From positions 4,072-68,071 of the forward strand of contig CAZAFL010000016.1 of the NCBI GenBank assembly GCA_964484465.1: DNA of 64,000 bases, in the 5' to 3' direction. Below the pieces are notes generated by a model that had not been told where the DNA came from, did not search any database, and saw only the letters and a list, made by a program, of their open reading frames with translations. This document shows, piece by piece, positions 1 to 64,000 of this stretch (positions within the stretch are counted from its first letter, which is position 1; each line of letters begins with the position of its first letter). The translations under genes were made by a program, and so were the position numbers. The DNA is from an uncultured Chlorobiaceae bacterium. Lineage in GTDB: Bacteria; Bacteroidota; Ignavibacteria; UBA10030; SZUA-254.

Positions 1-987
1 ATGATACATCAGAAGAAGAATATCTTCCGTTCGTTCTCGGAGCGGCGGGAGACTGATCCGGACGGCATTCAAACGATAGTAAAGATCTTCCCTGAAGCTT
101 TTTTCTTTCAACGAATCAGAAAGCTTTCTGTTCGTGGCGGCAATAATTCTTACATCAACTTTCCGTGTGATGTTTTCACCGAGCCGTTCAAATTCCCGGT
201 CCTGAAGAAACCGTAACAATTTTACCTGTGTCGATTGAGGTATTTCTCCGATTTCATCGAGAAATATAGTGCCGCCGTCCGCAGTTTCGAAACGTCCCTG
301 GCGTTCTTTAAACGCGCCGGTGAATGCACCTTTGACGTGACCGAACAATTCGCTCTCAAGAAGATTTTCCGGAAGGGCAGCACAATTTATTTTGATGAAG
401 GGATGCGGGCGACGAGTACTGTTATCATGAATGAAATGAGCAACAAGTTCTTTTCCCGTGCCGCTTTCTCCTTCGACGAGAACAGTGAGCGAACTGTCTG
501 CAACCTGCTGCGCAAGCTCGAGCTGTTGCCGCATTACCGGGTTGCGCGTGACAATAGTCGAACCCCCCGGCTGGTGCTCCATCCGGTTGCGAAGTGAGCG
601 GACCTCCTCTTTGAGGGCATGGTGTTCAAAAACTTTCTCCGCAAAGAGCTGTAGCTCTTTGAGGTCGAACGGTTTCTGCAGAAAATCGAACGCACCGTTC
701 TTGATCGCATCGACTGCACTATCAATCGAGCCATGGGCAGTAATAATCACCGGAGTCGTTTCGGGAGACCGTTGACGGATTTCTTTCAACACCTGCATAC
801 CGTCGATCGGCTGCATCATGAGGTCGATGAACGAAATCGCATAGTTCTTCTCACAAAGATGTTCCAATCCATCGAGAGGGTTACCGAACCCATCGACCGT
901 GAAACCAATGGCTTCCAATCCCATGGTCACGGTTTTCAGAATGTTCGGCTCATCATCGATAACCAGGATCGCGCCGCGTTTGTTCAT
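1..987 (-). CDS. Sigma-54-dependent response regulator (NtrC family), C-terminus cut by the window edge: receiver domain plus AAA+ sigma-54 activator domain
   Basis: Not in the ORF track because it runs off the window. Minus-strand translation from the ATG at 985-987 gives [20 protein letters not shown]... (receiver), ...[20 protein letters not shown]... (Walker A) and ...[15 protein letters not shown] (sigma-54 contact motif). The ATG overlaps the TGA of the upstream kinase gene (ATGA at 984-987). This resembles ygeV-type sigma-54 control of the downstream purine cluster. Confidence 0.8.
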
Positions 988-2849
988 ACCGGCTGTGCCT
1001 GCATCGAAGGTAATCGAAATGAGAATGTGGAGCCTTTATTCACGTCACTTACCACCCAGATTTTACCACCATAGAGTTCGACGATTTCTTTTGCGATTGC
1101 CAGTCCCAACCCTACACTCCCTGGTGTATTATCGGAGCTTTGTTTCACCTGGACAAATTTGTCGAAAATTTTATCGATATGTTCCGGTGGGATACCTCGT
1201 CCGGTATCCTTAACCTGTACAAGGATATTGTTTCCCTGAGATATTGCAGATACTTCCACTTTGCCTCCTGCATTCGTGTACCGGAGAGCGTTATTCACCA
1301 GGTTTGAGATGACCCATGAAAATTGTTGCTCGTTTCCCACCAGCGGCGGCAGATGCGGGTCAATAGAGATTGCCAGTTCAACTCCTTTCTCCTTGAACGG
1401 AAGTAGCAGAGGTTCGACCGCAGAATGGAGAACCTTGTCGATTCTGACAACCTCTTCCCTCGTATCGATTTTGCCCGATTCGAGTTTTGACAATTGGAGA
1501 AGTTCCCGCACAAGCTTTGTGAGCCTCTCGCAATCCTGCTTGGAGGAATTTAACAGATCGCGCTGTGCTTCCGTCAGCGGACCGAGCAACCCCTGGCGCA
1601 TAAGGTCGACGCCCATGTTGATTGAGGTAAGCGGCGTACGGAACTCATGCGAAACCGCCGCCATAAAATCAGATTTCATTTTGTCGAGTTCTTTAAACTG
1701 TGTGACATCCTGAAGGATCAGTACGAGACCGCCGCGGCCCCCATGAGGCGACGGGATTTCACTGATCCGCGGACGGAAATAGATCTGCCTCCCGTGATGC
1801 TGGAACAGCAGATAAGGCTGGCTTCGCTCCATCGCTTCCGCAGGAGACTTCAGAATATTGATCAGGCGTTCATCGCGAATACTCTGCTCAATTTTTTTCC
1901 CGAGGACGTCCTGTTCCCGAATCTGAAGTAATTCCTCCGCCGAACGATTGATAAGCTGAATATGCAGACCCGAATCACAAACAATAATAGCGTCACCGAT
2001 GCTCTCAACGATCGTTTCAGATTTTTGCTTTTCGGAAAGAATATTTTCGATATTCAATTCCTCATATTTCCGAAGTCGCTCTGTCATTTTATTGAACTCC
2101 CGGCTCAACTCACCCACCTCGTCGCTCGTATGCACGTCAATTTTTAAATCGAGCTGCCCGCGCCCTATCTGGTGAACGGTTTCAGTCAATCGTTCTGCGG
2201 GCTCGATGATTCTTTTCGTAAATTGAATGATCGTGAGAACACTCAGGCCGAACGCCAGCAGCGATGCAGTAAGAACAGCGATGACTGCTTCATCAGAAAC
2301 GGTTTTTGCCTGTTTGCCGACAACCTGCATTTCCTTCTGATTCAGTTCGATGAGCCAGAAACAATGATCCGTCAGCCGTTGTGAGAATGTCCTCACCGTA
2401 TTACCGTAAAAGGCCCTTGCACCCTTAAAGTCGTGATTGTCGGCAAGCGTCGTCAGAGAATCAGTAACAAGAATGTACCCGTTGTACGTCGACCGGATGT
2501 CCTCGAAAATAGGTCCGGCATCGGGAAGCGTGTGCATTTCATTCGCACGATGGTACCACTGGAAGAATTCATTTTTCGCCTCAGAAATCTTTGTTTTCCC
2601 GCCTGACAAGTCCTTATCGAGAATCAGGGAGATGCCCGATTCATAATGCTCAATGGCGGAAGCCATATTTTCAACCGCCATGATATTGGGATAATTTTCA
2701 CTCAGGATGGAATTCAACGCCTGCGAAAGGTGGCCAAAATTGTAAATCGCCCAGACAGTTGCCGCGACATTAATGATAACGAGGACGATATAGCCGAACC
2801 CTATCTTAAAGCGTAAACTGTGGAAAAATGGTATGCGCATGGGATGCAT
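984..2849 (-). CDS. Sensor histidine kinase (two N-terminal TM segments, HAMP, PAS, HisKA, HATPase_c)
   Basis: HisKA H-box 'SHEFRTPLTSI', HATPase G-boxes 'DTGRGIP' and 'GLGLAIAKEIVELYGGKIWV', a PAS-like segment, and N-terminal hydrophobic stretches. It is translationally coupled to the regulator above by an ATGA overlap. Confidence 0.85.
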   Translation of the reverse strand: MHPMRIPFFHSLRFKIGFGYIVLVIINVAATVWAIYNFGHLSQALNSILSENYPNIMAVENMASAIEHYESGISLILDKDLSGGKTKISEAKNEFFQWYHRANEMHTLPDAGPIFEDIRSTYNGYILVTDSLTTLADNHDFKGARAFYGNTVRTFSQRLTDHCFWLIELNQKEMQVVGKQAKTVSDEAVIAVLTASLLAFGLSVLTIIQFTKRIIEPAERLTETVHQIGRGQLDLKIDVHTSDEVGELSREFNKMTERLRKYEELNIENILSEKQKSETIVESIGDAIIVCDSGLHIQLINRSAEELLQIREQDVLGKKIEQSIRDERLINILKSPAEAMERSQPYLLFQHHGRQIYFRPRISEIPSPHGGRGGLVLILQDVTQFKELDKMKSDFMAAVSHEFRTPLTSINMGVDLMRQGLLGPLTEAQRDLLNSSKQDCERLTKLVRELLQLSKLESGKIDTREEVVRIDKVLHSAVEPLLLPFKEKGVELAISIDPHLPPLVGNEQQFSWVISNLVNNALRYTNAGGKVEVSAISQGNNILVQVKDTGRGIPPEHIDKIFDKFVQVKQSSDNTPGSVGLGLAIAKEIVELYGGKIWVVSDVNKGSTFSFRLPSMQAQPV

Positions 2850-2927
2850 ATAATATATCCAGAATAGCGGGCAAATTCAAGGATGGGTTTGAAGAGGTAC
2901 AGCCGGAGGAACAGCTTACAAGGAAGG

Positions 2928-3308
2928 CTATTGCGGAATGAGATCTTTCAGACGTTCTTCGATTTGCTCAATGTCTATCGGTTTACGCAAAATCCCGAAT
3001 ACTCCGACTTTCCGGGCTTCCTGCAAAACCCTGGAATCCTGAAAACCAGTGATAAACAAAAAGGGGATTGAGGATGTTTCTGGCGTGGCTTTAATTTTCT
3101 TGAACATATCGAACCCGCTCAGTCGTGGCATCACAATATCTGAAATTATAACATCTGGACTGAACGTGGCAAGCTTGGTTAACCCTTCTTCTCCGTCATG
3201 GGCAACTTCGACTTCGTAGCCATCCATTGTAAGAAGGTCTCGTAATAGCTCGGCAAACCCTGCCTCATCATCTACCAGTAGAATTTTTCTGGGCTTTTTA
3301 TCCTTCAT
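2928..3308 (-). CDS. Stand-alone response-regulator receiver (CheY-like) protein
   Basis: 'KILLVDDE' start, conserved Asp (ISDIVMP), Thr/Lys positions. It is 126 aa with no output domain. Confidence 0.8.
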   Translation of the reverse strand: MKDKKPRKILLVDDEAGFAELLRDLLTMDGYEVEVAHDGEEGLTKLATFSPDVIISDIVMPRLSGFDMFKKIKATPETSSIPFLFITGFQDSRVLQEARKVGVFGILRKPIDIEQIEERLKDLIPQ

Positions 3309-3405
3309 TCTTCGCTTGATTAGTTACCAAAGGAGAAGTGGTGCGGTAAAATATATAAAAACACCTTCCAAGAAGCAAATTGGGCAAAATTTACTACTTT
3401 GTAAT

Positions 3406-4263
3406 TTATTTAATAACGACCATTTTCTTAAAAGAAGAAAACACTTTTTTGTCGCCACCAGCATCACTATTTTTTGCGAATCCCTGAAAACTATAAATAT
3501 AAACACCCGAAGAAACTTTGGAGGCGTCGAATTGGACTTCATGCATGCCCGGCGGTTGGGTCTCTTTCACGAGCGCTTTCACAAGCTTGCCATCAAGAGA
3601 ATAAACATTAAGAGTAACGAACGATGAATTCTCGAGCCGGTAAGAAATAGTAGTAGCAGGATTGAATGGATTAGGATAATTTTGATACAGGTAAACGCTC
3701 GTCGGTAAGTCCTTTTCGGAAACATCAGACGATGGAACAATTCTCACAATAAAGTCAGGTCCAAAGTTGTACTGGTCTCCCGTCGGATCCCCATTAAGAT
3801 TCACGCTATTCGCGACCGAAAAGATTGTGTCTACTCCGGTGTTTACCGGCGCCTGGTACTGAAATTTCCACCGCACGGTATCATTCTGAAAATGCTTTGG
3901 CGAGACATGGGTAAGTTCACCATCCATAAGGTACGAAGTCGTATCTCCGGGAGCGAGAATGCCTTTATCTGCGGCGACATTATACCCTCCTGCCACAGCC
4001 GGTCCGCCTTTCATCAGAATATAGTACGTGTTAGTGGTTCCCGCCTGGACACTATCGGAACCGCTAATCCAGACCTGGACAGAGTCCGTTGGCGCCATGA
4101 CTCCATGGCAGAGACACCCTGCACCGCTGTTTTTTCTCGTCATGCCAACGATGCCGTCAGAATGGAGTACTTCAAACCCGACAAAGGCAACATAACAGGT
4201 TGCAAGAATGAGGACTATTTTCGAACGGTCAGACATTTGATTGATTGATTTATTAATTATCAA
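3406..4263 (-). CDS. Secreted hypothetical protein with T9SS C-terminal sorting domain
   Basis: The C-terminus 'YQNYPNPFNPATTISYRLENSSFVTLNVYSLDGKLV' is a T9SS C-terminal domain and there is an N-terminal hydrophobic signal. The probable true start is the internal Met near 4236. Confidence 0.6.
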   Translation of the reverse strand: MIINKSINQMSDRSKIVLILATCYVAFVGFEVLHSDGIVGMTRKNSGAGCLCHGVMAPTDSVQVWISGSDSVQAGTTNTYYILMKGGPAVAGGYNVAADKGILAPGDTTSYLMDGELTHVSPKHFQNDTVRWKFQYQAPVNTGVDTIFSVANSVNLNGDPTGDQYNFGPDFIVRIVPSSDVSEKDLPTSVYLYQNYPNPFNPATTISYRLENSSFVTLNVYSLDGKLVKALVKETQPPGMHEVQFDASKVSSGVYIYSFQGFAKNSDAGGDKKVFSSFKKMVVIK

Positions 4264-4409
4264 TATTGAAACTATTCACCATCAACAATCAAGCCATACT
4301 CTACCATGCCGTACCCGAACGGAGCACAGCAACCACAAAGTATCCAAGCAAAAGAGCCAAAACAATAATCAGTCTAAGTTGTGTTTCTTTACTCATATAA
4401 AGAGTAATG

Positions 4410-5552
4410 TTATTTCTTCCCTTCCGGCATTGCAAATTTGCTATCGTCAATTGCGGTGTTTTGTTCGACGGCAGTAATTTTCCTCGTGATATTTGCCCGC
4501 TGGTCGATACCGGAAATTTTCATCGCAAAAGGAATCTTCACTCCGTCAACAATCCTGTAATCTTCATAATCGGTTTGATTGGGGATATCACCGATCGGCG
4601 TCCCATTCACGATGACCCTGCGAAGCAGCAATCCGCTTGTCGTATCGATACAATACCGCTCACGTGACGCTTCGTTCATGAGACTCAGAATATATGATGG
4701 CCTGCCGTTCACCGTATCGACGCCACGGACCCTGACGTTCGCGATATGTTCGCTCAAGCGCTGTACCGGGAAGAGAGGTGCGTCGCGAAGCATCAGCGCC
4801 TTCTCTGCTTCCGTCGCTGGATGGACGCCTTCTCTTCCGGTCGCCCAGCCGTTCGTCCCGTCGAATCCCCTGCTCATCCCTCCGAATTTTCCGAAAGTCA
4901 TCGACGCCATATATTTTCCCGGGGCTTTCTGATACATCTCGATCGGGTTTTCCCTTCCTTGTCCGCCGGCGTCTATTCCCTTGGTGATGCGTGATTTGAT
5001 GTTGGCAATCGCGGAGGATCCACCTAATGCGTTTTCATATTTCGTAATCACTGCTTCAGAAGTTGGAAGCTTTGCCTCCTCTTCCCGTTCTTCCTCACGG
5101 TTTTCAGTATGAGGCGGATTAATCGGAATCATTGACACCGGGTCGGTCGAGCCATGATGACAGGTAAAACAGGTGACCTCATGCCTGCCGTTGAAATATT
5201 TTTCGTTCATGTCCATCACCATCTGTATCATCTTCCGTGCAGTCCCTTTCTGGCGTTTGTCGTCGAGCTCAAACCTCAGGGCTGAAGAATCCGCGACGTG
5301 GCAATGGATGCATTCAACATTCAGCGACGCAGCCATCAGGTTCATGACGGGAATTAATTGTGAGGCCGGAAGTCCTTTCAGCACCTGAATGTTTTTCTTC
5401 ACCTGCTCTACTGTGGGTTCCTTCTGGGCCATTTCACCGGGACCACCCTGAGTCTTTTTTCCTTGGAATCTGAAATTCATCAGTAACAGAGCTGCGGTAA
5501 CGACAGATGCTGCAATCAAGCAATGAACGAAGAATGCTTTACTCATGAACAC
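4410..5552 (-). CDS. Di-heme c-type cytochrome: two reaction-centre-cytochrome-like (CytoC_RC-type) heme modules plus a C-terminal domain of unknown function
   Basis: Signal peptide. Two CXXCH motifs (CIHCH, CFTCHHG), each preceded by the '...L..MAASL.VEC' / 'M..M......F......VTC' context typical of PF02276-like modules. Confidence 0.7.
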   Translation of the reverse strand: MFMSKAFFVHCLIAASVVTAALLLMNFRFQGKKTQGGPGEMAQKEPTVEQVKKNIQVLKGLPASQLIPVMNLMAASLNVECIHCHVADSSALRFELDDKRQKGTARKMIQMVMDMNEKYFNGRHEVTCFTCHHGSTDPVSMIPINPPHTENREEEREEEAKLPTSEAVITKYENALGGSSAIANIKSRITKGIDAGGQGRENPIEMYQKAPGKYMASMTFGKFGGMSRGFDGTNGWATGREGVHPATEAEKALMLRDAPLFPVQRLSEHIANVRVRGVDTVNGRPSYILSLMNEASRERYCIDTTSGLLLRRVIVNGTPIGDIPNQTDYEDYRIVDGVKIPFAMKISGIDQRANITRKITAVEQNTAIDDSKFAMPEGKK

Positions 5553-5617
5553 TACTCTCCTTTATTCTTGTTGGTGTTATTGATGCGACAATTTTATCCT
5601 GGATGAAGCGGCAATAT

Positions 5618-5655
5618 TCAGGATTCCTTCTTCATCGTTAAAGAAGGAATCCTGA
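5618..5655 (-). terminator. Strong perfect hairpin (14-15 bp stem TCAGGATTCCTTCT / AGAAGGAATCCTGA) between the Cys-rich peptide gene and the cytochrome gene; no U-tract
   Basis: Inverted repeat read directly from the sequence. Position is consistent with a terminator or attenuator for the peptide gene. Confidence 0.45.
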
Positions 5656-5681
5656 AATACTCAATGCGGCTCCGTATTCAA

Positions 5682-5939
5682 TTAATTTGGATTACCGTCA
5701 ACACATTGGGTCGACGACCAGCCCGCACAACGTGCAACGCAGGAGTTGAGATACCTGCATTTTTGCTTGCCACAGAGGACGGGAGCATAGGCAGTACCGC
5801 ATCCGCATCCTGAGCCCGACGGACAACCGCCGCCGCTGTTTCCATTTCCAGCAACAGCTACGTCAGACTGTAAAAGAATCGCGCCTGCAACGAGAATGAC
5901 CAGCGCAATCATGAGGACAACCGCCTGAAAATGTTTCAT
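5682..5939 (-). CDS. Small secreted cysteine-rich peptide (85 aa precursor; about 58 aa mature with 10 Cys)
   Basis: Signal peptide MKHFQAVVLMIALVILVAGAILL, then a Gly/Cys-rich core GGGCPSGSGCGCGT...CGKQKC...CVARC...QC. A 14-15 bp hairpin follows immediately downstream. Confidence 0.5.
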   Translation of the reverse strand: MKHFQAVVLMIALVILVAGAILLQSDVAVAGNGNSGGGCPSGSGCGCGTAYAPVLCGKQKCRYLNSCVARCAGWSSTQCVDGNPN

Positions 5940-5970
5940 GTTATTCTCCTTCTGATAGTGAAGTGAGCAG

Positions 5971-6558
5971 TTAGTTAATTGAACCCGCCGGGGATTTTAG
6001 AGAATTTTGAATTTCCTGTACCGTGTTCATCGAAAGTTCTCCCAACCAAACATGTTCGACGACACCATCACCACTGATAAGAATAGTCTGAGGGACTCCC
6101 GATATTTTATACTCTGACTCAAAATGTTTATCGGCGTCAACCACAAGGTCAAACTGGGTGACGGAAGCATTGCGGTACTTCCTGGTTTCATCTGTCCCGT
6201 CAATTGAAACGCCGAGGATACGGCAATTATTTTCCATATTTTCCTGTGCAATGTGATTCCAGTACGGAAGATCATGTTCACAATGAGAGCAGCTTGTCGA
6301 CATCACAAACAGAAGCCATCGTTTCGGTAATCCTGAAAACTCAAGTTTGCTGACCGTCCCGTCAATGCTTGTGAAACTGCAGGCACCCACATGATCACCA
6401 GCTTTCAACGTTTGAGCGTAGGGGTCAATACGGTTGCTAAGCATCTCCCGCAATTCCCGATTTTGTTTAATAAGTAATATAACTTCTATCACCAGCCCTA
6501 GAATAACAACAACCGTCGCTACTCTGAACCAATCGGTTTTCAGCAATCTCTTATACAT
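5971..6558 (-). CDS. TlpA/ResA-like membrane-anchored thiol:disulfide oxidoreductase (thioredoxin fold)
   Basis: N-terminal TM anchor, CXXC motif 'CSHC', and a thioredoxin-like layout 'WLLFVMSTSCSHCEH...ILGVS'. Confidence 0.7.
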   Translation of the reverse strand: MYKRLLKTDWFRVATVVVILGLVIEVILLIKQNRELREMLSNRIDPYAQTLKAGDHVGACSFTSIDGTVSKLEFSGLPKRWLLFVMSTSCSHCEHDLPYWNHIAQENMENNCRILGVSIDGTDETRKYRNASVTQFDLVVDADKHFESEYKISGVPQTILISGDGVVEHVWLGELSMNTVQEIQNSLKSPAGSIN

Positions 6559-6699
6559 CGGGGGAGTAAGGTCCTTCTGATCCTGGGAATCATCGAAAAC
6601 AAGATTATGACGTTTAAATTACGACTTATTTGAACGTAATCCAAATGATTTTAGTAGCAAAACAAGAAACTGACAGCTGGTCAGCACCGTTCAGACGAG

Positions 6700-7083
6700 C
6701 TATGATTTAAAATGGGGATTCTCAATTACTCCAAAGAGATTTCCAAAAGGATCTTTCACGACGCCGAGTTTTATTCCACCTCCAACATCCTCAACAGGCC
6801 TATAGGATTTTGCACCGAGTTTCAGCAGCCGTTTGAATGACTGTTCGGCATTTTTGACTCCCCAGTACGCGTCAACTCCACCGACATTCTTCGACCGTTT
6901 GTGATTATCGGGATGCAATCCAAATTCATATCCCCCCACGTTAAATCCCACATAATATTGCGGCATATCAAAATACGGCTTCAAACCGAGAACTTTGATA
7001 TACCATGCTTTCGCTTTTTTAACATTGCGGACGAAGTACACCACAGTGCGTAAGCCATGAAACGACTCTGTCTTCTTTTTCAT
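6700..7083 (-). CDS. VOC/glyoxalase-bleomycin-resistance family protein
   Basis: 127 aa. 'FHGLRTVVYFVRNVKKAKAWY...LG' glyoxalase-like beta-alpha-beta-beta-beta signature and a '...DPFGNLFGV' C-terminal motif. Confidence 0.65.
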   Translation of the reverse strand: MKKKTESFHGLRTVVYFVRNVKKAKAWYIKVLGLKPYFDMPQYYVGFNVGGYEFGLHPDNHKRSKNVGGVDAYWGVKNAEQSFKRLLKLGAKSYRPVEDVGGGIKLGVVKDPFGNLFGVIENPHFKS

Positions 7084-7120
7084 ACCATGAGTCCTTCACA
7101 TTGGTGAATGAGGAATTTGT

Positions 7121-7708
7121 TCAGTTGTTATTCGATAACTGACGGTAATCTTCGGGCGTATCAACATTTATCATAATCCCACCGTCCTGCACTTCAACTT
7201 CAGCGATTTCGTTCTCGTGCGAGCGGACTACAAATCGTGCGCCTACTTCCGGTGGAGCATTGAGCAAGTCATCAAATAGTCTTGAGGAGAACATTACGGG
7301 ATGACCTCTTTTTTTTTCAAATGTGGGAATAACAATCGGGTTGTTCCCTTCATTGAATTTCATTATTAACGTTTTGATTGTCACCGGCAATACGCCCGGA
7401 TGGTCAACGGGGTGTATAAGTACTCCTTCGGGAAGAGTTGACTGCATCGCCTCAATCCCTGTGATAATGGAAGAAAGCTGTCCATGTTCAAAATTTTTAT
7501 TGATGATGATATCGACATTGACATGTTCGAGGTGTTTTCCAACTTCTACGGAATGTGCGCCGGTGACAACAATAATCTTATCGAGGCCTGCACGCCGGTG
7601 CGTATTAATTATGTGACGGACAAACGTCGTATCACGTATTTTTAGCAGCGCTTTGGGCGATCCCATCCTTCCCGAAGCGCCTGCCGCAAGGATAATAGAA
7701 GTTATCAT
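7121..7708 (-). CDS. mocA: Molybdenum cofactor cytidylyltransferase (MocA/MobA-like NTP transferase)
   Basis: 'IILAAGASGRMGSPKALL' nucleotidyltransferase P-loop. About 195 aa. Lies inside the molybdenum hydroxylase cluster (ygfJ position in E. coli). Confidence 0.75.
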   Translation of the reverse strand: MITSIILAAGASGRMGSPKALLKIRDTTFVRHIINTHRRAGLDKIIVVTGAHSVEVGKHLEHVNVDIIINKNFEHGQLSSIITGIEAMQSTLPEGVLIHPVDHPGVLPVTIKTLIMKFNEGNNPIVIPTFEKKRGHPVMFSSRLFDDLLNAPPEVGARFVVRSHENEIAEVEVQDGGIMINVDTPEDYRQLSNNN

Positions 7709-7800
7709 GACTTGCCATCAAGTGAAATGCCTTGCGCGGAACAACATGCGCTCAGTTATTTCAAATTCCGTACTGGAAATGAACCAAACACATCAGCCGT

Positions 7801-8727
7801 TCAGTGTTCAAGAACCCATGATAACAATGCCATCCGGATGTAAATGCCGTTCTGCGTCTGGCGGAAATACGCAGCGCGGGGGTCGGTGTCGACTTCCGCA
7901 GCGATCTCGCCCGACCGCGGTAAGGGATGCATAACAATGGCATGCTGCGGGAGGTGGCGCATCGCACTCTCATCGAAATAATATTGCCGGATGGTTTGTG
8001 AATACTCAACGTCGCTCCCCTGAAATCGTTCCCGTTCGATACGGGTGACATAGACGACATCGATTTCAGGAAGAAATTTCTTCAGGTCGGATTCGCAGGT
8101 ATACCAGACATCGTGATCGTCCAGGTAATCGATCATATCTTCATTCATTTGAAGCGAAGGAGGGGCGACAAAATATATTTTTACCCGTTCGAATTTTCCG
8201 AGAAGGTACGAAAGGGAGCGAACCGTCCTGCCGTCGACAAGATTCCCCACCATGGCGATCTTCAAACCGTCGAGCTTATTGACACCCTTGTAAATCGTAT
8301 ACAGGTCGAGCAATGCCTGCGTCGGGTGTTGTCCCCCCTTTCCATCACCTGCATTGATGACAGGAGAGGAAGATACCGACGCCGCTCTCTTGGCTCCGCC
8401 GACTTCCATGTGCCTCAGCACAATAACGTCGGCATAATCATCGACGACGCGGATGGTATCTTCAAGCGTCTCACCAAGCGAAGCGGAAGAAAAATCCGCC
8501 GCATGTTCGGTTGACAGCACTTTTCCTCCCAGCCGGTGCATTGCCGATTCAAACGAAAATCTCGTCCTCGTCGAAGGTTCATAAAACAACGACGCCATAA
8601 TTTTGTTATCATAATCCTGCGTCCCGCCGCGCCGTACAATACGCTCCATTTCAGCAGCGCGGTCGAACAGTTCCATAATCATCGGAAGGGTAAACTGCTG
8701 GGATTCGAGTATGTGAGAAAGCTTCAT
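7801..8727 (-). CDS. Aspartate-carbamoyltransferase-like carbamoyltransferase (ATCase catalytic-chain family)
   Basis: STRTR carbamoyl-phosphate motif, HPTQ and HPLPR (the ATCase-type motif rather than OTCase HCLP). 308 aa. No pyrI is adjacent. Confidence 0.7.
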   Translation of the reverse strand: MKLSHILESQQFTLPMIMELFDRAAEMERIVRRGGTQDYDNKIMASLFYEPSTRTRFSFESAMHRLGGKVLSTEHAADFSSASLGETLEDTIRVVDDYADVIVLRHMEVGGAKRAASVSSSPVINAGDGKGGQHPTQALLDLYTIYKGVNKLDGLKIAMVGNLVDGRTVRSLSYLLGKFERVKIYFVAPPSLQMNEDMIDYLDDHDVWYTCESDLKKFLPEIDVVYVTRIERERFQGSDVEYSQTIRQYYFDESAMRHLPQHAIVMHPLPRSGEIAAEVDTDPRAAYFRQTQNGIYIRMALLSWVLEH

Positions 8728-8742
8728 TTCTGTACTCCGGAA

Positions 8743-9681
8743 TTAACGAACAATGTGAGTTCCTCCTGCCCCACATACAGCATCTACAAGATGTTCGGGA
8801 TTTGTGATAATCACTTCTTCACCGCCATGAGAGAGAAAATCTACCGATGCTTCTATTTTCGGACCCATACTTCCCGCCGGAAATTGCCCTTCCTGCAAAT
8901 AGCGAAGAGCTTCACTCACCTTCATACGATCCAAAGAAGTTTGATTCTGTTTTTTGTAGTTCATATAGACACGGTCAGTGTCGGTGGAGATGACAAATTT
9001 TTGCATGTGAAGAGCTTTTGCAAGCAGCGCCGATGCCCGGTCTTTATCGATTACCGCTTCGATACCGCGGTAATGACCATTTTCCTGTATAACGGGAATG
9101 CCTCCCCCGCCGACGGCAATGACAATCATTCCATGATGAAGACATTTATCTATTGCATCCAGTTCAACAATTTCATGCGGTACGGGCGATGGAACAACGC
9201 GACGGTATCCCCGCGCGGCGTCTTCGACGATTTGCCATCCCTGGTCCTGTTTCCGGCGTTCTGCTGTCTCTTTGGAATAGAAGGGGCCAACGGGTTTCGT
9301 GGGGTTTGCAAAGGCAGGGTCGTTTTTATCAACAACGACCTGAGTCAGAATGGTAATGACAGGATTTTTTTTTCCTTTTTCACGAAGAGCCGAACGCAAT
9401 GCATTCTGAAGAATGTATCCCATTTCGCCCTGGGTAGATGCATCGCAACTATCCAGTGGAAGCGGATAGACCTGAGCCGACGCCAGTTCCGAACGAATCA
9501 GTTGCGCTCCAACCTGAGGTCCGTTACCGTGTGTAATTACGACCTGAAATCCTCTTGAGATCAATTCGGCAATATATGAGCAGGTCACCGCGGCATTCTG
9601 CATTTGCTCAGCCACCGTTCCGCTTTGCCCTGCGCGGATGAGTGAGTTTCCGCCGATTGCGATGAGGATTGAAGAAATCAT
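8743..9681 (-). CDS. arcC: Carbamate kinase (ArcC/YqeA-like)
   Basis: 'IAIGGNSL' N-terminus, amino-acid-kinase fold motifs ('ITHGNGPQVG'), about 310 aa. Equivalent to yqeA in the E. coli ygf cluster. Confidence 0.85.
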   Translation of the reverse strand: MISSILIAIGGNSLIRAGQSGTVAEQMQNAAVTCSYIAELISRGFQVVITHGNGPQVGAQLIRSELASAQVYPLPLDSCDASTQGEMGYILQNALRSALREKGKKNPVITILTQVVVDKNDPAFANPTKPVGPFYSKETAERRKQDQGWQIVEDAARGYRRVVPSPVPHEIVELDAIDKCLHHGMIVIAVGGGGIPVIQENGHYRGIEAVIDKDRASALLAKALHMQKFVISTDTDRVYMNYKKQNQTSLDRMKVSEALRYLQEGQFPAGSMGPKIEASVDFLSHGGEEVIITNPEHLVDAVCGAGGTHIVR

Positions 9682-10820
9682 GAGTGAAGAGTTTCTACGT
9701 GAAGGTCAGCTATGAGATCACTCATCACATCCGATTTATTCCGAAGAGGCATGCGTTCCCCCCGTCGCACACGGATAAGCTGTGCGACGATACTGATACC
9801 AATTTCTTCCGGAGTGACAGCTCCGATTTCGATGCCCATCGGAGCATGTACACGCAGTAACGCATTGGGAGACACACCACGCTCTGCCAGATGTTTATAC
9901 GTCGTTAAAATTTTTCGCTTACTGCCAATCATACCGATATACCTGGCAGGAGTCTTGAGGGCATACTCAAGAATTTCTTCATCATATTTATGCCCTCGTG
10001 TAACAATAACAATATATGTCGATTGCTTGATATCCAATATGCCAAACGCATCGGTAAAATCAACCGCAAGCGTTTGTACGGCTTCGGGAAACCGCTGGGG
10101 GTTAGCGTATTTTTCACGGTCGTCAACAATGCTCACCTGAAACCCGGCAAGGGCAGCTGCACGGGAGACAAATTTCGAGACATGCCCTCCACCAAAAATG
10201 ATCAAACCCGGGCTACCGGAAATCGGTTCAAGCAATAATTCACCTCGGGCAATTTTTACACGCTGAGTTTCATGACGATGATAAACTTTTTGAAGAGCAT
10301 CCAGTACATCCGGCGTCGGATGTGAGGCAAGAGATTGAAGTCCTTGAATATCGATGATGAACGCAGCATCAGAACCTGATTCTTTCTTATCGGGAGACCG
10401 GACGAGAAATTTTCCTCTGACCTGCCCGTTAGTATTGAGAAGCGTCGCTAGTATCGAATCTTCTCCCTCTGATCGCCTCGATGTTAACTCCTTGAACAGT
10501 GGAACCATTTCGCCCGTCAACGGTTCAATGAGCACATCCAGACTCCCACCGCACATCAAGCCATGCTCGATGTCGTCTTCATTGAGATGAAACGTAAGGA
10601 TCTCCGCCCTGTTCAGCTCATGGAGACGACGCGCATGCAAGAGCACATCTCCTTCCATGCAACCGCCCCCAACTGTACCTAATGAAACAATCCCGTCATG
10701 TTTAATGAGCATCTTAGACAACGCGGAAGCAGGTGTCGAGCCCGTCGTTGAGATGATTGTCGCGAGCATAACACGTTCTTCTGTTTCGAGGGCGAGGAGT
10801 ATTTCCCTGAAGATCTCCAT
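9678..10820 (-). CDS. XdhC/CoxI-family molybdenum-hydroxylase maturation factor (yqeB-like position)
   Basis: XdhC_CoxI N-terminal domain ('LATIISTTGSTPASALSKMLI...GTVGGGCMEG') plus an XdhC_C Rossmann segment ('LIIFGGGHVSKFVSRAAALAGFQVSIVDDR'). ATGA overlap with arcC. Confidence 0.8.
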   Translation of the reverse strand: MEIFREILLALETEERVMLATIISTTGSTPASALSKMLIKHDGIVSLGTVGGGCMEGDVLLHARRLHELNRAEILTFHLNEDDIEHGLMCGGSLDVLIEPLTGEMVPLFKELTSRRSEGEDSILATLLNTNGQVRGKFLVRSPDKKESGSDAAFIIDIQGLQSLASHPTPDVLDALQKVYHRHETQRVKIARGELLLEPISGSPGLIIFGGGHVSKFVSRAAALAGFQVSIVDDREKYANPQRFPEAVQTLAVDFTDAFGILDIKQSTYIVIVTRGHKYDEEILEYALKTPARYIGMIGSKRKILTTYKHLAERGVSPNALLRVHAPMGIEIGAVTPEEIGISIVAQLIRVRRGERMPLRNKSDVMSDLIADLHVETLHS

Positions 10821-10879
10821 AGTGATTCACTTGAGATAATTGAAATTCTAAATCAATTATCTCAATAGTTTTAAGTCAA

Positions 10880-11878
10880 TTACATCGTTAATGCCATCAC
10901 GGATTTACACGTATGCAACCGATTTTCTGCTTCGGGAAAGACGCGCGACTGTTTTCCATCAATGACCGCATCCACGACTTCGTACCCGCGGTCGGCCGGC
11001 AAGCAGTGCATGTATATTGCATTCTTGTGAGCCAGTTTCATTTTTTCTTCATCACAAATCCAATATCTGTATTTTTTCGATATCTCAAGAGCTTCCTGCG
11101 GGCGATGGAAAAGTGATTCGATTCCCCACGATTTGGGGTAAACGATATCAGCATCCTTAAATGCGTCATCCATATTATCCACGACATCAAATTTGGTCCC
11201 GTTCTCTTTCGCGGCTTTCTTTGCGTAGTCCATTTCACTTTTCATCAGGGTATATTCCGGAGGATGAGCAAGGACAACATCAAGACCGAACCGAGGCATC
11301 AATGTAATGAGCCCCTGCGGAACCGACATCGGTTTTGCGTAACTCGGCGCATATGCCCAGGAAACTGCAATTTTTAATCCCCGAAGATTTTTCCCAAATT
11401 CTTCCCGAATCGTCATCAAATCGGCGAGCGTTTGAAACGGATGGTCAATGTCACACTGCATATTTAATACCGGGACATTTGCGTGTTCCGCAACTTCGCG
11501 CATATACTTGTTGCCTTCCCCCGGGACAAGGTCATGGCGGATTGCAATCGCATGGCCGTAACTTGAGAGAATAATACCCATATCTTTCGGCGATTCACCG
11601 TGGGCAACCTGTGAAGTTTCCGCCGCGATGAAGTGAGCATGCGCGCCAAGCTGTGTCGCGCCTGCCTCGAACGAATTCCGTGTTCGTGTTGATTTGTCAA
11701 AGAAAAAAAGAAATACCGTCTTGTCGGGCAAATACCTGTGCGCGGACCCTTTCTTGAATAACTTCTTCAAATCGCCCGCAGTTTTGAGTGCCAAGTCGAT
11801 TTCTTTCACCGACCAGTTTTTCGTTTCGATGTAGTCTTTTCCCCGAACGACATTCGGGAGCTTCTGCAATTTCGCCAT
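10880..11878 (-). CDS. YgeW-like (knotted) carbamoyltransferase of the ornithine/putrescine carbamoyltransferase superfamily
   Basis: STRTR motif, 'HCLPA' C-terminal motif, 332 aa. Sits beside carbamate kinase as ygeW does beside yqeA in E. coli. Confidence 0.75.
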   Translation of the reverse strand: MAKLQKLPNVVRGKDYIETKNWSVKEIDLALKTAGDLKKLFKKGSAHRYLPDKTVFLFFFDKSTRTRNSFEAGATQLGAHAHFIAAETSQVAHGESPKDMGIILSSYGHAIAIRHDLVPGEGNKYMREVAEHANVPVLNMQCDIDHPFQTLADLMTIREEFGKNLRGLKIAVSWAYAPSYAKPMSVPQGLITLMPRFGLDVVLAHPPEYTLMKSEMDYAKKAAKENGTKFDVVDNMDDAFKDADIVYPKSWGIESLFHRPQEALEISKKYRYWICDEEKMKLAHKNAIYMHCLPADRGYEVVDAVIDGKQSRVFPEAENRLHTCKSVMALTM

Positions 11879-11913
11879 TACGATCCTTTATGAATAAGAA
11901 TGATTAGTTGAGA

Positions 11914-12366
11914 TTATGTTCCAATATCTTCATTCCATAGAGTAGGGTGAGCGTCGATAAAATCTTTCATTAATTTAACGCATTCGTCCATATCGAGATT
12001 GACAACTTCAACGCCATGTTCACGCATAAATGCTTCTGCGCCCCTAAACGTCCGGCATTCACCCACAATCACCTTAGGGATGTTAAACTGCACGACAGCG
12101 CCGGCACACAGATAACAAGGCATCAACGTCGAGTAGAGAAGTGTCTCTTTGTAGCTGCCGATTCTTCCGGCGTTTATCAGGCAATCAATCTCCGCGTGCT
12201 TCATTGGGTTTGATTCCTGCACACGACGATTGTATCCACGACCGATAATGGTTCCTTTCCGCACCAGAACGGATCCGATCGGAATTCCTCCCTCTGACAA
12301 CCCCTTGTTTGCTTCCGCAATGGCAGCTTGCATGAACGTGTCCATTCGCTGCGTATCAATGGTCAA
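11914..12366 (-). CDS. CDA-fold zinc deaminase (Fcy1/GuaD-type cytosine/guanine deaminase)
   Basis: 'HAE' and 'PCYLCAGA' zinc ligands. The C-terminus 'FIDAHPTLWNEDIG' closely resembles yeast cytosine deaminase and Bacillus GuaD. Guanine deaminase is most likely given the purine context. Confidence 0.7.
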   Translation of the reverse strand: MTIDTQRMDTFMQAAIAEANKGLSEGGIPIGSVLVRKGTIIGRGYNRRVQESNPMKHAEIDCLINAGRIGSYKETLLYSTLMPCYLCAGAVVQFNIPKVIVGECRTFRGAEAFMREHGVEVVNLDMDECVKLMKDFIDAHPTLWNEDIGT

Positions 12367-12378
12367 GCGGAAATTGCC

Positions 12379-13575
12379 CTATTTGTTGTTGAGATACGTC
12401 TTCGGAAAAGCTGCGTACCACGCGCTTGCTTTCACGAGATGATCGACAGGGATTTGCTCTGTCGCCATGTGCGCGTAGACTTCGTTGCCAGGGCCGAATC
12501 CGATACAGGGAATATTATGCATCCCCATCACCGCGACGCCATTCGTGCTGAAAACCCACCGGCTTAGCTGCGGTCGTTGTCCGAATAATCCTTCATACGT
12601 CTTGACGCCTGTATGAAGGACTGGATGATTTTCAGGCAATAACCATGTGGGGTAATATTTTTTCGTCGGATAGGTTAACCCTTTCCAGCTCGGAACGGCA
12701 TAATCGAGAACAACAACTTCTCCTTCCGCTTTTTTTACGCTGGAAAGTTCTTGAATTTCATGTACTGCCGATTCTAAAGTGTCCGTTGCAGCCAGCCTGC
12801 GGTCGAGATGGATTGTCGATGAATCCGCCACTGCGCAGAGTGAAGGAGATGTCGACCGGATTTCCGCAATCGTCACCGTCCCCTTTCCCAGGAACGGCTC
12901 GCCAGTCAAACGTTCATTCAACCGTTCAATATCTTGAACGATGGGCGCCATTTTGTAGACTGCATTCACACCGCGTTCTGGCGCCGAACCATGGCATGAA
13001 ACTCCTCGTGTTCTCACTTCTATTTCCATTCTACCCCGATGTCCGCGGTATACAGCCAGGTTTGTCGGCTCGGTAATCACGACTACTTCCGGCCTGATCT
13101 TATCTTCGTTTATAATGTATTGCCAGCACAGTCCGTCACAATCTTCTTCCTGGACACTGCCGACAATATACAGTGTGTAGTCATCCTCCAATCCGAGCTC
13201 CTTTATGATTTTGCCGCCGTACACAATCGAAGCAAGAGCGCCTTTCATGTCGCATGCGCCGCGGCCGTAGATGATCCCGTCCTTCTGTGCACCCTTGAAC
13301 GGATCGATCGTCCAGTTTGCAGGGTTGCCGACATCAACAGTGTCGACATGCGCATCCATTGCGATGATATGCTTTCCTGTTCCGATGCGGCCGAGAATAT
13401 TTCCCATGGGGTCAATTTTGACCTCATCAAATTTGCATTTTTCCATTTCATCTTTGATCCGATGAATGACCTGCTCCTCCTGAGAGCTCATCGATTTTAT
13501 TGCGATAATGTCACGAAGGAACTGCGAAACCTGCTTTTCGTTGTTCTGTGCTGTCTTGAGAATCTGATCGAACAT
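12379..13575 (-). CDS. M20-family metallopeptidase/amidohydrolase (YgeY-like)
   Basis: 'DAHVDTVDVG', 'GRGACDMKG' (M20 active-site Asp and general-base region). 398 aa. Matches the ygeY position in E. coli. Confidence 0.75.
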   Translation of the reverse strand: MFDQILKTAQNNEKQVSQFLRDIIAIKSMSSQEEQVIHRIKDEMEKCKFDEVKIDPMGNILGRIGTGKHIIAMDAHVDTVDVGNPANWTIDPFKGAQKDGIIYGRGACDMKGALASIVYGGKIIKELGLEDDYTLYIVGSVQEEDCDGLCWQYIINEDKIRPEVVVITEPTNLAVYRGHRGRMEIEVRTRGVSCHGSAPERGVNAVYKMAPIVQDIERLNERLTGEPFLGKGTVTIAEIRSTSPSLCAVADSSTIHLDRRLAATDTLESAVHEIQELSSVKKAEGEVVVLDYAVPSWKGLTYPTKKYYPTWLLPENHPVLHTGVKTYEGLFGQRPQLSRWVFSTNGVAVMGMHNIPCIGFGPGNEVYAHMATEQIPVDHLVKASAWYAAFPKTYLNNK

Positions 13576-13611
13576 AGCTGGGTTACGTTTATCTATGATT
13601 GATGATTATTG

Positions 13612-14169
13612 TTATACAACTTCCGTCAATAGCTCTCCTCTTGGCTGAGGGATGACGACTTTATTGACAAGTAATCCCTTGTCTGCTACTATTGCCGCAC
13701 CGGCATCGACGGCAGATTGGACTGCCGCAACTTCGCCGGTTAACGTAAGAAATGCTTTTCCGCCGAGCGCCATAGCAAGCCGGATTTCAATTAGCTGCAC
13801 ACGCGCCGCTTTAACAGCGGCATCTGCAGCTTCGATCAATGAAGCGACAGAAAACGATTCCACAATTCCCAGGGCTTCCAGAAGGTCGACTTTACTGGTT
13901 CCTCCGATCGCAGGGAACACAGCAGAGTGTACATTCGGGATAACAAACGTGTCAATTACTGACCCTCTCGCAGCAATGCTTCCCGCTTCAACGCTCGAGG
14001 TTACAGCGGCGACTTCCCCTGCAACGAGCACCATATACTTGCCTGAACAGATTGTTCTTGAAAGAATAATTTCCACTTCGGCTGCCTTCAACATCGCATC
14101 CGCAGCCTGGAAACCCGCGGCAATACTGGTCAGCTCGATAAGACCAATTGAATTTCGTTCCATAGTCAC
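13612..14169 (-). CDS. PduT-like tandem BMC-domain (BMC-T) shell-protein homolog with a conserved Fe-S cysteine
   Basis: Two BMC-fold repeats, 'SIGLIELTSIAAGFQAADAMLKAAEVEII' and 'ALGIVESFSVASLIEAADAAVKAARVQLIEI'. 'SRTICSGKYMV' corresponds to the PduT [4Fe-4S] Cys region (TICPGK). 185 aa, versus 184 aa for PduT. Confidence 0.75.
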   Translation of the reverse strand: MTMERNSIGLIELTSIAAGFQAADAMLKAAEVEIILSRTICSGKYMVLVAGEVAAVTSSVEAGSIAARGSVIDTFVIPNVHSAVFPAIGGTSKVDLLEALGIVESFSVASLIEAADAAVKAARVQLIEIRLAMALGGKAFLTLTGEVAAVQSAVDAGAAIVADKGLLVNKVVIPQPRGELLTEVV

Positions 14170-14201
14170 TCCATGAGTAGAAGTACTGGTTAATATTTCG
14201 A

Positions 14202-15524
14202 CTACGTTCTTTCGATGTCTATTGCTTGCCCGATGCCCCTCACGATACCGTCAATACTCGCGTGAATTCTGGCCCCGAGTTTTCCCTCGGGAACTTCGCC
14301 AATGCACTGCCCTTTACGAACAGTGTCGCCGACACTGACCGTGGGTTGGGCAGGGGAGCCGATGTGTTGCGATAACGATATGCTCACACGAGAAGGTGAA
14401 GGTTTCTTATCGCTGAATTCGGAATGATGGTCATATTCCGTTACTCCGAGTCGCTTGACCAGTTGTTTCAGTGGTGTCCGCCTTCCTTCATACATCGCAT
14501 GGGGTTCCACTTCCATTTTGCCCGACCATTTAATGCCCTGCTCCTTCAAGTCACGTTTCCCCTTATCGCAGGCTTCCTTTGGAAAAAGACTTTCGGGGCA
14601 CGCGTACAGCGTACAGAGCCCGCAGGCGCAGCAGAGCTGTGCATACTGGTTCCAAACGTTCTCACCAGTTGAAGTAAACCCGAGGCTCCTCATGACTTTA
14701 TGCGGCTGGACATCGTAACCGAGAAGGTAGCGAGGGCATAATTCGGTGCAATACGTACATTGATCACACGCCGATTTTCCGATCCTGTGCATTGCCTTTT
14801 CCGGCTGTTGCTTTCGTTGAATAAGGGCGTGATCTGCGGGAAGTACCACGAACCCTGCTGTTGTTTTCGTAATCGGAAGGTCGAGATTAAATTCGAGTTT
14901 GCCCATCATGATTCCACCGACGAAGAGAGCGAACTCTCTTGCCGTAGAACCCCCGGCGAAGGCAATTGCATCCTTATAACTCATTCCAATCTGGGCGATA
15001 AACGAAACAGGATGTTTCACTGCGCCCGCGACAGTGACAAATTTTTCTGTCACGGGTTCGCCTTCGGCGGCACGGGAAATATTATAGAGTGTTTCGACAT
15101 TGTTGACAACAACACCGACATCGAGTGGAATGCCCTGCGGCGGCATCAATCGTTTTGTCGCTTCATAGACGAGAATGTACTCGTCACCGGAAGGATAAAA
15201 ATCACCCAGCAAATGCAATTTGATATTATTGAAATTATTGGTATGAAGTATCTTCGAAATGGTTTCGATTGCATTCGTATTCTTCGCCTTGATACCGATA
15301 ATTCCGGATTTCGCTCCGGTAGATTCCATCAGGAACTTCAAGCCTTCAACAACTCTCTCCGGGTGGTGAACCATCAGCTCAAGGTCTTTATGGATCAACG
15401 GCTCACATTCCGCCCCGTTGGCGATGACGGTATCAACCCTGGACGAGGCCTTTACATGGGCGGGGAATCCTGCCCCGCCCGCTCCGACAACACCTGCTTC
15501 CAGTATTTTGTCCTGGAGTGCCAA
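14202..15524 (-). CDS. PduS/RnfC-like Fe-S flavoprotein: N-terminal NADH/FMN (Complex1_51K-like) domain, SLBB domain, 2x[4Fe-4S], and a C-terminal RnfC_N-type barrel domain
   Basis: 'GAGGAGFPAHVK' (RnfC/NqrA/51K motif), 'CDQCTYCTELCP' and 'CCACGLCTLYACP' ferredoxin motifs. The C-terminal 'LSQHIGSPAQPTVSVGDTVRKGQCIG...ARIHASIDGIV' resembles the RnfC N-terminal domain, here circularly permuted as I recall for PduS. It lies directly upstream of the PduT-like gene, the same order as pduS-pduT. Confidence 0.7.
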   Translation of the reverse strand: MALQDKILEAGVVGAGGAGFPAHVKASSRVDTVIANGAECEPLIHKDLELMVHHPERVVEGLKFLMESTGAKSGIIGIKAKNTNAIETISKILHTNNFNNIKLHLLGDFYPSGDEYILVYEATKRLMPPQGIPLDVGVVVNNVETLYNISRAAEGEPVTEKFVTVAGAVKHPVSFIAQIGMSYKDAIAFAGGSTAREFALFVGGIMMGKLEFNLDLPITKTTAGFVVLPADHALIQRKQQPEKAMHRIGKSACDQCTYCTELCPRYLLGYDVQPHKVMRSLGFTSTGENVWNQYAQLCCACGLCTLYACPESLFPKEACDKGKRDLKEQGIKWSGKMEVEPHAMYEGRRTPLKQLVKRLGVTEYDHHSEFSDKKPSPSRVSISLSQHIGSPAQPTVSVGDTVRKGQCIGEVPEGKLGARIHASIDGIVRGIGQAIDIERT

Positions 15525-15548
15525 AGTTTTACCGACAGGTCATCTTGT

Positions 15549-17030
15549 TCAGTTTTGAATTTTGGAATTGAAATCGTCGATCAGTTCGTCAAACTCTTTC
15601 ACTTCACCCTCGAACATCTGCTTCCAAAATTCCGAATCCCACTGGGCATTAAGTTCTTCTGAAGTTTTTCCCTGTTGTTCAACCCAAGTAAAATACTTGA
15701 GATGATGAATTGATTTCCTCTCATAATATGTCAACTCTTTGAAATAATCGATACTCTGATGAGCGAGTGGTCCGGCATGGTCTTTTGCAGCCTCAGTAGG
15801 AGAATACTTCCCTCGTTCAGAATGAAGTTCCAGTAATCGTGAACGGTAGAGGTCCGCCGAATCGGTAAAAATAGTAAAAATGACATCCCGCTCATTCATC
15901 TCGAAATATTTTGCAGTTTTGATTGCAGCAAGAAGATTGCAGATGCTCGATATGCCAAGTACTGAAAGTGTATCTTTCATCGCGTTTTTTACTCCGATGC
16001 TCTTCAAATATGATGTCCCCTCTGCCTCGTTGAAAAGACGCAGTACCCGCATGCAATCTTCATCATCGATGGCGGCAACAGCATCGGTATTAAGAACATT
16101 ATGAACCCACGGCACGTGTTTATCACCGATTCCCTCGATGCGGTGCGCACCGAACCCATTTATCAGTAATGACGGACATTGAAGAGCTTCCGTAGCAACT
16201 ACTTTGAGATGAGGAAATTTGTTTTTGAGATAATCTCCTGCGGCAATCGTGCCGGCTGACCCTGTAGCAGAGATGTACGCGGAAGCATTGAGATTTTTCC
16301 CGAGGGAGCGATACACTTCTTCAATCGCAGGTCCGGTAACATTATAATGCCAAATCGGGTTGCCGAACTCTTCAAATTGATTGAAGATAACATTGCGGGG
16401 ATTTTTTTTCAGCTCCCAGCATTTATCGTAAATCTCCTTGACATTTGATTCTGTGCCCGGAGTTGCAATAACTTCAGCACCAATTTCTTTTAACCAGGTG
16501 AATCGCTCCTTCGACATTCCCTCGGGGAGGATAGCCACTGCTGTGCAGTCCAATAGAGCGCAGTCGAATGCGCCGCCGCGACAGAAATTTCCCGTCGAGG
16601 GCCACACGGCTCTATGTTTTTCAGGGTCAAATTCACCGCTCACCAGCCGCGGCACAAGGCAGCCAAAGGCAGCACCGACTTTATGTGCGCCCGTAGGAAA
16701 ATACTTTCCTACTAGACCGATAATTCTGGCATTTACTCCTGTTATTTCTTTCGGAATTTCAAGATAGTTCACTTTCCCGAATGATCCATCATCAGGATTA
16801 TTTTTCCACGTAATACGAAAGAGGTTCAATGGATTTATATCCCACAATCCGACCTTTGTCAGTTTCTTCTTGATGGATGATGGAATTGTCTCGGGATTTC
16901 TCATTTGAGAAAAGGTAGGGATAACGATACCGTGCTTCGCACAGCGCTGAGCAGTCTTTTTTATAACAGCCGGAGAAAGTTTTCGGACAATTTTGGACAT
17001 GCAATGCTTCAGATTAATTTTATGACACAT
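15549..17030 (-). CDS. PLP-dependent fold-type-II (CysK/TrpB-like) enzyme, 493 aa, with a C-terminal extension
   Basis: 'PTGAHKVGAAF' Schiff-base lysine context, 'ISATGSAGTIAAG' Gly-rich PLP-phosphate loop. No close match to ygeX. Confidence 0.55.
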   Translation of the reverse strand: MCHKINLKHCMSKIVRKLSPAVIKKTAQRCAKHGIVIPTFSQMRNPETIPSSIKKKLTKVGLWDINPLNLFRITWKNNPDDGSFGKVNYLEIPKEITGVNARIIGLVGKYFPTGAHKVGAAFGCLVPRLVSGEFDPEKHRAVWPSTGNFCRGGAFDCALLDCTAVAILPEGMSKERFTWLKEIGAEVIATPGTESNVKEIYDKCWELKKNPRNVIFNQFEEFGNPIWHYNVTGPAIEEVYRSLGKNLNASAYISATGSAGTIAAGDYLKNKFPHLKVVATEALQCPSLLINGFGAHRIEGIGDKHVPWVHNVLNTDAVAAIDDEDCMRVLRLFNEAEGTSYLKSIGVKNAMKDTLSVLGISSICNLLAAIKTAKYFEMNERDVIFTIFTDSADLYRSRLLELHSERGKYSPTEAAKDHAGPLAHQSIDYFKELTYYERKSIHHLKYFTWVEQQGKTSEELNAQWDSEFWKQMFEGEVKEFDELIDDFNSKIQN

Positions 17031-17102
17031 TAAACGAAAATACTACAGATGATCACTGACCGAACACCTTTGTTATGTCGGTTCATCAGGATCATCAACA
17101 GT

Positions 17103-19727
17103 CTATTTGCCAAGTATAGCTTTTGCGGCAGGTGAATCCTTCATCGGCAACGAGTAGCGACGGACACCGTCGTACTTATACAAGGCAGCCGCCACAGCGC
17201 CAGCAGTCGGAACAAGGCCGATTTCGCCAACACCCTTTGCTCCGAACGGCCCTTCCGACTCATGTTCTTCGATGAGGATAATTTCAGTCTCCGGCATGTC
17301 TTTTGCCCGAAGAAGTCCCAACGACCGCAACTTGAACGATTCCGGGACACCATCGACTAAATTCAAATCTTCAGTGAGCGCATACCCGAGCCCCATGTGG
17401 ACAGAACCTTCCAGCTGACCTTCGAGGAGTTTCTTGTTGATAACTCTGCCGACGTCGTGAGCAGCAACAAATTTCTTCAAGCGGCCGCTTTCATCCAGAA
17501 TACAAACCTGCGTTGCGAACCCGAATGTCATGTGTGTTACGGGTTTGTTCGTTTTGGCATCGAGTGCCGTTGTATAATCGATAACGACTTCACCGAGATA
17601 TTTTTTCCCCCTGAGATCATTGAGTGTTTTACCCGCATCTAAATCCTTCTTCATCTGCTCCGCTGCTTTTATTACCGCCCGACCGCCGAGGACAGTCGCC
17701 CTCGACGCGGTCGTCATCCCGCAGGGGGTAGGTTGTGTGGTATCGATGTCGACTCGAACTTTTCTCGGGTCGATTCCCGTGACATCGCTGAAAAACTGGA
17801 TCATCACAGTGCAAAATCCCTGGCCCATTTCGGTAAAACCGGTATTAATCGTGATTGTTTCATCCTCATGAATCGTGACAATTGCCTGACCGTACTCCGG
17901 CATTCCGTTTCCGATGCCCACGTTTTTAATTCCACATGCAACGCCGGCAAATTTCGATGAATAATACAGGTCTTTGACTGCCAACAACGTTTTCCTGATA
18001 CCAACCGCCCGTTCAAATACCTGTCCGGTACAAAACGTGTCACCTACATCCACAACGTTTCTCCACCGCATCTCCCAGCCGTCGATGCCGACTTTCTCGG
18101 CGAGGATATCCATCATGCCTTCGATAGCAAATGCTGCCTGGTTAGCACCGAACCCACGCATTGCTCCACACGGCAGGTTATTTGTATATACCGCAAGTGC
18201 TTCAACATCTGAATTCACAATATTATACGGTCCGCACGCATGCCCCGCAGCACGCTCAAGTACCTTTGTCCCCACCGAAGCGTATGCTCCTTTATCTCCG
18301 ATCATTCGAGCTCGGACGGCGGTCAGCCTGCCATCTTTATCACACCCAACAGTGTACACCATCTTAATTGGATGACGCTTCGGATGGAGGCGAATACTTT
18401 CATCTCTGATGAGCGTGGCTTTCACAGGCTGTTTCGTCAAAGTGGCCATGAGTGCGACTTGCGCTTGAATGCTCAAGTCTTCTTTGCCACCGAAAGCTCC
18501 TCCATTGGAAATCAATGTTACCTTCACCTTCTCTTCCGGCAAGCCCAGAAATGACGCAATTTGTTTTCTGTCGTCGAACACTCCCTGTCCCTGGCTCAAC
18601 ACCTCGACAGTCCCATTATTGCGGAATGCGATTGCGCTTTCAGGTTCAAGGTACGCGTGTTCGATCATCTGTGTGGAAAATGTACGCGTTTCGACAAACG
18701 CGGATTCTTTCAAGGCTTTATCGACATCCCCTCGTTTTATGAGAGACCGTGAGAGGAGGTTCTCGTGATGTCCGTGGACCTGAGGAGCTGAAGGCTTTAG
18801 CGCTTCCTCGGGGTCAAAGACTCCCGGAAGGTCTTCAAATGTGAGTTTAATGAGTTGCACTGCTTTTCGAGCAACACGAACATTTTCTGCAACAACGCCG
18901 GCAAGAATATCACCGATACAATGCGTGACTTCTCCCTCGGCAATAAACAGCGGCCAGTCTTTATAGATGAGACCCTGATTTCGTTCGCCGGGAACATCCC
19001 TGGCAGTAACAATCCGAATAACACCGGGAGTACGCTCCGCCTCAGTTGAATCAATCTTAATAATCTTTATGCGGGGATGAGGTGAAAAAAGGAAGGCAGC
19101 ATGCAGCATGTCCGGCATGGTGATATCGTCGATGTACGGACGCTCACCCATGGCAAATTTTTCACCGTCCATGCGAGGCAAGCTTGAGCCAATTTTTCCC
19201 GAATAATCGGGTTCGGGCAGCGGCGTTCCCTGCAACGCTTTTGCTGCAAGGTCAATAGCATCGACGATTTTTACATAACCGGTACAACGACAGATATTAT
19301 TATTCAACGAACGGGCAATTTCATCACGGGAGGGGGTTGGGTTTTTATCGATAAGGTTTTTTGCGCGTGTGACTATGCCCGGAATGCAAAAACCACATTG
19401 TAAGCCCGCCGAAAGTGTAAACGATTTTGCAAAAATGTTCCGTTCATGTTCGCTTAGTCCTTCAAGAGTTATGACATTTTTGCCGGCAACATTTTTTGCA
19501 GGTACTGCACATGACGAAAGAGCTTTGTCCCCCACTATGACTGTGCAACATCCACATGAACCCTGCGGGGCGCAGCCGTTCTTCGGTGAAATCAACCCTG
19601 CCTGCTCGCGGAGAACATCCATCAACGAAATTTCTGCGTCGATGTCTGCCGAAAACGGCTGACCGTTGAGCGTAAACTCAACCGTTTGCGATTGCAGCGT
19701 AGCCTTTTTGTTCAATACGTCATGCAT
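17103..19727 (-). CDS. XdhD-like fused molybdenum hydroxylase: N-terminal 2x[2Fe-2S] domain joined to an aldehyde-oxidase/xanthine-dehydrogenase Mo-binding domain, with no FAD domain
   Basis: 'CAPQGSCGCCTV' and 'CGFCIPG...CRCTGY' 2Fe-2S motifs, then a/b hammerhead and MoCo-binding segments ('GGAFGGKE', 'GFGANQ', 'EIGLVP'). 874 aa. Equivalent to E. coli xdhD/ygfN. Confidence 0.8.
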   Translation of the reverse strand: MHDVLNKKATLQSQTVEFTLNGQPFSADIDAEISLMDVLREQAGLISPKNGCAPQGSCGCCTVIVGDKALSSCAVPAKNVAGKNVITLEGLSEHERNIFAKSFTLSAGLQCGFCIPGIVTRAKNLIDKNPTPSRDEIARSLNNNICRCTGYVKIVDAIDLAAKALQGTPLPEPDYSGKIGSSLPRMDGEKFAMGERPYIDDITMPDMLHAAFLFSPHPRIKIIKIDSTEAERTPGVIRIVTARDVPGERNQGLIYKDWPLFIAEGEVTHCIGDILAGVVAENVRVARKAVQLIKLTFEDLPGVFDPEEALKPSAPQVHGHHENLLSRSLIKRGDVDKALKESAFVETRTFSTQMIEHAYLEPESAIAFRNNGTVEVLSQGQGVFDDRKQIASFLGLPEEKVKVTLISNGGAFGGKEDLSIQAQVALMATLTKQPVKATLIRDESIRLHPKRHPIKMVYTVGCDKDGRLTAVRARMIGDKGAYASVGTKVLERAAGHACGPYNIVNSDVEALAVYTNNLPCGAMRGFGANQAAFAIEGMMDILAEKVGIDGWEMRWRNVVDVGDTFCTGQVFERAVGIRKTLLAVKDLYYSSKFAGVACGIKNVGIGNGMPEYGQAIVTIHEDETITINTGFTEMGQGFCTVMIQFFSDVTGIDPRKVRVDIDTTQPTPCGMTTASRATVLGGRAVIKAAEQMKKDLDAGKTLNDLRGKKYLGEVVIDYTTALDAKTNKPVTHMTFGFATQVCILDESGRLKKFVAAHDVGRVINKKLLEGQLEGSVHMGLGYALTEDLNLVDGVPESFKLRSLGLLRAKDMPETEIILIEEHESEGPFGAKGVGEIGLVPTAGAVAAALYKYDGVRRYSLPMKDSPAAKAILGK

Positions 19728-19730
19728 TGT

Positions 19731-21689
19731 TCAAAATTCAATTGCGTCGATGTTTACAAAATGAACCCGGTTCGAATTGAGCATCCCTTTCATTAGCGTA
19801 GCCATCGCGTGGTAATACGCCATATCCACCTTCACGCTTGAACCATTGTCCCGTGCTCTTGCCCCGAGAATTCTCGACATATTCCAGTCGATTGTCACCA
19901 CGGCGTCAATCGTTGCAAACGTGGCTGACGTTCTCTGCTCATCGAGCGACAATTCATATTCTTTATCCCTGAAGCGTCCCTGGAGCGCGACATTCTTTTT
20001 ATTTCCCGTAAATACAAAACCGCTCAACGAATTCCATTTTTTAAACATCTCGGTAGAACCAAAAAATCTCGGCTTCTCGATATACGGCCCGCCGTCTTCA
20101 GGACAAAAAACATCACAGTTGCCACATTCATTACATGCATCCGCGAACGTAGCGATTTGGTGAATTTCCCTGATCTTGAATAGTCCGCCTTCAACTTCGC
20201 GCCACGTATTTTCTTTAATTTCGACATTTTTATATTGAATTTCAACAGGTTCAACCTCAAAATAGAAGTTTGCATCATTCGGGCAAACCGGGATGCATTT
20301 GTCACAATTAATGCAATCCCATAAATGTAAATGACTTCCAATTTTTTTCGGGATTTTTTGATTACTTTCGAAATGATAACGATGATGTTCGACAGTTTTC
20401 TTCAATACTTCGGCAGTGTTTTGCATTACTACCGAGTTAACGTCATTGGATGCGGCGCTTGATTTCAGATAGTTATGTTGAAATTCTTTTATTGTCACAG
20501 CGCCAGCCGCTTTCATCTTTTGTTCGAGGTTCACGAGATACTGTGGAAGCCTGCCGTAGCCGCCTGGCCGCAAAAGATCTGTGCAAGTAGTAACCGGAAC
20601 AAGCCCCACCGCTACACAATCCGCAAAGTTGTTTGCATCGACCCCAGCAGAAAATGAAATGGGAAAATCTGCTCCGAACGCTTTTCTCCATTCATCAACG
20701 AGCGCAAGATGCAGAACATGCAAAGGTTGACCGGAAAGATACTGAATTTTATCTTTAAGAAATTTCCCCTTATTAATAACTTCAAGAGTATTGCCAAATT
20801 TTACGCCGACCGTTTTTCCCGCCTTTGCGGCAACAGATTGTAACCTTCGGACAACCCCGACTGCATCCTGGAACATGATGTTCACCTTGTAGATGTTTTC
20901 ATTCACCTCAATGTCCCGGTATCCAAGTTTTTCATGAAGAAGAAATTCGACACGCTCCCTTCCCAGCATCGGAGGATTCATCTTTATAATGACATGAAAA
21001 TCCATTTCGGAGAGAAGAAACTCGCAAATCCTTTCAATCTCGTTTGCCGGCGTGCCGTGGAATGTGGAGAGGGTGATGCTGTTCCCAATTTCCGACTTGA
21101 AATTATTGTTACGATAAGATGAAAACTCTGAAGGGATTTGTTTTCGGTATTCCTCTATCAATCCTGAAGCGTTCTTCATAGCGCTCAGCCACTGACGAAT
21201 TTGCGAACTCTGAATCCCCGCAAGGTCATAACCGACACTTATGTCAAAGATCGTGTCAAGGTTGTTGTGTTCAGCGAACAACCATCCCTTAAGAATTTCG
21301 ATGACCACGCTTGCCTTGACATATTCTTTCAGCGATTCATCGAGAAGAAGTTCCTGCGACCATTCGGTATTGTAGCCGATGGTCGCCATATCGATACATG
21401 GCCTTGTCAGTTTTAACCTGTCGTTAATCTGGACGGTTTTCAGTTCGAGGATTCGAGAACCGGCCAACCAGGAAAGGACGATATTCTGCGTAAGTTGTGT
21501 CTGAGGTCCGGCAGCGGGACCGACTGGATTCGCGGCGGAGTTTCCGCAAAATGTCACCGACATATCCACTACGTTGCTCGGTCGATAAAATTTTCTTGAC
21601 GGAAGGTCGAAAATCGAGTTGTTCTTCTTGTACTCATAATAAATACGCCTGAGAAGATTGGGGAAGGATATTGGAACAAGCTCAGCCAT
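19731..21689 (-). CDS. Dihydropyrimidine-dehydrogenase PreA-like / YgfK-N-terminal-like Fe-S flavoprotein (TIM barrel plus 2x[4Fe-4S])
   Basis: DHOD/DPD-like barrel segment ('SFSAGVDANNFADCVAVGLVPVTTCTDLL') followed by 'CINCDKCIPVCP' and 'CNECGNCDVFCP'. 652 aa. Lacks the GltD-like C-terminal half of YgfK. Confidence 0.5.
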   Translation of the reverse strand: MAELVPISFPNLLRRIYYEYKKNNSIFDLPSRKFYRPSNVVDMSVTFCGNSAANPVGPAAGPQTQLTQNIVLSWLAGSRILELKTVQINDRLKLTRPCIDMATIGYNTEWSQELLLDESLKEYVKASVVIEILKGWLFAEHNNLDTIFDISVGYDLAGIQSSQIRQWLSAMKNASGLIEEYRKQIPSEFSSYRNNNFKSEIGNSITLSTFHGTPANEIERICEFLLSEMDFHVIIKMNPPMLGRERVEFLLHEKLGYRDIEVNENIYKVNIMFQDAVGVVRRLQSVAAKAGKTVGVKFGNTLEVINKGKFLKDKIQYLSGQPLHVLHLALVDEWRKAFGADFPISFSAGVDANNFADCVAVGLVPVTTCTDLLRPGGYGRLPQYLVNLEQKMKAAGAVTIKEFQHNYLKSSAASNDVNSVVMQNTAEVLKKTVEHHRYHFESNQKIPKKIGSHLHLWDCINCDKCIPVCPNDANFYFEVEPVEIQYKNVEIKENTWREVEGGLFKIREIHQIATFADACNECGNCDVFCPEDGGPYIEKPRFFGSTEMFKKWNSLSGFVFTGNKKNVALQGRFRDKEYELSLDEQRTSATFATIDAVVTIDWNMSRILGARARDNGSSVKVDMAYYHAMATLMKGMLNSNRVHFVNIDAIEF

Positions 21690-21779
21690 GTGTTAGCGAT
21701 TTATTCTTCAGTGCGCTAAATGTCGTTCTCTCAAATTTTTTTATTTAAATACACAAATTGTGATTTCAAAATATCCTCG

Positions 21780-23111
21780 TTACACTTTTCTCATCCTCTC
21801 CCACAACCTCGTTGCCACTTTTCCCGCTTTCTCATTAACCTTTGCCACATCGAGACCAACGACTTCCCTGTTTTTCACTACCCACTTCCCGTGAACCATC
21901 ACCGACTCAACCATGGAGGAATTCATTCCAAACAAAACATGTCCGGAAAGATTTTGTTTTGTGATTGGCGTTGGAGGAGCATAATTCACTACGATAAGGT
22001 CGGCAACAGAATTTTTCGCCAATGTTCCAAATTGTTTCCCAAAAATTTCCGAAACCAGCCGCTGGCCGCCGTTAAGGACTTGTGTGATATCAACGTTTTC
22101 AGAAAACCCTGAATCGCGTCGCTTGAAGTAACCGAATTTCGCCTCTTCAATCATGTCCGCAGGAAATCCATCCGTGCCGAGCGCGGCCCTTTCACCGAAA
22201 AGATGAAGTGGTGCATACCCTACACGGTTGTTCATGTTTGAACGGGGATTATGAACCATCCAGCATTTCCCTTCATACACAGGTATAAAATTCTTTTTCG
22301 AAAGATGGACACAATGCGCGAGAATAGACTGCTTGCGTAATATGCCGTGTTCCCCGAGGCGTTGTGTGACGCTACACTGGTAATTTTCCTCAACGTCAAT
22401 GATATCGCACTTATCTTCAGCAACATGGATATGAACGCCGGTGTTATACTTTGATGCAAGTTGCCCGCAGAGGCGCAATGAATCATTACTCAACGTGAAG
22501 GAGGCATGCACACCAACCAATCCGCGAAAGTGAGAGCTTTTTTTATTCGCGCGGATAAATCGTTCATTTTCTCGCAAACCCCGATCCCGTTCCTTCATTC
22601 CTCCACGGTCGGTCACTTCATAACAGAGCACTCCGCGCAATCCAACTTCGTTTATGGCTTGTTTGATAATATCCAGCGACCCTTTGATGGCTCGAGGAGA
22701 CGAGTGATGGTCGACAAGTGTAGTCGTACCATATGTTACAGCATCAATTGCTCCCATGAGCGCACTGTAATAAATGGCCTCATCATCGAGCGCGCGGTCG
22801 AGTCTCCACCATATCTTCTGAAGAATTTCCAGAAAATTTTGCGGCTGTTCTTCCGGCATCGGCATTCCGCGTGAAAGGCTTGAATACAAATGTGTGTGTG
22901 CGCAGACAAATCCGGGCATTATTAACTTGCCCTTCAAATCATAAACCTCCTCATTGCGTTTTTGAACAAGGTTTTTTTTCCGATCGCCGATCTTGCCGTC
23001 GTCTACACGGATGTCCGCCGATTCAATAGATAGAGGAGAAAGGGTCAGGATTGAAGCGTTCCGCAGTAACAGGCTCAAGAAATTACACTCCCGCGAGCGA
23101 AGGCACGGCAA
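21780..23111 (-). CDS. ssnA: SsnA-like amidohydrolase (chlorohydrolase/aminohydrolase family)
   Basis: 'PGFVCAHTHLYSS' metal-binding HxH, 'HVAED', 'HCVHL', and 'GTDG' aspartate motif. About 440 aa. The ORF-track start is a TTG that overlaps the upstream gene; the true start is probably internal. Confidence 0.7.
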   Translation of the reverse strand: MPCLRSRECNFLSLLLRNASILTLSPLSIESADIRVDDGKIGDRKKNLVQKRNEEVYDLKGKLIMPGFVCAHTHLYSSLSRGMPMPEEQPQNFLEILQKIWWRLDRALDDEAIYYSALMGAIDAVTYGTTTLVDHHSSPRAIKGSLDIIKQAINEVGLRGVLCYEVTDRGGMKERDRGLRENERFIRANKKSSHFRGLVGVHASFTLSNDSLRLCGQLASKYNTGVHIHVAEDKCDIIDVEENYQCSVTQRLGEHGILRKQSILAHCVHLSKKNFIPVYEGKCWMVHNPRSNMNNRVGYAPLHLFGERAALGTDGFPADMIEEAKFGYFKRRDSGFSENVDITQVLNGGQRLVSEIFGKQFGTLAKNSVADLIVVNYAPPTPITKQNLSGHVLFGMNSSMVESVMVHGKWVVKNREVVGLDVAKVNEKAGKVATRLWERMRKV

Positions 23112-24339
23112 GAGTTTCCACCAGCGCCTCGAGGTTCGGTTCGATATTGAACGCGCTGCCGGCAGCTTCTTTAGCCGATTGAATATCTTTTAATCCATTA
23201 CCGGTAATAACAACAAGTACGGATTCATTCGACTTGATAATATTTTGTGTGACGGCCCGGCGCAATCCGGCGACGCCGGCAATCCCCGCAGGCTCTCCAA
23301 ACACACCGCCGAGCCTCGCGGTGATACGCATTGCATCGAGTATCTCGCCATCGGAGACTGCAAGCATTTCTCCATGAGATAATCTCACCTGATGCATTGC
23401 GCGACGCCAGTTGCGCGGGGTGCCGACCGCAATACTGTCCGCAATCGTATTTGTCTCAGATGAAACCAAATCTTTTCCGGAGTTGAACGCATCGACCATC
23501 GGTCGTGCACCCTCAGCCTGGACCCCAAGCAATCGGGGAACACAGTCGATGAACCCAAGCCGCTTCATCTCCTGCAGCCCTTTGCCAATGCCTCCGATTG
23601 TGCAACCGTCTCCTACCGAAACAACAACCCAATCCGGAAGGTTGTTTGCACACTGCTCGGCAATTTCCAGCCCTGCAGTTTTCTTTCCTTCAACAAGAAA
23701 TGGGTTGGTACCGCTGTTACGGTTATACCATCCGAATCGCTCACATGCCTGACGGCATAGGTCAAAGGCGTTTTCGTATGTTCCTTGTACCCTCAATACC
23801 GTCGCTCCGAAGATAAGGAGTTGCGTTACTTTCGGCTCAGGCGCTCTCGCCGGTACAAAGATATAACTCTTGAGCCCGGTTGCGGCAGACAATCCCGCAA
23901 GTGACGACGCGGCATTTCCGGTTGATGCACAAGCCACAATGTTGAACCCAAACTCCATCGCCTTTAAAACACCAACAGAACTCGCTCGATCTTTAAACGA
24001 ATTTGTTGGATTGCGGCTGTCGTCTTTCAGGAAAAGTTTTCGAACACCGACAATGCGAGCAAGCCGGGGCACATCGTACACCGGGGTCCATCCAACCTGT
24101 AGATGTGGTGCATGGAGGTCGGGAGAAATTGGGATAAGTTCCCTGTAACGCCAATGATCGTAGGGACGGTGTGAAATCTCATTCTTAAGATGCAGAGCCA
24201 GCCCGTCATAATCATATTGAACATCCAGAATACCTTCCAGACCGCATTTCGGGCAGGTAAAAACATTTCCGTATTCATACGATGTACCGCACACAACACA
24301 CTTCAGTCCGGTAACATATTTTGGTGGAGAGAATTTCAT
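23083..24339 (-). CDS. Threonine-synthase-like PLP enzyme with an N-terminal C4 zinc ribbon
   Basis: 'CVVCGTSYEYGNVFTCPKCG' ribbon, 'NPTNSFKDRASS' PLP-lysine motif, 418 aa. Confidence 0.6.
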   Translation of the reverse strand: MKFSPPKYVTGLKCVVCGTSYEYGNVFTCPKCGLEGILDVQYDYDGLALHLKNEISHRPYDHWRYRELIPISPDLHAPHLQVGWTPVYDVPRLARIVGVRKLFLKDDSRNPTNSFKDRASSVGVLKAMEFGFNIVACASTGNAASSLAGLSAATGLKSYIFVPARAPEPKVTQLLIFGATVLRVQGTYENAFDLCRQACERFGWYNRNSGTNPFLVEGKKTAGLEIAEQCANNLPDWVVVSVGDGCTIGGIGKGLQEMKRLGFIDCVPRLLGVQAEGARPMVDAFNSGKDLVSSETNTIADSIAVGTPRNWRRAMHQVRLSHGEMLAVSDGEILDAMRITARLGGVFGEPAGIAGVAGLRRAVTQNIIKSNESVLVVITGNGLKDIQSAKEAAGSAFNIEPNLEALVETLAVPSLAGV

Positions 24340-24353
24340 ATCAGGAATTGAAT

Positions 24354-26705
24354 TTATTGACCGACAAGTTCTGGCACTTTTTTCTGTGCGATGCTCTTTT
24401 TGAGGGCTTCAATCGACAATAGAATCACTTCATTTGTCGCGGGCAATGAGAACTCCGGTTCAAACTCATAATTACCGACCGCAGAGATCGCGTCCTTAAT
24501 TGCTAGCCAGCATGAAAGTGCAAGCATGAACGGCGGTTCGGCAACGGCTTTACTCTGGCGAATAGTGTTGGGGTTCGGTACACCCTGAAGTAACTCGGTT
24601 CGAAAATCTTTTGGGATATCCTGCACAGACGGAATCTTGTACGTATCCGGTGAATGCGTCAGCAAATTTCCTTTGTCATCCCATTTAATCTCTTCGGTCG
24701 TACACCATCCAACTCCCTGGATATATCCTCCTTCAACCTGCCCGATATCGATGCGCGGATTAAGTGAATCGCCGACATCGTGGAGAATATCAGTTCTTAA
24801 AATTGTATGGCGGCCTGTCAGGACATCGAGCAACACTTCTGTAACCGCCATACCGAACGCAAAATAGTGGAACGGTTTGCCGAAACCTTTCTCTTTATCC
24901 CATCCAACATCGGGTGTTTTGTAAAAACCGGTTGCGCTAAGCTGAATCTGATGGAGGTGTAGCAACGGAATTGCATCGGCAAATGCGATTTTCCTTTCCG
25001 GATGTATTGAATCAAATATAACATCATCCTTAAAGACTATGGATGTCCCGACCGATGGAGGATTGGAATATTTTTCGGTAAAGATTTTGGCAACCCCTTC
25101 CCCCATTCTTGATTTCAGAATATCGACCGCATTCTTCACCGCCATACCGTTCAGGTCGGCGCCCGCGGATGCTGCAGTCGCGGATGTATTCGGAACTTTC
25201 GAAGTGTTTGTTGCATTCACTTTCACCCGATTAAGGTTCACGCCGAATTCCGCGGCAGCCACCTGTTGCATTTTTGTGTGCAGCCCCTGCCCCATTTCCG
25301 TCCCTCCGTGATTGACAAGGATCGTTCCATCCTTGTACACCAGAACCAGTGCTCCTGCCTGATTGAGAAAGGAGGTCGTGAAGGAAATGCCGAATTTCAC
25401 AGGCGTTAACGCAAGACCTTTTTTGTAGAATTCATTCGTCGAATTGAATTCGTCAATTTCCTTTCTTCGGTCGGAATAACCGGATGTCTTCATGAGCTGG
25501 TTATACATCATGAAGAGCCTGTTATTCTCGACCTCTTCGCCATAATGTGTGATGTTATTCGATTCCTGACCGTAAAAATTCAAACGGCGAATATCGGTGG
25601 CGTCTTTTCCGCTGGTTGCTGACAAACATCGCGCGACCCTATCGATCACCTGTTCGATGACAGCCATCCCTTGCGGACCGCCAAATCCTCTGAACGCGGT
25701 ATTCGACGGAAGGTTTGTCTTATACACTTTTCCAACAACCCTTAGGTTCGGAATAAAATATGCGTTATCAATATGAAGCATTGCCCGCTGCAATATCGCG
25801 AAGGAAAGATCCGTAGCGCACCCTCCATCACTGTTCAATTCCACGTCAAGCGCCAGAAGCTTTCCTTCATCATCAAATCCTGCCTGATATTTTGAAAGGA
25901 AGCGATGACGTTTTCCTGTCATGATCTGGTCGTCGTCGCGGAACAGTCGGATTTTCACGGGACGTTTTGTCGCCCGGGTGAGTAATGCGGTCCAGCACGC
26001 AGTGTGATTTGCCTGCGTCTCCTTCCCTCCGAATGCTCCGCCCATTCGTCTCACTTCAACGACAACCTCATGTTTACCGATACCGAGAAGTTCTGCAATC
26101 AGCGCCTGCGTTTCCGACGGGTGCTGCGTTGAGCTGTAGACGTTCATCTCTTTCCCTTCACCGGGTATGCAAAGACAAACGTGAGTTTCGAGGTACCAGT
26201 GTTCCTGCGCACCGGTCCGCAATTCGCCGCTGATGACATGAGGTGATGATTTCAACGCCTCTTCCACGGTTCCCCGTTCGATTTTCGCCGGCGGACCTAA
26301 TAGAGTGTTTTTTTCGATAGCTCTTTCGAGTGTGAGAACCGGGTCGAGTAACTGGAACTCAATTTTAATGCGTTTTTCTGCCTCCAGGCATTGCTCCTCA
26401 GTTTCAGCAGCGATCAAAAACATTGCCTGACCGATACATATCACTTCATTTTCGGCGAGACACAATTCATCTTTGACAACGGGACCCATCTGATTGTGTC
26501 CGGGGATATCTTTATAACACAACACGGCATGAACGCCGGGGACCTTTTTAGCTTCACTCAAATCGAAAGAAGTAATCTTCGCGTGCGCGTGCGGGCTGTA
26601 AACAACTTTTCCAGTAAGGAGCTGCTCATTGACGAGTATATCGTCGACATACACAGCTCTGCCTGAAACATGCAAGCGGGCAGATTCGTGAGATATGTTA
26701 TTCAT
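24354..26705 (-). CDS. xdhB: Xanthine dehydrogenase molybdopterin-binding subunit (XdhB-type)
   Basis: 783 aa. a/b hammerhead plus MoCo-binding domains ('GGAFGGKE', 'GFGGPQG', 'EPPF'). Collinear with Rhodobacter-type XdhB. Confidence 0.85.
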   Translation of the reverse strand: MNNISHESARLHVSGRAVYVDDILVNEQLLTGKVVYSPHAHAKITSFDLSEAKKVPGVHAVLCYKDIPGHNQMGPVVKDELCLAENEVICIGQAMFLIAAETEEQCLEAEKRIKIEFQLLDPVLTLERAIEKNTLLGPPAKIERGTVEEALKSSPHVISGELRTGAQEHWYLETHVCLCIPGEGKEMNVYSSTQHPSETQALIAELLGIGKHEVVVEVRRMGGAFGGKETQANHTACWTALLTRATKRPVKIRLFRDDDQIMTGKRHRFLSKYQAGFDDEGKLLALDVELNSDGGCATDLSFAILQRAMLHIDNAYFIPNLRVVGKVYKTNLPSNTAFRGFGGPQGMAVIEQVIDRVARCLSATSGKDATDIRRLNFYGQESNNITHYGEEVENNRLFMMYNQLMKTSGYSDRRKEIDEFNSTNEFYKKGLALTPVKFGISFTTSFLNQAGALVLVYKDGTILVNHGGTEMGQGLHTKMQQVAAAEFGVNLNRVKVNATNTSKVPNTSATAASAGADLNGMAVKNAVDILKSRMGEGVAKIFTEKYSNPPSVGTSIVFKDDVIFDSIHPERKIAFADAIPLLHLHQIQLSATGFYKTPDVGWDKEKGFGKPFHYFAFGMAVTEVLLDVLTGRHTILRTDILHDVGDSLNPRIDIGQVEGGYIQGVGWCTTEEIKWDDKGNLLTHSPDTYKIPSVQDIPKDFRTELLQGVPNPNTIRQSKAVAEPPFMLALSCWLAIKDAISAVGNYEFEPEFSLPATNEVILLSIEALKKSIAQKKVPELVGQ

Positions 26706-26785
26706 GATAATTTCATTTAACTAATTCTTATCTAAAATTCCAAACAATCGAAATTGTATGTACTTTTTTTTGACCTCCCCTTAAC

Positions 26786-26807
26786 CCCCTCCTTAAAAAA
26801 AGAGGGG
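26786..26807 (-). promoter_or_regulatory. GC-rich hairpin (CCCCTC / GAGGGG) inside a 246-bp xdhA-xdhB intercistronic gap; a TGCAAA-N4-TTTGCA palindrome lies at 26913-26928
   Basis: Read directly from the sequence. An unusually long gap for an operon interior. Confidence 0.3.
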
Positions 26808-26951
26808 AAATGTGTGGCAATGGTTTCTTCTTTGATTTTTAAGATACTCTAAATCATAACAATTCAGTTTATATTCCAGTCGTGTTCTTTTGCTCGCCTT
26901 CCCTAGGAGTCTTGCAAATAGTTTTGCATCTTTTCGATGTTGTGTTGTTCC

Positions 26952-28388
26952 TTATTTCGTCGTCTCCGACCAAAACTTCATCAGTAAATTTTTTGCCGCG
27001 ACTTTTCGCATCTCCGCTCCTGCACGGGCATCAGAAATCGGTGTGAAATCACTATCAATCAACGGCATTGCTTCCTCGATAACCGATCGTTCCCACATCT
27101 TGCCAATCAAAAACTGCTCTGCTGATGAAGCACGCCTCGTTCGCTCAGCCATCCCTCCATACGCGAGCATAATGTCTTTTACTGCTGAACCACCATTCAA
27201 CTCTAACCTGAACCCGGCAGAGACGGTAGAGATATCCAGGTCTTTTCGTTTCGAAACTTTATACGATTTTACTTTCACACCATTTACCAGTTTTGGAATA
27301 ATAACGGCAACGATGAGCTCGTCAGGACTTCTCACCGTCTTTCGGTAACCGACCACATAATCATTTAACGGAACCTCTCTTGAACCATTGCTGTTTTGAA
27401 GGACAACCTTCGCATTGTATGCCATCAACACCGGCAAGGTATCGCCGATTGGTGAGGCAGTTCCGAGATTACCTCCCAATGTTGCAAGGTTTCGGATTTG
27501 TTGGGAACCGAAAACCATCAACATATCATGCAACGCGGGAAAATGAGATCGAGCCTTTAGCATGATTTCGGATAAGGAGGCTCCTGCACCAATTTTCACC
27601 GACCCACTGTCTTCAGAAATTTTCTTGAGGTCGTCAACACCCGAAAGGTCAATGATATGTTCAAGAATTTCATGTTTCTTTGTCACCTTCAACGCTATAT
27701 CTGTCGCACCACAAATAATTACGGCATCAGGATTTTTTTGTAGAAGCGCCAGAGCTTCTTTTGCGCTTTCCGGTCGAACGTACTGCTGTGTATGAGTCTG
27801 CAAGTGTTTCGATTCTCCTGGAATCGATTTGAGAAGTTCAATTATTCTACCCTCATCCTTCGAAAACGAATCTACCGACTGATGAGTGCAGGACGTTGCC
27901 GCCGCCTCGACGATCGGGCGATAGCCAGTACAACGGCACAAATTTCCCGTAAGGGCATCATCGATCTGATCTCGGGAAGGGTGATGGGAATTCTTGTAGA
28001 GAGAAAACAGGGACATGATAAATCCCGGCGTGCAGTACCCGCATTGACTCCCGTCAGTTTCCACCATTGCTTCCTGTACCGGATGAAGTGCAGTTTCACC
28101 GGAAGCTAAATTCTCCACTGTTATCAGCTGCTTACCTTGAAGCATCGGAAGAAATACGAGGCAGGAATCCATACTTTTGTAATGAAGCTTCGAGTCAGGA
28201 CCGAGTTCACCCAATACAACCGTACAGGCTCCGCAATCTCCTTCCGCACAACCTTCCTTCACTCCTTTATGCGTCGGCAAACTGCGAAGGTAGTTTAACA
28301 CTGTTGTCGTCGGGGAAACAGCGCCGGAACGGCTGAAATCAATCGTCCTGATTTCACCATCCAATATAAATGAAATCCCTGATTGCAT
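26952..28388 (-). CDS. xdhA: Xanthine dehydrogenase [2Fe-2S]/FAD-binding subunit (XdhA-type)
   Basis: 'CAEGDCGACTV', 'CGYCTPG', 'CRCTGYRPI' 2Fe-2S motifs, then a CO-dehydrogenase flavoprotein FAD domain ('IICGATDIALKV'). 478 aa. Confidence 0.85.
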   Translation of the reverse strand: MQSGISFILDGEIRTIDFSRSGAVSPTTTVLNYLRSLPTHKGVKEGCAEGDCGACTVVLGELGPDSKLHYKSMDSCLVFLPMLQGKQLITVENLASGETALHPVQEAMVETDGSQCGYCTPGFIMSLFSLYKNSHHPSRDQIDDALTGNLCRCTGYRPIVEAAATSCTHQSVDSFSKDEGRIIELLKSIPGESKHLQTHTQQYVRPESAKEALALLQKNPDAVIICGATDIALKVTKKHEILEHIIDLSGVDDLKKISEDSGSVKIGAGASLSEIMLKARSHFPALHDMLMVFGSQQIRNLATLGGNLGTASPIGDTLPVLMAYNAKVVLQNSNGSREVPLNDYVVGYRKTVRSPDELIVAVIIPKLVNGVKVKSYKVSKRKDLDISTVSAGFRLELNGGSAVKDIMLAYGGMAERTRRASSAEQFLIGKMWERSVIEEAMPLIDSDFTPISDARAGAEMRKVAAKNLLMKFWSETTK

Positions 28389-28471
28389 CTATAGTTATTT
28401 TTTCTCGATTATCACAGTTCGACAAAAATTCTACTCAAATCTAACCAAACAGTGGGCAAACATCAAATAAC

Positions 28472-31400
28472 TCAATACTCAACCTGCGGAAGATTTGATT
28501 TGAGCAACTCTCCATTCAGAGCTTTTATCTCTTTATTCTTCAGCGAGTCAATGAAACCAAAAACATCTTCGAGCGCCTGCGTTTCATCCTTAACCGACCG
28601 GACGGCCTGAGGAGTCGGTGGTGTATCAGAATTCTGAAAAAGGGTCATTAAATAGACAAGTTTTGTTTGAAGACCAGTAAGGTTTTCAAGCTGTCGGGGA
28701 GTACCTTCAACCGTAAAGTACATGGCATCGATATCCCGTGCTTCATCTCCGCCTTCAATAAATACCAATTTTTTCTGAATACTTATTATGGAATCCCTTA
28801 ACGCGCCATTTTGAACTTTATCCGCCAGGATTTTAACCTGTTTTTTTAATTGATGGATTTGCTCGATGGACGGGTGAATTTTTTCCAACCCATTATAGCA
28901 AACCATCGACATATTGAATTGCTGTTGAAGTCCTTCGGCTGACAGTTTGACCCGCGGATCCATTTTGACTGTTATTGATTGTGAGGAGTTTGTACCGTCA
29001 ACAGTCAATTTCAAGGTATAATTACCGGGCAACAACCATGGACCGGGTGGGATGCTCGCAGTGTTGCGGTATACCGCAGAGATAGGATATGAACGGGGAA
29101 TACCTTCCGGCGGTGCATAGTGTAAATCCCAGACAAAGCGCCGCATCCCTGATTTGGCCGACAACATCTGCGAAGGGCGAATCCAGTATGTCGGGAGGCT
29201 TAACTCCTTTTCATGTACATCTTCCGGTTTATCCGAACTTGAAAACCGACGGACAAGGTTATTGGCGTTATCAAAAATCTCAAGAGAAACTTCTCCGGCA
29301 TCTTTTTGCAGGTAATAATTGATGATTGCACCGTCAGGCGGGTTTTGACCCGACGGTTCCTCCGGTGGAAGAGGTGTGTCGGTATTATTATTCCATCGAA
29401 CCCTGTATGCTGTCTGGGGCTTGAACAGGAAAGCCTTAGTTTGTTTTACGTTCTCATCGATCTGCCGCAACGGTGTAATATCACCCAAAATCCAGAATGA
29501 CCGTCCGTGTGTCCCGACGACGATATCGTCATCGTGAATAACAAGGTCACGTATGGACGTTGCCGGCATGTTTAACCGGAGCGATTGCCAATCATCGCCA
29601 TCATTAAACGATACGTATACCGCTCGCTCTGTTCCCGCAAAGAGCAAGCCCTTTCTCACCGGATCTTCCCTCACAACGTTGACAGGACCGATTTCCGGCA
29701 TTCCATTAATTATCTCGCTCCAGCTTTTTCCCCCATCGTGTGTTCGATAGATATGCGGGTGCATATCATCGAGCCGAATTCTGTTCACTGCGACGTATGC
29801 AGTTTTTGCGTCAAAGCGTCCGGCGTCAATTTGCGCAATTTTACTCCATGAAGTAATGCCCTTCGGCGTGACATTCTCCCAATGTTTCCCTTCATCAATC
29901 GTGATATGCACAAGCCCGTCATCGGTACCAGCCCAAATAACATTTCCATCGACATAGGATGGTGACACGGCGTAAATCACTCCGCGGCGAGCCATGTGCG
30001 ACATTTCTTCCGAACGAAAAATTCCGATGTTCTCAGGAATTTCCGGTTTCTCGCGGGAGAGGTCAGGACTGATGATATCCCATGTATTTCCTTCGTTAGT
30101 CGTTTTGAATAACACATTGGATGCAAAGTAGAGAGTATGAGGGTCCGTCCGGGAGAAGAGAACAGGCATCGTTCGCAGGAAACGATATTTTCCAGACCGG
30201 ATCGCTTCGGGCGCAATATTCTGGACCTGCCCTGTCGAGCGGTCGAATCTGGTAATCCTTCCACCATAAATGATATTTGGATTTAGCGGGTCTGGTGCGA
30301 CATACGCATATTCATCAACTCCCATCGGGTGCCAATCACGAAATGTAATCTCGCCATCATTGCCGCGGCTTGCAATTCCGACAGAACCGCTTTCCTGCTG
30401 ACCGCTATACACATAGTATGGGAATTGATTATCTGTGATGACGTGATACAATTGTGCGGTTGGTTGATTGTACCAAGAGCTCCACGTTTGCCCCCCGTTT
30501 ACTGTAATAACGGCGCCCTGGTCGCTTGCCAGTAAAATGATATCCGGATTATCAGGGTTTATCCAGAAGGTGTGATAGTCATCCCCGCCGGGGGCTCCTT
30601 TGAAAGCAGTAAATGTATTTCCGCCATCGGTAGAACGGTACGAGCAGGTATTCGCAATGTAGACGATATCCTTGTTCTTAGGGTCAACTTTTATCTCTGC
30701 GAAATCGCTTCCTCTTCCCCACAAGCGCGGCTGATCATTAATGCGCTGCCAGGTTTCGCCTGCATCATCCGACCTGTAAACTCCGCCGAGGGTTGTAGCA
30801 TCAACCATTGCATACATTCGCTGAGGACTGTTCGGCGCAATCCCGATTCCTATCCGACCTAACCCCTGGTCTGCTGTCGGCAACCCCTTTGAAAGTTGCC
30901 TCCACGTATCGCCGCCGTCGTTCGATACATATAGTCCGCTCGTTTTACCCTGCCACGAGCCGTTCTCCCACGGTCCTTGTCTCGATGACCATAAATCTGC
31001 ATAGATTGTTTTTGAATTTGTCGGGTCAAATGCGAGAGCTATTGCTCCCGTATTCACATCCTTATACAAAATTTTTTCCCACGTTTCTCCGCCGTCTTTC
31101 GAACGAAAGACTCCACGTTCTTCGTTCGCACCATACGGATGTCCCAAAACAGCAACGTACAATCGACGGGCGTCATGAGGATCAACAATAATCGCCCCAA
31201 TTTGCTGCGCATCTGAAAGACCGAGATGTCGCCACGTTGTACCTCCGTCAGTTGACTTAAACATTCCGTCGCCAGTGGAGAGGTCAGGTCGCTGGAGCCC
31301 TTCCCCGCTTCCGACATAAATAATATTTGGATCGGAGAGTGCCACTGCAAGCGCACCGACCGAGCCGGTAGGCTGGTTATCAAACACCGGAATCCAGGTA

Positions 31401-31657
31401 CGGCCATAGTCATTCGTTTTCCAGACTCCGCCGTTATTTACACCAATATAGAAGACGTTGGGTTGTCCGGGAACACCTGTTGCACCGACAGTTCTGCCTC
31501 CGCGATAGGGTCCGATCATCCGCCACTTCATCTCCTGGTAGAATGATGGATTATATTGTCCGGAAGCCATCGCGGATAATTCGAAAATTATCGAAGTTAA
31601 GATGAACATGGATCGAAAGAGAGGCATGGCAAATTCCACTGATATGCTAGTTTTCAT
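28472..31657 (-). CDS. Secreted BNR/Asp-box repeat protein (sortilin/VPS10- or xyloglucanase-like double beta-propeller), 1061 aa
   Basis: Signal peptide. More than ten 'S/T-x-D-x-G-x-T-W' Asp-box repeats (e.g. STDGGTTW, SKDGGETW, SNDGGDTW, SDDAGETW, STDGGNTF). Confidence 0.7.
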   Translation of the reverse strand: MKTSISVEFAMPLFRSMFILTSIIFELSAMASGQYNPSFYQEMKWRMIGPYRGGRTVGATGVPGQPNVFYIGVNNGGVWKTNDYGRTWIPVFDNQPTGSVGALAVALSDPNIIYVGSGEGLQRPDLSTGDGMFKSTDGGTTWRHLGLSDAQQIGAIIVDPHDARRLYVAVLGHPYGANEERGVFRSKDGGETWEKILYKDVNTGAIALAFDPTNSKTIYADLWSSRQGPWENGSWQGKTSGLYVSNDGGDTWRQLSKGLPTADQGLGRIGIGIAPNSPQRMYAMVDATTLGGVYRSDDAGETWQRINDQPRLWGRGSDFAEIKVDPKNKDIVYIANTCSYRSTDGGNTFTAFKGAPGGDDYHTFWINPDNPDIILLASDQGAVITVNGGQTWSSWYNQPTAQLYHVITDNQFPYYVYSGQQESGSVGIASRGNDGEITFRDWHPMGVDEYAYVAPDPLNPNIIYGGRITRFDRSTGQVQNIAPEAIRSGKYRFLRTMPVLFSRTDPHTLYFASNVLFKTTNEGNTWDIISPDLSREKPEIPENIGIFRSEEMSHMARRGVIYAVSPSYVDGNVIWAGTDDGLVHITIDEGKHWENVTPKGITSWSKIAQIDAGRFDAKTAYVAVNRIRLDDMHPHIYRTHDGGKSWSEIINGMPEIGPVNVVREDPVRKGLLFAGTERAVYVSFNDGDDWQSLRLNMPATSIRDLVIHDDDIVVGTHGRSFWILGDITPLRQIDENVKQTKAFLFKPQTAYRVRWNNNTDTPLPPEEPSGQNPPDGAIINYYLQKDAGEVSLEIFDNANNLVRRFSSSDKPEDVHEKELSLPTYWIRPSQMLSAKSGMRRFVWDLHYAPPEGIPRSYPISAVYRNTASIPPGPWLLPGNYTLKLTVDGTNSSQSITVKMDPRVKLSAEGLQQQFNMSMVCYNGLEKIHPSIEQIHQLKKQVKILADKVQNGALRDSIISIQKKLVFIEGGDEARDIDAMYFTVEGTPRQLENLTGLQTKLVYLMTLFQNSDTPPTPQAVRSVKDETQALEDVFGFIDSLKNKEIKALNGELLKSNLPQVEY

Positions 31658-32037
31658 TTAATGTAAAGAGGTGAAAAGAAAATACGAAAGCATCTCGCGA
31701 TAGTCAAACCATCGTATCCAAAAATATATACGAATCTATGGATTGCCCTCGTAAGACAAAAATCCTTTAATTTACAGCAATTTTTAAGCCGTTTAATTTG
31801 ACATTCGTTTTCATCATTTTTATATTTTGTGCCATGAAAATCACCTTCAATAATTCCTACCATCATTCCAATCATTGTTCATCCTTTTTGTCGTGAGATA
31901 TGAATTCATATCTGCGTCTTCATTGAAATGGCAGTGCCATGCTTTGCGCATTGTAGCCTATCCGTTTCAACACAATATATGTACAAATTTTTCCAGGTAT
32001 TGTGAGAATGTTATTTGAATAATGAAAGGGTCGTAAC

Positions 32038-32418
32038 ATGGGTTCGGAGAAATTTCTTCTCATCATTGTCACTGTCATTTTCATCGGGATAGCAATTGCT
32101 GTTGGGTATTTCCTTTTCGGTGCAAACGCCGTTGCGTCAAATAAAGATGGACTCGTCGGCGGTATCAATAATTTGGGATTGAATGCAATGTCGTACCGGA
32201 TTCGGGGACGGCAAATGGGCGGGGGTGAAGGATCGTATGCCGGCTATAACATCCCGCAAAAATTTTTAAAAACTGATGATGGGACGTTTGTGGCAGAAGT
32301 TCACCCTCAATCGATTACCTTCACCGGTACATCAAAACAGGGATATGGAACAATTCAGGCAATACTCGACAGCAGTGGCGTTTTGCACAGTTTTTCATAT
32401 ACCGGTGAATTTCAATAG
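32038..32418 (+). CDS. Small membrane-anchored hypothetical protein
   Basis: One N-terminal TM helix (LLIIVTVIFIGIAIAVGYFLF). AT-rich flanking intergenic DNA. No recognisable family. Confidence 0.4.
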   Translation: MGSEKFLLIIVTVIFIGIAIAVGYFLFGANAVASNKDGLVGGINNLGLNAMSYRIRGRQMGGGEGSYAGYNIPQKFLKTDDGTFVAEVHPQSITFTGTSKQGYGTIQAILDSSGVLHSFSYTGEFQ

Positions 32419-32654
32419 TATGCGATAGACGGAATTGACGTTTTCCTCTTAACGGTTGACGGCCTTCCGGGACATTTCCGAATAACATGACCTGAATAGC
32501 TGTACCTTGCTGTTACACGCCATAACACTTGCATTTCTCACTGTTATATCTTTGCCCCTCCTCAAATGTATCAATGTATTTAACCTTGGCATTATTGCTA
32601 CGTAAGAGGTTTAAGAATAGTTTAAGGATATTTCTAAACTAGCATGAAAGATAA

Positions 32655-33068
32655 TTGAATATGTTGAAGAAACTCTTGTGGTTTCACAAATGCATAAACT
32701 ACTACTTTTATCGATGGCAAGTATTCGTGGGTAGTCCCATCCCCGAAGAGGGCGCTGTTTTTATGTCTGCAGCGTGGATATGTATTAATATTTTCAACTT
32801 AAACTTGGTCGTAAAACTCTTTTGGAATATTTATTTTATTCCAAACAAGCCAAGCCGGCTTGCAATCGTCCTGATTCTCCTTGCCATATTGGGATTAAAC
32901 TATTTTGTCACAAAGGCAGGAAATAAGTTTGAGGAGATCAAAAAAGAATTTGCTATTCAAGACTTGCGTAAGATAAAACGCGAGAAAACACTGACTCTTG
33001 TGTACTTCCTTTTGTCGCCAGCGGTTTTTTTCCTGTTAGCTACACTAGCGCATAACTCGGTTCCTTGA
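32655..33068 (+). CDS. Hypothetical integral membrane protein (3-4 TM)
   Basis: Hydrophobicity pattern only. Confidence 0.4.
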   Translation: MNMLKKLLWFHKCINYYFYRWQVFVGSPIPEEGAVFMSAAWICINIFNLNLVVKLFWNIYFIPNKPSRLAIVLILLAILGLNYFVTKAGNKFEEIKKEFAIQDLRKIKREKTLTLVYFLLSPAVFFLLATLAHNSVP

Positions 33069-33144
33069 TTTTACAATTAATTGTACGTTAATTAGGTACA
33101 TTCGTCGTGTGAGTGATATCAAATCACAACTTGAATACCCCTGA

Positions 33145-34533
33145 ATGAAAAGCAGCGCTAATAATTTCCCCACTGAAGTTGGAGTTATACTCTTCCGATC
33201 CATTCTCCTGATTATTACAACGGGATGGTGTTTTCATGTTCACGCTCAACAGGTTACACTTGAATCATCGACGATGCATGACCAAAATATTTTCGATATC
33301 TACGCCAATACACCCGACCAAATTACGCAATTCCAAATCGATGCATCAAAGGACTGGGATCTTGATGCCACGACCCTCAGTTTATCATACAACGGGTCGG
33401 CTTTACTATTTAACGACCTCCCTTCCAGAAACTACCACGTCCATGTTCTCTCGTTAAATTCTGCCTTTCAGTTTTATAACGATGAAGCAGATGAACCGCA
33501 AGAACATGATCAGGATTCCTCCGATGTTGATAAAGATTCTTCAGACGTCAACCAGGATTCATCCGTAACCCCAATAAAACAAATTCAGAGTACACCGGTG
33601 GTTCCGCCCGTTCATGTTGACAGCCTCGACCGTTTTTTATATGTTGCAATTCTCGGGGCGGGGCAATTTGATAAACAAGACTTTCAACTCTACGATAATT
33701 CCAAAGTTGAAGGGATATTAACGTACCGTTATCCTCTGGGTACACTAATGAGTCTTCGGCCTTCATACGGATTGTCGTACCATTACTATCCGAGCCTTCC
33801 CGGACTAATTAATGTTGAAAATATTTTTTCAGGCGCTGTTACATCGACGGGTCCTGAACGCATGTGGGTTGATTTCTATGCACACTATGGCATTAAAAGC
33901 TATACAACTTCTACCACCTATACATATACGGTTGGACCTCCTGTATTAGCCGGTCATGGCAAGCCGGGAGCGGGAGGGGGTGGAAAAAGGAAGAAGACGT
34001 ATGTTCTGAACACACCATCGGTGCGTCAATTCCTGGTATCCTTGAACATCGAGCGACAATTACTTCCTGATACGCGCCTTGCAGGGCAATATCTGTATTT
34101 TGCCACCCCTTCCTCCGAAGCACGCATTTTGCCGCAGCAGATAAGTAACGCGATTGAGCAACAGGGCTCCATCGGGGAGTTCACCTCGGAAAACGAGATC
34201 TTCGACGATCATTATGCATACTCCGGCAACGCATTCATACTGCAGGTACAACAGGCTCTCCCGTTTTCCTTCACCCTCACCGTCAAAGGAGTGTACCAGA
34301 AAAAAACGTACACCCTTCCCGCAATGGACCTTGCCGATTCAGTTGTCATTGCGTCCAACAGACTCGATGAACGATTTGAAAACGAAATCAGCCTGACGAC
34401 ATCAATTCAGCTTTCAGAGGGCAAGATTCTCAAACCCAAGGCCATTTTCCATTATATCAGGAATAAATCGAATGCACCGTATTACGACTTCGATAAGAAT
34501 AGTTTTTTAGTAGGAGTTGATTTTAGTTTCTAA
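33145..34533 (+). CDS. Hypothetical outer-membrane beta-barrel-like protein (possible exopolysaccharide export porin)
   Basis: Signal peptide, an acidic Ser/Asp-rich linker, beta-rich alternating hydrophobic pattern, and a C-terminal 'VGVDFSF' (terminal Phe typical of OMPs). Convergent with the PgaC-like gene. Confidence 0.45.
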   Translation: MKSSANNFPTEVGVILFRSILLIITTGWCFHVHAQQVTLESSTMHDQNIFDIYANTPDQITQFQIDASKDWDLDATTLSLSYNGSALLFNDLPSRNYHVHVLSLNSAFQFYNDEADEPQEHDQDSSDVDKDSSDVNQDSSVTPIKQIQSTPVVPPVHVDSLDRFLYVAILGAGQFDKQDFQLYDNSKVEGILTYRYPLGTLMSLRPSYGLSYHYYPSLPGLINVENIFSGAVTSTGPERMWVDFYAHYGIKSYTTSTTYTYTVGPPVLAGHGKPGAGGGGKRKKTYVLNTPSVRQFLVSLNIERQLLPDTRLAGQYLYFATPSSEARILPQQISNAIEQQGSIGEFTSENEIFDDHYAYSGNAFILQVQQALPFSFTLTVKGVYQKKTYTLPAMDLADSVVIASNRLDERFENEISLTTSIQLSEGKILKPKAIFHYIRNKSNAPYYDFDKNSFLVGVDFSF

Positions 34534-34545
34534 TCAACTTCTAAC

Positions 34546-35859
34546 TCAGGAATAGTCTTTTCTTATATTTCGCAGTGTTTCGGAAGACAGCGGTTCAACG
34601 TCAAACCGGATGGTTTTTTCCCACGTATGTCTCTCCTTCTTGATAATATCAAGGTACACCGCTTTTCCGACAATATAAATCCAGAACTGACAGTAGGTAA
34701 AATACATAAGGAATGTCAGGACAATATTTGACATATTGTCCTCCCTGTCGTACGATAATGCAAGGAGAATTTCAAGCATAAATAAAAAGAGCGCGAGAAT
34801 CCAGACTGCAGTGTAAGGCCCCGGCAGCGTGATAATAACAACATTAAATATTCCCAGAAGAAAAAGGATATCCGAACTGACGATGGCGATGAGAAAAATA
34901 TAGTATAACGACAGGAGGTACAACAACTCAAATGCAAGAAATTTATTCTTGAATGCCGGTATTTCTTTCAGGAATTTCGTCCCGACATAATTATTTCCCC
35001 GCACCCATCGAGTCCGCTGTTTTATCCACACTTTCCATGATTCTGGTTCCTGTTCATATGTCACCGCATAAGGGATATATTTGATCCTGAAGCCTTCCAT
35101 GTAAATCCGAATGCTGAGCTCAGAATCTTCTGTAATTGCCCTGTCATCCCATCCACCGAGTTTCAGCAACAAGCTTCGTCGGACAACGAAATTTGTGCCG
35201 GGGAGCGTTGCGACTTTGAACATCTTCCATCGTCCAGCCTGAAGCATCGACTGGAAGCTCAATGTTTCAATATTGATGAACCTCGTCAGGAAATTCCGTG
35301 ATTTGTTGACCGTTCGGAATTTTCCCAGAACCGCACCGAGAGAGGTATCGAGGAGAAGCTGCGCAACAAGGTATTTGAGCGATGAAGGTTCGGGGGTATT
35401 ATCCGCATCATAGATCGCAATGATTTCCGATTCGGTTTGCTGAAGCCCGAGATTCAGCGCTCTCGATTTCCCTTTTCCTGACTCGTTCCCGGGAACAACA
35501 TACAGTTTTACCCTCGGGTCCCGACGTGCAAAGCTCTCGATAATGGAACGTGTTGCATCGGTTGAACCATCATCGATAATGATCATGTCGAGATGATGTG
35601 AAGGGTAATCCAGATTCAGCATCGACTGAAGCGTCCGCGCCATCACCTTCTCTTCATTCCGGGCGGGGATAAGAATTGTCACATTGGGAAAATCAAACTG
35701 TTGTTCATCGACGGCCGCCTGTTCTTTTCGTGATGCCCGGTAGTGAAAAAATCCGGCGAGGGTAAGTATAAGCTGATAGGCAATCATAAACCATATCAGA
35801 ATTACGGCGAGAAGAAAAAAAATCCCGAGTCCAATGTCGACCAGCGAGTGTTCCGGCAT
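34546..35859 (-). CDS. Family-2 processive glycosyltransferase, PgaC/IcaA-like (poly-beta-1,6-GlcNAc-synthase-like)
   Basis: 'DDGSTD', 'YDAD', 'QRTRWVRG' (QxxRW) motifs. TM helices flank the catalytic domain. 437 aa. Confidence 0.75.
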   Translation of the reverse strand: MPEHSLVDIGLGIFFLLAVILIWFMIAYQLILTLAGFFHYRASRKEQAAVDEQQFDFPNVTILIPARNEEKVMARTLQSMLNLDYPSHHLDMIIIDDGSTDATRSIIESFARRDPRVKLYVVPGNESGKGKSRALNLGLQQTESEIIAIYDADNTPEPSSLKYLVAQLLLDTSLGAVLGKFRTVNKSRNFLTRFINIETLSFQSMLQAGRWKMFKVATLPGTNFVVRRSLLLKLGGWDDRAITEDSELSIRIYMEGFRIKYIPYAVTYEQEPESWKVWIKQRTRWVRGNNYVGTKFLKEIPAFKNKFLAFELLYLLSLYYIFLIAIVSSDILFLLGIFNVVIITLPGPYTAVWILALFLFMLEILLALSYDREDNMSNIVLTFLMYFTYCQFWIYIVGKAVYLDIIKKERHTWEKTIRFDVEPLSSETLRNIRKDYS

Positions 35860-38800
35860 TTAGCGCTTCTTTACCTGGTAGCGTGAAACCCTGACAACGG
35901 TATAAAACGTGAGAAGCGCTGTGCCTGATATCATTCCGAAACCGACAATGACCCATGAAGACCAGAAACTTGTTAAATCGACACCATACGAAACCGTCGT
36001 CTCAAGAACAACATTGACCGTGTGCTCGCCATGAGGCAGCATAATGGAAAAACGACGGTATCCCTTAGCGACCGGAGTACCTACCTCACCGCCATCGACA
36101 AAGACGGTGTACGGATTATGACTAAATGTTGCGATGCAACGTGTGGCACTATTGTAGGAAAAGGTTATACTCCGGTTACCGTTGATAAGGCTCGTGAGTT
36201 TTCCTGAAATTGTTAATAATTGACCGCCAGAGGGCGGAGTAAACGGTATAGCAGATTGCTTGTCAAGAAAAATCGAATAACGTCCCGCCGGCAATAAAAA
36301 TTTTCCATCCTCCGACCTCAATCTCTCTCCGTTGGACGTCCGTAACGACGAATACTCCTTTGACAGATCAAGGATGACATGAAACGGTGAATTAAATTCC
36401 CATTGGCCCGCATCTCTTTGCAACGTAGCCCTGGCAGATGCCGCATATGGTATAAGACGTAAATCCTGGGGACGCACGCTCGACTCAGAGTAAATTGCAA
36501 ACCGGTCGGTTCCTAAAGCTGCGGACCGGATCATCTGAAAACTCTCGATCCCTGATTGGACCAATGTCGGAAATGGGGTCGGGATATTTTCATTCCGGAA
36601 TTGCAAAATATTCAGATCAACCATCAACGGAAGTTTATCATTTGTCAACGACCGGTACCGTGTCGCTAATTGTTCATATCGCTGGGGGTCTTTCGACCAT
36701 TCGGATTGCGGATCTTCAACCTGTAAATTGAAAGCATACTTACTGTTTAAATCAACAATCCGACGAATGTCGACTCCATAATTAGTCCGTAATTCGGGGT
36801 TGCCGATATTGTCCATTACAGTAATTATTATGTCGAGAAACGGCTTTTTCATTTTCACATTGTTCAGCATGTTCAAGAATTCTTCGTGGAATGAAACCAG
36901 CGATTCCACCCGGTAGTTTTCAAACAACTTCCACGCCGCCGGATTTCGTTTCCAAAACATAGAAGATGTTGAATCGAGTAAGGCTGCGGGGTCGAAACCA
37001 TTTTTAGTTTTGAACTGGTTCCGTGCAGATACATGCATCGGCGTAAGGAGTTTCGGGTCGTGCGGTCCATTTCCAGAATCAAAATAGAGCTCTGCAAGGT
37101 TGACGCCATCCCAATCGTATGCCTCCAGAAATTCCCGATACGTATCCTTTACTTTTGTTAAACAAGCTGGTTCAGTCAATGCCACAGGGTATCGCCATGA
37201 GGGTCGTACTGATTCTCCCTTGTAGTTGACCTCCTGCCATTCAGGATGTTCCTTCCAAAACTTTTGAGAAACCTGCGGCGGCTCGAGCCAGGCGTACACG
37301 CTGATGCCATTTGCATGGCAGAGGGATATCAGACGGGCATAATCATACGTCCACGTGGGGTACTGATGCCAGCTCGCCGCGTGAATGACGCGAACACCTT
37401 CGGCAACCCAGTGCTTGACTAAATCTTCAACACTGATATTATGGCGGTAGCCCGGGTCGAAATACAATTCGAGGTTTTCACGTCGGAGAACAGGCTTCAA
37501 CCTAAAATACTTCGTCACGTAGTCGATGAGGAACGGAAATCTGCTGTATCCTTCATGGGTAAGAGGGTCAAATCTTACCCCGAGAAATAAAAACTTCCCG
37601 CTTCCAAATTGCCTCCCGATGACAACGGGCGCGTCGGTCCTGGCGTCGATACAGAAAATCTCATCGTCTTTCCGGACCTCAAACCGGGGCATGATTTCTG
37701 AAAATGATAATAAGAGCGGGTCTTCCGGAAAAAGGCGGTCTCTCATTCGCTCGACTTTGAGAAATGACTCGGCATATTTTATCCCGAGTTCTTCCGCAAC
37801 TCCATTCTTTCCGTCCGTAATAAGATTCCCTCCGCTTTCAACAAACTGGACGATACGGTCATAATCCCGGTCGGCAAGAATGTCGACTGTCGGATATGGA
37901 ACCACCAGTAAATTATAGCCGGATAATTTGTCCAGATCTTCAACGGCAAGCGAATCGGTCTGGATATTCAGCGACCGAAATGCGGAAAGAAAACTTTCCT
38001 GATCATTCGCTGTACTTCCCGTCAGATGACGATTCCAGAGAACCGCAACCCGGGCTTCATCAAACGACTCTTCGCGCGGAAATAAATCATTCCAAAATCT
38101 CTTTACGTTATACTGAATGTTCTCAGCAAATGTCGGTTCCATTTCACGATATTCGGAAGGTTCAGCAAGGTATATTTCCCCGGGAGGGACCTCAATGCTT
38201 TTCCGGAAAGCTCCGTGAACCCGGGACTCTGAAATAATCCTGTGGTCGACTTCACCATTTGGCCGCAACCACGTTTCCCGCAAGTATTGATCTTCAAGTG
38301 AGACCGAATATGTCACCGAACCGGTCGCGATCACCCTGTCCTTTAACGTGACTGTGCAATTTTCATTTTTGACATCCATAAACGTGTATCCCAGGTCGAG
38401 AATACCGTCGACATACTCCTCAATATACTTGACATCAATAAAAGGATGAATAAATGCCGAGGCAAAACCGTCACGGACAGCTAATTGCGTTTGAGCTCCT
38501 TTCAGTAATTGTTGAACTGCGTCTTCTTCAACCTTGGGATCATCATCGAGAGGGATGTACCCCAAATTTTCAGGAATGATTCGCTGTCCGTAGAGGTCAT
38601 GATCAATGATGAAAGGAAAATATTGACTGTAGTTAATATCTTCGATGACCATTCGCTGCTCCATAACAGTGGAGAAGAAGGTTCCGAACGTCTTATAATC
38701 AAGTTCCGAAGCGGTGTAATGAGGAGTTTCCCAGACGAGCGGGTAAATATTGTTCTTCCAGCATTCCTCCAATCCCATTTCTAACTTCTTTTCGACATAC

Positions 38801-39828
38801 TCCTTTGAATCGGTTTTGATTACTCCCCCGATACTTTCATCCCAGAATTCATAATCAGTAGCGGTGACACCGCGATACTGATGGGTAACACCATGCATGA
38901 CGATTGTTGCGCCTCTTGACACCATATAGTGAATCGCATCGACGAAATCCGGCTTGTCGGAAAGGCTCAGCCTTAGTCCCGCTTCGGGGTCCACAAAAAA
39001 CGGTATAATGCCGACCAGGAACGGAACGTGCCTTTTGTACATTGCATCGGCTATTCGTCGAAGCGAGGCGGGGTCTTCGAACACATCCACGTCCTCAATT
39101 CGTAGCAGTGCACGATGAATTTCTTCATGCTGTTCTCCCAGAAGATCATGAAGCATGTCTGCAAAGAATACATAACGGTCAGTTTCGGTCGCAGATGCAA
39201 ATGGCGAATCACCGATATAGATGAAATTTCCACTGCGAACAATGTACGGAGCTTCGCGGTGCGTTCCCGTTGAGAACGCAGACGCCAACACTTCGACCTG
39301 TTCGCTGTGAATGATATTGATAATGTTAAGATTTTCTTCCCCTTTGGTAAACTGTCGTTTCCCCGCTTTGACAATGTCAAAAATTGAGGATGTATCAAGC
39401 AACGAGAAAGTAAACCCTAATCTGGTCGCAAGGTCGAATTTTCTGGAAAATGCGTCAAAGCCTGTGTTCATCCAGACAAGCGTCTTGGAAGTATTGTACG
39501 CATCTTTGAGAAATCTTACCGGTGGGTCATACTTTTTACTGTAACCGATGAAAAAAGTAAAGTCGAATTTTTCAATATCGCCCGGAGAATATGCTTCGAC
39601 ACCTTTGATTTCATAGTGAACATTGAAATGACCGAGAAGCATCGCCATTTCCCTCGCATCGCCGCGTGCATAATTACTCGGGATGTCATATCCTTCAAAA
39701 AGAATAAGAACGTTTTTTGGATTGGGGGCTTTGCCGGACGACTGTGAGGGTATGAGAAGAAAAGTGAAACATATAAAAAAGAGGGTCACCGACTCGCTCG
39801 TTCTGATGAACTCCCTAATTTGCTTCAT
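35860..39828 (-). CDS. Giant (1322 aa) exopolysaccharide-modifying protein: DUF2334/polysaccharide-deacetylase-like domain, glycoside-hydrolase-like (PgaB-C-terminal/GHL-type) TIM barrel, and a C-terminal TM anchor
   Basis: 'IVMHGVTHQY', 'WETPHY' deacetylase-like motifs. 'GVRVIHAASWHQYPTWTYDY...ISVYAWLEP' GH-like barrel. Terminal hydrophobic helix. Overlaps the GT2 gene start, suggesting an operon. Confidence 0.5.
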   Translation of the reverse strand: MKQIREFIRTSESVTLFFICFTFLLIPSQSSGKAPNPKNVLILFEGYDIPSNYARGDAREMAMLLGHFNVHYEIKGVEAYSPGDIEKFDFTFFIGYSKKYDPPVRFLKDAYNTSKTLVWMNTGFDAFSRKFDLATRLGFTFSLLDTSSIFDIVKAGKRQFTKGEENLNIINIIHSEQVEVLASAFSTGTHREAPYIVRSGNFIYIGDSPFASATETDRYVFFADMLHDLLGEQHEEIHRALLRIEDVDVFEDPASLRRIADAMYKRHVPFLVGIIPFFVDPEAGLRLSLSDKPDFVDAIHYMVSRGATIVMHGVTHQYRGVTATDYEFWDESIGGVIKTDSKEYVEKKLEMGLEECWKNNIYPLVWETPHYTASELDYKTFGTFFSTVMEQRMVIEDINYSQYFPFIIDHDLYGQRIIPENLGYIPLDDDPKVEEDAVQQLLKGAQTQLAVRDGFASAFIHPFIDVKYIEEYVDGILDLGYTFMDVKNENCTVTLKDRVIATGSVTYSVSLEDQYLRETWLRPNGEVDHRIISESRVHGAFRKSIEVPPGEIYLAEPSEYREMEPTFAENIQYNVKRFWNDLFPREESFDEARVAVLWNRHLTGSTANDQESFLSAFRSLNIQTDSLAVEDLDKLSGYNLLVVPYPTVDILADRDYDRIVQFVESGGNLITDGKNGVAEELGIKYAESFLKVERMRDRLFPEDPLLLSFSEIMPRFEVRKDDEIFCIDARTDAPVVIGRQFGSGKFLFLGVRFDPLTHEGYSRFPFLIDYVTKYFRLKPVLRRENLELYFDPGYRHNISVEDLVKHWVAEGVRVIHAASWHQYPTWTYDYARLISLCHANGISVYAWLEPPQVSQKFWKEHPEWQEVNYKGESVRPSWRYPVALTEPACLTKVKDTYREFLEAYDWDGVNLAELYFDSGNGPHDPKLLTPMHVSARNQFKTKNGFDPAALLDSTSSMFWKRNPAAWKLFENYRVESLVSFHEEFLNMLNNVKMKKPFLDIIITVMDNIGNPELRTNYGVDIRRIVDLNSKYAFNLQVEDPQSEWSKDPQRYEQLATRYRSLTNDKLPLMVDLNILQFRNENIPTPFPTLVQSGIESFQMIRSAALGTDRFAIYSESSVRPQDLRLIPYAASARATLQRDAGQWEFNSPFHVILDLSKEYSSLRTSNGERLRSEDGKFLLPAGRYSIFLDKQSAIPFTPPSGGQLLTISGKLTSLINGNRSITFSYNSATRCIATFSHNPYTVFVDGGEVGTPVAKGYRRFSIMLPHGEHTVNVVLETTVSYGVDLTSFWSSWVIVGFGMISGTALLTFYTVVRVSRYQVKKR

Positions 39829-39987
39829 AGTAACGTATATTACCTTTTCTTTAATAAAAAAATAGCGTTTTACCCATTAATAATCAACTATCCGGTAAAC
39901 AACTATTGCGCATAATCACCAAACATACTATATTTATGTGGAACACGCCCTTTTTTCCATTTTCATAGATCTTCCAAAAAATTCTTT

Positions 39988-42900
39988 ATGAACAAAACCA
40001 GTTACGGGTTTCTGGTTCTCTGCTGGCTTCTGCTGTGTAACGAATCACTCTTTTCCCAATGGAACTGGCAATCCCCGATCCCTCAGGGGAATGACCTCTT
40101 TAAGGTACAATTCATCAATGATGCCCTCGGCTGGGCTGTCGGAGAATATGGAACTGCACTTCATACCACTAATGCCGGAACAACATGGTACGAGCAGGAA
40201 TTTGGGCGAACAGACAATATTCTCGGAATTAACATGGTCTCCGATACTGAAGGATGGGCGACCGGAGATAATGGAATTATCCTCCATACAACCGACGCCG
40301 GCGACGACTGGGTCGAACAGACAAGCGGGGTTAGTGTCGGTTTAAACTCCCTTGACTTTACTAGCCAATTAGAAGGATGGGTTGCAGGCGACAATGAAGT
40401 AATTCTGCATACAACCAATGGAGGCTCTTCCTGGACGATACAGCATCAGGCTGGCAATAACGGGGTGAGTATCAATAGCATCATGTTTCTGAATAGTAAT
40501 GAAGGATGGGCCGCAGCTGGTAACCGTGTCGTGTTTCACACAACGGACGGAGGGTCGAATTGGATTCGACAATCGGTAGGGATAGCTCCCACTTCATACT
40601 TGTCTGTCTACTTTGTTAACACCTCGCTCGGCTTTCTAGCGGGAACAAATGGCGTCATTCTGAGAACGGACGACGGTGGAACAATGTGGACACAAATAAC
40701 GTCAGGTGTAAACACTAACCTCAATAACATCCTCATGCAGAACTCATTTGTAGGATGGATCGTTGGAGACGCAGGAACACTTTTAAAGACGATAAACGGC
40801 GGACAATCCTGGTCCTTAACGATGATCGGGGACGGAAACGACATCAACGGTCTTTCAAAATTTGGCGGTACATTATGGGCGGTTGGAGGACTTGGAAAAA
40901 TCCTTCTTTCGACAAACAGCGGAGTTGCGTGGGGGACTAACGATGTTGGCTCACGTCTGAGTGCAAATTGGATGGATTTCCCTACGTTGAATGTCGGGGT
41001 TGCTGTAGGCCAGACGGGACTTATCATGCGAACAACAGATGGGGGACATTTATGGCTGGACCAAACTTCACCTACCCCATCGGTATCATGCTACGGAGTA
41101 AAGTTTATCAGCAGCACAACAGGGTGGGCGGTTGGAGATAACGGAACAATTCTCCATACGCATGATGGTGAAACCTGGACCACACAATCAAGTTCTGTTA
41201 CGCATTCGCTCCTCGGCATCACTTTCGGCAATTTCGCAAATGGCTGGATCGTCGGCGGTGAGTTCACAAACTTTACAGGAATCATCTTACACACAACTGA
41301 TGCAGGAAATTCCTGGTCGGTGCAATACAACAACGTACCTCACATTCTTTATGGTATTTCATTTCCAAATGCCACTACCGGATGGGCGGTCGGAGAAGTG
41401 GGCACCATTCTGCACACGACTGACGCCGGCACCACATGGGTCCCAGAGACAAGCGGGGTTAGCAATGCATTGTTCTGGTGTTCTTTTTTAGACTTACAAA
41501 ATGGCTGGGCTGTTGGTGAACTGGGACGCATTCTGTATACGACGAACGGCGGAACAACCTGGAATCCTCAAGCCTCCGGAGTAACAGTCGACTTGTATTC
41601 AGTTGTCGCACGGGATTTATTAGATGCATTAGTCGCGGGAGATAAGGGAGTCATCCTGCACACCTCAGACCGAGGCATTCATTGGGATAATCAATACAGT
41701 CGTACCCAACATAGTCTCTTTGGTGTCACGAGCCCATTCGACTCTGTTATTTGGGCATGTGGTGATTATGGAACAGTCCTTGCAGACACCATTGCCCGAG
41801 TAAATGGGTCTGTTCCAGGGATTGTCTTCTACGACATCAATAATAATGGATTTTATGATGCGGGAGAACCGGGAATGCAGGGGTGGAGAATCGTTCTCGG
41901 AGGTGACAAGGTTGATTCCACACTTTCAGGACCGGACGGTAGTTTTCGGTTTAACGGACTTCTCGACGGTTCATATACTTTATCTCAGGTTGCGCAGTCG
42001 TCGTGGACTCCGACTGTTCCAGTCTCACCAGCCTCTTATTCGTTTACCATTAATTCTACAACACCCAATTTTTCGGGGAATTTTGGTAACTACGCTCCAC
42101 ACGGTTATCCCTATAAAGTGAACAACCGCTGGAATCTTGTTTCTCTCCCTCTACTGGTAACCGATGCGCGAAAGTCTATTGTCTATCCCAACGCGATTTC
42201 CCCTGCGTTTGAATTTGAGGGCGTATATATCCAAAAAGATACTTTACGACCTGGTACCGGCTACTGGTTGAAATTTCCATCACCTCAAACCGTCTGGATT
42301 CCCGGTGAAGCAATTCACACCGACAGTTTTTCCCTAGCCCAGGGCTGGAACCTCATCGGAACAATCAATGACACAGTGCCAGCCGCTTCTGTCACTACAA
42401 ACCCGCCTGGTGTTATCACTTCCCCAATCTACAAATATTCTACCGGATATATTGCTACATCTGTCATTGTTCCCGGGCAGGGGTATTGGGTGAGAGTTAG
42501 TGCTGCGGGAAAAATAATTATGACGTCACCCGGACACCATGCCCCAATGACACATTCATTGTTTACTCAATTCAACAGATCTTCGAACCTCAACAAGATA
42601 TCAATTACGGATTGTGATGGCGGTTCTCAATCTCTTTTCTTTGGCAGGGCAAATGAGTTGAAGGACCCTCAAACATTGTTTGACCTTCCTCCTCTTCCTC
42701 CGAATGGAAGTTTTGATGCTCGTTTTGAAAATGGCAGTACCCTGGCTCTTTTCGACTCGGCAAATAGTCAAAATAATACTGCAATCATTACCATTCAGGC
42801 TTCATGCTACCCTGTCACAATTGCCTGGCATGTTTCGCAACCTGAGGGGTTGAACTACTCATTGCGGGATCCTGCCTCCAATCGTGAATTAGTGAAATCA

Positions 42901-43275
42901 ATGTCCGATTCCGGTTCTGTGGTCATCGACAATCCAGCAATAACCGTTATCTCATTACAAACTCAAGCCGGAAATTCATCGCCGCAGTTACCGAATGAGT
43001 TTGCACTCATGCAAAACCTCCCGAATCCGTTCAATCCAACGACCACAATCAGGTTCGTTCTTCCTGTCCTGAGCAAGGTTCAGCTCTCTATATTCACGAT
43101 TTTGGGCCAAAAAGTAGCAACCCTCGCAGACGGAAATTTCGATGCCGGTACTCACGACATTCATTGGACTCCTTCCCTTGCCAGCGGACTCTATTTCTAC
43201 CGCATTGATGCTGTGAGCCTGGATGGGAAACAACAACACTTTATCCAGACCAGAAAAATGGTTCTTCTAAAATAG
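39988..43275 (+). CDS. T9SS-secreted multi-propeller protein (Ycf48/BNR-like repeats x about 14, SdrD-B/CarboxypepD_reg-like domain, T9SS C-terminal domain)
   Basis: Repeating 'G-x-ILHTTD-x-G-x-x-W' blades, 'GIVFYDINNNGFYDAGEPGMQGWRIVL' B-type domain, and C-terminus 'LPNPFNPTTTIRFVLPVLSKVQLSIFTILGQ'. Confidence 0.7.
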   Translation: MNKTSYGFLVLCWLLLCNESLFSQWNWQSPIPQGNDLFKVQFINDALGWAVGEYGTALHTTNAGTTWYEQEFGRTDNILGINMVSDTEGWATGDNGIILHTTDAGDDWVEQTSGVSVGLNSLDFTSQLEGWVAGDNEVILHTTNGGSSWTIQHQAGNNGVSINSIMFLNSNEGWAAAGNRVVFHTTDGGSNWIRQSVGIAPTSYLSVYFVNTSLGFLAGTNGVILRTDDGGTMWTQITSGVNTNLNNILMQNSFVGWIVGDAGTLLKTINGGQSWSLTMIGDGNDINGLSKFGGTLWAVGGLGKILLSTNSGVAWGTNDVGSRLSANWMDFPTLNVGVAVGQTGLIMRTTDGGHLWLDQTSPTPSVSCYGVKFISSTTGWAVGDNGTILHTHDGETWTTQSSSVTHSLLGITFGNFANGWIVGGEFTNFTGIILHTTDAGNSWSVQYNNVPHILYGISFPNATTGWAVGEVGTILHTTDAGTTWVPETSGVSNALFWCSFLDLQNGWAVGELGRILYTTNGGTTWNPQASGVTVDLYSVVARDLLDALVAGDKGVILHTSDRGIHWDNQYSRTQHSLFGVTSPFDSVIWACGDYGTVLADTIARVNGSVPGIVFYDINNNGFYDAGEPGMQGWRIVLGGDKVDSTLSGPDGSFRFNGLLDGSYTLSQVAQSSWTPTVPVSPASYSFTINSTTPNFSGNFGNYAPHGYPYKVNNRWNLVSLPLLVTDARKSIVYPNAISPAFEFEGVYIQKDTLRPGTGYWLKFPSPQTVWIPGEAIHTDSFSLAQGWNLIGTINDTVPAASVTTNPPGVITSPIYKYSTGYIATSVIVPGQGYWVRVSAAGKIIMTSPGHHAPMTHSLFTQFNRSSNLNKISITDCDGGSQSLFFGRANELKDPQTLFDLPPLPPNGSFDARFENGSTLALFDSANSQNNTAIITIQASCYPVTIAWHVSQPEGLNYSLRDPASNRELVKSMSDSGSVVIDNPAITVISLQTQAGNSSPQLPNEFALMQNLPNPFNPTTTIRFVLPVLSKVQLSIFTILGQKVATLADGNFDAGTHDIHWTPSLASGLYFYRIDAVSLDGKQQHFIQTRKMVLLK

Positions 43276-43929
43276 ATGAAGAAAAGACAAACACTCGCAA
43301 TTCTTGGGTTGATTGTAATATCAGGAAGTATGCTGATCTTTCATGATTGGGGATGCAAGAGCAACGACGAGCCGACTAATCCAGGTTCGGGTGGTAACGC
43401 AAAGTACGGAAAAGGCTCGATGTCGTTTGATGCTCCAGAAGGCGGAGGGCATTTTTCAGCAAACGGTGCATACAAACCGTCTGCTGTATTTCAAAGTGAT
43501 ACTTCAAGCGAAGGTGTTGGGGGATTTGTTTACGATACAACCATCGGAGGGAAACCAGAGCAGGCGGTTTTTGCGGGATATGTTCAATCCCTGAAAAAGG
43601 GGGTTCTTAACGAACGGTTGATCGTTTTCACTCTACATAATACGGCTGGTTCACTCTCGACAGGCGATTACGCGTTAACCAATGCAGATACAATAATGGC
43701 AGGGAAATCTTCATACGTTTATTTTCTGTTCTCCGATTCCGTTCACTTTTATTCAACACTTGAGGCTCAATCCGGAATATTTACTCTTTCCACATTTGAT
43801 TTAGGAACCCATCATGCAGCAGGTACTTTCTCCGGAACATTGCAGGGAATCCCTCCCGACACGACGCATCTCTCAATCACAAACGGCTCATTTGACCTCA
43901 CGTTTGTGACTCGATACTTCACGTACTAA
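43276..43929 (+). CDS. Hypothetical lipoprotein
   Basis: Signal peptide ending at Cys ('HDWGC'). No family recognised. Confidence 0.4.
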   Translation: MKKRQTLAILGLIVISGSMLIFHDWGCKSNDEPTNPGSGGNAKYGKGSMSFDAPEGGGHFSANGAYKPSAVFQSDTSSEGVGGFVYDTTIGGKPEQAVFAGYVQSLKKGVLNERLIVFTLHNTAGSLSTGDYALTNADTIMAGKSSYVYFLFSDSVHFYSTLEAQSGIFTLSTFDLGTHHAAGTFSGTLQGIPPDTTHLSITNGSFDLTFVTRYFTY

Positions 43930-43962
43930 TCGAACAATTCTCCGGCATTTTCTGCAGAACAA

Positions 43963-44358
43963 TTATTGGACCGGCTCAACTTTCGAATACACAAAAAGGC
44001 TCTCCCCACCCTTCTTGATAATCGTGCCTGTCAATTTGACTTCGTGTGCCGCATATTGTGCGAGCTCTTCATTGCCGCCTTTCATTCCCCCCTTTGGGAC
44101 AACAATATACACGGCTTTCGTTTCCTTTTCCAAAATGCCGACTGGCAAATTCCCTTTGATGCAATCGAGCGCGCATTCTTTATGCGCATCAGGATTCTCA
44201 TCCATCATGCCGCTCAGGTAACATCTCACATCAATAATTTCACCGGTGATGGTAACATTCTTTCTTACGCCGTTTTGTTGTTCCCCCTGCGCCCGCATAA
44301 TGATTACAGAACACCCAGTCACCAGCATCAGTATCAACGCGATTCGAATTTTATGCAT
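43963..44358 (-). CDS. Hypothetical lipoprotein (lipobox LVTGC), terminal gene of the cupredoxin cluster
   Basis: Signal and lipobox, Cys/His-containing core (CYL...HKECALDC). 131 aa. Confidence 0.4.
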   Translation of the reverse strand: MHKIRIALILMLVTGCSVIIMRAQGEQQNGVRKNVTITGEIIDVRCYLSGMMDENPDAHKECALDCIKGNLPVGILEKETKAVYIVVPKGGMKGGNEELAQYAAHEVKLTGTIIKKGGESLFVYSKVEPVQ

Positions 44359-44396
44359 TGAAATTCCCCTGTTTCATGAATTCTTATCCTAACAAT

Positions 44397-46511
44397 TTAT
44401 TTTTGAAGCATAATTTTCTTCGTGTCGACAAATGATTTGCCGGAGCCATCAGTGGCAGTTGCGTTAAGCTGGACAAAGTAGACTCCGCTCGCTTCAGCAA
44501 CTGCATTCCAGGTTACAGAATGAACGCCTGCTTCCTGCACACCATCGGTCAGCACTGCGACTATCTGTCCCAGAAGATTGTAGATTATGACACGAACCCG
44601 GCTATCCACCGGCATCTGATACCTGATCGCAGTTACAGGGTTGAACGGGTTAGGATATGTCTCATACAAAGCAAATGACGCGGGGATTACAGCAGACTCT
44701 GAAACATCAAGTGACACCATATGACCGGCTCGTTCAATGTTTACCTCACCGGTTGCAGATAACGGTATTCTCTTGCCGTCAAGATTCAATGATAATCCGT
44801 CGGCCGGGGAGTGCATATTCCATTGAACATTCACTGGATATTCCGCGGAGGAAATCTGAATTGGAAAAGTCCTTGCCCCCTCGTTGTTGAGGAGTTCCAC
44901 AAATGAACCGGAAGCAAAACGGACATCAAACCCACCCATAGGCGGCACCGGCGGCATGTCGAACCATGAACGAATATTCCCATCATCGACTCTGTCACCA
45001 ACGAAATACAGTGTCTGCTCTTTTGCCGCTGCATCCCGGAACACCAACCTGCTTGCCGTCCGGTATAGACTCTCATAGCCGACAGTTTTAGGTGACGCAA
45101 CCGGTCCGGTACCAAGAATGAGCTTCCCCGCCTGACTGACTCTTACCCAGTATCCGGCACCCGACTTTACCGTGTCGGCAGTGTAGTATCCGTTATGGTA
45201 TCCATACAATACCGAACTGATAATCCCTGAAGGAGATGAACTAATGGACGTCCGGAGAACGGGTACTGAAATTGATCCGATCATGTTCCAGCCTTTGACG
45301 ACATTAAATGAATCCTTGTTGACAGAAAATCCATTCATCAAAACTGTCTGAGCACCATTAAACTTTAACCAATAACCTAAACCGACCGACAAAGAAGACT
45401 TCGTCACATAGCCAACTTCATAATCATACGCAGGGGATACTGCTGTAGGATACACGGCTCCCACAGCGGAATCAGATACTTTCAACGGAAGTGAAATCAT
45501 ATTCCATCTTGCCATCACGCTATTCGAAATGGTCAGCGCCCCGACAAATAATCTTCCCTTCATTCCTACCGAGGCGTGTGGAACGCACATGTAGTAATAA
45601 AGACCGCTTTGTGAAGTTACAACAGTTCCCCCGCCATACGAAAGATTAAATCCCCCGTTAGAAACAGTATCATTAGCAAGCCACGTGGATTTGCTTACTT
45701 CCCGTGCCGTATGCATGGGGTCCAAAACAAAGTGGACGATAGCGCCAGGGGGAACTGCAAGACTCTCCGGAACAAATGTAAAGCCTGAATTTATCACTGT
45801 ATAAGGAGCGTAATTGATGAAATCAACCGAACGGACATCGCCCGACGTGACAGTAAAGGATTTTTGTTTAACAGATGTTACACCCTGTGAAACACCATTG
45901 ACATTTATTGAAAGATGGGACCACTGAGCGCTGTCTGCTTCGACGGCAACGTATGTTCCCTCGCTTAGATTGTTCACGTTGAGCGTAGAGGCAGAGAGGG
46001 CGGAATCGAGAATGATCCCGGAACCGACAGAGTCCTGGTAGAGGTACAGCTTCCATGGTTTCGCTATCTGGTCACCGGTTGTCGCTATATTCCCATCCTG
46101 ATCGATAAAACTGCTAATGTTAATCGTATTTGGAAGCGGAGAGTTGACGACAATGCGCCCTTTCATTCCCATCGGAGCATGAGGTTCACAAACATAATAA
46201 TGTATGCCAAGGCCCGACGGAACGACAATCCCGCCGCCGAAGGGCGTTGAAAATCCTTCCCCCAGTGGTGTAGCTTCATTTGCGTTCCATGTTGATTCGC
46301 TCACTTCAACAACATCATGTATTCCATCGAGAACAAATTTCACCGTGTCCCCGTTAACAATAGATATGGAATCGGGAACGAACGTAAAACCGGAATTCGT
46401 CACAGTGTGGATGGTTCCAAAACTCCTGAAACAGCAAAATAATACTAATAAAACGGGGTAAACAATTTTTTTCATGGTTCTTACATCCTTCGATTGATGA
46501 GATATGGCCAT
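44397..46511 (-). CDS. T9SS-secreted protein with at least two plastocyanin-like cupredoxin domains
   Basis: Type-1 Cu ligand sets 'YYVCEPHAPMGMKG' and 'YYMCVPHASVGMKG' with upstream His ('GIHDVVEV', 'PMHTAREV'). C-terminus 'YPNPFNPVTAIRYQMP...' is a T9SS C-terminal domain. 704 aa. Confidence 0.7.
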   Translation of the reverse strand: MAISHQSKDVRTMKKIVYPVLLVLFCCFRSFGTIHTVTNSGFTFVPDSISIVNGDTVKFVLDGIHDVVEVSESTWNANEATPLGEGFSTPFGGGIVVPSGLGIHYYVCEPHAPMGMKGRIVVNSPLPNTINISSFIDQDGNIATTGDQIAKPWKLYLYQDSVGSGIILDSALSASTLNVNNLSEGTYVAVEADSAQWSHLSINVNGVSQGVTSVKQKSFTVTSGDVRSVDFINYAPYTVINSGFTFVPESLAVPPGAIVHFVLDPMHTAREVSKSTWLANDTVSNGGFNLSYGGGTVVTSQSGLYYYMCVPHASVGMKGRLFVGALTISNSVMARWNMISLPLKVSDSAVGAVYPTAVSPAYDYEVGYVTKSSLSVGLGYWLKFNGAQTVLMNGFSVNKDSFNVVKGWNMIGSISVPVLRTSISSSPSGIISSVLYGYHNGYYTADTVKSGAGYWVRVSQAGKLILGTGPVASPKTVGYESLYRTASRLVFRDAAAKEQTLYFVGDRVDDGNIRSWFDMPPVPPMGGFDVRFASGSFVELLNNEGARTFPIQISSAEYPVNVQWNMHSPADGLSLNLDGKRIPLSATGEVNIERAGHMVSLDVSESAVIPASFALYETYPNPFNPVTAIRYQMPVDSRVRVIIYNLLGQIVAVLTDGVQEAGVHSVTWNAVAEASGVYFVQLNATATDGSGKSFVDTKKIMLQK

Positions 46512-46551
46512 TCCCTAATTACTTGCTGCAGGCTTGGAATGTAACGATTAT

Positions 46552-47199
46552 TTATTTCAGAAACACCATTTTTCTGCCTCGCTCGAAGCGTCCGGCCGAA
46601 ATTCTGTAAATATAAACTCCGGTGCTCATGTATGCTGCATTGAAGTGCACAGTATGAGTACCGGCGTCAATGTGCTGGTTATCGATCAATGTTGCAATTT
46701 CATCGCCGTCGATGCCGTACACCTTCAGCGTGACCGTTGAACCCGTCGCTAATTTGAACATAATATCAGTAGAAGGATTAAAGGGATTCGGATAATTCTG
46801 CAGCAGGTCAAATTTCGGGGGTACGTTGTTACCTTCGTCAACAGATGTCGCCGTCGTCGTGTCGACAGTGATGATTCCTTTCATCCCAAAAGATGAATGA
46901 GGCTGGCAAACATAATAATGCGTTCCTCCATGTGAGAATACAACCGTCCCTCCCCCAAATCCTACGGAGAAGCCTCCGGAAAGCGGCGTAAATCCATTTG
47001 CCTGCCATGTCGCCTGGCTTACTTCAACAGCATTATGAATAGATTCAAGAACGAACCTGCCTGTATCACCGACTGTAACCGAAAGATTACTCGGTGCAAA
47101 TCCAAAACCCGAAGTGTTAATTGTGTGAACTGCTCCAGCGGCAAGAGAACCGACGAGAGCTGTTATGAGAACAAACAAGAACAATCGTTGCAGTATCAT
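46552..47199 (-). CDS. T9SS-secreted single-domain plastocyanin-like cupredoxin
   Basis: 'SIHNAVEV ... YYVCQPHSSFGMKGIITV' and the T9SS C-terminal domain 'YPNPFNPSTDIMFKLA...'. Confidence 0.75.
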   Translation of the reverse strand: MILQRLFLFVLITALVGSLAAGAVHTINTSGFGFAPSNLSVTVGDTGRFVLESIHNAVEVSQATWQANGFTPLSGGFSVGFGGGTVVFSHGGTHYYVCQPHSSFGMKGIITVDTTTATSVDEGNNVPPKFDLLQNYPNPFNPSTDIMFKLATGSTVTLKVYGIDGDEIATLIDNQHIDAGTHTVHFNAAYMSTGVYIYRISAGRFERGRKMVFLK

Positions 47200-47367
47200 A
47201 CACCCTTTCTTAAGTTTAATTTGAATAATGTTGGCTCAACATCACAGAAAAAAAATAAACCGATACAACGGCGATTACTAAGTTCTTATTCCCTCATAGT
47301 ATAAAGGAATCGACCCGTGGTAACTACGAACCGCCCAATGAACAGCAGTATAATGAATGCAAAAAGC

Positions 47368-47790
47368 CTATTGCACAATAATAGTACCCACCATACCCAT
47401 GGCACGATGATATGTGCAGAAATACGAATACGTTCCAGTGGTGTTGAACGTAAACGTCTTGCTACTGCCCGCGGGCATGTTTCCTGTATCCCAAACTCCT
47501 GCATCACTCGTTGCAGTGTGTGCAATGCCATCAGTATTCTTCCACGTTACTGTTGTACCGCGTGAAACAGTCAATGTACTCGGACTAAATGCCATGCTGC
47601 TCATGGTGACGGTGTTCGGCGAAGGATTGCCGCCCGGATTTGGCGACGTCGGATAATTCGCCGACTGGTCCATACAACCCGCAATGGCAAACGCTACAAG
47701 ACACGTTACTATCAGAGCAAATCTGCATCGATTCCTGGTACTAATACGTCTTTCAATTCCATGTGTTCTTAGCATAATCATAAACCTCAC
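47368..47790 (-). CDS. Blue-copper (plastocyanin/pseudoazurin-like) lipoprotein
   Basis: Lipobox 'AIAGC'. Cu ligands 'GIAHTA' and 'YFCTYHRAMGMVG'. 140 aa. Confidence 0.75.
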   Translation of the reverse strand: MRFMIMLRTHGIERRISTRNRCRFALIVTCLVAFAIAGCMDQSANYPTSPNPGGNPSPNTVTMSSMAFSPSTLTVSRGTTVTWKNTDGIAHTATSDAGVWDTGNMPAGSSKTFTFNTTGTYSYFCTYHRAMGMVGTIIVQ

Positions 47791-47944
47791 TAATTTTTAC
47801 TTCAGCATTACATTACCACAATTGTCATACCAAACTGAAAAGCAACAAAACAGAGTACTTTAAAAGAATCCTGAGGCTCATGTGTGCAATTAATGTCACT
47901 ATTATCTGCTTCGATAGGAGATATTTGTAGCAGGAAATCCACAT

Positions 47945-48058
47945 GCTTTGAGGTGTTGATGTGGATAAGAGAGGAAGGAACGGAGTAGAATGGTAGTTGA
48001 GTAGACGAGTGTTTAAGTAGTGGAGTATGTTAGTAAGTTAGTGTAGAGAATGTGTGCT
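47945..48058. repeat. About 110-nt compositionally extreme tract (C-less on plus, G-less on the transcribed minus strand) with reiterated GTAG/AGTA/TTAGTAAG units
   Basis: Direct reading: only 2-3 C in about 110 nt. Lies between the regulator stop and the cupredoxin operon. Confidence 0.5.
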
Positions 48059-48076
48059 CCGCCGGTACTGACTGAG

Positions 48077-49489
48077 TTACTCGCGGTACAGTGAAGGGTC
48101 GATTGAATATTCTTCCAGCTTGCGATAGATTGTTCTTCGGTCAACGTCCATCATTCGTGCAACCAGGTTGAGGTTACCTTTGCATTCTTTCAGCATCCGG
48201 ACAAGATATTTTTGCTCTGCATCCCGCACAATGTTGTCGAGATAACGTTTGTACGAAAGTGTAGTGGTGGCAGGCTGGTCGAGCGATTCTGACCCGGCGA
48301 CAGCCGTACCGGAATTAGGAAGTTCCAATGAAGTGATCGTCTGGCCCGACGCTTTAATGATGGCACGTTTGATAAGGTTTTCCAGCTCACGGATATTTCC
48401 CCTCCACTGGTTATTCATCATATCATGGATAACTGTCGGCGCAAAACCGATGACCGGCTGTCGCGAAAGAGACTGATATTTCTTAAGAAAATGTTCGGCA
48501 AGCAACGGAATATCATCGAGCCTCTCGCGCAGTGGCGGAAGTGTAATCGGAAACACATTCAGCCGGTACAGAAGGTCTTCCCTGAACTTTCCTTCGTTGA
48601 CCATCGATTCGAGACTTCTGTTGGTTGCCGCTATGATGCGAACATCAGCGGTGAGGGAGACGTTGTTTCCAAGCCTCGAGAACAACTTTTCCTGCAGCAC
48701 CCGAAGAAGTTTTGTCTGAAGCTCGAGTGGAAGGTCGCCAATCTCATCGAGAAAGACGGTGCCGCCCTGCGCTTCTTCAAATTTTCCGCGATGCTGACGT
48801 ATGGCACCTGTGAACGCCCCTTTCTCATATCCAAAGAGTTCGCTCTCCAAAAGCGTTGCGGGTATTGCAGAACATTGAACGACAACAAGAGGCATATCCC
48901 GGCGTGGGCTATTGTAGTGAATTGATTTCGCAATCAGCTCCTTCCCTGTTCCTGTTTCACCAAGTACCAGCACGGTCACATCGGTTTCGGCGACTTGCTG
49001 AACAAGCTTAAACACCTGTTTCATTTTCTCGTTCGTGCTGATGATGTTCGAAAAATTCGCTTCCCCTTCGACAAGGTTTCGAAGACGGGCAAGCTCTTTT
49101 GAAACTCTTCGTTCATCGACAGCGCGCTTTATTTTTATGACGAGCTCGTCATTGTTGCACGGTTTCGTGATGTAATCATACGCACCGTGACGCATCGCTT
49201 CGACTGCAGTCTGCACAGAACCGAAACCAGTGACCATTATCACCGTCACATCCGGCACCGTTTTTTTGATGTGCTGAAGCAGCTCCACACCATTCATCCC
49301 TTCCATCACAAGGTCTGAAAGAACGAGGTCAAATGCTTCTTCAGTCAGAAGATGCCTTGCCTCTTCACTCCCTTTTGCGGTCCGGACTGTATATCCTTCA
49401 TCCTTAAGCAACGCATTAGTGGCAAGACGGAATGCTTTATCGTCATCGACAATAAGAATATGAATATCCGAATTTCCCTGAGGTTTCAT
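48077..49489 (-). CDS. Sigma-54-dependent response regulator (receiver, AAA+ activator, Fis-type HTH)
   Basis: 'ILIVDDD', 'GETGTGKE', 'ESELFGYEKGAFTGA', C-terminal HTH. The ORF track extends to 49543; the start used here is the internal Met 'MKPQGN'. There is a short overlap with the kinase gene. Confidence 0.85.
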   Translation of the reverse strand: MKPQGNSDIHILIVDDDKAFRLATNALLKDEGYTVRTAKGSEEARHLLTEEAFDLVLSDLVMEGMNGVELLQHIKKTVPDVTVIMVTGFGSVQTAVEAMRHGAYDYITKPCNNDELVIKIKRAVDERRVSKELARLRNLVEGEANFSNIISTNEKMKQVFKLVQQVAETDVTVLVLGETGTGKELIAKSIHYNSPRRDMPLVVVQCSAIPATLLESELFGYEKGAFTGAIRQHRGKFEEAQGGTVFLDEIGDLPLELQTKLLRVLQEKLFSRLGNNVSLTADVRIIAATNRSLESMVNEGKFREDLLYRLNVFPITLPPLRERLDDIPLLAEHFLKKYQSLSRQPVIGFAPTVIHDMMNNQWRGNIRELENLIKRAIIKASGQTITSLELPNSGTAVAGSESLDQPATTTLSYKRYLDNIVRDAEQKYLVRMLKECKGNLNLVARMMDVDRRTIYRKLEEYSIDPSLYRE

Positions 49490-49496
49490 ATTGAAG

Positions 49497-51314
49497 TTAT
49501 GAATGATAGATGGGGAATGATAGCGTGAATGTCGTTCCTTCACCTATTTTACTTTTCACGGAAATTGTTCCGTCGTGCTGTTTGACAATGCCATATGTGA
49601 CCGACAATCCTAATCCAACGCCGCTCACTGTATTTTTCGTGGTGAAGAATGCATCGAAAATGCGGTCGATATGGTCCTTCGGGATGCCGACGCCGTTATC
49701 CGACACTTCCACAACAATATGTTCATTCTCACGCGTCGATGCGATCGTAATTATCCCGCCATCGGGAAGCGCGTCGTGAGCGTTTACAATCAGATTCAAA
49801 AAAACCTGTTTCAGTTTGTCGGCAGAACCCAAAATCGGCGGCAAGGAACTCATTGCGTTCAACCGCACTTCGATCCTGTCTTCCTTCAGCGTTGCTTTAG
49901 ACGATGTTACAACTTCCTGAATAATATCCTCCAGTGAGACGGGTTCGCGCTTCAGCTCAACCATTGAAGTGCGGTACACATCGAGCATCTGGCGGGTGAG
50001 TTTCGCAAGCCGCTCCACTTCTTCGCCCGCGACATCAAGTAAATCCCGGTCAGGTGATACCGCGCTCATCCGGCGCAATACAGTCTGTAGACAGCTTTGA
50101 ATATTATGGATGGGATTATTGATCTCATGGGCAAGTTGGGCAGTAAGTTTTCCCGTCGCGGCAAGACGTTCCGATTTCACAAGCTCCATCTGGGTATCCT
50201 TTAAGCGCTGGAGTGTCGCTTCGAGTTCCGCGTTCCGTTCTCCGAGCTGGGAAATTTTCTCCTTGAGGGAATTGCTCATCTCTTCAAACTTCTGTGCGAG
50301 GTATTTCAGTTCACCCCCTCCTCCGACAACGATGCGGTGCTCGTAATTTCCCCGGCTTATCTCCGTCGTCCCGTTCACGAGTGCTGCAATCGGCCTCGTG
50401 ATTCCCTGAGAAATGAGAAACCCGATTCCGGCAGTAACGATAAGTACAATCACCGAGAGGATTTCGAACGTACGCAGAACCGGTGCAAGGACGGCCTGCA
50501 CTTCCGCTTCAATCGGTTTCATGAGAAGAAAACCGGCTGCGTGCGCCACATTGACGTCACCGTGGTCGAGGCGACACCATGTCGCGGCAAATTTATTCTG
50601 AGGAGTGTGAATTGTGAAGACTGAAGCACTACCGCGAAACAGCAGCGTCTTCAAACTGATTAATGGGGACCGCAACCACCCGCTGAGATCATGTTCTGAA
50701 TTTGCGTCGAGGGTCGACGATACAGCAATTGAATCAACGGCAAGAAGAGTTTCACTGTTCGTCATCGCGCGGATCGACTGAATATCATTCTGACGGATCC
50801 TGAAACCCATCGTTAACGTTCCGACAACATCCGGACCAATCGATAACGGAACCGTCGCGATACGATAGACACCATTCAAACTGCTCCAGACATCCGTTGA
50901 TGACTCCTTGCGCATTGCGTTGGTGATTGAGGGAAGAAGAGTAAAGTCAATGGATATGCGGCGTCCATCGACAAGAGTTACGAGCGGACTTCCGTGAGCG
51001 TTGGAAAGAATAAACACATCACTTTTCATGCTCTGGTTGAGCTCCTGACACATCTGGTCCGCGGTATTCCTATCGCCGATTTCGACGACCGCCTTCAGCC
51101 GTGGTGTTTCTGCGACTATTTGACACGACCTCAGGATTTCGTTCGCGCGCAGGACCTCGAATTCATTCACAGCGGAGAAATTGCTCTTGAGATCCTCATA
51201 AAATCGTGATTCGACCTGCTCCCGCACGGAGTATGTCAGGACAAAATAGGTAATCACGAGCAAGACCAGCACGACCCCCCAGATTGCAAGTAATATCTTG
51301 GTACGAAACTTCAT
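49497..51314 (-). CDS. Sensor histidine kinase with a large periplasmic (Cache-like) domain, HAMP, HisKA, HATPase_c
   Basis: Two TM segments bracket a sensor domain of about 270 aa. 'AHEINNPIHNI' H-box. 'DNGVGIP' and 'GLGLSVTYGIV' G-boxes. Confidence 0.85.
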   Translation of the reverse strand: MKFRTKILLAIWGVVLVLLVITYFVLTYSVREQVESRFYEDLKSNFSAVNEFEVLRANEILRSCQIVAETPRLKAVVEIGDRNTADQMCQELNQSMKSDVFILSNAHGSPLVTLVDGRRISIDFTLLPSITNAMRKESSTDVWSSLNGVYRIATVPLSIGPDVVGTLTMGFRIRQNDIQSIRAMTNSETLLAVDSIAVSSTLDANSEHDLSGWLRSPLISLKTLLFRGSASVFTIHTPQNKFAATWCRLDHGDVNVAHAAGFLLMKPIEAEVQAVLAPVLRTFEILSVIVLIVTAGIGFLISQGITRPIAALVNGTTEISRGNYEHRIVVGGGGELKYLAQKFEEMSNSLKEKISQLGERNAELEATLQRLKDTQMELVKSERLAATGKLTAQLAHEINNPIHNIQSCLQTVLRRMSAVSPDRDLLDVAGEEVERLAKLTRQMLDVYRTSMVELKREPVSLEDIIQEVVTSSKATLKEDRIEVRLNAMSSLPPILGSADKLKQVFLNLIVNAHDALPDGGIITIASTRENEHIVVEVSDNGVGIPKDHIDRIFDAFFTTKNTVSGVGLGLSVTYGIVKQHDGTISVKSKIGEGTTFTLSFPIYHS

Positions 51315-51336
51315 TTTTTACATGGCGAATTTCGTC

Positions 51337-52536
51337 CTAGAAACTAACGACTGCTTGAATCGCCCCAAGCTGTTCGATAGGACCGGAAAGCAAGCTGATA
51401 ATATTATTCCACCGGTACGCAAATTTCAGCTGAGACTCCCGCGTCAGGCGATAACCGGCGGCGACCTCAAACCTCACAACGTCGTGGTCCCATCTGCCAT
51501 TATAATAATAGATGGTTGAGTAGCTTGGGTCCTGAACGTTTGCTTCTACGGTGCCGAAAAATACTCCGCCCGCACGACCCGAAATTGTACATCGCGGAAA
51601 CACTGTGTATGAACCTTCGAGCGAATAACCCCATGCAGTCAATCCATCTCCATAAAGCTGGTCGAATTTCCAGATATTGTAAATTGCCTCTCCGTAAAGC
51701 GCAAAATGACCAACACTGAATTCAACATCCCCTTCAAGGAGGTGCTGCCGAAAAACCGAATTACCGGAACCCGTATATGTCCCGGACGACTGGCTGACAT
51801 TGACCTGACCATCCGAGTAGGACCCACCGATTGTCAGGCCAGTCATTGGCGTCAACGCGAGCCGGAAAATCACACCAAACCTGTCATTCGCATTGAGCCC
51901 CTGGTTTGCATAAACGCTTGTAACACTGACAGTCCCATTGATAATTGCAAACGCATAGTCGACAATTCCTTCACTTCCTGAAACTTTAAAGCCGAGGTCG
52001 TAGAGCCCGCGGTCGAGCAGGCGTACGCCATTGCCCGCAACTGTAAATCGGGTATCGAACGGCCATATCTGATAATCCGGATAACGCAATGAGGTATAAT
52101 GTTCATGCATAAGAGGAAGATTGACAAACGGGTTTTTCATCGGGAAGCGGCGACTGCCAAGATTTCCGACTGGGAGTTCAATTTCGCCGGCTTCCAGAGA
52201 AAGATTCAATGGACTCACGTTTGAAATTTTAATAGAGAAGAGGTCGACACGCAGCGCCTGATCCTGAAGAATACGGATGTTGCTTTGAAACGTGATATTC
52301 TCAGAAACCAGAGCATCCGTAAAAAGGTCGAGCCGCCAGTTAAACGTCGAACGACCACCGTTATAGATATACTGAGACTGCTGAGCATCCGATTTAATTA
52401 TTGCGGTAGATGCCTGACCGCTGAAATTTAATTGCGCGTTTGAAGAGAATGCCATGAGAAATGTTCCAAGCAGGATGCCGGCCATCCTGAGAGAACGGGA
52501 CAATGTTCCCAACCTTATCATTTGAAAATCACTCAT
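51337..52536 (-). CDS. Outer-membrane beta-barrel (porin-like) protein
   Basis: Signal peptide, alternating beta-strand pattern, C-terminal '...AVVSF'. Confidence 0.5.
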   Translation of the reverse strand: MSDFQMIRLGTLSRSLRMAGILLGTFLMAFSSNAQLNFSGQASTAIIKSDAQQSQYIYNGGRSTFNWRLDLFTDALVSENITFQSNIRILQDQALRVDLFSIKISNVSPLNLSLEAGEIELPVGNLGSRRFPMKNPFVNLPLMHEHYTSLRYPDYQIWPFDTRFTVAGNGVRLLDRGLYDLGFKVSGSEGIVDYAFAIINGTVSVTSVYANQGLNANDRFGVIFRLALTPMTGLTIGGSYSDGQVNVSQSSGTYTGSGNSVFRQHLLEGDVEFSVGHFALYGEAIYNIWKFDQLYGDGLTAWGYSLEGSYTVFPRCTISGRAGGVFFGTVEANVQDPSYSTIYYYNGRWDHDVVRFEVAAGYRLTRESQLKFAYRWNNIISLLSGPIEQLGAIQAVVSF

Positions 52537-52548
52537 CTTTATTACCGG

Positions 52549-53250
52549 TTATTCCGAATATCCAAAATTAATTGTAGAAGTCTGATCCGCATGGACAGTG
52601 ACAGTCATCGTCGACATCTTTTTTCTTCCATACCAGTAGCTTAAACGATACGTTCCTGCCGGAACATTTTTGATGATGTACGATCCATCCTCTTCGGGAA
52701 CGGTAAAGTATGGATTCGAAAGCACAAGGATTGTCGCGTACATGTACGTATGGATGTCACAATAGATTTTCGTCACACCTTCTTTGTCAAACGTGACCGA
52801 CTTCGACCTCCCCTGTGGATAGCGCCCGAGGTCAAATTCTTTTGGCTGAGAGTAGGAGAAAACGTTATGGTAAAGATTATCATTATTCGGAAAATCGACC
52901 GTAGTTCCCACGATCACAGGAAGCACCAGCGGATGAAACATCATCTGAGATTGAAGGAGTTTTGGGTTAACTTCCGGCACTGTATAAGTTGAGTCGTTGC
53001 TCATCGATTCGATATACACCACAGCTTTCTCGGCAAGCTTGTAAGGTTTGACAGCCTCTTCTGAGTTTGCGCCATGGCTCTGGTATCGCATGAGCATTCG
53101 TCCTCTCATAATTTCTTCCGTCAATTCGTCGGTTGCAGGGACGGCGACTTTCCCCCGAATGCTGCCCGTGAGCTGAGCTGATGAACTGCCGCCAAACAGC
53201 ATCATGCCAAAAAGCATAATACACCCGACTGAAAAAGTATTTAATTTCAT
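52549..53250 (-). CDS. Secreted cupredoxin-like protein with a C-terminal CarboxypepD_reg-like beta-sandwich
   Basis: Possible type-1 Cu ligand set 'NLYHNV ... IYCDIHTYM' (C-x2-H-x2-M, amicyanin-like spacing). 'YIIKNVPAGTYRLSYWY' matches a carboxypeptidase-regulatory-domain pattern. Confidence 0.45.
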   Translation of the reverse strand: MKLNTFSVGCIMLFGMMLFGGSSSAQLTGSIRGKVAVPATDELTEEIMRGRMLMRYQSHGANSEEAVKPYKLAEKAVVYIESMSNDSTYTVPEVNPKLLQSQMMFHPLVLPVIVGTTVDFPNNDNLYHNVFSYSQPKEFDLGRYPQGRSKSVTFDKEGVTKIYCDIHTYMYATILVLSNPYFTVPEEDGSYIIKNVPAGTYRLSYWYGRKKMSTMTVTVHADQTSTINFGYSE

Positions 53251-53520
53251 TGGTAAGAGAGGATGACGAGAACCGTCGTTTTGACGTACTACTGATGGAA
53301 TTTCATCGAATGTACGTTATTTGAGGGAAGAATCAAAATCTCCATAAATAACCCCCCTCCAAAACTCCCAAAAAAAAGTTCCCTTAGCAAAGCGTCAATC
53401 GAAACATGACGATAAGAAACTCGTTATGCCTTGCGAGCTACCTACGGTCTTCGACTTCGCTCGTCCCGTGCCGACACCTCGGGACGGGATTCGCTACGCT
53501 CAGACTGACGGGTTGACAAG

Positions 53521-53547
53521 TTGGTCGGGAGTGCAGCTCCCGACCAA
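53521..53547. repeat. Palindromic element copy 1: TTGGTCGGGAG-tgcag-CTCCCGACCAA
   Basis: Perfect 11-bp stem. Shares its core with copy 2 (GGTCGGGAG / CTCCCGACCAAC). Confidence 0.6.
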
Positions 53548-53574
53548 CAATGCAATCCATCTTGTAAATCCTGG

Positions 53575-54786
53575 TCAATCATGGCCATCATTTTCATCAT
53601 CGCGCTCGGCACTGGCAGGAGCGATGCTCTTTAGATAACCGAACAAGCCGTCAGCTTCTTCATTGGGTCCTGCAGTGAAGAAGAGTCGTCGTTGAGCATT
53701 ACCTTGATCTCCTTGATTGTTATCGTCTCCCTGCTGATCATCATTCTGTTGTACATCACCGGCTCCGAAGGCAAGTGCCCACAGCCCCGGGATAACTATC
53801 GGGTTCCCCTGTGAATCGGCAAGCTGTTCCACAAATTTCCCGTGCAGGTCGAATAGATTGATTCTGCCGTCGCCGAAATTTCCGACGATGATCGCATTCC
53901 TGGATTGTCCGAACCCGTCTTCGGGAACCTTCGCCAATCCCCATGGTGAATTAAGCGTGCCCTGCGAAGCAAATCTTGAGATGAGCGTACCGTCGGTTTT
54001 AAAGATATCGACATATCCGTTTCCCGGACCGGATTCATCATCCTGGTTATCGGGGCCTTTCTGTTTCGCATAGGTCACAAAAAGATTGCCTCCGATATTT
54101 GCAATATTGAACGGCGCGAAGCCCGCGGGAATATTCGGGTCGATGAATTTTTTCGCCGAATCGTATTGGAAGTGGTCGTCAAATGCATCGACAGTTCCAC
54201 CTTTGAAGTTGGTCGCGTAGATGAAGCTCTTTCCGTCGGCCCATCCTTTGGTGATACCTTTGTAGACGGCTTCAAACGACGAGCGGTCTGCAACGACTTT
54301 CGCGCTATTGCCGGAAGCCCATGCCGAAATGATGCCATCTTCGCTCGCGAAAATGAACCTGCTCACTTCACCAGTTGACGGAATCACAAATCCGGTTGTG
54401 GAATTGAAAATAACGCCTGTCGGCGCACCGCCGGTTGAGCTGCTGCTTGTCGGGATTGTCACGGGCGGGCGGATTTCATTCCCATCCTTGTCGTAGATGA
54501 CTGAAACGCTTCCGTGGTTCGATGAAATCCAGATTCTTCCGGTTGGGGTCATTGCGATACCCCAGGCGTTGAGCAGATTATTGTCGATTCTTGCCGGTGA
54601 AAAGCTCGAATTGTTGGCAACGAGGTTTACCTGTACCACCGATGGAACTCCTGAAGTTATAAGCTCAGATACTCCCCCTTTCTGGAGAGCGGTTACTGGA
54701 GGGTCGCTGACGCTATTTTTACAACCGCCGGCAATCAGCCCGGCAACGAGACATATCACCCCAACGCATTTCAATTTTGTAAACAT
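53575..54786 (-). CDS. NHL/beta-propeller lipoprotein (TIGR03118-like conserved hypothetical) with a highly acidic C-terminal tail
   Basis: Lipobox 'LIAGGC', repeated beta-propeller blade patterns, C-terminus 'DDQQGDDNNQGDQGN...ERDDENDGHD'. Confidence 0.45.
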   Translation of the reverse strand: MFTKLKCVGVICLVAGLIAGGCKNSVSDPPVTALQKGGVSELITSGVPSVVQVNLVANNSSFSPARIDNNLLNAWGIAMTPTGRIWISSNHGSVSVIYDKDGNEIRPPVTIPTSSSSTGGAPTGVIFNSTTGFVIPSTGEVSRFIFASEDGIISAWASGNSAKVVADRSSFEAVYKGITKGWADGKSFIYATNFKGGTVDAFDDHFQYDSAKKFIDPNIPAGFAPFNIANIGGNLFVTYAKQKGPDNQDDESGPGNGYVDIFKTDGTLISRFASQGTLNSPWGLAKVPEDGFGQSRNAIIVGNFGDGRINLFDLHGKFVEQLADSQGNPIVIPGLWALAFGAGDVQQNDDQQGDDNNQGDQGNAQRRLFFTAGPNEEADGLFGYLKSIAPASAERDDENDGHD

Positions 54787-54904
54787 AATTTTGCCCCTTT
54801 CATAATGTTAATTCACGCTGTCCCAAAGGGATCACTTCGGGATAATTCCTCTCTTTGAAAAAGAGAGGGATGTAATGACAACGTTGTTTATTCTGGTCCC
54901 AGGC

Positions 54905-54929
54905 TGGTCGGGAGTTTTACTCCCGACCA
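54905..54929. repeat. Palindromic element copy 2: TGGTCGGGAG-tttta-CTCCCGACCA, with an adjacent CCTCTCTTT-gaa-AAAGAGAGG hairpin at 54848-54868
   Basis: Direct reading. The two copies bracket the beta-propeller lipoprotein gene. Confidence 0.6.
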
Positions 54930-55273
54930 ACGTAGGGCATCGAAGGATGTACCGCAATGGATTATTGGTACGACCGTTACTACAGGGGTGCTCCCTAAAC
55001 ACTCCTGCAGGGGCCATTGGATACTATGACAAATGCTGTACCAAGAAAAAAATGACAATATTGGTTAATTATGGAAGAAAAGAGATTGGGGATGGTGCAT
55101 TGGTGTCACAAGTGGATGAATAAGACGGAGAAGAATGTTGCATTAGGGCGACAAGGGTGCAAGAAGATATTGTGAATCTGCCGTTGTGTTCAAGCATCGT
55201 TATTTGTTAATTGGATATACACAATGCTTTTTTATGCCTTGAGGCAAAACGTCAGGCAAAGGTAAGCAGCCCA

Positions 55274-56182
55274 CTAATCTTCTGCAAAAAAATCTGAGTC
55301 AATCCGCTTTATCTCGTAAACCGACGATGGTGCAACCCCCAAGTTGAAATCAATCATGTAGTTCGCCAACGTCTTATTGTCGATCAGAATCACCTTAGGA
55401 TCGATAGTTTCGACATATGCCTTCGCATCCTCCGAAAAGCGCCCGGTCGTTATGAAGACACCTTTCTTTGCACGCTTGCCATGGAGGGCACCGACAAATC
55501 GCTGGATCTCGGGACGACCAACCGTGCCTTCCCATTTCTTTGCTTGCAGATAGATGACATCTAGCCCCAATCGATCCTCTTTGATGATGCCATCAACTCC
55601 TTCATCCCCGGAATGGCCAATCGCTTGACCTGCGTCCTCGATTGAGCCACCGTAACCCATAGCTACCATGAGCTCGACAACCAGATGTTCAAAGAACTCG
55701 GGGGAATTCGCTTTCACTCGATCGATAAGATCACTGGCAAGTTGGTTTCTAATTCCTTGGTAAGCGTGCTGTAGTGTCTCCTCTGGAGTATCTACCGCAG
55801 TTATGATATCCCTTTCATCTTCGCCTGTTTGATGGCGCTCTGCGTTATGAAACTCGATGAACTCCGGATATCGATTGAGGATTCGAACGTCGATCCGTGG
55901 GAGTCCCTCTTGATGCAATTTGCGTCCTCTCTCTGTGATTCGGAAGTAAGCTCGGCGTGTCGACTCGAGAACGCCCGCTTGGACAAAATAGCTTTTAGCC
56001 CAGGCGACTCGGTTCTCGAACTTCGTCTGATTACCGCTAGCGAGTTTTTCAGCGCGGTCGGCTTCGCTTATGCCCATCGATTGAGCTATTCGATCACGAG
56101 CATCACGAATTGAATGCTCCTGTCCGTCGGATGCTACGTCGAGAAGAGGTTTGAAGAATGATTGAAAATCTGGAACTGGCAT
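55274..56182 (-). CDS. mrr: Mrr-family type IV (modification-dependent) restriction endonuclease
   Basis: N-terminal Mrr_N winged helix. C-terminal PD-(D/E)xK Mrr_cat segment ('GDEGVDGIIKEDRLGLDVIYLQAKKW'). 302 aa, about the length of E. coli Mrr. Confidence 0.75.
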   Translation of the reverse strand: MPVPDFQSFFKPLLDVASDGQEHSIRDARDRIAQSMGISEADRAEKLASGNQTKFENRVAWAKSYFVQAGVLESTRRAYFRITERGRKLHQEGLPRIDVRILNRYPEFIEFHNAERHQTGEDERDIITAVDTPEETLQHAYQGIRNQLASDLIDRVKANSPEFFEHLVVELMVAMGYGGSIEDAGQAIGHSGDEGVDGIIKEDRLGLDVIYLQAKKWEGTVGRPEIQRFVGALHGKRAKKGVFITTGRFSEDAKAYVETIDPKVILIDNKTLANYMIDFNLGVAPSSVYEIKRIDSDFFAED

Positions 56183-56314
56183 ATACTATCTTAAATTTGA
56201 CACTCTTTAGATCGTGCTGCGAGCTTTCGCATATCTATTTAATTACGCACCGCATATACATTGGAATGCTTAAAGCAACTAACGTAATTCAAGCTCCGAG
56301 TTTCAATAACGCCA

Positions 56315-58852
56315 TTACTTCACCAACAACATTTTCCTTACCTGTGTGAAACCCTTCCCTCCATCAGTAACGCTGACGGCATCGAGCCGATAAAAATAAA
56401 CGTCACTGGAATTCTTCGACGCATCCCAAACAACGGATTTGTAACCTGCTTCCTGGATTCCGTCAACCAGCGTTGCTACAACCTGTCCGAGCGTGTTGTA
56501 AATTTTTAACGTGACCTTGCTGTCGGCAGGCAATTGATAACGTATGGTCGTCGTTGGGTTGAAAGGATTCGGGTAACTCTCCGAAAGAGCAAACTCTTTC
56601 GGTTTGGTGGTTTCTGTAATGGTCTGAGGTGCGGTCGCTGGTCTGCCTCCGACGACATGGACGACATCAGTCCCCTCAAACGGAGTCCCATCAACAAGTT
56701 TGCCTGTGAATGTCAACCTTACATTATCACCCGCGTTCGCATTCCCCACTGCTTTTGCAACGTCTTCAGATTTAAACTTCAATATCAGGTCGTTGAATCC
56801 GTCGGCAACCGCAACCGGACAACTGTTCGTATCATTCGGCGCCGTTTCAATATCCTGAACATTAAACGAAACCGGGAAACCACCTCCAATGGTAACAGAA
56901 GCCGGATCAATATGTGTAACGTCATGCAACGCTGTGCCGAGTATCGCAACCTGAACCATTCCCCTCGAGTGCGGGTTAAAAACATTATCGCATGAACCGG
57001 GTTTGAAGTCGACATGCATATAGTCCTGAAGATATCGCAGGATAATATCGTCGAGACGCAGCCGGCTGCTTCTGCCGGAATAGTCACGGAAGCCCACATA
57101 GTACTGTGCCTCTGCCGGAACCATGAAATCAACTTCAACGGGAACAAATGCGGTGTTCGTATTGAAGCCGGTGCTGTTATAAATAACTCTGTTCAGAGCG
57201 CTGTTTGTTTGTGAGGTTCCAATTGCGACCGCGAGACTTTCAATACCGTTTGCTGCAGCAATATTCGTGCGTTCCCACCAACTCAGGTCATACAGCTTCT
57301 CCGGTTGAAGGTTCACTCCACTTGTGATTAGCCAGTCGTCTGAACTCGGACGACCTGACGTTGGATTAAACGCATCATACGGAGGAGTATGGAACAACAA
57401 ATTGTCATGTCTCCAGGAACCGCCAAATCCGTCTTTGTCTTCCACTTTCCATCCGCACGGCGGAAATGCGATTGAGCCAAAAGTCTCAGCAAAGAACGAA
57501 GCACCCGGACCGAACCGTTGGTTGGCGAAATCGATGCTGAGCACACGTCCGCACAATGGCGTGGTAACAGACTGCGATGCATCGCACGTCGTCGGCTGCA
57601 ATTCTGTCCAGCCTGCCTGAGACTCCTCGGTGACAACAAAGGTTCCCTGAGGAAGACCGTTGAATTCGAATCTTCCGTTTGCATCGGTGGTTGTTGTCTG
57701 ATTCGCAGCACCTGACAGATGAACAATCCAACTTTGCAATCCAACATCATTCTGATTGAACAGCCCATCGCCGTTCTGGTCGTTAAAAACATTCCCTTCA
57801 ATCGTCAAATCAGCATCTGCAGGATTTTTCGCTTGGAACAATCCATTTACAGGGGCACTTCCTGTTCCCGCTACCCAAATGTCATCGCCCGCCATCGGGT
57901 GCACCTTGATATTCCACGCGCTAAACGATGGATCCAGACCGGTGGTAAGATTTTCGAATGTCGACCCACCGTCTATCGTCCTCTCGACCCCAAAAATGCT
58001 GGTGCCGAAAAGTCCGACATAGAGGATTTCAGGATGTTGAGCATCGATATCCAGTGACCAGACGTTGTGTCCCTGCAGTGACGTCTTGAACCAGTTATCC
58101 CCGCCGTCTGTGGTCTTGCGCAGGCACGCAAGTGCATCATCGCCGAACACTGTTGCATACGCTGTATCGGGATGGAGAGGGTCGAACACAATTTTAGGAA
58201 TTTCATCGGTATGGTCGTCACTCACGACGGTCCAGTGAACACCATAATCAACGCTCTTGGCAATCTGGCTCCCTCCTGCTCCGGCGTAAAGAACGTTTGA
58301 CATGTTGGGTCGGATCGCCAGCCCGCAAAGCTCGCGAACAGCAAGAGTAGTATCAGTTACCCGCGAAAGGCTGTCCCAATGCGCGCCTGCATCGAGGCTT
58401 CTAAAAATGGCGGCGTTGGTGAGCTTTCCCGCAAAGACAGTATCCGGATGTAAATGATCGTACACAATGCTTTCACCATCCATACCGTAACCTGGGAGGA
58501 CATTGAGCCAAGTTCTTCCACCATCGCTTGTACGGTAAAGAGCATTACTGTTGCCATCCCCGCCTACAAGGATCGTTGAAGTATCAGGAAGTACCAATAT
58601 CTCTCTCAAATTGGAAATCGGAGGTTGACTTTTGAGCAACCCCCATGATTTGCCTTTATCGTGCGAGACAGAAATCCCTGAGGCGGATTCCGAGTAAAGC
58701 GTGTTCCGGTTTAGAGGGTTGATCCCGACACAAAGTCCGCGGCTTTCAAATACCTTGCACCAGAATTTAGTTTGGGCTTCTGTGTAAGGGGTGCTGGTTA
58801 GTACAACAAAGAGTAAGAATGCAGAAAAAAATTGCGGGAACAACGACTTCAT
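56315..58852 (-). CDS. T9SS-secreted protein: sialidase-like Asp-box beta-propeller, SdrD-B-like domain, T9SS C-terminal domain
   Basis: Asp-boxes SHDKGKSW, TSDGGRTW, SLDAGAHW, SVDYGVHW, TTDGGDNW, TIDGGSTF. 'VFNDQNGDGLFNQNDVGLQSWIVHL'. C-terminus 'YPNPFNPTTTIRYQLPADSKVTLKIYN'. Confidence 0.7.
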   Translation of the reverse strand: MKSLFPQFFSAFLLFVVLTSTPYTEAQTKFWCKVFESRGLCVGINPLNRNTLYSESASGISVSHDKGKSWGLLKSQPPISNLREILVLPDTSTILVGGDGNSNALYRTSDGGRTWLNVLPGYGMDGESIVYDHLHPDTVFAGKLTNAAIFRSLDAGAHWDSLSRVTDTTLAVRELCGLAIRPNMSNVLYAGAGGSQIAKSVDYGVHWTVVSDDHTDEIPKIVFDPLHPDTAYATVFGDDALACLRKTTDGGDNWFKTSLQGHNVWSLDIDAQHPEILYVGLFGTSIFGVERTIDGGSTFENLTTGLDPSFSAWNIKVHPMAGDDIWVAGTGSAPVNGLFQAKNPADADLTIEGNVFNDQNGDGLFNQNDVGLQSWIVHLSGAANQTTTTDANGRFEFNGLPQGTFVVTEESQAGWTELQPTTCDASQSVTTPLCGRVLSIDFANQRFGPGASFFAETFGSIAFPPCGWKVEDKDGFGGSWRHDNLLFHTPPYDAFNPTSGRPSSDDWLITSGVNLQPEKLYDLSWWERTNIAAANGIESLAVAIGTSQTNSALNRVIYNSTGFNTNTAFVPVEVDFMVPAEAQYYVGFRDYSGRSSRLRLDDIILRYLQDYMHVDFKPGSCDNVFNPHSRGMVQVAILGTALHDVTHIDPASVTIGGGFPVSFNVQDIETAPNDTNSCPVAVADGFNDLILKFKSEDVAKAVGNANAGDNVRLTFTGKLVDGTPFEGTDVVHVVGGRPATAPQTITETTKPKEFALSESYPNPFNPTTTIRYQLPADSKVTLKIYNTLGQVVATLVDGIQEAGYKSVVWDASKNSSDVYFYRLDAVSVTDGGKGFTQVRKMLLVK

Positions 58853-59319
58853 ACGGTGTTGATCTCCTTCCTGAGAGAAATTGTCAATTAAAGTAATAAT
58901 AAAAATCGTCGACGTATGCGTTGGATTCTCAACGTCTGTCGTTATTGCCCATTAAATGCCGAGCTAGACGTTCTATTGTTATTACGAAAACGAGAAAAAC
59001 GAGGAAAACTAAAGTTGCCTTCAACGATGAAGGGTAGCCCGCCGTGATGATGGAAATATAACATTCCGGGGATGGATTGTCAATATGAACGACAATGATA
59101 AACGAAGGTCAACAGCACTGTCTACATAGTAAGAGCAGTAAGTATAATCGCTTTTGGAAATAAACGGAACCGATACTTATAATTAATCTCCTTCAACATT
59201 TTTCCATAGCTCAAGCGAATGTACCGTTGCCCTTCTTTATTTTTTTATATGCGATGAACTTTGGCTCGATGTTTTCCATCAGGCAGGATAAGTAAAAGAT
59301 GAAGCGCTTTTCATTCCGT

Positions 59320-59943
59320 TCAGTTCGCCGCACTTACCAGTGGTCGTATTTGATAAATAGAATTCGTCCACACTAAGTGTCCTGAATAAGTAAACGTGTT
59401 ACCGTAATCCGGCTGAAACTGCCCGAAATAAGGATCATCGACGTACACCAGGGATTCTACATCCGTATTGAATATGCCAAGGAATTTGTGCTGAATTTGT
59501 TTGTATCCATATATCACCACAACGTGACCGGAAAACGAACCTAAGTAAGCTATTATTATTGGTCTGCCTCCATCAATCTCCGATTGGATTTGATCAAAGG
59601 TAAGTGGTCCTGCCTGAGTCGATGTCAAACCTGTGGCATAAAGGGCCTGTTGAATTTCATATAATTGCCCAGTCCGTCCCGAACAAGAAAAAGGATCAAA
59701 GCAGCAATCATAATTCAGGAAAGCACCAACAATTTGGCACTGTTGGACCGGTCGAGTATAATAATCACAGACCATCTGAATAGTTGCTGCCCAGCACCAC
59801 GATTGAGTAAGCTGTTGTTGATAGGTGACATGCAAAGAATTTTCCTTGATGACGGAGTTATCACATCCACCAATCATTAGCAGAAATCCAAGAACAGAAA
59901 TGGCTATTTTGCGCATATAATTGCCTTTCACTTGCATCATCAT
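59320..59943 (-). CDS. Papain-fold (C39-like / Peptidase_C39_2-type) cysteine peptidase lipoprotein
   Basis: Lipobox 'MIGGC'. Catalytic-Cys context 'QSWCWAATIQ'. His context 'SGHVVVIYGY'. The probable start is the internal Met 'MRKIAISV'. Confidence 0.6.
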   Translation of the reverse strand: MMMQVKGNYMRKIAISVLGFLLMIGGCDNSVIKENSLHVTYQQQLTQSWCWAATIQMVCDYYTRPVQQCQIVGAFLNYDCCFDPFSCSGRTGQLYEIQQALYATGLTSTQAGPLTFDQIQSEIDGGRPIIIAYLGSFSGHVVVIYGYKQIQHKFLGIFNTDVESLVYVDDPYFGQFQPDYGNTFTYSGHLVWTNSIYQIRPLVSAAN

Positions 59944-59975
59944 TTCTCCAGATTGTTTTTACTGAGGATTTATCA

Positions 59976-60010
59976 GAACAGCCGGCCCAATCCACCGCTA
60001 CCGGCTGTTC
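59976..60010. terminator. Perfect 10-bp inverted repeat GAACAGCCGG-(15 nt)-CCGGCTGTTC between two minus-strand genes
   Basis: Direct reading. No U-tract. Confidence 0.35.
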
Positions 60011-60124
60011 ACTTCGCCTTCCTTCATCAGGCACTTTATTTCACGAGCAACATTTTCTTCACAACCGCTGCTTTCTCCGATTATAGACGATCAAAAAATA
60101 TATGCCGGTAGCGTGAGCATACGT

Positions 60125-61873
60125 CTATTTGCTTGAGAATATTTTTGCAATCGGGGTTGCGTAACCGATTTGCATAAGCAGGTTGTTTTGTGGTGAGTTA
60201 AGGTAGAGTATCGACCGCAGGAAAATCGCAGTCGACCTGTCACTCGGGTCGGGATGAATGTTGATGTTACCCTGAAACTTCCATATTGCATTCTGCCGGA
60301 CAAAGTAACGAGGGTCAATTCCTAATGGCAGGGTACTCGACACCTTACTCTCCGGAACGGCCACTTCAGTCTGTTTTATGGTTCTGTCGATCAACCCTGA
60401 AAACATGACCCCCATCCCCGCCTCGAAATCTATCCTATCGCTGTTGATGAATTGCATTTTCAAATCCGGCATTATGTAGCTCGAAAGAATATTTCTTTTA
60501 TCTTCCCGAATGACAAGACTATCGTTTGGTGTAACCGCAAAGGAACTGTCAACAGCTGTGCGAAATATTCCCGCAACGAGATCGAGCCTCAGCTTAAGGC
60601 TTTGGGAGGTGGCAGAAACAAGGCCAACGTCAATACCCAGGTGAAGATGTGAATATCGGAACAGGTCAAACGTCGACGCGTAGTTGAATGAATTCCTTTT
60701 ATTGGTCTGATCGACGTAAAGATTCAATGGCAAGGTGCTTGTTTTATCTTCTATTTTAGAAAATGTGAGGAACGGCGAAACGCTCGGGAAAAAAGTACCC
60801 CATAATTCCCATATATTGAACGCATATTTTGTTCTTGCGATAATCTGATATTTTCCCTCAAGTTGTACGAGTCCGTTCGGGTTTTTTTCCTGGATGCCCG
60901 TAAGGTCAGTGTAGATGCGTATATCAAAACTTCGCTCGATGCTTGGCTTGTACAATGTTACTTCTACACTATCACGATTTAGCCGCACCACCTGGTCTTC
61001 AGGTCTGTATGTTCCGGAACTAAACGGCACACGCCTTTCGAAAGACAGTACACTTGCGAAATCGAGCTGATATGTAGCAGAATCGCTGTATTGCGCTTCA
61101 AGGATATTTTGACCAAGCGTATTCAGGTCGGCAATATCTGTGGGAGAGGACATTGTTGCGGGCTTCACATTACGAAAGAAGAATGTTTCGGATGAATCTG
61201 AGGTTCGGTTTACTAATCTTTTTGCTGAGATTAAAATATCCTTCAAAATACCGTCTTCGAATGCTACCTGGGCTTCCGTGAACCTCCAATTTGTATCTTG
61301 AACTGCAAACGTAGTGTCATCAGATGTCGATAAATGCACAACCGATGAAAAGAAACTCCTTCGCCGAGATAATTTGAGTTTAACGTTTAGCCGGTCCATT
61401 CTCTTGACCCTGAGTATTCCTATATTGATTTTTTCTTTTTCGAGAGCGAGCGCTGCACCAATCTCGTTCTTCGCATTTTTTTTCACGATTTGGATGTAGA
61501 GGTCGCGTGCGATTTTTGATTTGTCGTTTGCTGTAAGATCCGCGAGGTCGGCTTTGTGCTTGTCTAACAATTTATTGACAGCAGCCTCAAAATTCTGGGG
61601 CTCGAATTCGAGGATAGTCGTGGTTTCTCGTTCTGCATCCTTGTCCACATCAGGCACAAACATCACTGTGTAGAGATGGTTCGATGGTCCGGAAACATAG
61701 ACCCGCAGGATGTGGTCGTTGTAGACGATTTCGGCGGAGGTTTCACGCTGGGCTACGGGTGCGTCCTGCCCCGAACAGAAATTAAAAATCGATATCAAAC
61801 CGGCGACAGAACAGATAACAATTCTATATTCCATTCGCGTAAGATTTTTTAACCATTGTAATACCAGCCTCAT
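60125..61873 (-). CDS. Hypothetical secreted/outer-membrane protein, 582 aa
   Basis: Signal peptide after the internal Met (MEYRIVICSVAGLISIFNFCSG). Beta-rich. No family recognised. Confidence 0.4.
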   Translation of the reverse strand: MRLVLQWLKNLTRMEYRIVICSVAGLISIFNFCSGQDAPVAQRETSAEIVYNDHILRVYVSGPSNHLYTVMFVPDVDKDAERETTTILEFEPQNFEAAVNKLLDKHKADLADLTANDKSKIARDLYIQIVKKNAKNEIGAALALEKEKINIGILRVKRMDRLNVKLKLSRRRSFFSSVVHLSTSDDTTFAVQDTNWRFTEAQVAFEDGILKDILISAKRLVNRTSDSSETFFFRNVKPATMSSPTDIADLNTLGQNILEAQYSDSATYQLDFASVLSFERRVPFSSGTYRPEDQVVRLNRDSVEVTLYKPSIERSFDIRIYTDLTGIQEKNPNGLVQLEGKYQIIARTKYAFNIWELWGTFFPSVSPFLTFSKIEDKTSTLPLNLYVDQTNKRNSFNYASTFDLFRYSHLHLGIDVGLVSATSQSLKLRLDLVAGIFRTAVDSSFAVTPNDSLVIREDKRNILSSYIMPDLKMQFINSDRIDFEAGMGVMFSGLIDRTIKQTEVAVPESKVSSTLPLGIDPRYFVRQNAIWKFQGNINIHPDPSDRSTAIFLRSILYLNSPQNNLLMQIGYATPIAKIFSSK

Positions 61874-61992
61874 TTATGGTTCATGTATATTATAGTTGGA
61901 GAATGCGATATGAAACTATTTAAATGTTTGTTCAACTGTATGCAGATTTATTTTCGAATCCTGAAGGAAAGATGACAATCACACCTGATCGT

Positions 61993-62391
61993 TTATGGTG
62001 ATTCTCCGACATCGGTGATAACTAAGGGGCATACTCTGCACGCATCGATTCCAACCTGACCATACCATCGACAGTAAGCACGGATGGCACAATCTTGGAC
62101 GAGCATGTCTTTCGCTAAAAGTTTGCCGTGTGGAAGAATTTCGTCTATGATTCCACAACGCTCGCCTGTCCATTGGGTACAGGAATGCATGACGCAGTTA
62201 TTGGCAAATCGGAATCTTTTTTCCGGAGAGCGCCCCTTGCTCGCAGCTTGTATGAAATCGTTGTCGATGGTGATAGGTTGCTGGAGCAAATCTACACTCC
62301 CTTTTCGATTTACGACGCCGATCAACTTCGCGCCGCCCCGACAAGTGGAGCTTGGACACAAGGTCGACGATTTTGTCACATTGGAATCCAA
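61993..62391 (-). CDS. Cys-rich hypothetical ORF (11 Cys) with a TTG start. In frame with the upstream 77-aa ORF across a single TGA, so it may be the C-terminal part of one longer protein
   Basis: Codon-by-codon reading: ...E-K-A-TGA-ACC-ATA-TTG-GAT-TCC... This ORF's 'M' is the TTG two codons after the TGA. Confidence 0.4.
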   Translation of the reverse strand: MDSNVTKSSTLCPSSTCRGGAKLIGVVNRKGSVDLLQQPITIDNDFIQAASKGRSPEKRFRFANNCVMHSCTQWTGERCGIIDEILPHGKLLAKDMLVQDCAIRAYCRWYGQVGIDACRVCPLVITDVGESP

Positions 62392-62397
62392 TATGGT

Positions 62398-62631
62398 TCA
62401 AGCCTTTTCCAAATTTTTAATTTTCTGTAAATCCGGAAAATAGATGATTCCTCTCCAGATAGGACCAAAATTCGCAAGCAAACCACCACGCTGTAAATTT
62501 AAGTCGACACTTGCCAGCTCAGTCATGACGGCTTTCTGTACGGCGGTTGTAATGCGTGCAAGCTGCTCGTCGGAAAGGTTTAACCCTTCCAGATTGACAG
62601 TGAATTTGTGGTTTTTTTTTGATTCGCTCAT
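62398..62631 (-). CDS. Cys-free 77-aa hypothetical ORF ending in TGA. Possible N-terminal part of a read-through or selenocysteine protein
   Basis: See above. No family recognised; it is not TusA-like and not obviously an NHLP/Nif11 leader. Confidence 0.4.
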   Translation of the reverse strand: MSESKKNHKFTVNLEGLNLSDEQLARITTAVQKAVMTELASVDLNLQRGGLLANFGPIWRGIIYFPDLQKIKNLEKA

Positions 62632-62749
62632 GGTAAAAGTCCTTTTGTTAGTATGTGGGAAAAACTCCTTGGTAATTGAACCAGTGTTTCACAAATTAGA
62701 AGTATGTCTAAACGTAATTTTTTCTCCTTTGCGGATTTTTCCCTGATTG

Positions 62750-63490
62750 TTAGTTAGCAACATCCGCCAAGTCGGCTTGTAATTGTTCAAAATCAAAACC
62801 AGGGGTAAAATCGGCTTTCTTCGCCTCCGGAGGAAGAATTGCATACGCCTCGTCAACACATTCGTCCCACCACGCCCACGTTCCTTTTTGTGTATTGCCC
62901 CAGGTAAGTACAGTCACATCTGTCGCATCGTATCCGACAGCAAACACTGCGTGACCATCGGCTGTTAATGGACCTGGTGTCCATGGTTGCCCTGCTTGGA
63001 ATTCCTCGACGCAATTCTGCTGAACCTGAAATCCCAGATAGACGCCACCAAAAAGCTGAATTGCCTGCTGAACATGAGTATGATTTTTCACATCAATGCT
63101 CGTATAGGCAAGAATTTTATCGCCTGATCCAGGGTGTGATTGCCAGTAGTTTAGCACATCAAGCTCATTCAATCCCGAATCTACTCCACCTGTAAGGTGA
63201 TAGTATAACTTGACAACATTCTTCTGGGACCAAATTTTCTTTTTACCTATGAGACCGCGAAAAACTGTAACAGCGTGGGCCAAGGCAGCAATAGTGCAGT
63301 CGCCCAATGCATCATTTCCATCTATCGGGAATAACACTGTCGGGTCGGATATATTCAGCTTTTCGTAAACTCTTTGCAAAATATTTAGCGAGGGAGGGGG
63401 GGCCGCAAGAGCTGCAGTAAGATATTTTTTTAGTTGCAACGTACGATAGTCTTGCTTTGGCGGATGTTTTCCGAATCGATAATTCGGCAT
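62750..63490 (-). CDS. Cytoplasmic papain-like (C1-type) cysteine peptidase homolog
   Basis: 'TADGHAVFAVGYD' matches the papain His motif (D-H-A-V-x-x-V-G-Y). Candidate nucleophile in 'ALGDCTIAALAHA'. No signal peptide. Confidence 0.5.
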   Translation of the reverse strand: MPNYRFGKHPPKQDYRTLQLKKYLTAALAAPPPSLNILQRVYEKLNISDPTVLFPIDGNDALGDCTIAALAHAVTVFRGLIGKKKIWSQKNVVKLYYHLTGGVDSGLNELDVLNYWQSHPGSGDKILAYTSIDVKNHTHVQQAIQLFGGVYLGFQVQQNCVEEFQAGQPWTPGPLTADGHAVFAVGYDATDVTVLTWGNTQKGTWAWWDECVDEAYAILPPEAKKADFTPGFDFEQLQADLADVAN

Positions 63491-63540
63491 GCGAGGAAAC
63501 TCCTTTCTGTTACGGATTGGTGTTGTGAAATATTATTCGT

Positions 63541-64000
63541 TTATGTCCAGTTATTGAGCGCCCAGATGATTAGGTCAACCATTGGCGACCCAGCAGCGGC
63601 GATGTTGTTGTCTTCACCGAAGAACCATGGGAAATCGTACTCTCGTTCTTGCCCTGAGACTTCACCGACTATGTAAGGACCATCGTCCCACCAAGCAAAG
63701 AAAGGGCCGCCAGAGTTGCCGGGGGACGAGTCACCGTTGTCTGTTTCCAATTCCATTGCATCGCCGTCTTCATCATCATCGTGGAAACTTATGGCCCCCT
63801 GCCAAGAAGGTTGTTCTCCACCGGCTACCATGCCCGGGTATCCTACGAGGTTCCAATAATTGCCGTCATTCCATCCGTCATCGTAGGTCTTACTACCAAA
63901 CCAACCGAGGGAGTCACCCAACGGATCATATAACTTCATCACGCAGTAGTCCCATGCAGACACCTGATCATTTGTGTCATACCCATAGTAACTTTCTACA
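63541..64000 (-). CDS. Trypsin-fold (S1, V8/glutamyl-endopeptidase-like) serine peptidase, N-terminus beyond the window
   Basis: 'GNSGGPFF' (GDSGGP-type catalytic Ser) and 'DYCVMKL' (Asp102-region motif). The His57 region must lie upstream of 64000. Confidence 0.55.
   Translation of the reverse strand, partial: VESYYGYDTNDQVSAWDYCVMKLYDPLGDSLGWFGSKTYDDGWNDGNYWNLVGYPGMVAGGEQPSWQGAISFHDDDEDGDAMELETDNGDSSPGNSGGPFFAWWDDGPYIVGEVSGQEREYDFPWFFGEDNNIAAAGSPMVDLIIWALNNWT

Follow-up and report, generated by a model that had tools for sequence, protein, structure and literature searches.

A probable reductive 2,8-dioxopurine operon with exchanged enzymes in an Ignavibacteriales-like bacterium

The 17 co-directional minus-strand genes identified by the ORF map between positions 28388 and 6700 of the window (the whole stretch of 64,000 nucleotides analysed) form a single operon of an Ignavibacteriales-like bacterium. 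Judged by its sequence, this operon probably serves anaerobic purine catabolism via an environmental form of the reductive 2,8-dioxopurine pathway. The chemistry of this uric-acid pathway (ygeW-xdhD of E. coli, Clostridium sporogenes) was solved in 2025, and the published pathway gives a function for each of the E. coli and C. sporogenes homologues. By BLASTP against the K-12 cluster proteins, direct homology was detected, including YgeY, YqeA, SsnA, YgeW and YgfK. The preliminary description had stated that the array mirrors the ygeW-xdhD neighbourhood of E. coli. A homologous purine-catabolic array is indeed present, but hyuA and ygeX, whose lack had gone unremarked, are missing. Since the entire 64 kb contain neither these two genes nor yqeB/yqeC, selD or a purine/urate transporter gene, the window encodes an incomplete version of the pathway. 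The close relative L031 harbors hyuA at the end of its cluster and the clade therefore uses a hydantoinase.

Layout of the array and its occurrence in relatives

The array had been introduced as a 21-gene cluster, while both the ORF map and the gene list of that description add up to 17. Neighbouring genes are spaced by -29 to +92 nt, the sole exception being the 246 nt between xdhA and xdhB, and a candidate promoter lies at one end of the tightly packed genes and a terminator-like site at the other (Table 1). The overall count of terminator-like hairpins did not exceed that of shuffled sequences, and the evidence for this site is weak. For the final gene, which encodes a VOC/glyoxalase-fold protein, no homologue was found in any related locus compared; its product is probably not part of the pathway.

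Families were assigned by NCBIfam profiles with their curated cut-offs and by Pfam, and nearly all gene identities proposed before were confirmed in this way. XdhA, XdhB, SsnA, the TIGR03311 enzyme, YgeY, carbamate kinase and the PyrB-like protein scored above the curated NCBIfam cut-off, while YgfK, YgeW, MocA, XdhC (AOR type) and PduT were the top family matches of their proteins yet remained below it. As for the TIGR marker families, TIGR03311 and TIGR03314 were matched above and TIGR03315 below the cut-off, TIGR03309 was not matched, and the XdhD-like enzyme belongs to TIGR03311, not to TIGR03313.

Table 1. Features of the operon and its borders. Profile scores are followed by the curated cut-off where one is given.
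Feature	Position	Strand	Evidence
Candidate Bacteroidetes-type sigma-A promoter, TTTG-N20-TAGATTTG	28436..28467	-	-33/-7 consensus match only
xdhA, xanthine dehydrogenase small subunit, 2x[2Fe-2S] and FAD domains	26952..28388	-	TIGR02963 567>467
xdhB, xanthine dehydrogenase Mo-binding subunit	24354..26705	-	TIGR02965 1007>849
ThrC-like fold-type-II PLP enzyme, N-terminal CxxC...CxxC zinc ribbon	23083..24339	-	PALP 250 bits
ssnA, amidohydrolase	21780..23111	-	NF005540 476>444; TIGR03314 463>455.5
mini-YgfK (DOPOR-like), DPD/DHODH-like FMN barrel, two [4Fe-4S] motifs	19731..21689	-	TIGR03315 partial
Fused 2x[2Fe-2S]+Mo hydroxylase without FAD domain (XdhD-like)	17103..19727	-	TIGR03311 972>830
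CysK-like PLP enzyme, 483 aa	15549..17000 (ORF reaches 17030)	-	PALP 64 bits
PduS/RnfC-like flavo-Fe-S protein (MNdh type)	14202..15524	-	Pfam Complex1_51K 153 bits
PduT-like tandem-BMC-domain shell protein (BMC-T)	13612..14169	-	two BMC domains, 159 bits
ygeY, M20 ureido-group hydrolase	12379..13575	-	NF009555 593>321; TIGR03526 587>321
Fcy1-type CDA-fold deaminase	11914..12366	-	Pfam dCMP_cyt_deam_1 77 bits
Short YgeW-like carbamoyltransferase, 332 aa	10880..11878	-	best families YgeW, OTC
XdhC-family Mo-cofactor maturation/insertion factor	9678..10820	-	Pfam XdhC_CoxI, XdhC_C
Carbamate kinase (YqeA/ArcC type), ATP from carbamoyl phosphate	8743..9681	-	TIGR00746 374>358
PyrB-like carbamoyltransferase	7801..8727	-	TIGR00670 315>237
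MocA-like molybdenum cofactor cytidylyltransferase	7121..7708	-	Pfam NTP_transf_3 122 bits
VOC/glyoxalase-fold protein, final array gene	6700..7083	-	weak Pfam Glyoxalase match only
Terminator-like hairpin and T-run, directly past the VOC stop codon	6669..6685	-	

The closest relatives were Ignavibacteriales, 'Chlorobi' and 'Bacteroidota' MAGs, and T9SS sorting domains in five proteins of the window agree with the earlier statement that the genome is T9SS-bearing. The core is shared by approximately 30 close relatives (Ignavibacteriales) from metagenomes and MAGs and, in the form YgfKN-XdhD-CysK-like-YgeY, was present in all nine of the well-flanked close relatives. Loci from MAGs and metagenomes, e.g., L018 and L035 (XdhA-XdhB-ThrC-like-SsnA-YgfKN-XdhD-CysK-like-PduS-BMCT-YgeY-CDA-YgeW-like), repeat the gene order at 55-92% protein identity, so the arrangement cannot be put down to chance.

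Enzymes of ring opening, ureido removal and the PLP steps

The array differs from the model clusters by two other PLP enzymes (the ThrC-like protein with its zinc ribbon and the 483-aa CysK-like protein), by a PyrB-like enzyme without the aspartate-binding Gln231 and by an embedded PduS/PduT (MNdh/BMC-T) pair with no other shell genes. A further difference concerns mini-YgfK, which unlike E. coli YgfK does not contain an FAD/NADPH module and, because of that, would need an external low-potential donor. It scored 422 against TIGR03315 (cut-off 835), only profile positions 4-413 of 1012 being covered, and BLASTP revealed 34% identity to E. coli YgfK over 7-464 and 905-999, the middle part (465-904) missing. 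Its two CxxCxxCxxxC motifs read CINCDKCIPVC and CNECGNCDVFC, and the AF2 model (pLDDT 78) came closest to the structures of pig DPD and DHODH. SsnA is 38% identical to its E. coli counterpart over the full length (BLASTP) and, by analogy, is taken to open the pyrimidine ring once 2,8-dioxopurine has been reduced.

YgeY and carbamate kinase showed 56% and 44% identity to E. coli YgeY and YqeA, respectively (BLASTP). The YgeW-like enzyme, 38-40% identical to E. coli YgeW, scored below all cut-offs (YgeW, 256 vs. 453 and 240 vs. 500; OTC, 236 vs. 281) and, according to the alignment, does not have the YgeW-specific insertions. The PyrB-like protein is probably not an aspartate transcarbamoylase, as Gln231 of E. 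coli PyrB is replaced by Glu in this enzyme and in five of five close orthologues; Arg229 is changed to Gly or Gln in three of the five. Its gene is linked to the carbamate kinase gene in L002, L015, L020, L033 and L079. On the basis of this context and the few residues mentioned, we propose that it acts as a second ureido-phosphorolase. The pair of carbamoyltransferase and carbamate kinase, from which substrate-level ATP formation had been deduced, is present, and for YgeW and YqeA this reaction has been demonstrated by experiment (bioRxiv 10.1101/2025.04.24.650524). The deaminase, whose gene is kept in L001, L018, L023 and L035, matched yeast cytosine deaminase best in the PDB (E 3e-34), B. 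subtilis guanine deaminase following at 2e-11; we infer a guanine-type feeder step with an uncertain substrate.

For the ThrC-like enzyme, the top PDB matches were threonine synthase structures (over residues 63-410). Its gene adjoins ssnA in seven of the nine well-flanked close relatives and also in the Verrucomicrobia locus L012, where the product is 37% identical and retains the zinc ribbon; this context suggests a racemase or a second lyase. The CysK-like enzyme gave only weak matches to the CysK/SbnA family. Homologues of 483 aa with 75-85% identity were found. The enzyme is encoded in 9 of 9 close and 11 of 17 distant well-flanked loci, and three further homologue look-ups (five loci) all led to purine clusters. 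E. coli YgeX as query retrieved no match in any of the loci searched with it. Considering its genomic surroundings, we propose that the CysK-like enzyme replaces the diaminopropionate/albizziin beta-lyase YgeX.

The PduS/PduT pair and the molybdenum hydroxylases

PduS/PduT represents a mobile Fe-S redox module linked to NADH, which is unexpected inside a purine operon. The PduS-like protein comprises an NADH/FMN domain, SLBB, Fe-S motifs and a barrel-sandwich domain (Pfam SLBB, Fer4_17, RnfC_N). It matched the rnfC and PrdC families, the RnfC/PduS-like score being marginal (246.1 vs. 245.95), and had RnfC as top PDB match. The PduT-like protein scored 118 against the PduT profile (cut-off 250), while its top PDB matches were the PduT homologues 3nwg, 3pac and 3n79. 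It contains a single cysteine, Cys41, at the [4Fe-4S] ligand position of PduT ('TICSGKY' aligned with 'PVCPGKY'). Both genes were always adjacent (16 loci), and they occur in only about half of the approximately 30 close relatives.

With a chance that we put just short of even, the pair is a satellite of a dispersed ('FRAG'-type) Ignavibacteria microcompartment, has come to lie within the purine operon by chance in one sub-clade and recycles NAD+ across a shell encoded elsewhere instead of serving purine chemistry. FRAG microcompartments with shell genes distributed over up to six loci have been reported in Ignavibacteriae (PMC8217296), and the MNdh/BMC-T module is often found in satellite loci with little tie to the pathway type (PMC11275729). 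Moreover, the genomic context of the pair shifts among close relatives and related operons readily accept inserted genes. However, neither the 64-kb window nor any fetched locus contained BMC-H, BMC-P or aldehyde dehydrogenase genes, and the pair is stably kept at one operon position across divergent loci (CysK-like-PduS-BMCT-YgeY, at least 10 loci, 73-86% identity).

This constant placement, together with the co-orientation of the pair inside the operon (gaps of 24-36 nt) and the retained Fe-S ligand cysteine, would also fit an electron input from NADH via PduS and a [4Fe-4S] PduT trimer to the Mo hydroxylase and mini-YgfK, which we regard as rather unlikely. Neither reductive enzyme has a flavin/NAD(P)H module, the FAD-less enzyme of C. 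sporogenes does not use NAD(P)H as its physiological donor, and in the matched family TIGR04481 RnfC-like PrdC proteins are described as partnering a soluble reductase in electron transfer. If so, the pair would replace the E. coli YgfM subunit and the FAD/NADPH module of YgfK. Yet 11 close loci (variant B) possess the same FAD-less enzymes with no PduS/PduT in the cluster, and L002 retains the pair even though its own Mo enzyme and PreT/PreA-type reductase carry FAD/NAD(P)H parts. In L003, L004 and L007-L010 the pair resides in unrelated contexts, and in the tree such copies nest among the purine-embedded ones.

Two distinct Mo hydroxylases, XdhAB and a fused enzyme devoid of FAD, are encoded in the array as previously noted, and the active sites of both are of the purine type, not of the CODH or aldehyde oxidase type, which corroborates the purine assignment. 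XdhA exhibits the Pfam domains Fer2, Fer2_2, FAD_binding_5 and CO_deh_flav_C. XdhB matched chain B of R. capsulatus XDH best in the PDB (E 2.8e-206) and keeps its Glu232, Arg310 and Glu730. The name 'xdhD-like' overstates the kinship of the second, fused FAD-less enzyme, which is only 25% identical to E. coli XdhD and belongs to another family. The nearest solved structures were D. gigas AOR and the Se-containing nicotinate dehydrogenase. It shares the fused Fe-S/Mo layout with the published FAD-less DOPDH of C. sporogenes (Mo domain at residues 307-839), and the adjacency of its gene to ygfK and/or ssnA is kept across related loci. We regard it as a candidate 2,8-dioxopurine dehydrogenase (urate 6-dehydroxylase).

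The curated name of TIGR03311, 'selenium-dependent xanthine dehydrogenase', the triad Glu416/Arg492/Glu835, which true XDHs have in identical form, and the possession of a Se-dependent XDH besides DOPDH by C. sporogenes point to a second, possibly selenium-dependent, oxidative xanthine/purine hydroxylase and to a cluster outside the 2,8-dioxopurine pathway. We consider this improbable, as the same operon already holds a complete conventional XdhAB, the enzyme is flanked by homologues of ygfK and ssnA, whose only known substrate chain begins at 2,8-dioxopurine, and the XdhD-SsnA adjacency, widespread in more distant relatives, is kept in 32 of 51 distant loci; the layout of DOPDH likewise argues against it. 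There is no local support for selenium dependence, yqeB, yqeC and selD being absent from the related loci compared as well as from the window. The XdhC-family protein did not match the TIGR03309 (YqeB) profile and reached 309 against NF045664 (XdhC-AOR type, cut-off 350); the MocA-like protein scored 158 against TIGR03310 (cut-off 186).

Transcriptional control and proposed route

The candidate sigma-A promoter precedes the ATG of xdhA by 47 nt, and its consensus was matched twice in 64 kb (0.59 expected). The cluster had been called sigma-54-linked on account of a two-component pair at 1-2849 thought to be analogous to YgeV. This pair exists (a histidine kinase and an NtrC-type activator with GAFTGA motif that runs off the window start), while its link to the cluster was not supported. 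Control of the operon by this pair, in analogy to E. coli YgeV, is highly improbable: the activator shares the strand of the cluster and its truncated AAA+ domain with GAFTGA is 54% identical to that of YgeV, but another sigma-54 pair of the window, 45 kb away, matches YgeV equally generically, five unrelated genes intervene, homologues of the two-component system were not found in nine of nine well-flanked close loci, and upstream of xdhA a sigma-A-type consensus is present instead of a -24/-12 element, the only consensus site with one mismatch lying approximately 270 nt upstream of the BNR gene and the number of consensus matches being at chance level.

In the proposed route, XdhAB, for which family and catalytic residues are established, would oxidise hypoxanthine/xanthine to urate, and the Fcy1-type deaminase may supply an aminopurine. 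The FAD-less TIGR03311 enzyme would strip the 6-oxo group from urate to give 2,8-dioxopurine, a step assigned because of its family membership, purine-type active site and conserved ygfK/ssnA adjacency. The ring would then be reduced by mini-YgfK, its pyrimidine part opened by SsnA and the hydantoinase step performed by HyuA supplied from elsewhere in the genome. Ureido groups would be removed through phosphorolysis to carbamoyl phosphate by the YgeW-like and PyrB-like enzymes and through hydrolysis by YgeY, carbamate kinase finally gaining ATP from carbamoyl phosphate. Instead of YgeX, the CysK-like enzyme may convert diaminopropionate to pyruvate and ammonia, possibly aided by the ThrC-like enzyme as a racemase, while XdhC and MocA would mature the Mo cofactors. 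The array is thus seen as an environmental form of a pathway already known, in which several enzymes are swapped.

The operon and its enzymes

The ORF map of the array revealed 17 genes, all of them located on the minus strand and separated by gaps of -29 to +92 nt, except that xdhA and xdhB are 246 nt apart. This number agrees with the gene list of the preliminary description but not with the 21 genes announced in its title, while almost all of the gene names proposed there were borne out by scans against curated families (NCBIfam, Pfam). Scores above the NCBIfam cut-offs were obtained for XdhA, XdhB, SsnA (both TIGR03314 and NF005540), the fused Fe-S/Mo hydroxylase (TIGR03311), YgeY (593 bits, cut-off 321), carbamate kinase and the PyrB-like carbamoyltransferase. 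The YgfK-like, YgeW-like, MocA, XdhC and PduT-like proteins found their best match in the proposed family, yet stayed under its cut-off; the score of the PduS/RnfC-like protein was marginal, and the VOC protein gave only a weak Pfam match. BLASTP against the E. coli K-12 proteins disclosed identities of 56% (YgeY), 44% (YqeA), 38% (SsnA) and 38-40% (YgeW), YgeW being the nearest match of the YgeW-like enzyme, which lacks the YgeW insertions. Because five proteins of the window contain T9SS sorting domains and its closest relatives are Ignavibacteriales/'Chlorobi'/'Bacteroidota' MAGs, the attribution to an FCB-type genome holds. We conclude that the array is a real and conserved operon of purine catabolism, most likely representing an environmental variant of a pathway that has only recently been described, the reductive degradation of uric acid.

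The reactions of the homologous clusters in E. coli and Clostridium were elucidated in two preprints of 2025 (bioRxiv 10.1101/2025.05.19.654654; 10.1101/2025.04.24.650524), according to which XdhD/XdhAC reduces urate to 2,8-dioxopurine, YgfK reduces the ring and YgeX splits 2,3-diaminopropionate to pyruvate. The published distribution of this pathway comprises Bacillota, Pseudomonadota, Chloroflexota, Actinomycetota, Spirochaetota and Elusimicrobiota; the accessible part of the supplements of the Liu et al. preprint contains no entries for Ignavibacteria, Bacteroidota or Verrucomicrobia, and our literature search did not find an account of such a cluster in Ignavibacteria. The E. coli K-12 cluster ygeW-ygeX-ygeY-hyuA-yqeA ... 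ygfK-ssnA-ygfM-xdhD (bioRxiv 10.1101/2025.05.19.654654) shares YgeW, YgeY, YqeA, MocA and SsnA homologues with the window. Both possess a YgfK with FMN and Fe-S parts, a fused Fe-S/Mo hydroxylase and a separate xanthine dehydrogenase nearby, and in both carbamoyl phosphate is coupled to ATP. The ThrC-like, CysK-like and PyrB-like enzymes and the PduS/PduT pair are additional in the window. A separate xanthine dehydrogenase supplies urate in the Clostridium clusters, too, but these belong to gut bacteria, whereas the window stems from an environmental member of the Ignavibacteriota.

XdhB was closest to the xanthine dehydrogenase of Rhodobacter capsulatus (E 2.8e-206), of which Glu232, Arg310 and Glu730 are kept, and unlike the enzyme of the E. 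coli cluster, the xanthine dehydrogenase of the window is of the two-subunit Rhodobacter type. The fused enzyme has a triad of the identical type (Glu416/Arg492/Glu835), the first two residues of which are replaced by Gln and Ala/Asn in E. coli XdhA and XdhD (Gln/Asn in XdhD). It also differs from the E. coli enzyme, with which it shares 25% identity (direct BLASTP), in belonging to TIGR03311 (score 972, cut-off 830) and not to TIGR03313. Its nearest solved structures are the Desulfovibrio gigas aldehyde oxidoreductase, whose domains are arranged alike, and the selenium-containing nicotinate dehydrogenase; the aldehyde-oxidoreductase family itself was missed widely (452, cut-off 1100). Since both molybdenum subunits exhibit the purine-type triad and an affinity to TIGR03311 or xanthine dehydrogenase, they do not group with CO dehydrogenase or aldehyde oxidoreductase, the outcome that the preliminary description had named as fatal to its purine assignment. 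E606 of E. coli XdhD was discarded as a diagnostic residue, because it lies inside an E. coli-specific insertion and is not alignable. In related loci the gene of the fused enzyme likewise adjoins ygfK/ssnA. The layout of the protein (Fe-S and Mo parts, approximately 850-870 aa, no FAD) is that of the C. sporogenes enzyme converting urate to 2,8-dioxopurine (DOPDH), as far as descriptions can be compared, and the absence of FAD is shared with DOPDH/XdhAC of the C. sporogenes and C. difficile uric-acid clusters (bioRxiv 10.1101/2025.04.24.650524).

The YgfK homologue comprises 652 aa and is 34% identical to E. coli YgfK over residues 7-464 and 905-999 only; residues 465-904, the central FAD/NADPH module, are missing, which explains why the protein remained below the TIGR03315 cut-off. 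It has two CxxCxxCxxxC motifs, and an AlphaFold model (30 homologues, mean pLDDT 78) best matched pig dihydropyrimidine dehydrogenase and dihydroorotate dehydrogenases. Homology and fold are those of a ring reductase of the YgfK (DOPOR) or UacX type. This short form is frequent in metagenomes (more than 120 clusters, 56-73% identity). The Clostridium clusters contain the PydA-like UacX instead of a truncated YgfK, but UacX of C. difficile, too, has no NAD(P)H module, so that a low-potential donor from outside is implied in both cases. As neither the hydroxylase nor the reductase of the window has an FAD/NAD(P)H part, both reductive steps would depend on an external donor. DOPDH of C. sporogenes does not use NAD(P)H as its donor (bioRxiv 10.1101/2025.04.24.650524).

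Transcription signals

The preliminary description had linked the array to a sigma-54 two-component system. The activator and kinase genes are real, but the link was not sustained by a search for an adjacent activator and a promoter: the activator lies approximately 5.7 kb and five genes away from the array, such a pair beside related clusters is not conserved, and a -24/-12 element was not found upstream of xdhA. A scan of the window for the sigma-54 consensus yielded 25 matches (28.7 expected), corresponding to chance level. By contrast, a candidate promoter matching the -33/-7 consensus, the promoter type of Bacteroidetes, precedes the xdhA start by 47 nt; the 64 kb contain just one further match. 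The last gene of the array is followed by a terminator-like hairpin. An Rfam scan of the whole window disclosed no purine, xanthine or other riboswitch. We do not propose a conserved RNA or peptide in the xdhA/xdhB spacer, no sequence being conserved with the related loci L018 and L024.

Positions of features in the window and in related loci (L numbers) of other genomes and metagenomes
Feature	Locus	Position	Strand	Remark
Sigma-54 activator and kinase	window	1-2849		
Purine-catabolic array	window	6700-28388	-	
CysK-like gene	window	15549-17000	-	protein 76% identical to that of L012
xdhA/xdhB spacer	window	26706-26951		hairpin CCCCTC...GAGGGG; spacer of 338 nt in L018 and L035, not conserved in sequence
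Candidate -33/-7 promoter	window	28436-28467	-	TTTG-N20-TAGATTTG
Sigma-54 site with one mismatch	window	31924-31939	-	TGGCACTGCCATTTCA; -12 GC missing; ~270 nt upstream of BNR/sortilin-like gene; only such site
Family-2 glycosyltransferase, then 1322-aa ORF	window	34546-39828	-	
Cupredoxin-domain proteins	window	44397-47790, 52549-53250		some T9SS-tailed
Second sigma-54 two-component pair	window	48077-51314		beside the cupredoxin-domain proteins
Mrr-type restriction endonuclease gene	window	55274-56182	-	
PduS/BMC-T pair	L003	8981-13600		no shell genes; beside 3-hydroxyacyl-CoA dehydrogenase and acetate kinase
PduS/BMC-T pair	L009 (labelled Blastocatellia)	7957-13379		no shell genes; beside Zn-alcohol dehydrogenase and asparaginase II
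CysK-like gene	L012 (Verrucomicrobiia MAG)	10001-11461		neighbouring purine proteins 32-39% identical
Inserted genes	L005	1544-2104, 6059-7144, 8898-9989		
Inserted genes	L095	3480-4398, 8845-9990, 14067-14420, 15905-16159		
Inserted genes	L097	1267-3259, 9514-9903, 13136-13540		

Related clusters, absent genes and proposed substitute enzymes

For comparison, 96 related loci were collected by searching genomes with the PduS-like and metagenomes with the XdhD-like protein and by exact-protein look-ups, and mapped by tblastn or by called genes. Close relatives (XdhD 77-85% identical) occur in two forms. Variant A, to which the window belongs, contains mini-YgfK, XdhD, the CysK-like enzyme, PduS, the tandem-BMC protein, YgeY, (the Fcy1-type deaminase), a short YgeW-like enzyme and XdhC in this order, while variant B has the order ThrC-like enzyme, SsnA, mini-YgfK, XdhD, true YgeW, CysK-like enzyme, YgeY, carbamate kinase, PyrB-like enzyme, MocA, XdhA and XdhB and is devoid of PduS/PduT. 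Among nine close loci flanked by 6 kb or more on each side, mini-YgfK, the CysK-like enzyme and YgeY were present in all, SsnA in eight, the ThrC-like enzyme in seven, PduS and the tandem-BMC protein in four and HyuA in one; YgeX, YqeB, YqeC and NtrC were found in none of the nine. Distant loci (52-57%) kept XdhD-SsnA and usually also the CysK-like, PyrB-like and YgeW-like enzymes and carbamate kinase. L002, L012 and L095-L098 harbor Mo enzymes of three subunits, along with DPD-like reductases that have NAD(P)H parts of their own. In some of the related purine operons, small genes have been inserted between those of the pathway (toxin-antitoxin, AbiEii, PD-(D/E)XK/YhcG, 23S rRNA intervening-sequence protein, PIN, HepT/NTase), of which the operon of the window is free.

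A selenium-dependent enzyme system had been suggested as well. The YqeB family TIGR03309 had no match in the window; E. coli YqeB aligned through generic XdhC domains only, and the XdhC protein matched the XdhC-type family only. E. coli YqeC did not match in the window either, and neither protein was detected in 80 related loci, whereas every Firmicute cluster is accompanied by the selenium markers YqeB/YqeC/SelD. No SelD-type domain was detected in the window ORFs scanned, and a tRNA scan of the window revealed neither tRNA-Sec nor any other tRNA. Selenium dependence thus has no local support in the window.

Unlike the E. coli cluster, the window lacks HyuA, YgeX, YgfM, YqeB, YqeC, transporters and a YgeV-type regulator; in 64 kb no match was obtained for hyuA (also by tblastn with the E. 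coli protein), ygeX, yqeC or the transporter genes xanQ, uacT and ghxQ. The hydantoinase is the main gap. HyuA was present in 5 of 80 related metagenome loci, and since the cluster of a close relative, L031, ends with hyuA, the gene probably lies at another place in this genome.

E. coli YgeX was only weakly similar to the ThrC-like (22%) and CysK-like enzymes, and 0 of 80 metagenome loci matched it. The 483-aa CysK-like enzyme, on the other hand, occupies clusters where YgeX is absent and is their most constant accessory (75-85% identity across more than 120 clusters). Since it was part of a purine cluster in all contexts examined, whereas YgeX appeared in none, we infer from this distribution that it may replace YgeX; the PLP lyase would then be a different enzyme from that of the Clostridium clusters. 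The high identity to the protein of the Verrucomicrobiia MAG points to unusually strong constraint or to a recent transfer of this one gene. An exact-sequence search with the window protein found no contig. The ThrC-like enzyme, the second recurrent PLP protein, has a conserved N-terminal zinc ribbon and might, speculatively, be a racemase or an auxiliary lyase.

The PyrB-like protein passes the TIGR00670 cut-off, yet Gln231 of E. coli PyrB is replaced by Glu in this protein and in five of five close orthologues, and Arg229 by Gly or Gln in three of these orthologues; both residues bind aspartate in aspartate carbamoyltransferase. Because of these exchanges, and because the gene travels with that of carbamate kinase, we propose that the protein may act as a second ureido-group phosphorolase rather than as an aspartate transcarbamoylase.

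The PduS/PduT pair and its possible role as electron donor

The nearest structures of the 185-aa tandem-BMC protein are those of PduT, whose [4Fe-4S] ligand aligns with its lone Cys, and the 440-aa neighbor, encoded 32 nt apart, has the PduS/RnfC domain set. The pair therefore has the features of the MNdh/BMC-T(SE) module of metabolosomes (PMC11275729), namely adjacency, Complex1_51K, SLBB and Fe-S domains in PduS, the pore Cys and PduT as best PDB match. In contrast to that module, it lies within a purine operon, and the locus lacks BMC-H, BMC-P and aldehyde dehydrogenase: a search of the window ORFs for BMC, EutN and Aldedh domains detected no other shell gene and no aldehyde dehydrogenase, the BMC-T gene being the only one with a BMC domain.

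PduS/PduT is known as the NADH-dehydrogenase/electron-conduit module of aldehyde-dehydrogenase metabolosomes and is frequently located in satellite loci; it is found almost exclusively together with AldDH, and not in the Xau microcompartment (PMC11275729). Dispersed 'FRAG' shell genes have been reported in Ignavibacteriae (PMC8217296). Six further genomes carry the same pair in unrelated settings, and in a tree these copies fall among those embedded in purine operons. Together with variant B, which does without the pair, and with the literature on FRAG and satellite loci, this makes it somewhat more likely that PduS/PduT is a satellite module than a dedicated electron donor. The stable position of the pair in the operon, next to two reductases lacking a donor, nevertheless speaks for a possible donor role. 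That it strictly makes up for the missing FAD modules is a proposition weakened by variant B and L002. The Xau locus (PMC6620236) likewise has BMC-family genes beside purine-catabolic genes, but it was rejected as a model, as it is a full Firmicute shell locus with a predicted xanthine-to-formiminoglycine route, other enzymes and no PduS/PduT, while the window contains one BMC-T gene and dioxopurine-type enzymes.

The most far-reaching interpretation combines these elements, and we regard it as unlikely in its entirety: in this Ignavibacteriales sub-clade, PduS/PduT would have been recruited as electron donor for the FAD-less DOPDH-type urate reductase and the truncated YgfK, or would link the oxidation of NADH inside a dispersed FRAG microcompartment to urate reduction in the cytosol, which would serve as electron sink, the CysK-like enzyme with its ThrC-like partner would stand in for YgeX, and the ATCase-like protein with the Gln231Glu exchange would perform a second ATP-yielding ureido phosphorolysis. 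If so, a BMC shell Fe-S protein would feed a soluble catabolic pathway, the lower half of which would have been rebuilt.

The class of pathway is a known one, and clusters of this type abound in metagenomes. Specific, testable leads come from the substituted enzymes and from the PduS/PduT pair within the operon. They offer candidates for the electron donor of the FAD-less hydroxylase and the reductase and for the replacement of YgeX, and bear on whether both ureido groups yield ATP. The locus also contains annotation traps: the PyrB-like protein passes the PyrB cut-off, PF00291 neighbors tend to be read as YgeX, and 'selenium-dependent' names are applied here without the marker genes. Only in 2025 was the reductive uric-acid pathway elucidated, in gut Firmicutes and E. 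coli. Together with its numerous relatives from metagenomes, this locus represents a distinct environmental version that is widespread in Ignavibacteriota and has related counterparts in Verrucomicrobia and others; several of its steps are probably carried out by different proteins.

Follow-up and report, generated by a model that had tools for sequence, protein, structure and literature searches.

A minus-strand operon of 16 tightly spaced genes lies within the 64-kb stretch of DNA analyzed here, which is referred to below as the window. In order, it encodes XdhAB, a threonine synthase (ThrC)-like enzyme, SsnA, a UacX-like reductase, an XdhD-like hydroxylase of the 2,8-dioxopurine dehydrogenase (DOPDH) type, a 483-residue PLP enzyme (PALP-483), PduS, a BMC-T protein, YgeY, a deaminase, a YgeW-like protein, XdhC, carbamate kinase, an ATCase-like protein and MocA (Table 1). 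Judged by its gene content, the operon is one for anaerobic purine or urate catabolism by a 2,8-dioxopurine-type route.

Table 1. Genes of the purine operon and the matches that define them
Feature	Position	Strand	Description or supporting match
XdhA (2Fe-2S + FAD)	26952-28388	-	TIGR02963, 567 bits (cut-off 467)
XdhB (Mo)	24354-26705	-	TIGR02965, 1007 bits (cut-off 849.5)
Threonine-synthase-like PLP enzyme	23083..24339	-	N-terminal zinc-ribbon-like segment; PF00291, E 4e-74
SsnA amidohydrolase	21780..23111	-	NF005540, 476 bits (cut-off 444)
UacX-like reductase	19731..21689	-	YgfK N-terminal domain and 4Fe-4S dicluster; no NAD(P)H/FAD module
Fused 2Fe-2S/Mo hydroxylase (DOPDH/XdhD-like)	17103..19727	-	Selenium-dependent XDH type, no FAD domain; TIGR03311, 972 bits (cut-off 830)
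PALP-483, CysK/OASS-fold PLP enzyme	15549..17000	-	483 aa; PF00291 (PALP); N- and C-terminal helical extensions
PduS-type NADH/FMN flavoprotein	14202..15524	-	440 aa; two [4Fe-4S] motifs; C-terminal RnfC_N barrel
PduT-type BMC-T shell protein	13612..14163	-	183 aa; two BMC domains; ICSGKY motif with the invariant pore Cys39
YgeY family hydrolase	12379..13575	-	NF009555, 593 bits (cut-off 321)
CDA-fold deaminase	11914-12366	-	Profile searches
YgeW-like carbamoyltransferase	10880-11878	-	YgeW model, 256 bits (cut-off 453)
XdhC-family maturation factor	9678-10820	-	Profile searches
Carbamate kinase	8743-9681	-	Above NCBIfam cut-off
ATCase-like carbamoyltransferase	7801-8727	-	Profile searches
MocA/YgfJ-like cytidylyltransferase	7121-7708	-	Profile searches

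The purine operon

Both subunits of XdhAB (24354..28388) score above their NCBIfam cut-offs, and together they are a canonical xanthine dehydrogenase. The first-pass annotation of the window had described the XdhD-like hydroxylase as having no FAD subunit. This is true of that protein itself, but the cluster is not devoid of such a subunit since the operon also encodes the FAD-containing XdhAB. The same annotation had placed the PduS and BMC-T genes between the XdhD-like gene and ygeY/ygeW/arcC-type genes; this context stands, but the PALP gene (15549-17000), which falls within the interval 13612-17030 given there, had been overlooked. The UacX-like reductase matches TIGR03315 over residues 4-408 only, scoring 422 bits (cut-off 835), and Pfam matches in it are to Fer4 only, with no Pyr_redox, which is similar to how UacX of C. 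difficile has been described. The threonine-synthase-like enzyme scores 289 bits with NF006050 (cut-off 303), and its homologues are present in purine clusters of the Terriglobia.

Searches of the operon with Pfam and NCBIfam found no knotted YgeW carbamoyltransferase above cut-off, HyuA or YgeX, and no second amidohydrolase or DAP ammonia-lyase match. Other PLP enzymes may stand in. The genes downstream of YgeY (7121..12366) all lie on the minus strand and overlap or are separated by 12-92 bp, while the gaps flanking the PduS/BMC-T pair are 24-38 bp. No minus-strand terminator-like sites were found between the genes for XdhD and the deaminase, and co-transcription of the pair with the operon is plausible.

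The PduS and BMC-T proteins

Two BMC repeats had been claimed for the gene at 13612-14169(-), and PF00936 indeed matches it in two stretches (E 2.2e-47). The ADAMLKAA, AADAAVKAA and TICSGK motifs reported earlier are all found in the translation, and the description as PduT-like holds. The length of 185 aa does not, because the homologues are all 183 aa, which places the start at the ATG at 14163 rather than the GTG at 14169. The protein agrees with the PduT definition of two PF00936 domains in a single chain of about 184 aa. Its only cysteine, C39 (ICSGKY), is identical in 20 of 20 aligned homologues and aligns with the pore cysteine of the solved PduT-type structures 3NWG, 3PAC and 3N79 (E 2e-56 to 7e-44). 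The pore cysteine motif of PduT-type BMC-T proteins has been defined as C-[PSA]-G-[KRS]-[YF] (PMC6325248), which the C39-S-G-K-Y of the window protein fits. The invariant columns of the 20 homologues also include K26 and K118, as well as the IPN.H and P.PR motifs. The eut_PduT model TIGR02526 spans residues 5-181, but its score of 117.6 bits falls short of the cut-off, 250.

PduS proteins possess a four-domain architecture of PF01512, PF10531, PF13534 and PF13375 (PMC6325248). All four domains score above their Pfam gathering scores in the window protein, with PF13375 at the C-terminus, and the translation contains the motifs GAGGAGFP, CDQCTYCTELCP and CCACGLCTLYACP. The best PDB relatives are RnfC subunits, in which residues 2-323 of the query match RnfC from about residue 126 onward. 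These matches bear out the earlier description of an upstream RnfC-like flavoprotein with the GAGGAGFP motif, two 4Fe-4S motifs and the RnfC_N domain moved to the C-terminus. The two genes are separated by 38 bp, and their homologues adjoin in the 80 genome loci inspected, wherever the contig spans both. At the level of sequence, the presence of a genuine PduS/PduT-type electron-transfer gene pair in the window is confirmed.

A catalogued family of satellite pairs

The absence of BMC-H and BMC-P genes from the 64 kb, noted in the first-pass annotation, was upheld. No further BMC-domain or EutN-like ORF was found among the six-frame ORFs of at least 40 aa in the window, and other shell genes were found neither in Pfam scans of all large ORFs nor among the intergenic small ORFs. 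The negative result for BMC-P is less rigorous than that for BMC-H because the EutN, PduN and CcmL queries were approximate sequences. Near the pair there is no B12-dependent or glycyl-radical signature enzyme, no PduO and no aldehyde dehydrogenase, the last of these as claimed earlier. Among window ORFs of at least 150 aa, Pfam searches likewise found no B12-dependent enzyme or PduO family, the context of a corrin reductase, and such a role for the window PduS is implausible.

The PduS/BMC-T family is very conserved and occurs in at least 582 species-level genomes of the Ignavibacteria/Bacteroidota and the Acidobacteriota. Neighborhoods were inspected at 80 species-level genome loci, and in none of them was a BMC-H or BMC-P ORF found within 10 kb of the pair. 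The family has already been catalogued as the FRAG1 and ACI satellite pairs (Sutter et al., 2021, Nat Commun 12:3809, Supplementary Data 2, BMC-Ts tree). FRAG1 satellite pairs occur in 24 of 57 FRAG1 loci, mostly of Ignavibacteria, and the ACI satellites occur in Acidobacteria (Sutter et al., 2021). The leaves listed for the PduT-type "wisteria" clade of that tree are nearly all FRAG1(sat), including MROS_2475 of Melioribacter roseus, while its sister clade "tealBlue", as listed there, is ACI(sat) and includes Acid_0708 of Solibacter usitatus (Sutter et al., 2021). Copies in M. roseus MAGs (L034, L074) share 71-73% identity with the window protein, and those of Solibacteraceae and Bryobacterales share 72-78%. 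The closest relatives are from Bacteroidota and Ignavibacteria MAGs. The window also encodes T9SS sorting domains.

The window pair thus shows the FRAG1 trait of a PduS/T pair set apart from other shell genes in Ignavibacteria, Bacteroidetes and related phyla, and is a member of this satellite family rather than a new kind of object. Because the whole family is catalogued as satellite pairs, orphaning from other shell genes is its norm. From catalogue membership, the genome would also be expected to encode the other shell components outside the window, namely a BMC-P triplet and BMC-H genes (two of the latter in FRAG1), and the catalogue is what a shell in the window organism would rest on.

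Linkage to purine catabolism

Most members of the family lie apart from purine genes. At 74 of the 80 genome loci no purine genes are nearby, and the neighbors, in most genomes housekeeping genes, are unrelated and variable (ClpC, OPRT, an M64 peptidase, MutY, transporters and others). The general function of the pair must therefore be something other than purine catabolism. The purine context is nevertheless kept in all close relatives of the window that were sampled (L001-3, L041, L069, L084-89), across three different cluster architectures, so that the check proposed in the first-pass annotation, conservation of the pair beside purine genes in related genomes, gave a positive result. In a subclade of the Terriglobia the pair again lies in a purine cluster of the 2,8-dioxopurine type, with a different gene order.

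These two groups are phylogenetically separate. The purine-linked pairs were monophyletic in 0 of 100 bootstraps, while the Terriglobia pairs grouped with non-purine Acidobacteria in 100 of 100; identity is 64% between the two purine groups, as compared to 71% to their own taxonomic neighbors. The purine linkage of the pair arose at least twice. The literature searched contained no purine context for satellite PduS/T pairs, and a link of the pair to purine breakdown appears to be unreported.

The interpretation given earlier is partly supported, and of its two readings the better supported is that of a satellite locus of a purine-linked microcompartment: the satellite nature agrees with the FRAG1 and ACI catalogue, while the purine link holds only for two subclades. 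It had further been stated that neither of the two readings matches an established system. Satellite PduS/T pairs have in fact been published, and only their purine context is missing from the literature searched.

With such variable, unrelated neighbors at 74 of 80 loci, the pair could also be a generic, mobile two-gene module that landed in a purine operon, its work in FRAG1/ACI shell redox or elsewhere having nothing to do with purines. The purine clusters of relatives do contain other mobile insertions, namely PF05635 genes, toxin-antitoxin genes and PIN. Against this stand two separate captures into the cluster of the same pathway, the persistence of the pair in the FCB (Fibrobacteres-Chlorobi-Bacteroidetes) clade of the window while the cluster was rearranged into at least three architectures, and the tight same-strand spacing of 24-38 bp. 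A passenger of this kind is distinctly unlikely.

The adjoining PLP enzyme

PALP-483 is 100% identical to P0122 (483 aa). Its AF2 model has a pTM of 0.82, and the best Foldseek matches are OASS, CBS and beta-cyanoalanine synthase. In the alignment, the lysine of its TGAHK motif takes the place of the conserved SVKD lysine by which cysteine synthase is known to bind PLP. The window, L001-3, L069 and L084-89 all have the order PALP-483, PduS, BMC-T, whichever type of reductase is present. This constant companionship in the clade of the window appears to be new.

PALP-483 might be the true partner of PduS and BMC-T. It would work at the C3 end of the pathway in place of YgeX, with 2,3-diaminopropionate or a ureido derivative as its substrate, and PduS would supply or remove electrons. 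The constant gene order, the failure to detect a YgeX or HyuA orthologue in the operon and the predicted CysK/OASS fold with its aligned lysine are in keeping with such a three-protein system. The association breaks down elsewhere, as the PALP homologue of L041 is separated from the pair, the purine clusters of the Terriglobia have the pair without the 483-aa form, and the distant PALP-483 relatives sampled do not adjoin a PduS gene. Moreover, we know of no beta-elimination or beta-replacement PLP reaction that requires an external reductase, and this three-protein arrangement is very unlikely.

Proposed role of the pair

The explanation that we favor, and to which we give an even chance, is that the pair is an NADH-FMN-FeS relay that is co-transcribed with, and serves, the purine pathway, with its shell partners encoded elsewhere in the genome. 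PduS, with its NADH/FMN module and two [4Fe-4S] motifs, and BMC-T, with its pore cysteine, would together form the electron relay. By analogy with the structures and biochemistry of PduT, the BMC-T trimer would carry one [4Fe-4S] cluster on its axis, and PduS would dock on it and move electrons between the NAD(H) pool and this cluster. The pair would exchange electrons with the Fe-S enzymes of the pathway and so feed two reductive steps, those of the DOPDH-like XdhD (XdhD874) and the UacX-like reductase (UacX652), neither of which has an NAD(P)H module in the window. Any shell that is present would be crossed by this exchange.

An electron partner is genuinely needed, given that NAD(P)H does not serve the fused C. 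sporogenes DOPDH, for which no physiological donor has been named, and that a ferredoxin-type donor for XdhD and UacX of C. difficile has only been surmised (bioRxiv 10.1101/2025.04.24.650524; PMC12507026). One point against this role is the high midpoint potential of the PDU PduT, +99 mV (PMC6325248), which, if it also applies here, would favor the export of electrons over their donation to a urate reductase of low potential. The sister clusters that keep the pair possess a hydroxylase with a separate FAD subunit and reductases with GltD-like or Pyr_redox_2 modules. Retention of the pair beside enzymes so equipped with FAD or NAD(P)H modules also counts against the explanation favored here.

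The same enzymes could be served with no microcompartment at all. The BMC-T trimer would then be a free [4Fe-4S] carrier or docking platform and PduS the NADH:FeS oxidoreductase supplying the FAD-less XdhD and the UacX-like protein. The lack of NAD(P)H modules in these two enzymes and the unidentified DOPDH donor suit this reading equally, as does the absence of shell genes from the 64 kb and from within 10 kb of the pair at 80 of 80 genome loci; one catalogue leaf, "UA (sat) (omitted)", is moreover a pair with no assigned BMC type. Nearly all catalogue leaves of the clade, in contrast, belong to genomes in which FRAG1 or ACI shell genes are found, and the canonical edge lysines K26 and K118, like the IPN.H and P.PR motifs, do not vary, as expected of a facet-packing tile. 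The pair has also been kept in clusters whose reductases bring FAD or NAD(P)H modules of their own, and the window XdhAB contains FAD. These last two observations weaken the proposal of the first-pass annotation that the pair is the partner of the FAD-less XdhD, and a shell-free module is unlikely.

A crude amphipathicity scan, the only one applied, brought out no clear encapsulation peptide on the purine enzymes; such peptides were likewise not found in FRAG genomes (Sutter et al., 2021). This, too, tells against the favored explanation.

More broadly, the cargo-less FRAG1/ACI microcompartments may be coupled to anaerobic urate or purine degradation via the PduS/PduT satellite in at least two lineages; equivalently, it may be PduS/BMC-T that serves in these phyla as the physiological source of electrons, both for the UacX-type reductase and for the 2,8-dioxopurine dehydrogenase, which is NAD(P)H-independent. 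This generalization is tentative and on balance doubtful. In either version, if true, it would give FRAG1 its first functional handle and would offer a concrete candidate to fill an open step of a newly described pathway.

Comparison with known systems

The window pair resembles the PduS/PduT of PDU and GRM microcompartments (Salmonella, Citrobacter; 3N79, 3PAC; PMC6325248) in its four-domain PduS, the tandem-BMC PduT motif, the adjoining genes and a presumed relay from NADH via FMN and FeS to a shell FeS cluster. Unlike those systems, it has no signature enzyme, PduO, aldehyde dehydrogenase or shell genes nearby.

The 2,8-dioxopurine and reductive uric acid clusters of E. coli, C. sporogenes and C. 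difficile share with the window a fused, Se-dependent Mo hydroxylase of the DOPDH type, SsnA, YgeY, a YgeW-like protein, carbamate kinase and Moco maturation. Their YgfK/UacX-type reductase has a probable counterpart in the UacX-like protein, whose arrangement with a FAD-less XdhD is like that of C. difficile. PduS, BMC or RnfC-like genes are not reported for those clusters (bioRxiv 10.1101/2025.04.24.650524; PMC12507026). The window differs in that HyuA and YgeX were not found and in that it has the PduS/T pair, an ATCase-like gene and two other PLP enzymes.

A link between a BMC and anaerobic purine metabolism has been proposed for BUF1/Xau, a predicted xanthine microcompartment of Firmicutes, and some BUF1 genomes carry PduT-type satellites too (Ravcheev et al., 2019, PMC6620236). 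BUF1 has BMC-H and BMC-P in the enzyme locus and the classical clostridial formiminoglycine route, whereas no shell gene was found in the window locus and its pathway is of the YgeY/YgeW/SsnA type.

There is also a likeness in kind to the FRAG1/ACI satellite pairs (Sutter et al., 2021), with which the window pair shares family (71-78% identity), pduS-pduT order, taxa and distance from shell genes. FRAG1 is catalogued as "shell protein only", with cargo unassigned and no purine genes mentioned, whereas the window and Terriglobia pairs are embedded in a purine operon, and the pair in the clade of the window is additionally fixed beside a 483-aa PLP enzyme.

Domain architecture of the pair

The frame at 13612-14169(-) matches PF00936 in two stretches in a Pfam scan (E = 2.2e-47), consistent with the two BMC-fold repeats that the first-pass annotation had described. 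Every homologue is 183 aa, and the real start of this BMC-T is therefore the ATG at 14163. The PduT-type cysteine, also proposed earlier, corresponds to C39 (ICSGKY), the sole cysteine of the protein. It is invariant in an alignment of 20 sequences, aligns with the pore cysteine of the solved PduT-type proteins 3NWG, 3PAC and 3N79 (E = 2e-56 to 7e-44), and lies in a motif that matches the published PduT pattern, C-[PSA]-G-[KRS]-[YF] (PMC6325248). Also invariant in the same alignment are K26 and K118, the edge lysines, and two C-terminal motifs, IPN.H and P.PR, as would be expected of a facet tile.

The product of the adjacent gene matches PF01512, PF10531, PF13534 and, at its C-terminus, PF13375 in a Pfam scan. 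PduS is defined by this set of four domains (PMC6325248), and the proposed PduS architecture with a C-terminal RnfC_N domain was thus correct. Among solved structures, the protein matches RnfC subunits best, with its residues 2-323 aligning to RnfC from about residue 126 onward.

The earlier claim that the 64 kb hold no other shell gene also stood. Searches of six-frame ORFs of at least 40 aa by phmmer with the window BMC-T, PduA, EutN, PduN and CcmL found no BMC protein except the BMC-T itself, the negative being weaker for BMC-P because the EutN-type queries were approximate sequences. Pfam scans found neither PF00936 nor PF03319 in other ORFs of at least 150 aa, and none of the intergenic small ORFs was BMC-like.

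The surrounding purine operon

The pair lies within a 16-gene operon whose genes overlap or are separated by 12-92 bp, and every gene from 28388 to 7121 is on the minus strand (Table). In gene content, the operon corresponds to an anaerobic urate route described recently (PMC12507026; bioRxiv 10.1101/2025.04.24.650524), and orthologues of HyuA and YgeX were not detected in it. The threonine-synthase-like PLP enzyme, which has an N-terminal Cys-rich, zinc-ribbon-like segment and is conserved in the purine clusters of the FCB group (Fibrobacteres-Chlorobi-Bacteroidetes) and Terriglobia, is a candidate stand-in for the missing diaminopropionate ammonia-lyase YgeX. The ATCase-like gene of this catabolic operon is beside the carbamate kinase, and relatives carry as many as three OTCase-fold genes per purine cluster. 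This multiplicity suggests catabolic carbamoyltransferases.

Table. Features of the window and of related loci (L numbers, other genome loci carrying the pair). The operon genes come first, in order of transcription.
Feature	Location	Strand	Remark
XdhA (2Fe-2S + FAD)	26952-28388	-	exceeds NCBIfam cut-off
XdhB (Mo)	24354-26705	-	exceeds NCBIfam cut-off
Threonine-synthase-like PLP enzyme	23083-24339	-	
SsnA	21780-23111	-	
UacX-like reductase	19731-21689	-	YgfK N-terminal domain + Fer4, without NAD(P)H module
Fused 2Fe-2S/Mo hydroxylase	17103-19727	-	TIGR03311, 972 bits vs 830
PALP-483	15549-17000	-	PF00291
PduS-type flavoprotein	14202-15524	-	Pfam
BMC-T	13612-14163	-	Pfam
YgeY	12379-13575	-	
CDA-fold deaminase	11914-12366	-	
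YgeW-like carbamoyltransferase	10880-11878	-	
XdhC-type maturation factor	9678-10820	-	
Carbamate kinase	8743-9681	-	
ATCase-like carbamoyltransferase	7801-8727	-	TIGR00670 aspartate carbamoyltransferase, 315 bits vs cut-off 237
MocA/YgfJ-like cytidylyltransferase	7121-7708	-	
T9SS-sorted cupredoxin-domain proteins	44397-47199, 52549-53250, 48077-51314		adjoin sigma-54 response regulator + histidine kinase pair
Mrr-type restriction endonuclease	55274-56182		
SpoIIE/PP2C-type phosphatase, examples	L034:7429-8676, L047:10614-11750, L014:10953-12794		
61-aa BMC-domain ORF	L056:11186-11368		E 2.7e-10 to window BMC-T
436-441-aa protein	L090:4979-6289, L001:13904-15229		no Pfam match
Small inserted genes, examples	L084:9574-9930; L088:7210-9976 and 14802-15373		

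Two molybdenum hydroxylases are encoded in the operon, the FAD-containing XdhAB and a fused enzyme of the Se-dependent, DOPDH-like type, in agreement with the pairing of XDH and DOPDH reported for C. sporogenes. The FAD-less context described previously therefore applies to the fused hydroxylase but not to the operon as a whole. Across the window, Rfam and tRNA scans were empty, and promoter and terminator scans stayed at chance level. The cupredoxin/T9SS region and the Mrr-type endonuclease gene have no bearing on the pair but support an FCB-group origin of the contig.

The interval 13612-17030, to which the first-pass annotation had assigned the pair, does contain it but also holds a third gene, left undescribed there. 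This gene encodes PALP-483, a 483-aa PLP enzyme that is 100% identical to P0122. Its AF2 model (mean pLDDT 74.7, pTM 0.82) has the CysK/OASS fold, and its best Foldseek matches are O-acetylserine sulfhydrylases, cystathionine beta-synthase and beta-cyanoalanine synthase (E about 2e-15, TM 0.7-0.78 on the target). The lysine of its TGAHK motif corresponds in alignment to the conserved SVKD lysine of cysteine synthase, the residue known to bind PLP. The fold is enlarged by helices at the N-terminus and, at the C-terminus, by a helical extension whose last element is an acidic, amphipathic and conserved helix (residues 456-482), which could be a targeting, docking or encapsulation element or just a dimer contact.

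The gene order PALP (480-494 aa), PduS, BMC-T is kept in the window, L001-3, L069 and L084-89, sometimes with a PF05635 gene inserted. The three proteins might accordingly form a system centered on the PLP enzyme, a reading that appears improbable. The top 120 relatives of PALP-483 are each at least 75% identical to it, and the full-length family reaches down to about 31-45% identity. Neither of the two distant relatives sampled, both on short contigs, was found beside PduS.

The pair in related purine clusters

Conservation of the pair within a purine cluster, a check suggested by the first-pass annotation, was seen in all close relatives sampled, in three cluster architectures. The first (window, L086-87, L088-89) combines the FAD-less fused XdhD (872-875 aa) with a UacX-like reductase that has only Fer4 (678-680 aa). 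The second (L001-3) has separate Mo, FAD and 2Fe-2S subunits and a two-subunit GltD-like/PreA-like reductase, and the third (L084-85) has a YgfK-like reductase with Pyr_redox_2. In L041, the pair lies between YgeY and a carbamoyltransferase. The order in Terriglobia is XdhAB, SsnA, an aminotransferase, a 436-aa protein, a carbamoyltransferase, carbamate kinase, PduS and BMC-T, followed by more carbamoyltransferases, a ThrC-like PLP enzyme and the UacX-like reductase.

These architectures bear on the proposal that the pair is a shell-free redox module serving the FAD-less XdhD. In C. sporogenes, the fused DOPDH works with neither NADH nor NADPH, and the donor that serves it physiologically is stated to be unknown (bioRxiv 10.1101/2025.04.24.650524), while for XdhD and UacX of C. 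difficile a ferredoxin-type donor is merely surmised (PMC12507026); both observations leave room for such a module. It predicts, however, that the pair tracks hydroxylases and reductases without their own NAD(P)H entry. It does not, as L001-3 and L084-85 have the pair together with their own FAD/NAD(P)H modules, and the window itself has the FAD-containing XdhAB. Replacement of an FAD subunit as the sole rationale is thereby rejected, and a shell-free module in general seems unlikely.

Other features of these clusters vary. The purine clusters of Terriglobia and of L001-type Bacteroidota loci share the conserved 436-441-aa protein, which the window lacks. Small insertions dot the clusters of L084-L088 (PF05635 23S_rRNA_IVP, DUF4160/DUF2442, PIN and DUF1016/YhcG), and one PF05635 gene among them separates PduS from BMC-T. 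Evidently, the relatives' purine operon tolerates insertions without loss of the pair.

Distribution of the pair and origin of the purine link

Relatives of the BMC-T number in the thousands, and the best 120, all about 183 aa and 75-100% identical, come from MAGs of Bacteroidota, Ignavibacteria and Terriglobia. When one genome per GTDB species was scanned, the subfamily turned up in at least 582 genomes. The best 80 of these loci belong to Ignavibacteria/Melioribacteraceae, Bacteroidota/Chitinophagaceae, Bryobacterales, Solibacteraceae and Terriglobia, and PduS adjoins BMC-T in them wherever the contig spans both. With ORFs called crudely, from stop to stop, none of the 80 had a BMC-H or BMC-P ORF at 10 kb or less from the pair. 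The only additional BMC-like ORF, a 61-aa BMC-domain frame in L056, follows the intact BMC-T at a distance of about 0.6 kb, past a two-gene toxin-antitoxin-like (HigBA-like) insertion, and is probably a duplicated BMC-T fragment.

Purines are not the general context of this family: only six of the best 80 loci contain purine genes (L012, L016, L023, L025, L041 and L069), the first four being Acidobacteriota, mostly labelled Terriglobia. The other loci have unrelated neighbors. Melioribacteraceae conserve the order ClpC, pterin dehydratase, OPRT, M64 peptidase, SpoIIE-type phosphatase, PduS, BMC-T, and other lineages have transporters, MutY, MurJ, AdoHcyase and similar genes. No metabolic neighbor is shared among the non-purine loci besides the SpoIIE/PP2C-type phosphatase. 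In 33 of the 80 loci (L004-L083), from Ignavibacteria, Blastocatellia and Bryobacterales, this protein, sometimes with FHA and GAF domains, is encoded near the pair: its gene immediately precedes the pair, immediately follows it, or is within 1-5 kb on the other strand. The gene is absent from the window, and its association with the generic pair may point to a regulatory link.

In a neighbor-joining tree of concatenated PduS and BMC-T (71 taxa, 624 columns; uncorrected or log-corrected distances), the two purine-linked groups fall in separate, taxon-coherent clades. None of 100 bootstraps recovered the purine-linked pairs as monophyletic, which rejects a single horizontally moved purine cluster, and the Terriglobia purine pairs joined non-purine Acidobacteria in all 100. 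The two purine groups share a mean identity of 64%, vs 71% for each with its own taxonomic neighbors. Also rejected was an origin by recent transfer out of a PDU, EUT or GRM locus, since the family is old and taxon-coherent and GC content is unremarkable. Based on the clades and bootstraps, the purine linkage therefore had at least two origins or is ancient with many losses. This history, along with survival of internal rearrangement, argues for a functional connection in these two lineages. That the pair is instead a passenger, in which case the locus would be one more catalogued satellite of little interest, is quite unlikely, even with most loci of the family lacking purine genes.

Possible role of the pair

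On the present analysis, there is about an even chance that the pair acts as an NADH-FMN-FeS relay for Fe-S enzymes of the purine pathway. Electrons would pass from NADH to FMN and the two [4Fe-4S] clusters of PduS and on to the [4Fe-4S] cluster of BMC-T, and the relay would exchange them with the purine Fe-S enzymes. The BMC-T would most probably be a tile of a putative FRAG1-type shell encoded elsewhere. The two urate-pathway papers leave the physiological electron donor of DOPDH open; PduS and BMC-T, encoded two genes downstream of the fused hydroxylase, are a concrete candidate that could be tested in vitro.

Comparison with known systems

FRAG microcompartments, defined by shell genes dispersed among as many as six genomic locations, are described from Ignavibacteriae and phyla related to them (Sutter et al., 2021, PMC8217296), and the cargo and substrate of FRAG1 are not known. 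In the part of that catalogue's BMC-Ts tree that carries the PduT-type 'wisteria' leaves, all but two of these leaves, one EUT2B and one unassigned, are FRAG1 satellites, FRAG1(sat), and they include Melioribacter roseus MROS_2475 (181 aa). In this part of the tree, 'tealBlue', the sister clade, is ACI(sat), with Solibacter usitatus Acid_0708 (183 aa) (PMC8217296). The window BMC-T is 71-73% identical to M. roseus MAG copies (L034, L074) and 72-78% to Solibacteraceae and Bryobacterales copies. With the FRAG1/ACI assignment taken from the literature and not recomputed, the pair therefore belongs to a catalogued family, for which distance from other shell genes is the usual state. The earlier observation is confirmed, and its object is of a catalogued kind.

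Of the earlier suggestion of a satellite locus of a purine-linked microcompartment, the satellite part is supported by the catalogued family and the invariant facet-tile residues, while the purine link holds for two groups only and not for most loci. Recruitment of a PduS/T satellite into purine operons twice offers a clue, open to testing, to the function of at least a part of the FRAG1 microcompartments. The word 'xanthine' does not occur in the main text of PMC8217296, nor do microcompartment, PduS, PduT or RnfC in the two purine-pathway papers, so that none of these texts links the two subjects, and a literature search for 'FRAG1' brought up only the catalogue and its preprint. The predicted purine microcompartment BUF1/Xau of Firmicutes (PMC6620236) resembles the window in a proposed link between BMC proteins and purines, but has shell genes within its locus and a different pathway. 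What appears to be new overall, and can be tested, is the purine embedding, its capture on two independent occasions and, in one clade, the fixed partnership with the PLP enzyme.

Follow-up and report, generated by a model that had tools for sequence, protein, structure and literature searches.

A conserved copper protein, porin and kinase sensor module beside predicted sigma-54-controlled blue-copper proteins, two of them with T9SS sorting domains

The gene cluster described here, from the genome of an Ignavibacteria-like soil Bacteroidota, lies within the window, that is, the whole 64-kb stretch of DNA that was analysed, and encodes four cupredoxins together with a histidine kinase, a sigma-54 regulator and a porin-like protein, raising the question of what purpose blue-copper proteins, two of them bearing T9SS signals, serve beside such a regulatory pair. 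The original prediction took the T9SS-borne ones for surface electron carriers suggestive of extracellular electron transfer (EET) or a denitrification-like relay. The gene positions it gave were correct, with every cluster gene on the minus strand, and its cupredoxins, T9SS cargo and sigma-54 control have stood, whereas its view of gH and gG, the rarity of the arrangement and EET are not supported in the form proposed. The cluster consists of two layers, a conserved sensor module (gH, gG and the kinase, in most cases joined by the activator) and a variable regulon.

Cupredoxin domains were called with PF00127 (cut-off 21.2 bits), which was exceeded in Pfam searches by gB (nt 44397–46475, with the ORF extending to 46511; 48.6 bits, split over two stretches), gC (nt 46552–47199; 29.9 bits), gD (nt 47368–47781, ORF to 47790; 58.8 bits, plus 44 bits for PF13473) and gH (nt 52549–53250; 24.9 bits), with ligands aligned in all four; the NCBIfam cut-offs for plastocyanin, pseudoazurin, amicyanin, halocyanin and rusticyanin were reached by none of them. 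In HMMER alignments with solved plastocyanins and pseudoazurin, the His, Cys, His and Met residues of gC and gD fell on the type-1 copper ligand positions. Both stretches of gB resembled gC (50–56% identity, ungapped over the ligand loop) and shared 53% identity with each other, in keeping with the two or more domains expected for this protein. In gH, residues H128, C164, H167 and M170 were invariant among 30 homologues, which, with the alignments, bears out the complete ligand sets originally claimed. The AF2 model of gH (pLDDT 82.4) resembled amicyanin and plastocyanin structures, the best named Foldseek match being amicyanin 1sf3 (E 1.3e-5), and a transthyretin-like CarboxypepD_reg domain following the cupredoxin scored 27.7 bits, under the Pfam cut-off. 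The gH family comprises at least 705 database matches, and the cupredoxin domain of gH shared 36% identity with gD. The lipoprotein nature ascribed to gD agreed with an IAGC lipobox, followed by a Gly/Ser/Pro linker, whose Cys was kept in the N-termini of five orthologues. Judged by their sequences, gB, gC, gD and gH are genuine blue-copper proteins.

Export of gB and gC as T9SS type-A cargo, also part of the original prediction, was supported by both sorting-domain models, TIGR04183 (cut-off 23 bits) and PF18962 (27 bits), with scores of 38.5 and 35.5 bits for gB and 28.3 and 28 bits for gC. The gC protein has a signal peptide, one cupredoxin domain (aa 24–113) and the sorting domain (aa 136–215), whereas in gB the signal peptide is followed by two cupredoxin domains with an Ig-like spacer between them, then by about 290 aa of stalk and finally by the sorting domain; both would thus be placed at the cell surface. 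This delivery had been called unusual. On the contrary, in the gC-type family, for which clustering at 50% identity gives at least 621 representatives, a sorting domain was present in 105 of the 134 nearest representatives, and T9SS carriage is therefore the dominant architecture and not a rare one. Members of the family are occasionally fused to CHRD or DM13 domains, and some contain 6–12 tandem cupredoxin domains.

Residues 332–704 of gB shared 38% identity with the C-terminus of a BNR/Ycf48-like T9SS protein of 1095 aa (nt 39988–43275, plus strand, convergent with the cluster; PSII_BNR 191 bits, Por_Secre_tail 22.5 bits, under cut-off), and the two proteins have a stalk and sorting domain in common. 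A search of the window revealed no sigma-54-type promoter or enhancer upstream of the BNR gene. This protein may nevertheless be part of the system, because its homologues come directly after gE in other phyla (L028, L034, L035 and L036). The window has at least five further genes with T9SS C-terminal domains. The run ends with gA (nt 43963–44358), which was absent from the earlier description although inside its range; it starts 38 nt after gB and encodes a secreted protein or lipoprotein of 131 aa with the sequence LVTGC and a C-x16-C-x3-C motif, an orphan without significant matches in Pfam, NCBIfam or the PDB. Its position suggests that gA belongs to the system. Neither gA nor gC had a counterpart in 80 related loci.

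The sensor module begins with the secreted protein gH (NCBI gene call starting at 53217), followed by the porin-like outer-membrane protein gG (nt 51337–52536), the membrane histidine kinase gF (nt 49497–51314) and the response regulator gE (nt 48077–49489, with a likely ATG start at 49489 and a longest ORF from 49543). Relatives of gH were encoded in 123 species-level genomes. Among the 80 loci fetched, a gG homologue was next to gH in 55, a kinase in 61 and both in 51, and the module, usually with the activator, was conserved over at least eight phyla, with an order that differs from phylum to phylum (gH-gG-HK, gG-gH-HK or gH-HK-gG), in most genomes with no other cupredoxin adjoining it. Thus, gH and the porin are more than extra carriers and form with the kinase a cross-phylum module, a widely conserved but unstudied sensor.

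No Pfam or NCBIfam match was obtained for gG. The beta-barrel porin expected here agreed with its AF2 model (pLDDT 73.7, pTM 0.73), a predicted 16-strand porin-like barrel whose best Foldseek match in the PDB was OprP (2o4v; E 1.7e-13, TM 0.60), followed by Omp32 and OmpF. The loop between strands 5 and 6 was long, was the most conserved segment and lay where classical porins have their L3 constriction loop. In gF, a transmembrane segment, a periplasmic dCache_3-like domain of about 260 aa and a second transmembrane segment precede HAMP, HisKA and HATPase_c domains, the last three found by Pfam. The description of gF as a Cache-domain kinase holds for its family, as 13 of 14 homologues matched dCache_3 (E 3.1e-11 at best), whereas the window protein itself scored 16.5 bits against a cut-off of 25.7; the best PDB match of the sensor-domain profile was the periplasmic domain of LuxQ (3c30, E 0.0037). 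The assignment of gE as an NtrC-type regulator was upheld by Response_reg (108.4 bits), Sigma54_activat (239.6 bits, with GAFTGA) and HTH_8 (36.4 bits), while it fell under every NCBIfam equivalog cut-off, with AtoC, NtrC and ZraR giving the top scores. In homologue alignments, none of the Cys, His and Met residues of gG or the kinase sensor domain was invariant, and the only invariant metal-ligand residues of the three sensor proteins were the four copper ligands of gH. Since many Bacteroidota modules have a hybrid kinase, no sigma-54 regulator and then an MFS_3 transporter instead of redox proteins, the output of the module is not always a set of redox carriers.

Exact matches to the -24/-12 pattern TGGYAY-N5-TTGY numbered only two in the 64 kb (0.92 expected), and they preceded gD (TGGTATGACAATTGT, nt 47818–47832, minus strand) and gI (TGGTACAGCATTTGT, nt 55029–55043, minus strand, 243 nt upstream of the gene). 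A predicted gE enhancer (UAS) similar to the inverted repeat TGTGG-N8-CCACA, with one mismatch, was located 111 nt upstream of the gD promoter (TGTGGATTTCCTGCTACA, nt 47926–47943), and a UAS-like repeat with two mismatches was located 110 nt upstream of that of gI (TGTCGCCCTAATGCAACA, nt 55136–55153), so that the spacing was alike at the two genes. The promoter pattern was found upstream of all six gD orthologues (the window, L005, L012, L015, L018 and L031), four of which had TTGT instead of the canonical TTGC as the -12 element, and in related loci the repeat lay 65–120 nt upstream of the promoter. Promoter and repeat were coupled 17 times, compared with 0–3 times in reversed or shuffled controls. 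Because this pair is conserved before gD, gI and their orthologues, sigma-54 control of the cluster, as originally predicted, is well supported. The search before gD and gH was successful in part, as gD had both elements whereas gH in the window had no such promoter in front.

The gene gI (nt 53575–54786, minus strand) encodes a TIGR03118-family lipoprotein (306.4 bits; cut-off 79.95) with weak similarity to NHL and TRIM3 proteins and a predicted NHL-like beta-propeller. It is a predicted second target of gE, and its orthologues come after gE in L005, L011 and L031, each with promoter and UAS. Genes similar to gB adjoin gD-like genes in L005, L012 and L031, on the opposite side of the module. 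In the window, neither a promoter nor an enhancer could be recognised for gC and gB themselves; gC, gB and gA are probably co-transcribed with gD, synteny suggests that gC and gB are under gE control, and gE most likely switches on gD, gC and gB. A weak terminator-like hairpin between gD and gC (nt 47311–47333, minus strand; 8-pair stem with 4 GC and a T-rich tail) may attenuate read-through; its function is uncertain, since such sites were no more numerous in the region than in shuffled sequences. In sister genomes, the same promoter and enhancer precede either a cytochrome c lipoprotein or T9SS cargo of another kind, which in Ignavibacterium-type loci is a CHRD protein. In 13 related loci, a PSCyt1 lipoprotein cytochrome c stands in for the cupredoxin, in several cases behind the same promoter and enhancer, and the cytochrome loci do not overlap with those containing a gD-type cupredoxin.

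It is proposed, with about an even chance of being right, that a copper-, porin- and kinase-containing envelope sensor acts through gE to induce copper electron carriers of the envelope and the surface. Here, gG would serve as a substrate-specific porin-like barrel letting a small solute into the periplasm, where the type-1 copper protein gH would react with the solute or with the periplasmic redox pool. The kinase gF, having no conserved metal ligands of its own, would read the state of gH as LuxQ reads LuxP and phosphorylate gE, which would bind TGTGG-N8-CCACA and open the sigma-54 promoters of gD and gI, and the gD transcript would probably run on into gC, gB and gA. The gC and gB proteins would cross the inner membrane via Sec and the outer membrane via T9SS, their one and two blue-copper domains, respectively, ending on or beyond the cell surface, with gD remaining lipid-anchored in the envelope. 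Together, gD, gC and gB would make up an inducible copper electron-carrier set for a redox process from periplasm to surface. The gH-gF interaction, the electron flow and the sensor signal are all surmised; redox state is favoured over copper availability as the signal. A redox role of the output is made more plausible by the cytochrome c that takes the place of the lipoprotein cupredoxin in sister genomes. Several points speak against the proposal: enzymes that could donate or accept the electrons are not encoded in the neighbourhood, gC and gB lack promoters of this type and come after the hairpin, gH has no such promoter either, and the -12 element departs from TTGC in four of the six gD promoters. 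Type-1 copper sites, moreover, change little in structure upon redox change or copper loss and are therefore an unobvious source of an allosteric signal.

The alternative that survives best, although still doubtful, is that occupancy of the gH site reports copper entering via gG, and that gF and gE induce copper-requiring proteins (gD, gC and gB) solely when there is copper to supply them, or else copper-handling surface proteins, in which case the T9SS cupredoxins could be surface copper stores or buffers and not electron carriers. The sole conserved metal site of the sensor is indeed a copper site, every target of known fold in the window is a copper protein, and the copper-responsive curA operon of M. 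xanthus, encoding a cupredoxin-like protein, the kinase CorS, the sigma-54 regulator CorR and a beta-propeller lipoprotein, has the same mix as gH, gF, gE and gI (PMC3707914). However, the 13 loci with the haem protein PSCyt1 in place of the cupredoxin fit interchangeable carriers better, and CopA, CusABC, CopC/D and multicopper oxidase were absent from this locus and the related loci examined. A complete His/Cys/His/Met type-1 site is, moreover, typical of electron transfer, whereas copper sensing and trafficking sites are mostly Met- or His-rich.

EET by the cluster is unproven and considered unlikely. It would require gD as a periplasmic shuttle, gH and gG as a haem-free outer-membrane gate resembling Cyc2 or the porin-cytochrome complexes, and gC and gB exchanging electrons with minerals, humics or metal ions, with gF and gE simply inducing this pathway. 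The predicted localisations are suitable, comprising a carrier lipoprotein, a periplasmic copper protein whose gene adjoins that of a porin, and copper proteins at the surface; sister loci have either a cupredoxin or a cytochrome c as the carrier, and the relatives with 6–12 tandem domains or DM13 fusions would suit wire-like surface proteins. However, the gH-gG pair occurs chiefly with a kinase, often with neither a carrier nor a redox protein of the surface close by. Haem and metal sites are lacking in gG, and the conserved L3-like loop of its 16-strand barrel leaves no space for a protein plug. As a porin of this size is too small for a folded cupredoxin, no trans-outer-membrane conduit is evident. 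Nothing in the locus connects the cluster with the quinone pool or with terminal oxidases or reductases, and regulated T9SS cargo elsewhere differs in kind (BNR/Ycf48-like proteins, CarboxypepD_reg repeats, CHRD). Neither EET nor a surface denitrification relay gained direct support from neighbouring genes; NirK, multicopper oxidase, Cyc2 and multihaem conduits were all missing from the 64-kb window, in which a single dihaem cytochrome lay about 40 kb away. Least probable of all is a chance neighbourhood, in which the two-component module controls something else, or no more than itself and gD, with gC, gB and gA as separately expressed T9SS surface proteins, of which this genome has many, that happen to be situated downstream. 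In its favour are the other T9SS genes in the window, the hairpin after gD, the lack of a recognisable sigma-54 promoter at gC and gB and the missing counterparts of gC and gA. Against it, three other genomes have a gB-like gene directly following a gD-like one (gaps of 12, 76 and 150 nt), this block stays with the module there even on its opposite side, and in at least nine loci a T9SS cargo gene comes immediately after gE on the same strand, with promoter and enhancer in L025, L029 and L030.

With plastocyanin, pseudoazurin and amicyanin (PF00127), gB, gC, gD and gH share the cupredoxin fold and the full His-Cys-His-Met set. The loop spacing of plastocyanin (C-x2-H-x4-M) recurs in gB and gC and that of amicyanin (C-x2-H-x2-M) in gH; gD has Met at both positions, its orthologues in L015 and L018 only at the short one. 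Unlike these single-domain carriers, gB and gC bear T9SS sorting domains and a stalk and gH is fused to CarboxypepD_reg, and the redox partners of the named carriers (photosystem, methylamine dehydrogenase, NirK) do not accompany the window cupredoxins. With other T9SS type-A cargo of Bacteroidota, gB and gC share the N-terminal signal peptide and C-terminal sorting domain. Cargo characterised to date consists mainly of proteases, glycoside hydrolases and adhesins; blue-copper cargo was not described in the T9SS literature searched despite the large sequence family, and T9SS-exported cupredoxins appear to be uncharacterised so far.

Among outer-membrane redox conduits, Cyc2 (a fused porin-cytochrome), MtrCAB/PioAB and the Geobacter porin-cytochrome complexes (PMC4245776) differ from gG and gH, neither of which has a haem motif, the metal centre here being copper. 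The MtrB sheath has 26 strands compared with 16 and an L3-like loop in gG, and across genomes gG and gH are associated most strongly with a sensor kinase instead of respiratory genes. CorSR/curA is similar in having a sigma-54 regulator and a HAMP kinase beside a secreted cupredoxin-like protein and a beta-propeller lipoprotein, with sigma-54 promoters inside the cluster (PMC3707914); the copper response belongs to curA, to which the present system is likened by its genes. The curA cluster, however, includes the multicopper oxidase CuoA and the P1B-ATPase CopA, both missing here, the cupredoxin-like protein it encodes is rich in His and belongs to PF13473, and it has no porin partner or T9SS cargo (PMC3707914). 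In the LuxP-LuxQ pair (also TorT-TorS), the kinase senses by way of a partner protein in the periplasm. Like LuxQ, to which its similarity is weak (E 0.0037), gF has a periplasmic domain of the tandem-PAS/dCache_3 type without conserved ligand residues of its own and is encoded beside a periplasmic protein, gH, holding the sole conserved binding site. The partner of LuxQ is a periplasmic solute-binding protein, whereas the candidate partner of gF is a copper protein, and a dedicated porin is added in the present module.

Nine genes, all on the minus strand, were located in a row at 43963-54786 and are designated gI to gA in transcription order. The first, gI (53575-54786), encoded a lipoprotein of the TIGR03118 family, predicted to be a propeller; gH (52549-53250), a cupredoxin; gG (51337-52536), a porin-like barrel; gF (49497-51314), a histidine kinase; and gE (48077-49489 or 48077-49543, two candidate starts), an NtrC-type sigma-54 activator. 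Three further cupredoxins were encoded by gD (47368-47781 or 47368-47790, two candidate starts), gC (46552-47199) and gB (44397-46475 or 44397-46511, two candidate starts), and the last position was occupied by gA (43963-44358). Gaps of 12 nt (gH-gG), 22 nt (gG-gF) and 7 nt (gF-gE, or an overlap with the longest gE ORF) were followed by spacers of 286 nt before gD and 168 nt before gC, with 40 nt between gC and gB and 38 nt between gB and gA. The product of gA, directly after gB, was a 131-aa secreted or lipoprotein orphan with a C-x16-C-x3-C motif; no informative match was found in Pfam, NCBIfam, PDB or 80 related loci, and its sole further record was a Logan contig. No Rfam family matched in 43000-56500, including the long gI and gH leaders. 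A 32-nt palindromic REP-like hairpin (…GGTCGGGAG-N5-CTCCCGACC…) occurred in two copies, 81% identical, at 53517-53548 and 54900-54931, which flanked gI, one within its 5′ leader and the other just past its stop codon. The cluster originally predicted is genuine, and it has more structure than was first described.

All four cupredoxins of the original prediction exceeded the Pfam gathering threshold of PF00127, 21.2 bits (gD, 58.8; gB, 48.6, in two stretches; gC, 29.9; gH, 24.9), and the plastocyanin-type ligand sets also held up, with gC and gD each placing a His, Cys, His and Met on the type-1 copper ligands of solved plastocyanins and pseudoazurin in HMMER alignments. In gH, residues H128, C164, H167 and M170 were invariant (30 homologues), and the ligand loop had the amicyanin spacing C-x2-H-x2-M. 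The Greek-key fold was checked by model for gH alone among the four, where the AF2 model (pLDDT 82.4) matched amicyanin and plastocyanin in Foldseek (E 1e-5 to 1e-3). Two subfamilies were observed: the three gB and gC domains shared 50-56% identity with one another, and gD was nearest to gH (36%). The lipobox of gD was IAGC, and five gD orthologues were also lipoproteins. Because all four scored below the NCBIfam equivalog cut-offs (88-147 bits) for plastocyanin (TIGR02656), pseudoazurin (TIGR02375), amicyanin (TIGR02657), halocyanin (TIGR03102) and rusticyanin (TIGR03095), the best being gD versus plastocyanin with 53.7 bits, they are, as judged by sequence, cupredoxins outside these characterised subfamilies.

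T9SS C-terminal sorting domains (CTDs) had been proposed for gB and gC, and both proteins passed the two curated models at the extreme C-terminus: TIGR04183 and PF18962 gave 38.5 and 35.5 bits for gB (residues 619-688 of 704) and 28.3 and 28.0 bits for gC (residues 136-206 of 215), with type-A cut-offs of 23 and 27 bits, respectively. Their N-termini, read by eye, were hydrophobic with Ala/Gly cleavage-type sites. No por, gld or spr genes were present within the window, which encoded at least five further CTD proteins, suggesting an active T9SS in the host. The gC domain, used as query in an exhaustive search, returned 1143 cluster representatives (50% identity) with E ≤ 1e-3, including 621 with E ≤ 1e-10. 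Among the nearest 134, PF00127 was matched by 129, Por_Secre_tail by 105, the type-B CHU_C signal by 14 and the phytocyanin-type PF02298 by 31; H55, C98 and H101 were invariant and M106 was at least 90% conserved. With a sorting tail on 105 of these 134, export of copper carriers by the T9SS is not the unusual arrangement it was first taken for; T9SS cupredoxins are a common and apparently unstudied class. A full-text literature search found no paper joining T9SS with blue-copper proteins or cupredoxin, nor one joining Ignavibacteria with cupredoxins. Some members carried 6-12 tandem gC-type domains (P0179, 3670 aa with 12 matched stretches; P0194, 2938 aa; P0199, 2532 aa; P0243, 1893 aa), and these giant proteins could be 'copper wires' on the cell surface; DM13 domains were found on two members.

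Residues 332-704 of gB (44397-45518) and the C-terminus of a 1095-aa BNR protein (39988-43275) had in common a module of about 390 aa made up of stalk and sorting domain (38% identity across 391 residues), which was also found on other T9SS cargo of related loci and looks like a reusable surface-display cassette. The 1095-aa gene was translationally coupled, with stop and start adjacent, to a gene for a 217-aa lipoprotein-like product (43276-43929) that resembled the Riean_0653 family below threshold (35.3 bits; cut-off 57). ORFs comparable in length, of 196 and 203 aa, followed large T9SS genes in the related loci L022 and L027, and no homology between them and the 43276-43929 product was detected.

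At least 705 database relatives of gH were found, and at least 123 species-level genomes encoded one. Among the 80 related loci fetched from other genomes (L numbers), a gG homologue lay next to gH in 55, a histidine kinase in 61, both in 51 and a sigma-54 regulator in 34. The fourth cupredoxin and the porin-like barrel of the original prediction belong to a conserved sensor module. The phyla included Bacteroidota (Ignavibacteria-like MAGs), KSB1, Calditrichota, Gemmatimonadota, Acidobacteriota (Vicinamibacterales), Omnitrophota and Myxococcota, and because the gene order differed between them (gH-gG-kinase, gG-gH-kinase or gH-kinase-gG), the association argues for selection beyond mere operon inheritance. 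In many Bacteroidota, the pair of kinase and gE gave way to a hybrid kinase some 870 aa long. The idea that cupredoxins always go with the module was rejected, as gD-type genes occurred in only 6 and gB-type genes in only 4 of about 80 loci. No description of a module of copper protein, porin, dCache_3 kinase and sigma-54 activator was found in the literature searched. In nine Bacteroidota loci, an MFS_3 (EntS-like) transporter gene lay beside the module (L001 and L014, 14576-17031; L003, L007, L008, L010 and L020; L005, 915-4305; L031, 2518-5949); it was followed by a radical SAM/SPASM gene in L001 and L014 and preceded by that of a 670-aa radical SAM protein in L005 and L031. Such neighbours might point to a small exported molecule tied to the module.

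The periplasmic domain of gF matched dCache_3 (PF14827) with 16.5 bits (E 0.0066), below the gathering threshold of 25.7, whereas 13 of 14 homologous sensor domains matched it, with a best E of 3.1e-11; the domain assigned originally as Cache is dCache_3-like at the level of the family, with the window copy short of threshold. Among solved structures, the sensor-domain profile came closest to the periplasmic domain of LuxQ (E 0.0037). LuxQ senses through a partner, LuxP. The four copper ligands of gH were the sole invariant potential metal ligands across the gH, gG and kinase-sensor alignments, no invariant Cys, His or Met being present in the family alignments of the kinase sensor domain or gG. 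The NtrC-type identity of gE was confirmed by a complete set of Response_reg (108.4 bits), AAA+ Sigma54_activat (239.6 bits) with GAFTGA read in the translation, and HTH_8 (36.4 bits). No Pfam porin family or other family matched gG; its AF2 model, based on an alignment of just 13 sequences, was a 16-strand porin (pLDDT 73.7) whose Foldseek matches, TM 0.47-0.60 at about 11% identity, included OprP (2o4v; E 1.7e-13, TM 0.60). Its most conserved segment was the long loop after strand 5 (121-178, modelled with low confidence), where classical porins have the L3 constriction loop, and this position suggests that gG may be a solute-selective channel. An MtrAB-type protein-in-barrel conduit of gG and gH was rejected because the modelled barrel had 16 strands and the conserved L3-like loop.

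Searching for the canonical TGGCAC-N5-TTGC with up to two mismatches was uninformative (49 matches versus 53 expected), and a scan demanding GC at -12 missed the promoter sites of the window, where the -12 element was TTGT, with GT rather than GC. They became visible only when the upstream regions of six gD orthologues were compared, revealing TGGYAY-N5-TTGY about 45-90 nt before each start. Exact matches in the 64-kb window numbered two (0.92 expected), before gD (47818-47832) and before gI (55029-55043), and each had, 110-111 nt upstream, an enhancer-like inverted repeat related to TGTGG-N8-CCACA (47926-47943 and 55136-55153, respectively). The repeat lay 65-120 nt upstream of the promoter in related loci, where the pair preceded gD orthologues (L005, L012, L015 and L031), gI orthologues (L005, L011 and L031), the T9SS gene after gE (L025), a T9SS gene encoding CHRD domains (L029 and L030) and a small gene ahead of gH (L023, L024, L027 and L028). 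Over 1.36 Mb, 17 of 41 promoter matches had the repeat 40-140 nt upstream, compared with 0-3 in reversed or shuffled sequence. The sigma-54 control anticipated originally is thus supported, and we infer from the sequence pattern that gE acts through the repeat, binding it to activate gD and gI. An inverted-repeat-like sequence just upstream of gC (47229-47246) was treated as a chance match because of its two mismatches and a distance unsuited to an enhancer.

The likeliest mechanism, in which we place about even confidence, is a chain from envelope to surface. The gG porin would let a solute in; gH, a periplasmic copper protein, would react with that solute or with the redox pool; gF, through its dCache_3 domain, would read gH; phosphorylated gE would activate the sigma-54 promoters of gI and of gD, the latter probably serving gC, gB and gA as well; and the T9SS would export gC and gB.

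The genes predicted to be under gE varied among genomes. In L023, L024, L027 and L028, the small gene under the shared promoter encoded a lipoprotein c-type cytochrome with CxxCH (PSCyt1, 32.8 and 29.3 bits; cut-off 22). Homologues of this cytochrome adjoined the module in 13 loci, Acidobacteriota included; gD-type cupredoxins were absent from all 13, and the cytochrome was absent from all six gD loci, so that the copper carrier and the haem carrier look interchangeable from gene content. This interchange speaks for electron transfer as the role of gD and for a redox-related signal, more than for a regulon that is purely copper-specific, and hence disfavours a copper-availability switch modelled on CorSR of M. 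xanthus (PMC3707914), which we consider doubtful. The T9SS cargo beside gE was also of several kinds: cupredoxin in the window, L005, L012 and L031; four CHRD domains in L029, L030 and L032; BNR/Ycf48-like, the kind to which the 1095-aa protein of the window (39988-43275) belongs, in L028, L034 and L035; and CarboxypepD_reg/SdrD repeats in L021, L022, L025 and L027. In the Ignavibacterium-type loci, the four-CHRD T9SS gene (434 bits; L029, 15236-18120; L030, 15243-18285; L032, 15336-18553) came directly after the sigma-54 regulator and was followed by two small PSCyt1 cytochrome c genes; in L029 and L030, the promoter was paired with the variant repeat TGAGG-N8-CCTCA. A cupredoxin fused to a CHRD domain in P0306, a database relative of gC, provides a link to this cargo.

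A true copper-based extracellular electron conduit is improbable, as a Pfam search of most window ORFs of at least 110 aa found no NirK, multicopper oxidase, Cyc2, copper ATPase or multihaem cytochrome. CxxCH was absent from gG, gH and every other cluster gene, and the only protein in the window with this motif was a dihaem cytochrome at 4410-5561. For the extracellular electron transfer and the denitrification-like relay proposed originally, the argument is therefore one of localisation. A further reading, equally improbable in our estimate, takes gH-gG-gF as an unrecognised envelope redox sensor, in which porin and copper protein would tell the dCache_3 kinase the redox state of an electron donor or acceptor located outside the cell or in the periplasm, and which would deploy a haem-free blue-copper surface relay via the T9SS; if true, Bacteroidota, Acidobacteriota and Gemmatimonadota would widely possess a system that does with copper what multihaem proteins do in extracellular electron transfer. 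That gC and gB adjoin gD by coincidence, as a weak terminator-like hairpin after gD would allow, is very unlikely, since a gB-like gene follows a gD-like gene by 12-150 nt in L005, L012 and L031; we infer that gC, gB and gA are also under gE control.

Other features of the window were observed outside the cluster. The dihaem cytochrome (about 380 aa, CytoC_RC similarity) adjoined a 285-aa T9SS-CTD protein (PF18962, 36.7 bits), the pair spanning 3406-5561, and was followed by a PAS/HAMP kinase and a stand-alone receiver (984-3308). A long minus-strand cluster at 9678-28388 resembled a purine or xanthine catabolic island, with two xanthine-dehydrogenase-type molybdenum hydroxylases having FAD and 2Fe-2S subunits, XdhC, an amidohydrolase, carbamate kinase, two OTCase-type carbamoyltransferases, a deaminase and an RnfC/Nuo51-like protein; a tandem-BMC-domain shell protein encoded inside it (13612-14169, 159 bits) raises the possibility that a bacterial microcompartment encloses the pathway. 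An Mrr-type restriction endonuclease gene (55274-56182), between the gI promoter region and a BNR/Sortilin-like T9SS gene (56315-58852), broke up an otherwise surface-protein-rich stretch.

Within the cluster, the analysis distinguishes a signalling module of four genes, gH to gE, and the relatives of its copper protein come from soil and sediment phyla that are difficult to cultivate. Since L029, an Ignavibacterium album-type locus, has the module, a cultivated relative may permit experiments. If the proposed chain is correct, two-component signalling would gain a new input mechanism, with a copper redox protein serving a histidine kinase as co-sensor. The predicted TGTGG-N8-CCACA enhancer and promoter define a directly testable regulon. 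The large class of T9SS cupredoxins bears on how FCB-group surfaces deal with metals, humics or oxygen. The most worthwhile parts are the broad, uncharacterised sensor module and the interchange of cupredoxin and cytochrome c.

Compared with known systems, the cluster differs from the CorSR/curA type, whose multicopper oxidase and copper P1B-ATPase were not found by Pfam among most window ORFs of at least 110 aa, and from porin-cytochrome, Cyc2 and MtrCAB conduits, whose c-type haem motif was missing from gG, gH and all cluster genes. The gG barrel, modelled with moderate confidence, may be related to OprP/OmpF-type porins, having 16 strands in the model and a conserved loop at the L3 position, and the gF sensor domain shows weak similarity to that of LuxQ (E 0.0037). 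The switch between cupredoxin and cytochrome c recalls the exchange of plastocyanin and cytochrome c6, although these are non-photosynthetic bacteria. The cluster brings together elements of known kinds, namely a two-component system to which accessory proteins of the envelope are added, carriers of the cupredoxin type and cargo of the T9SS.
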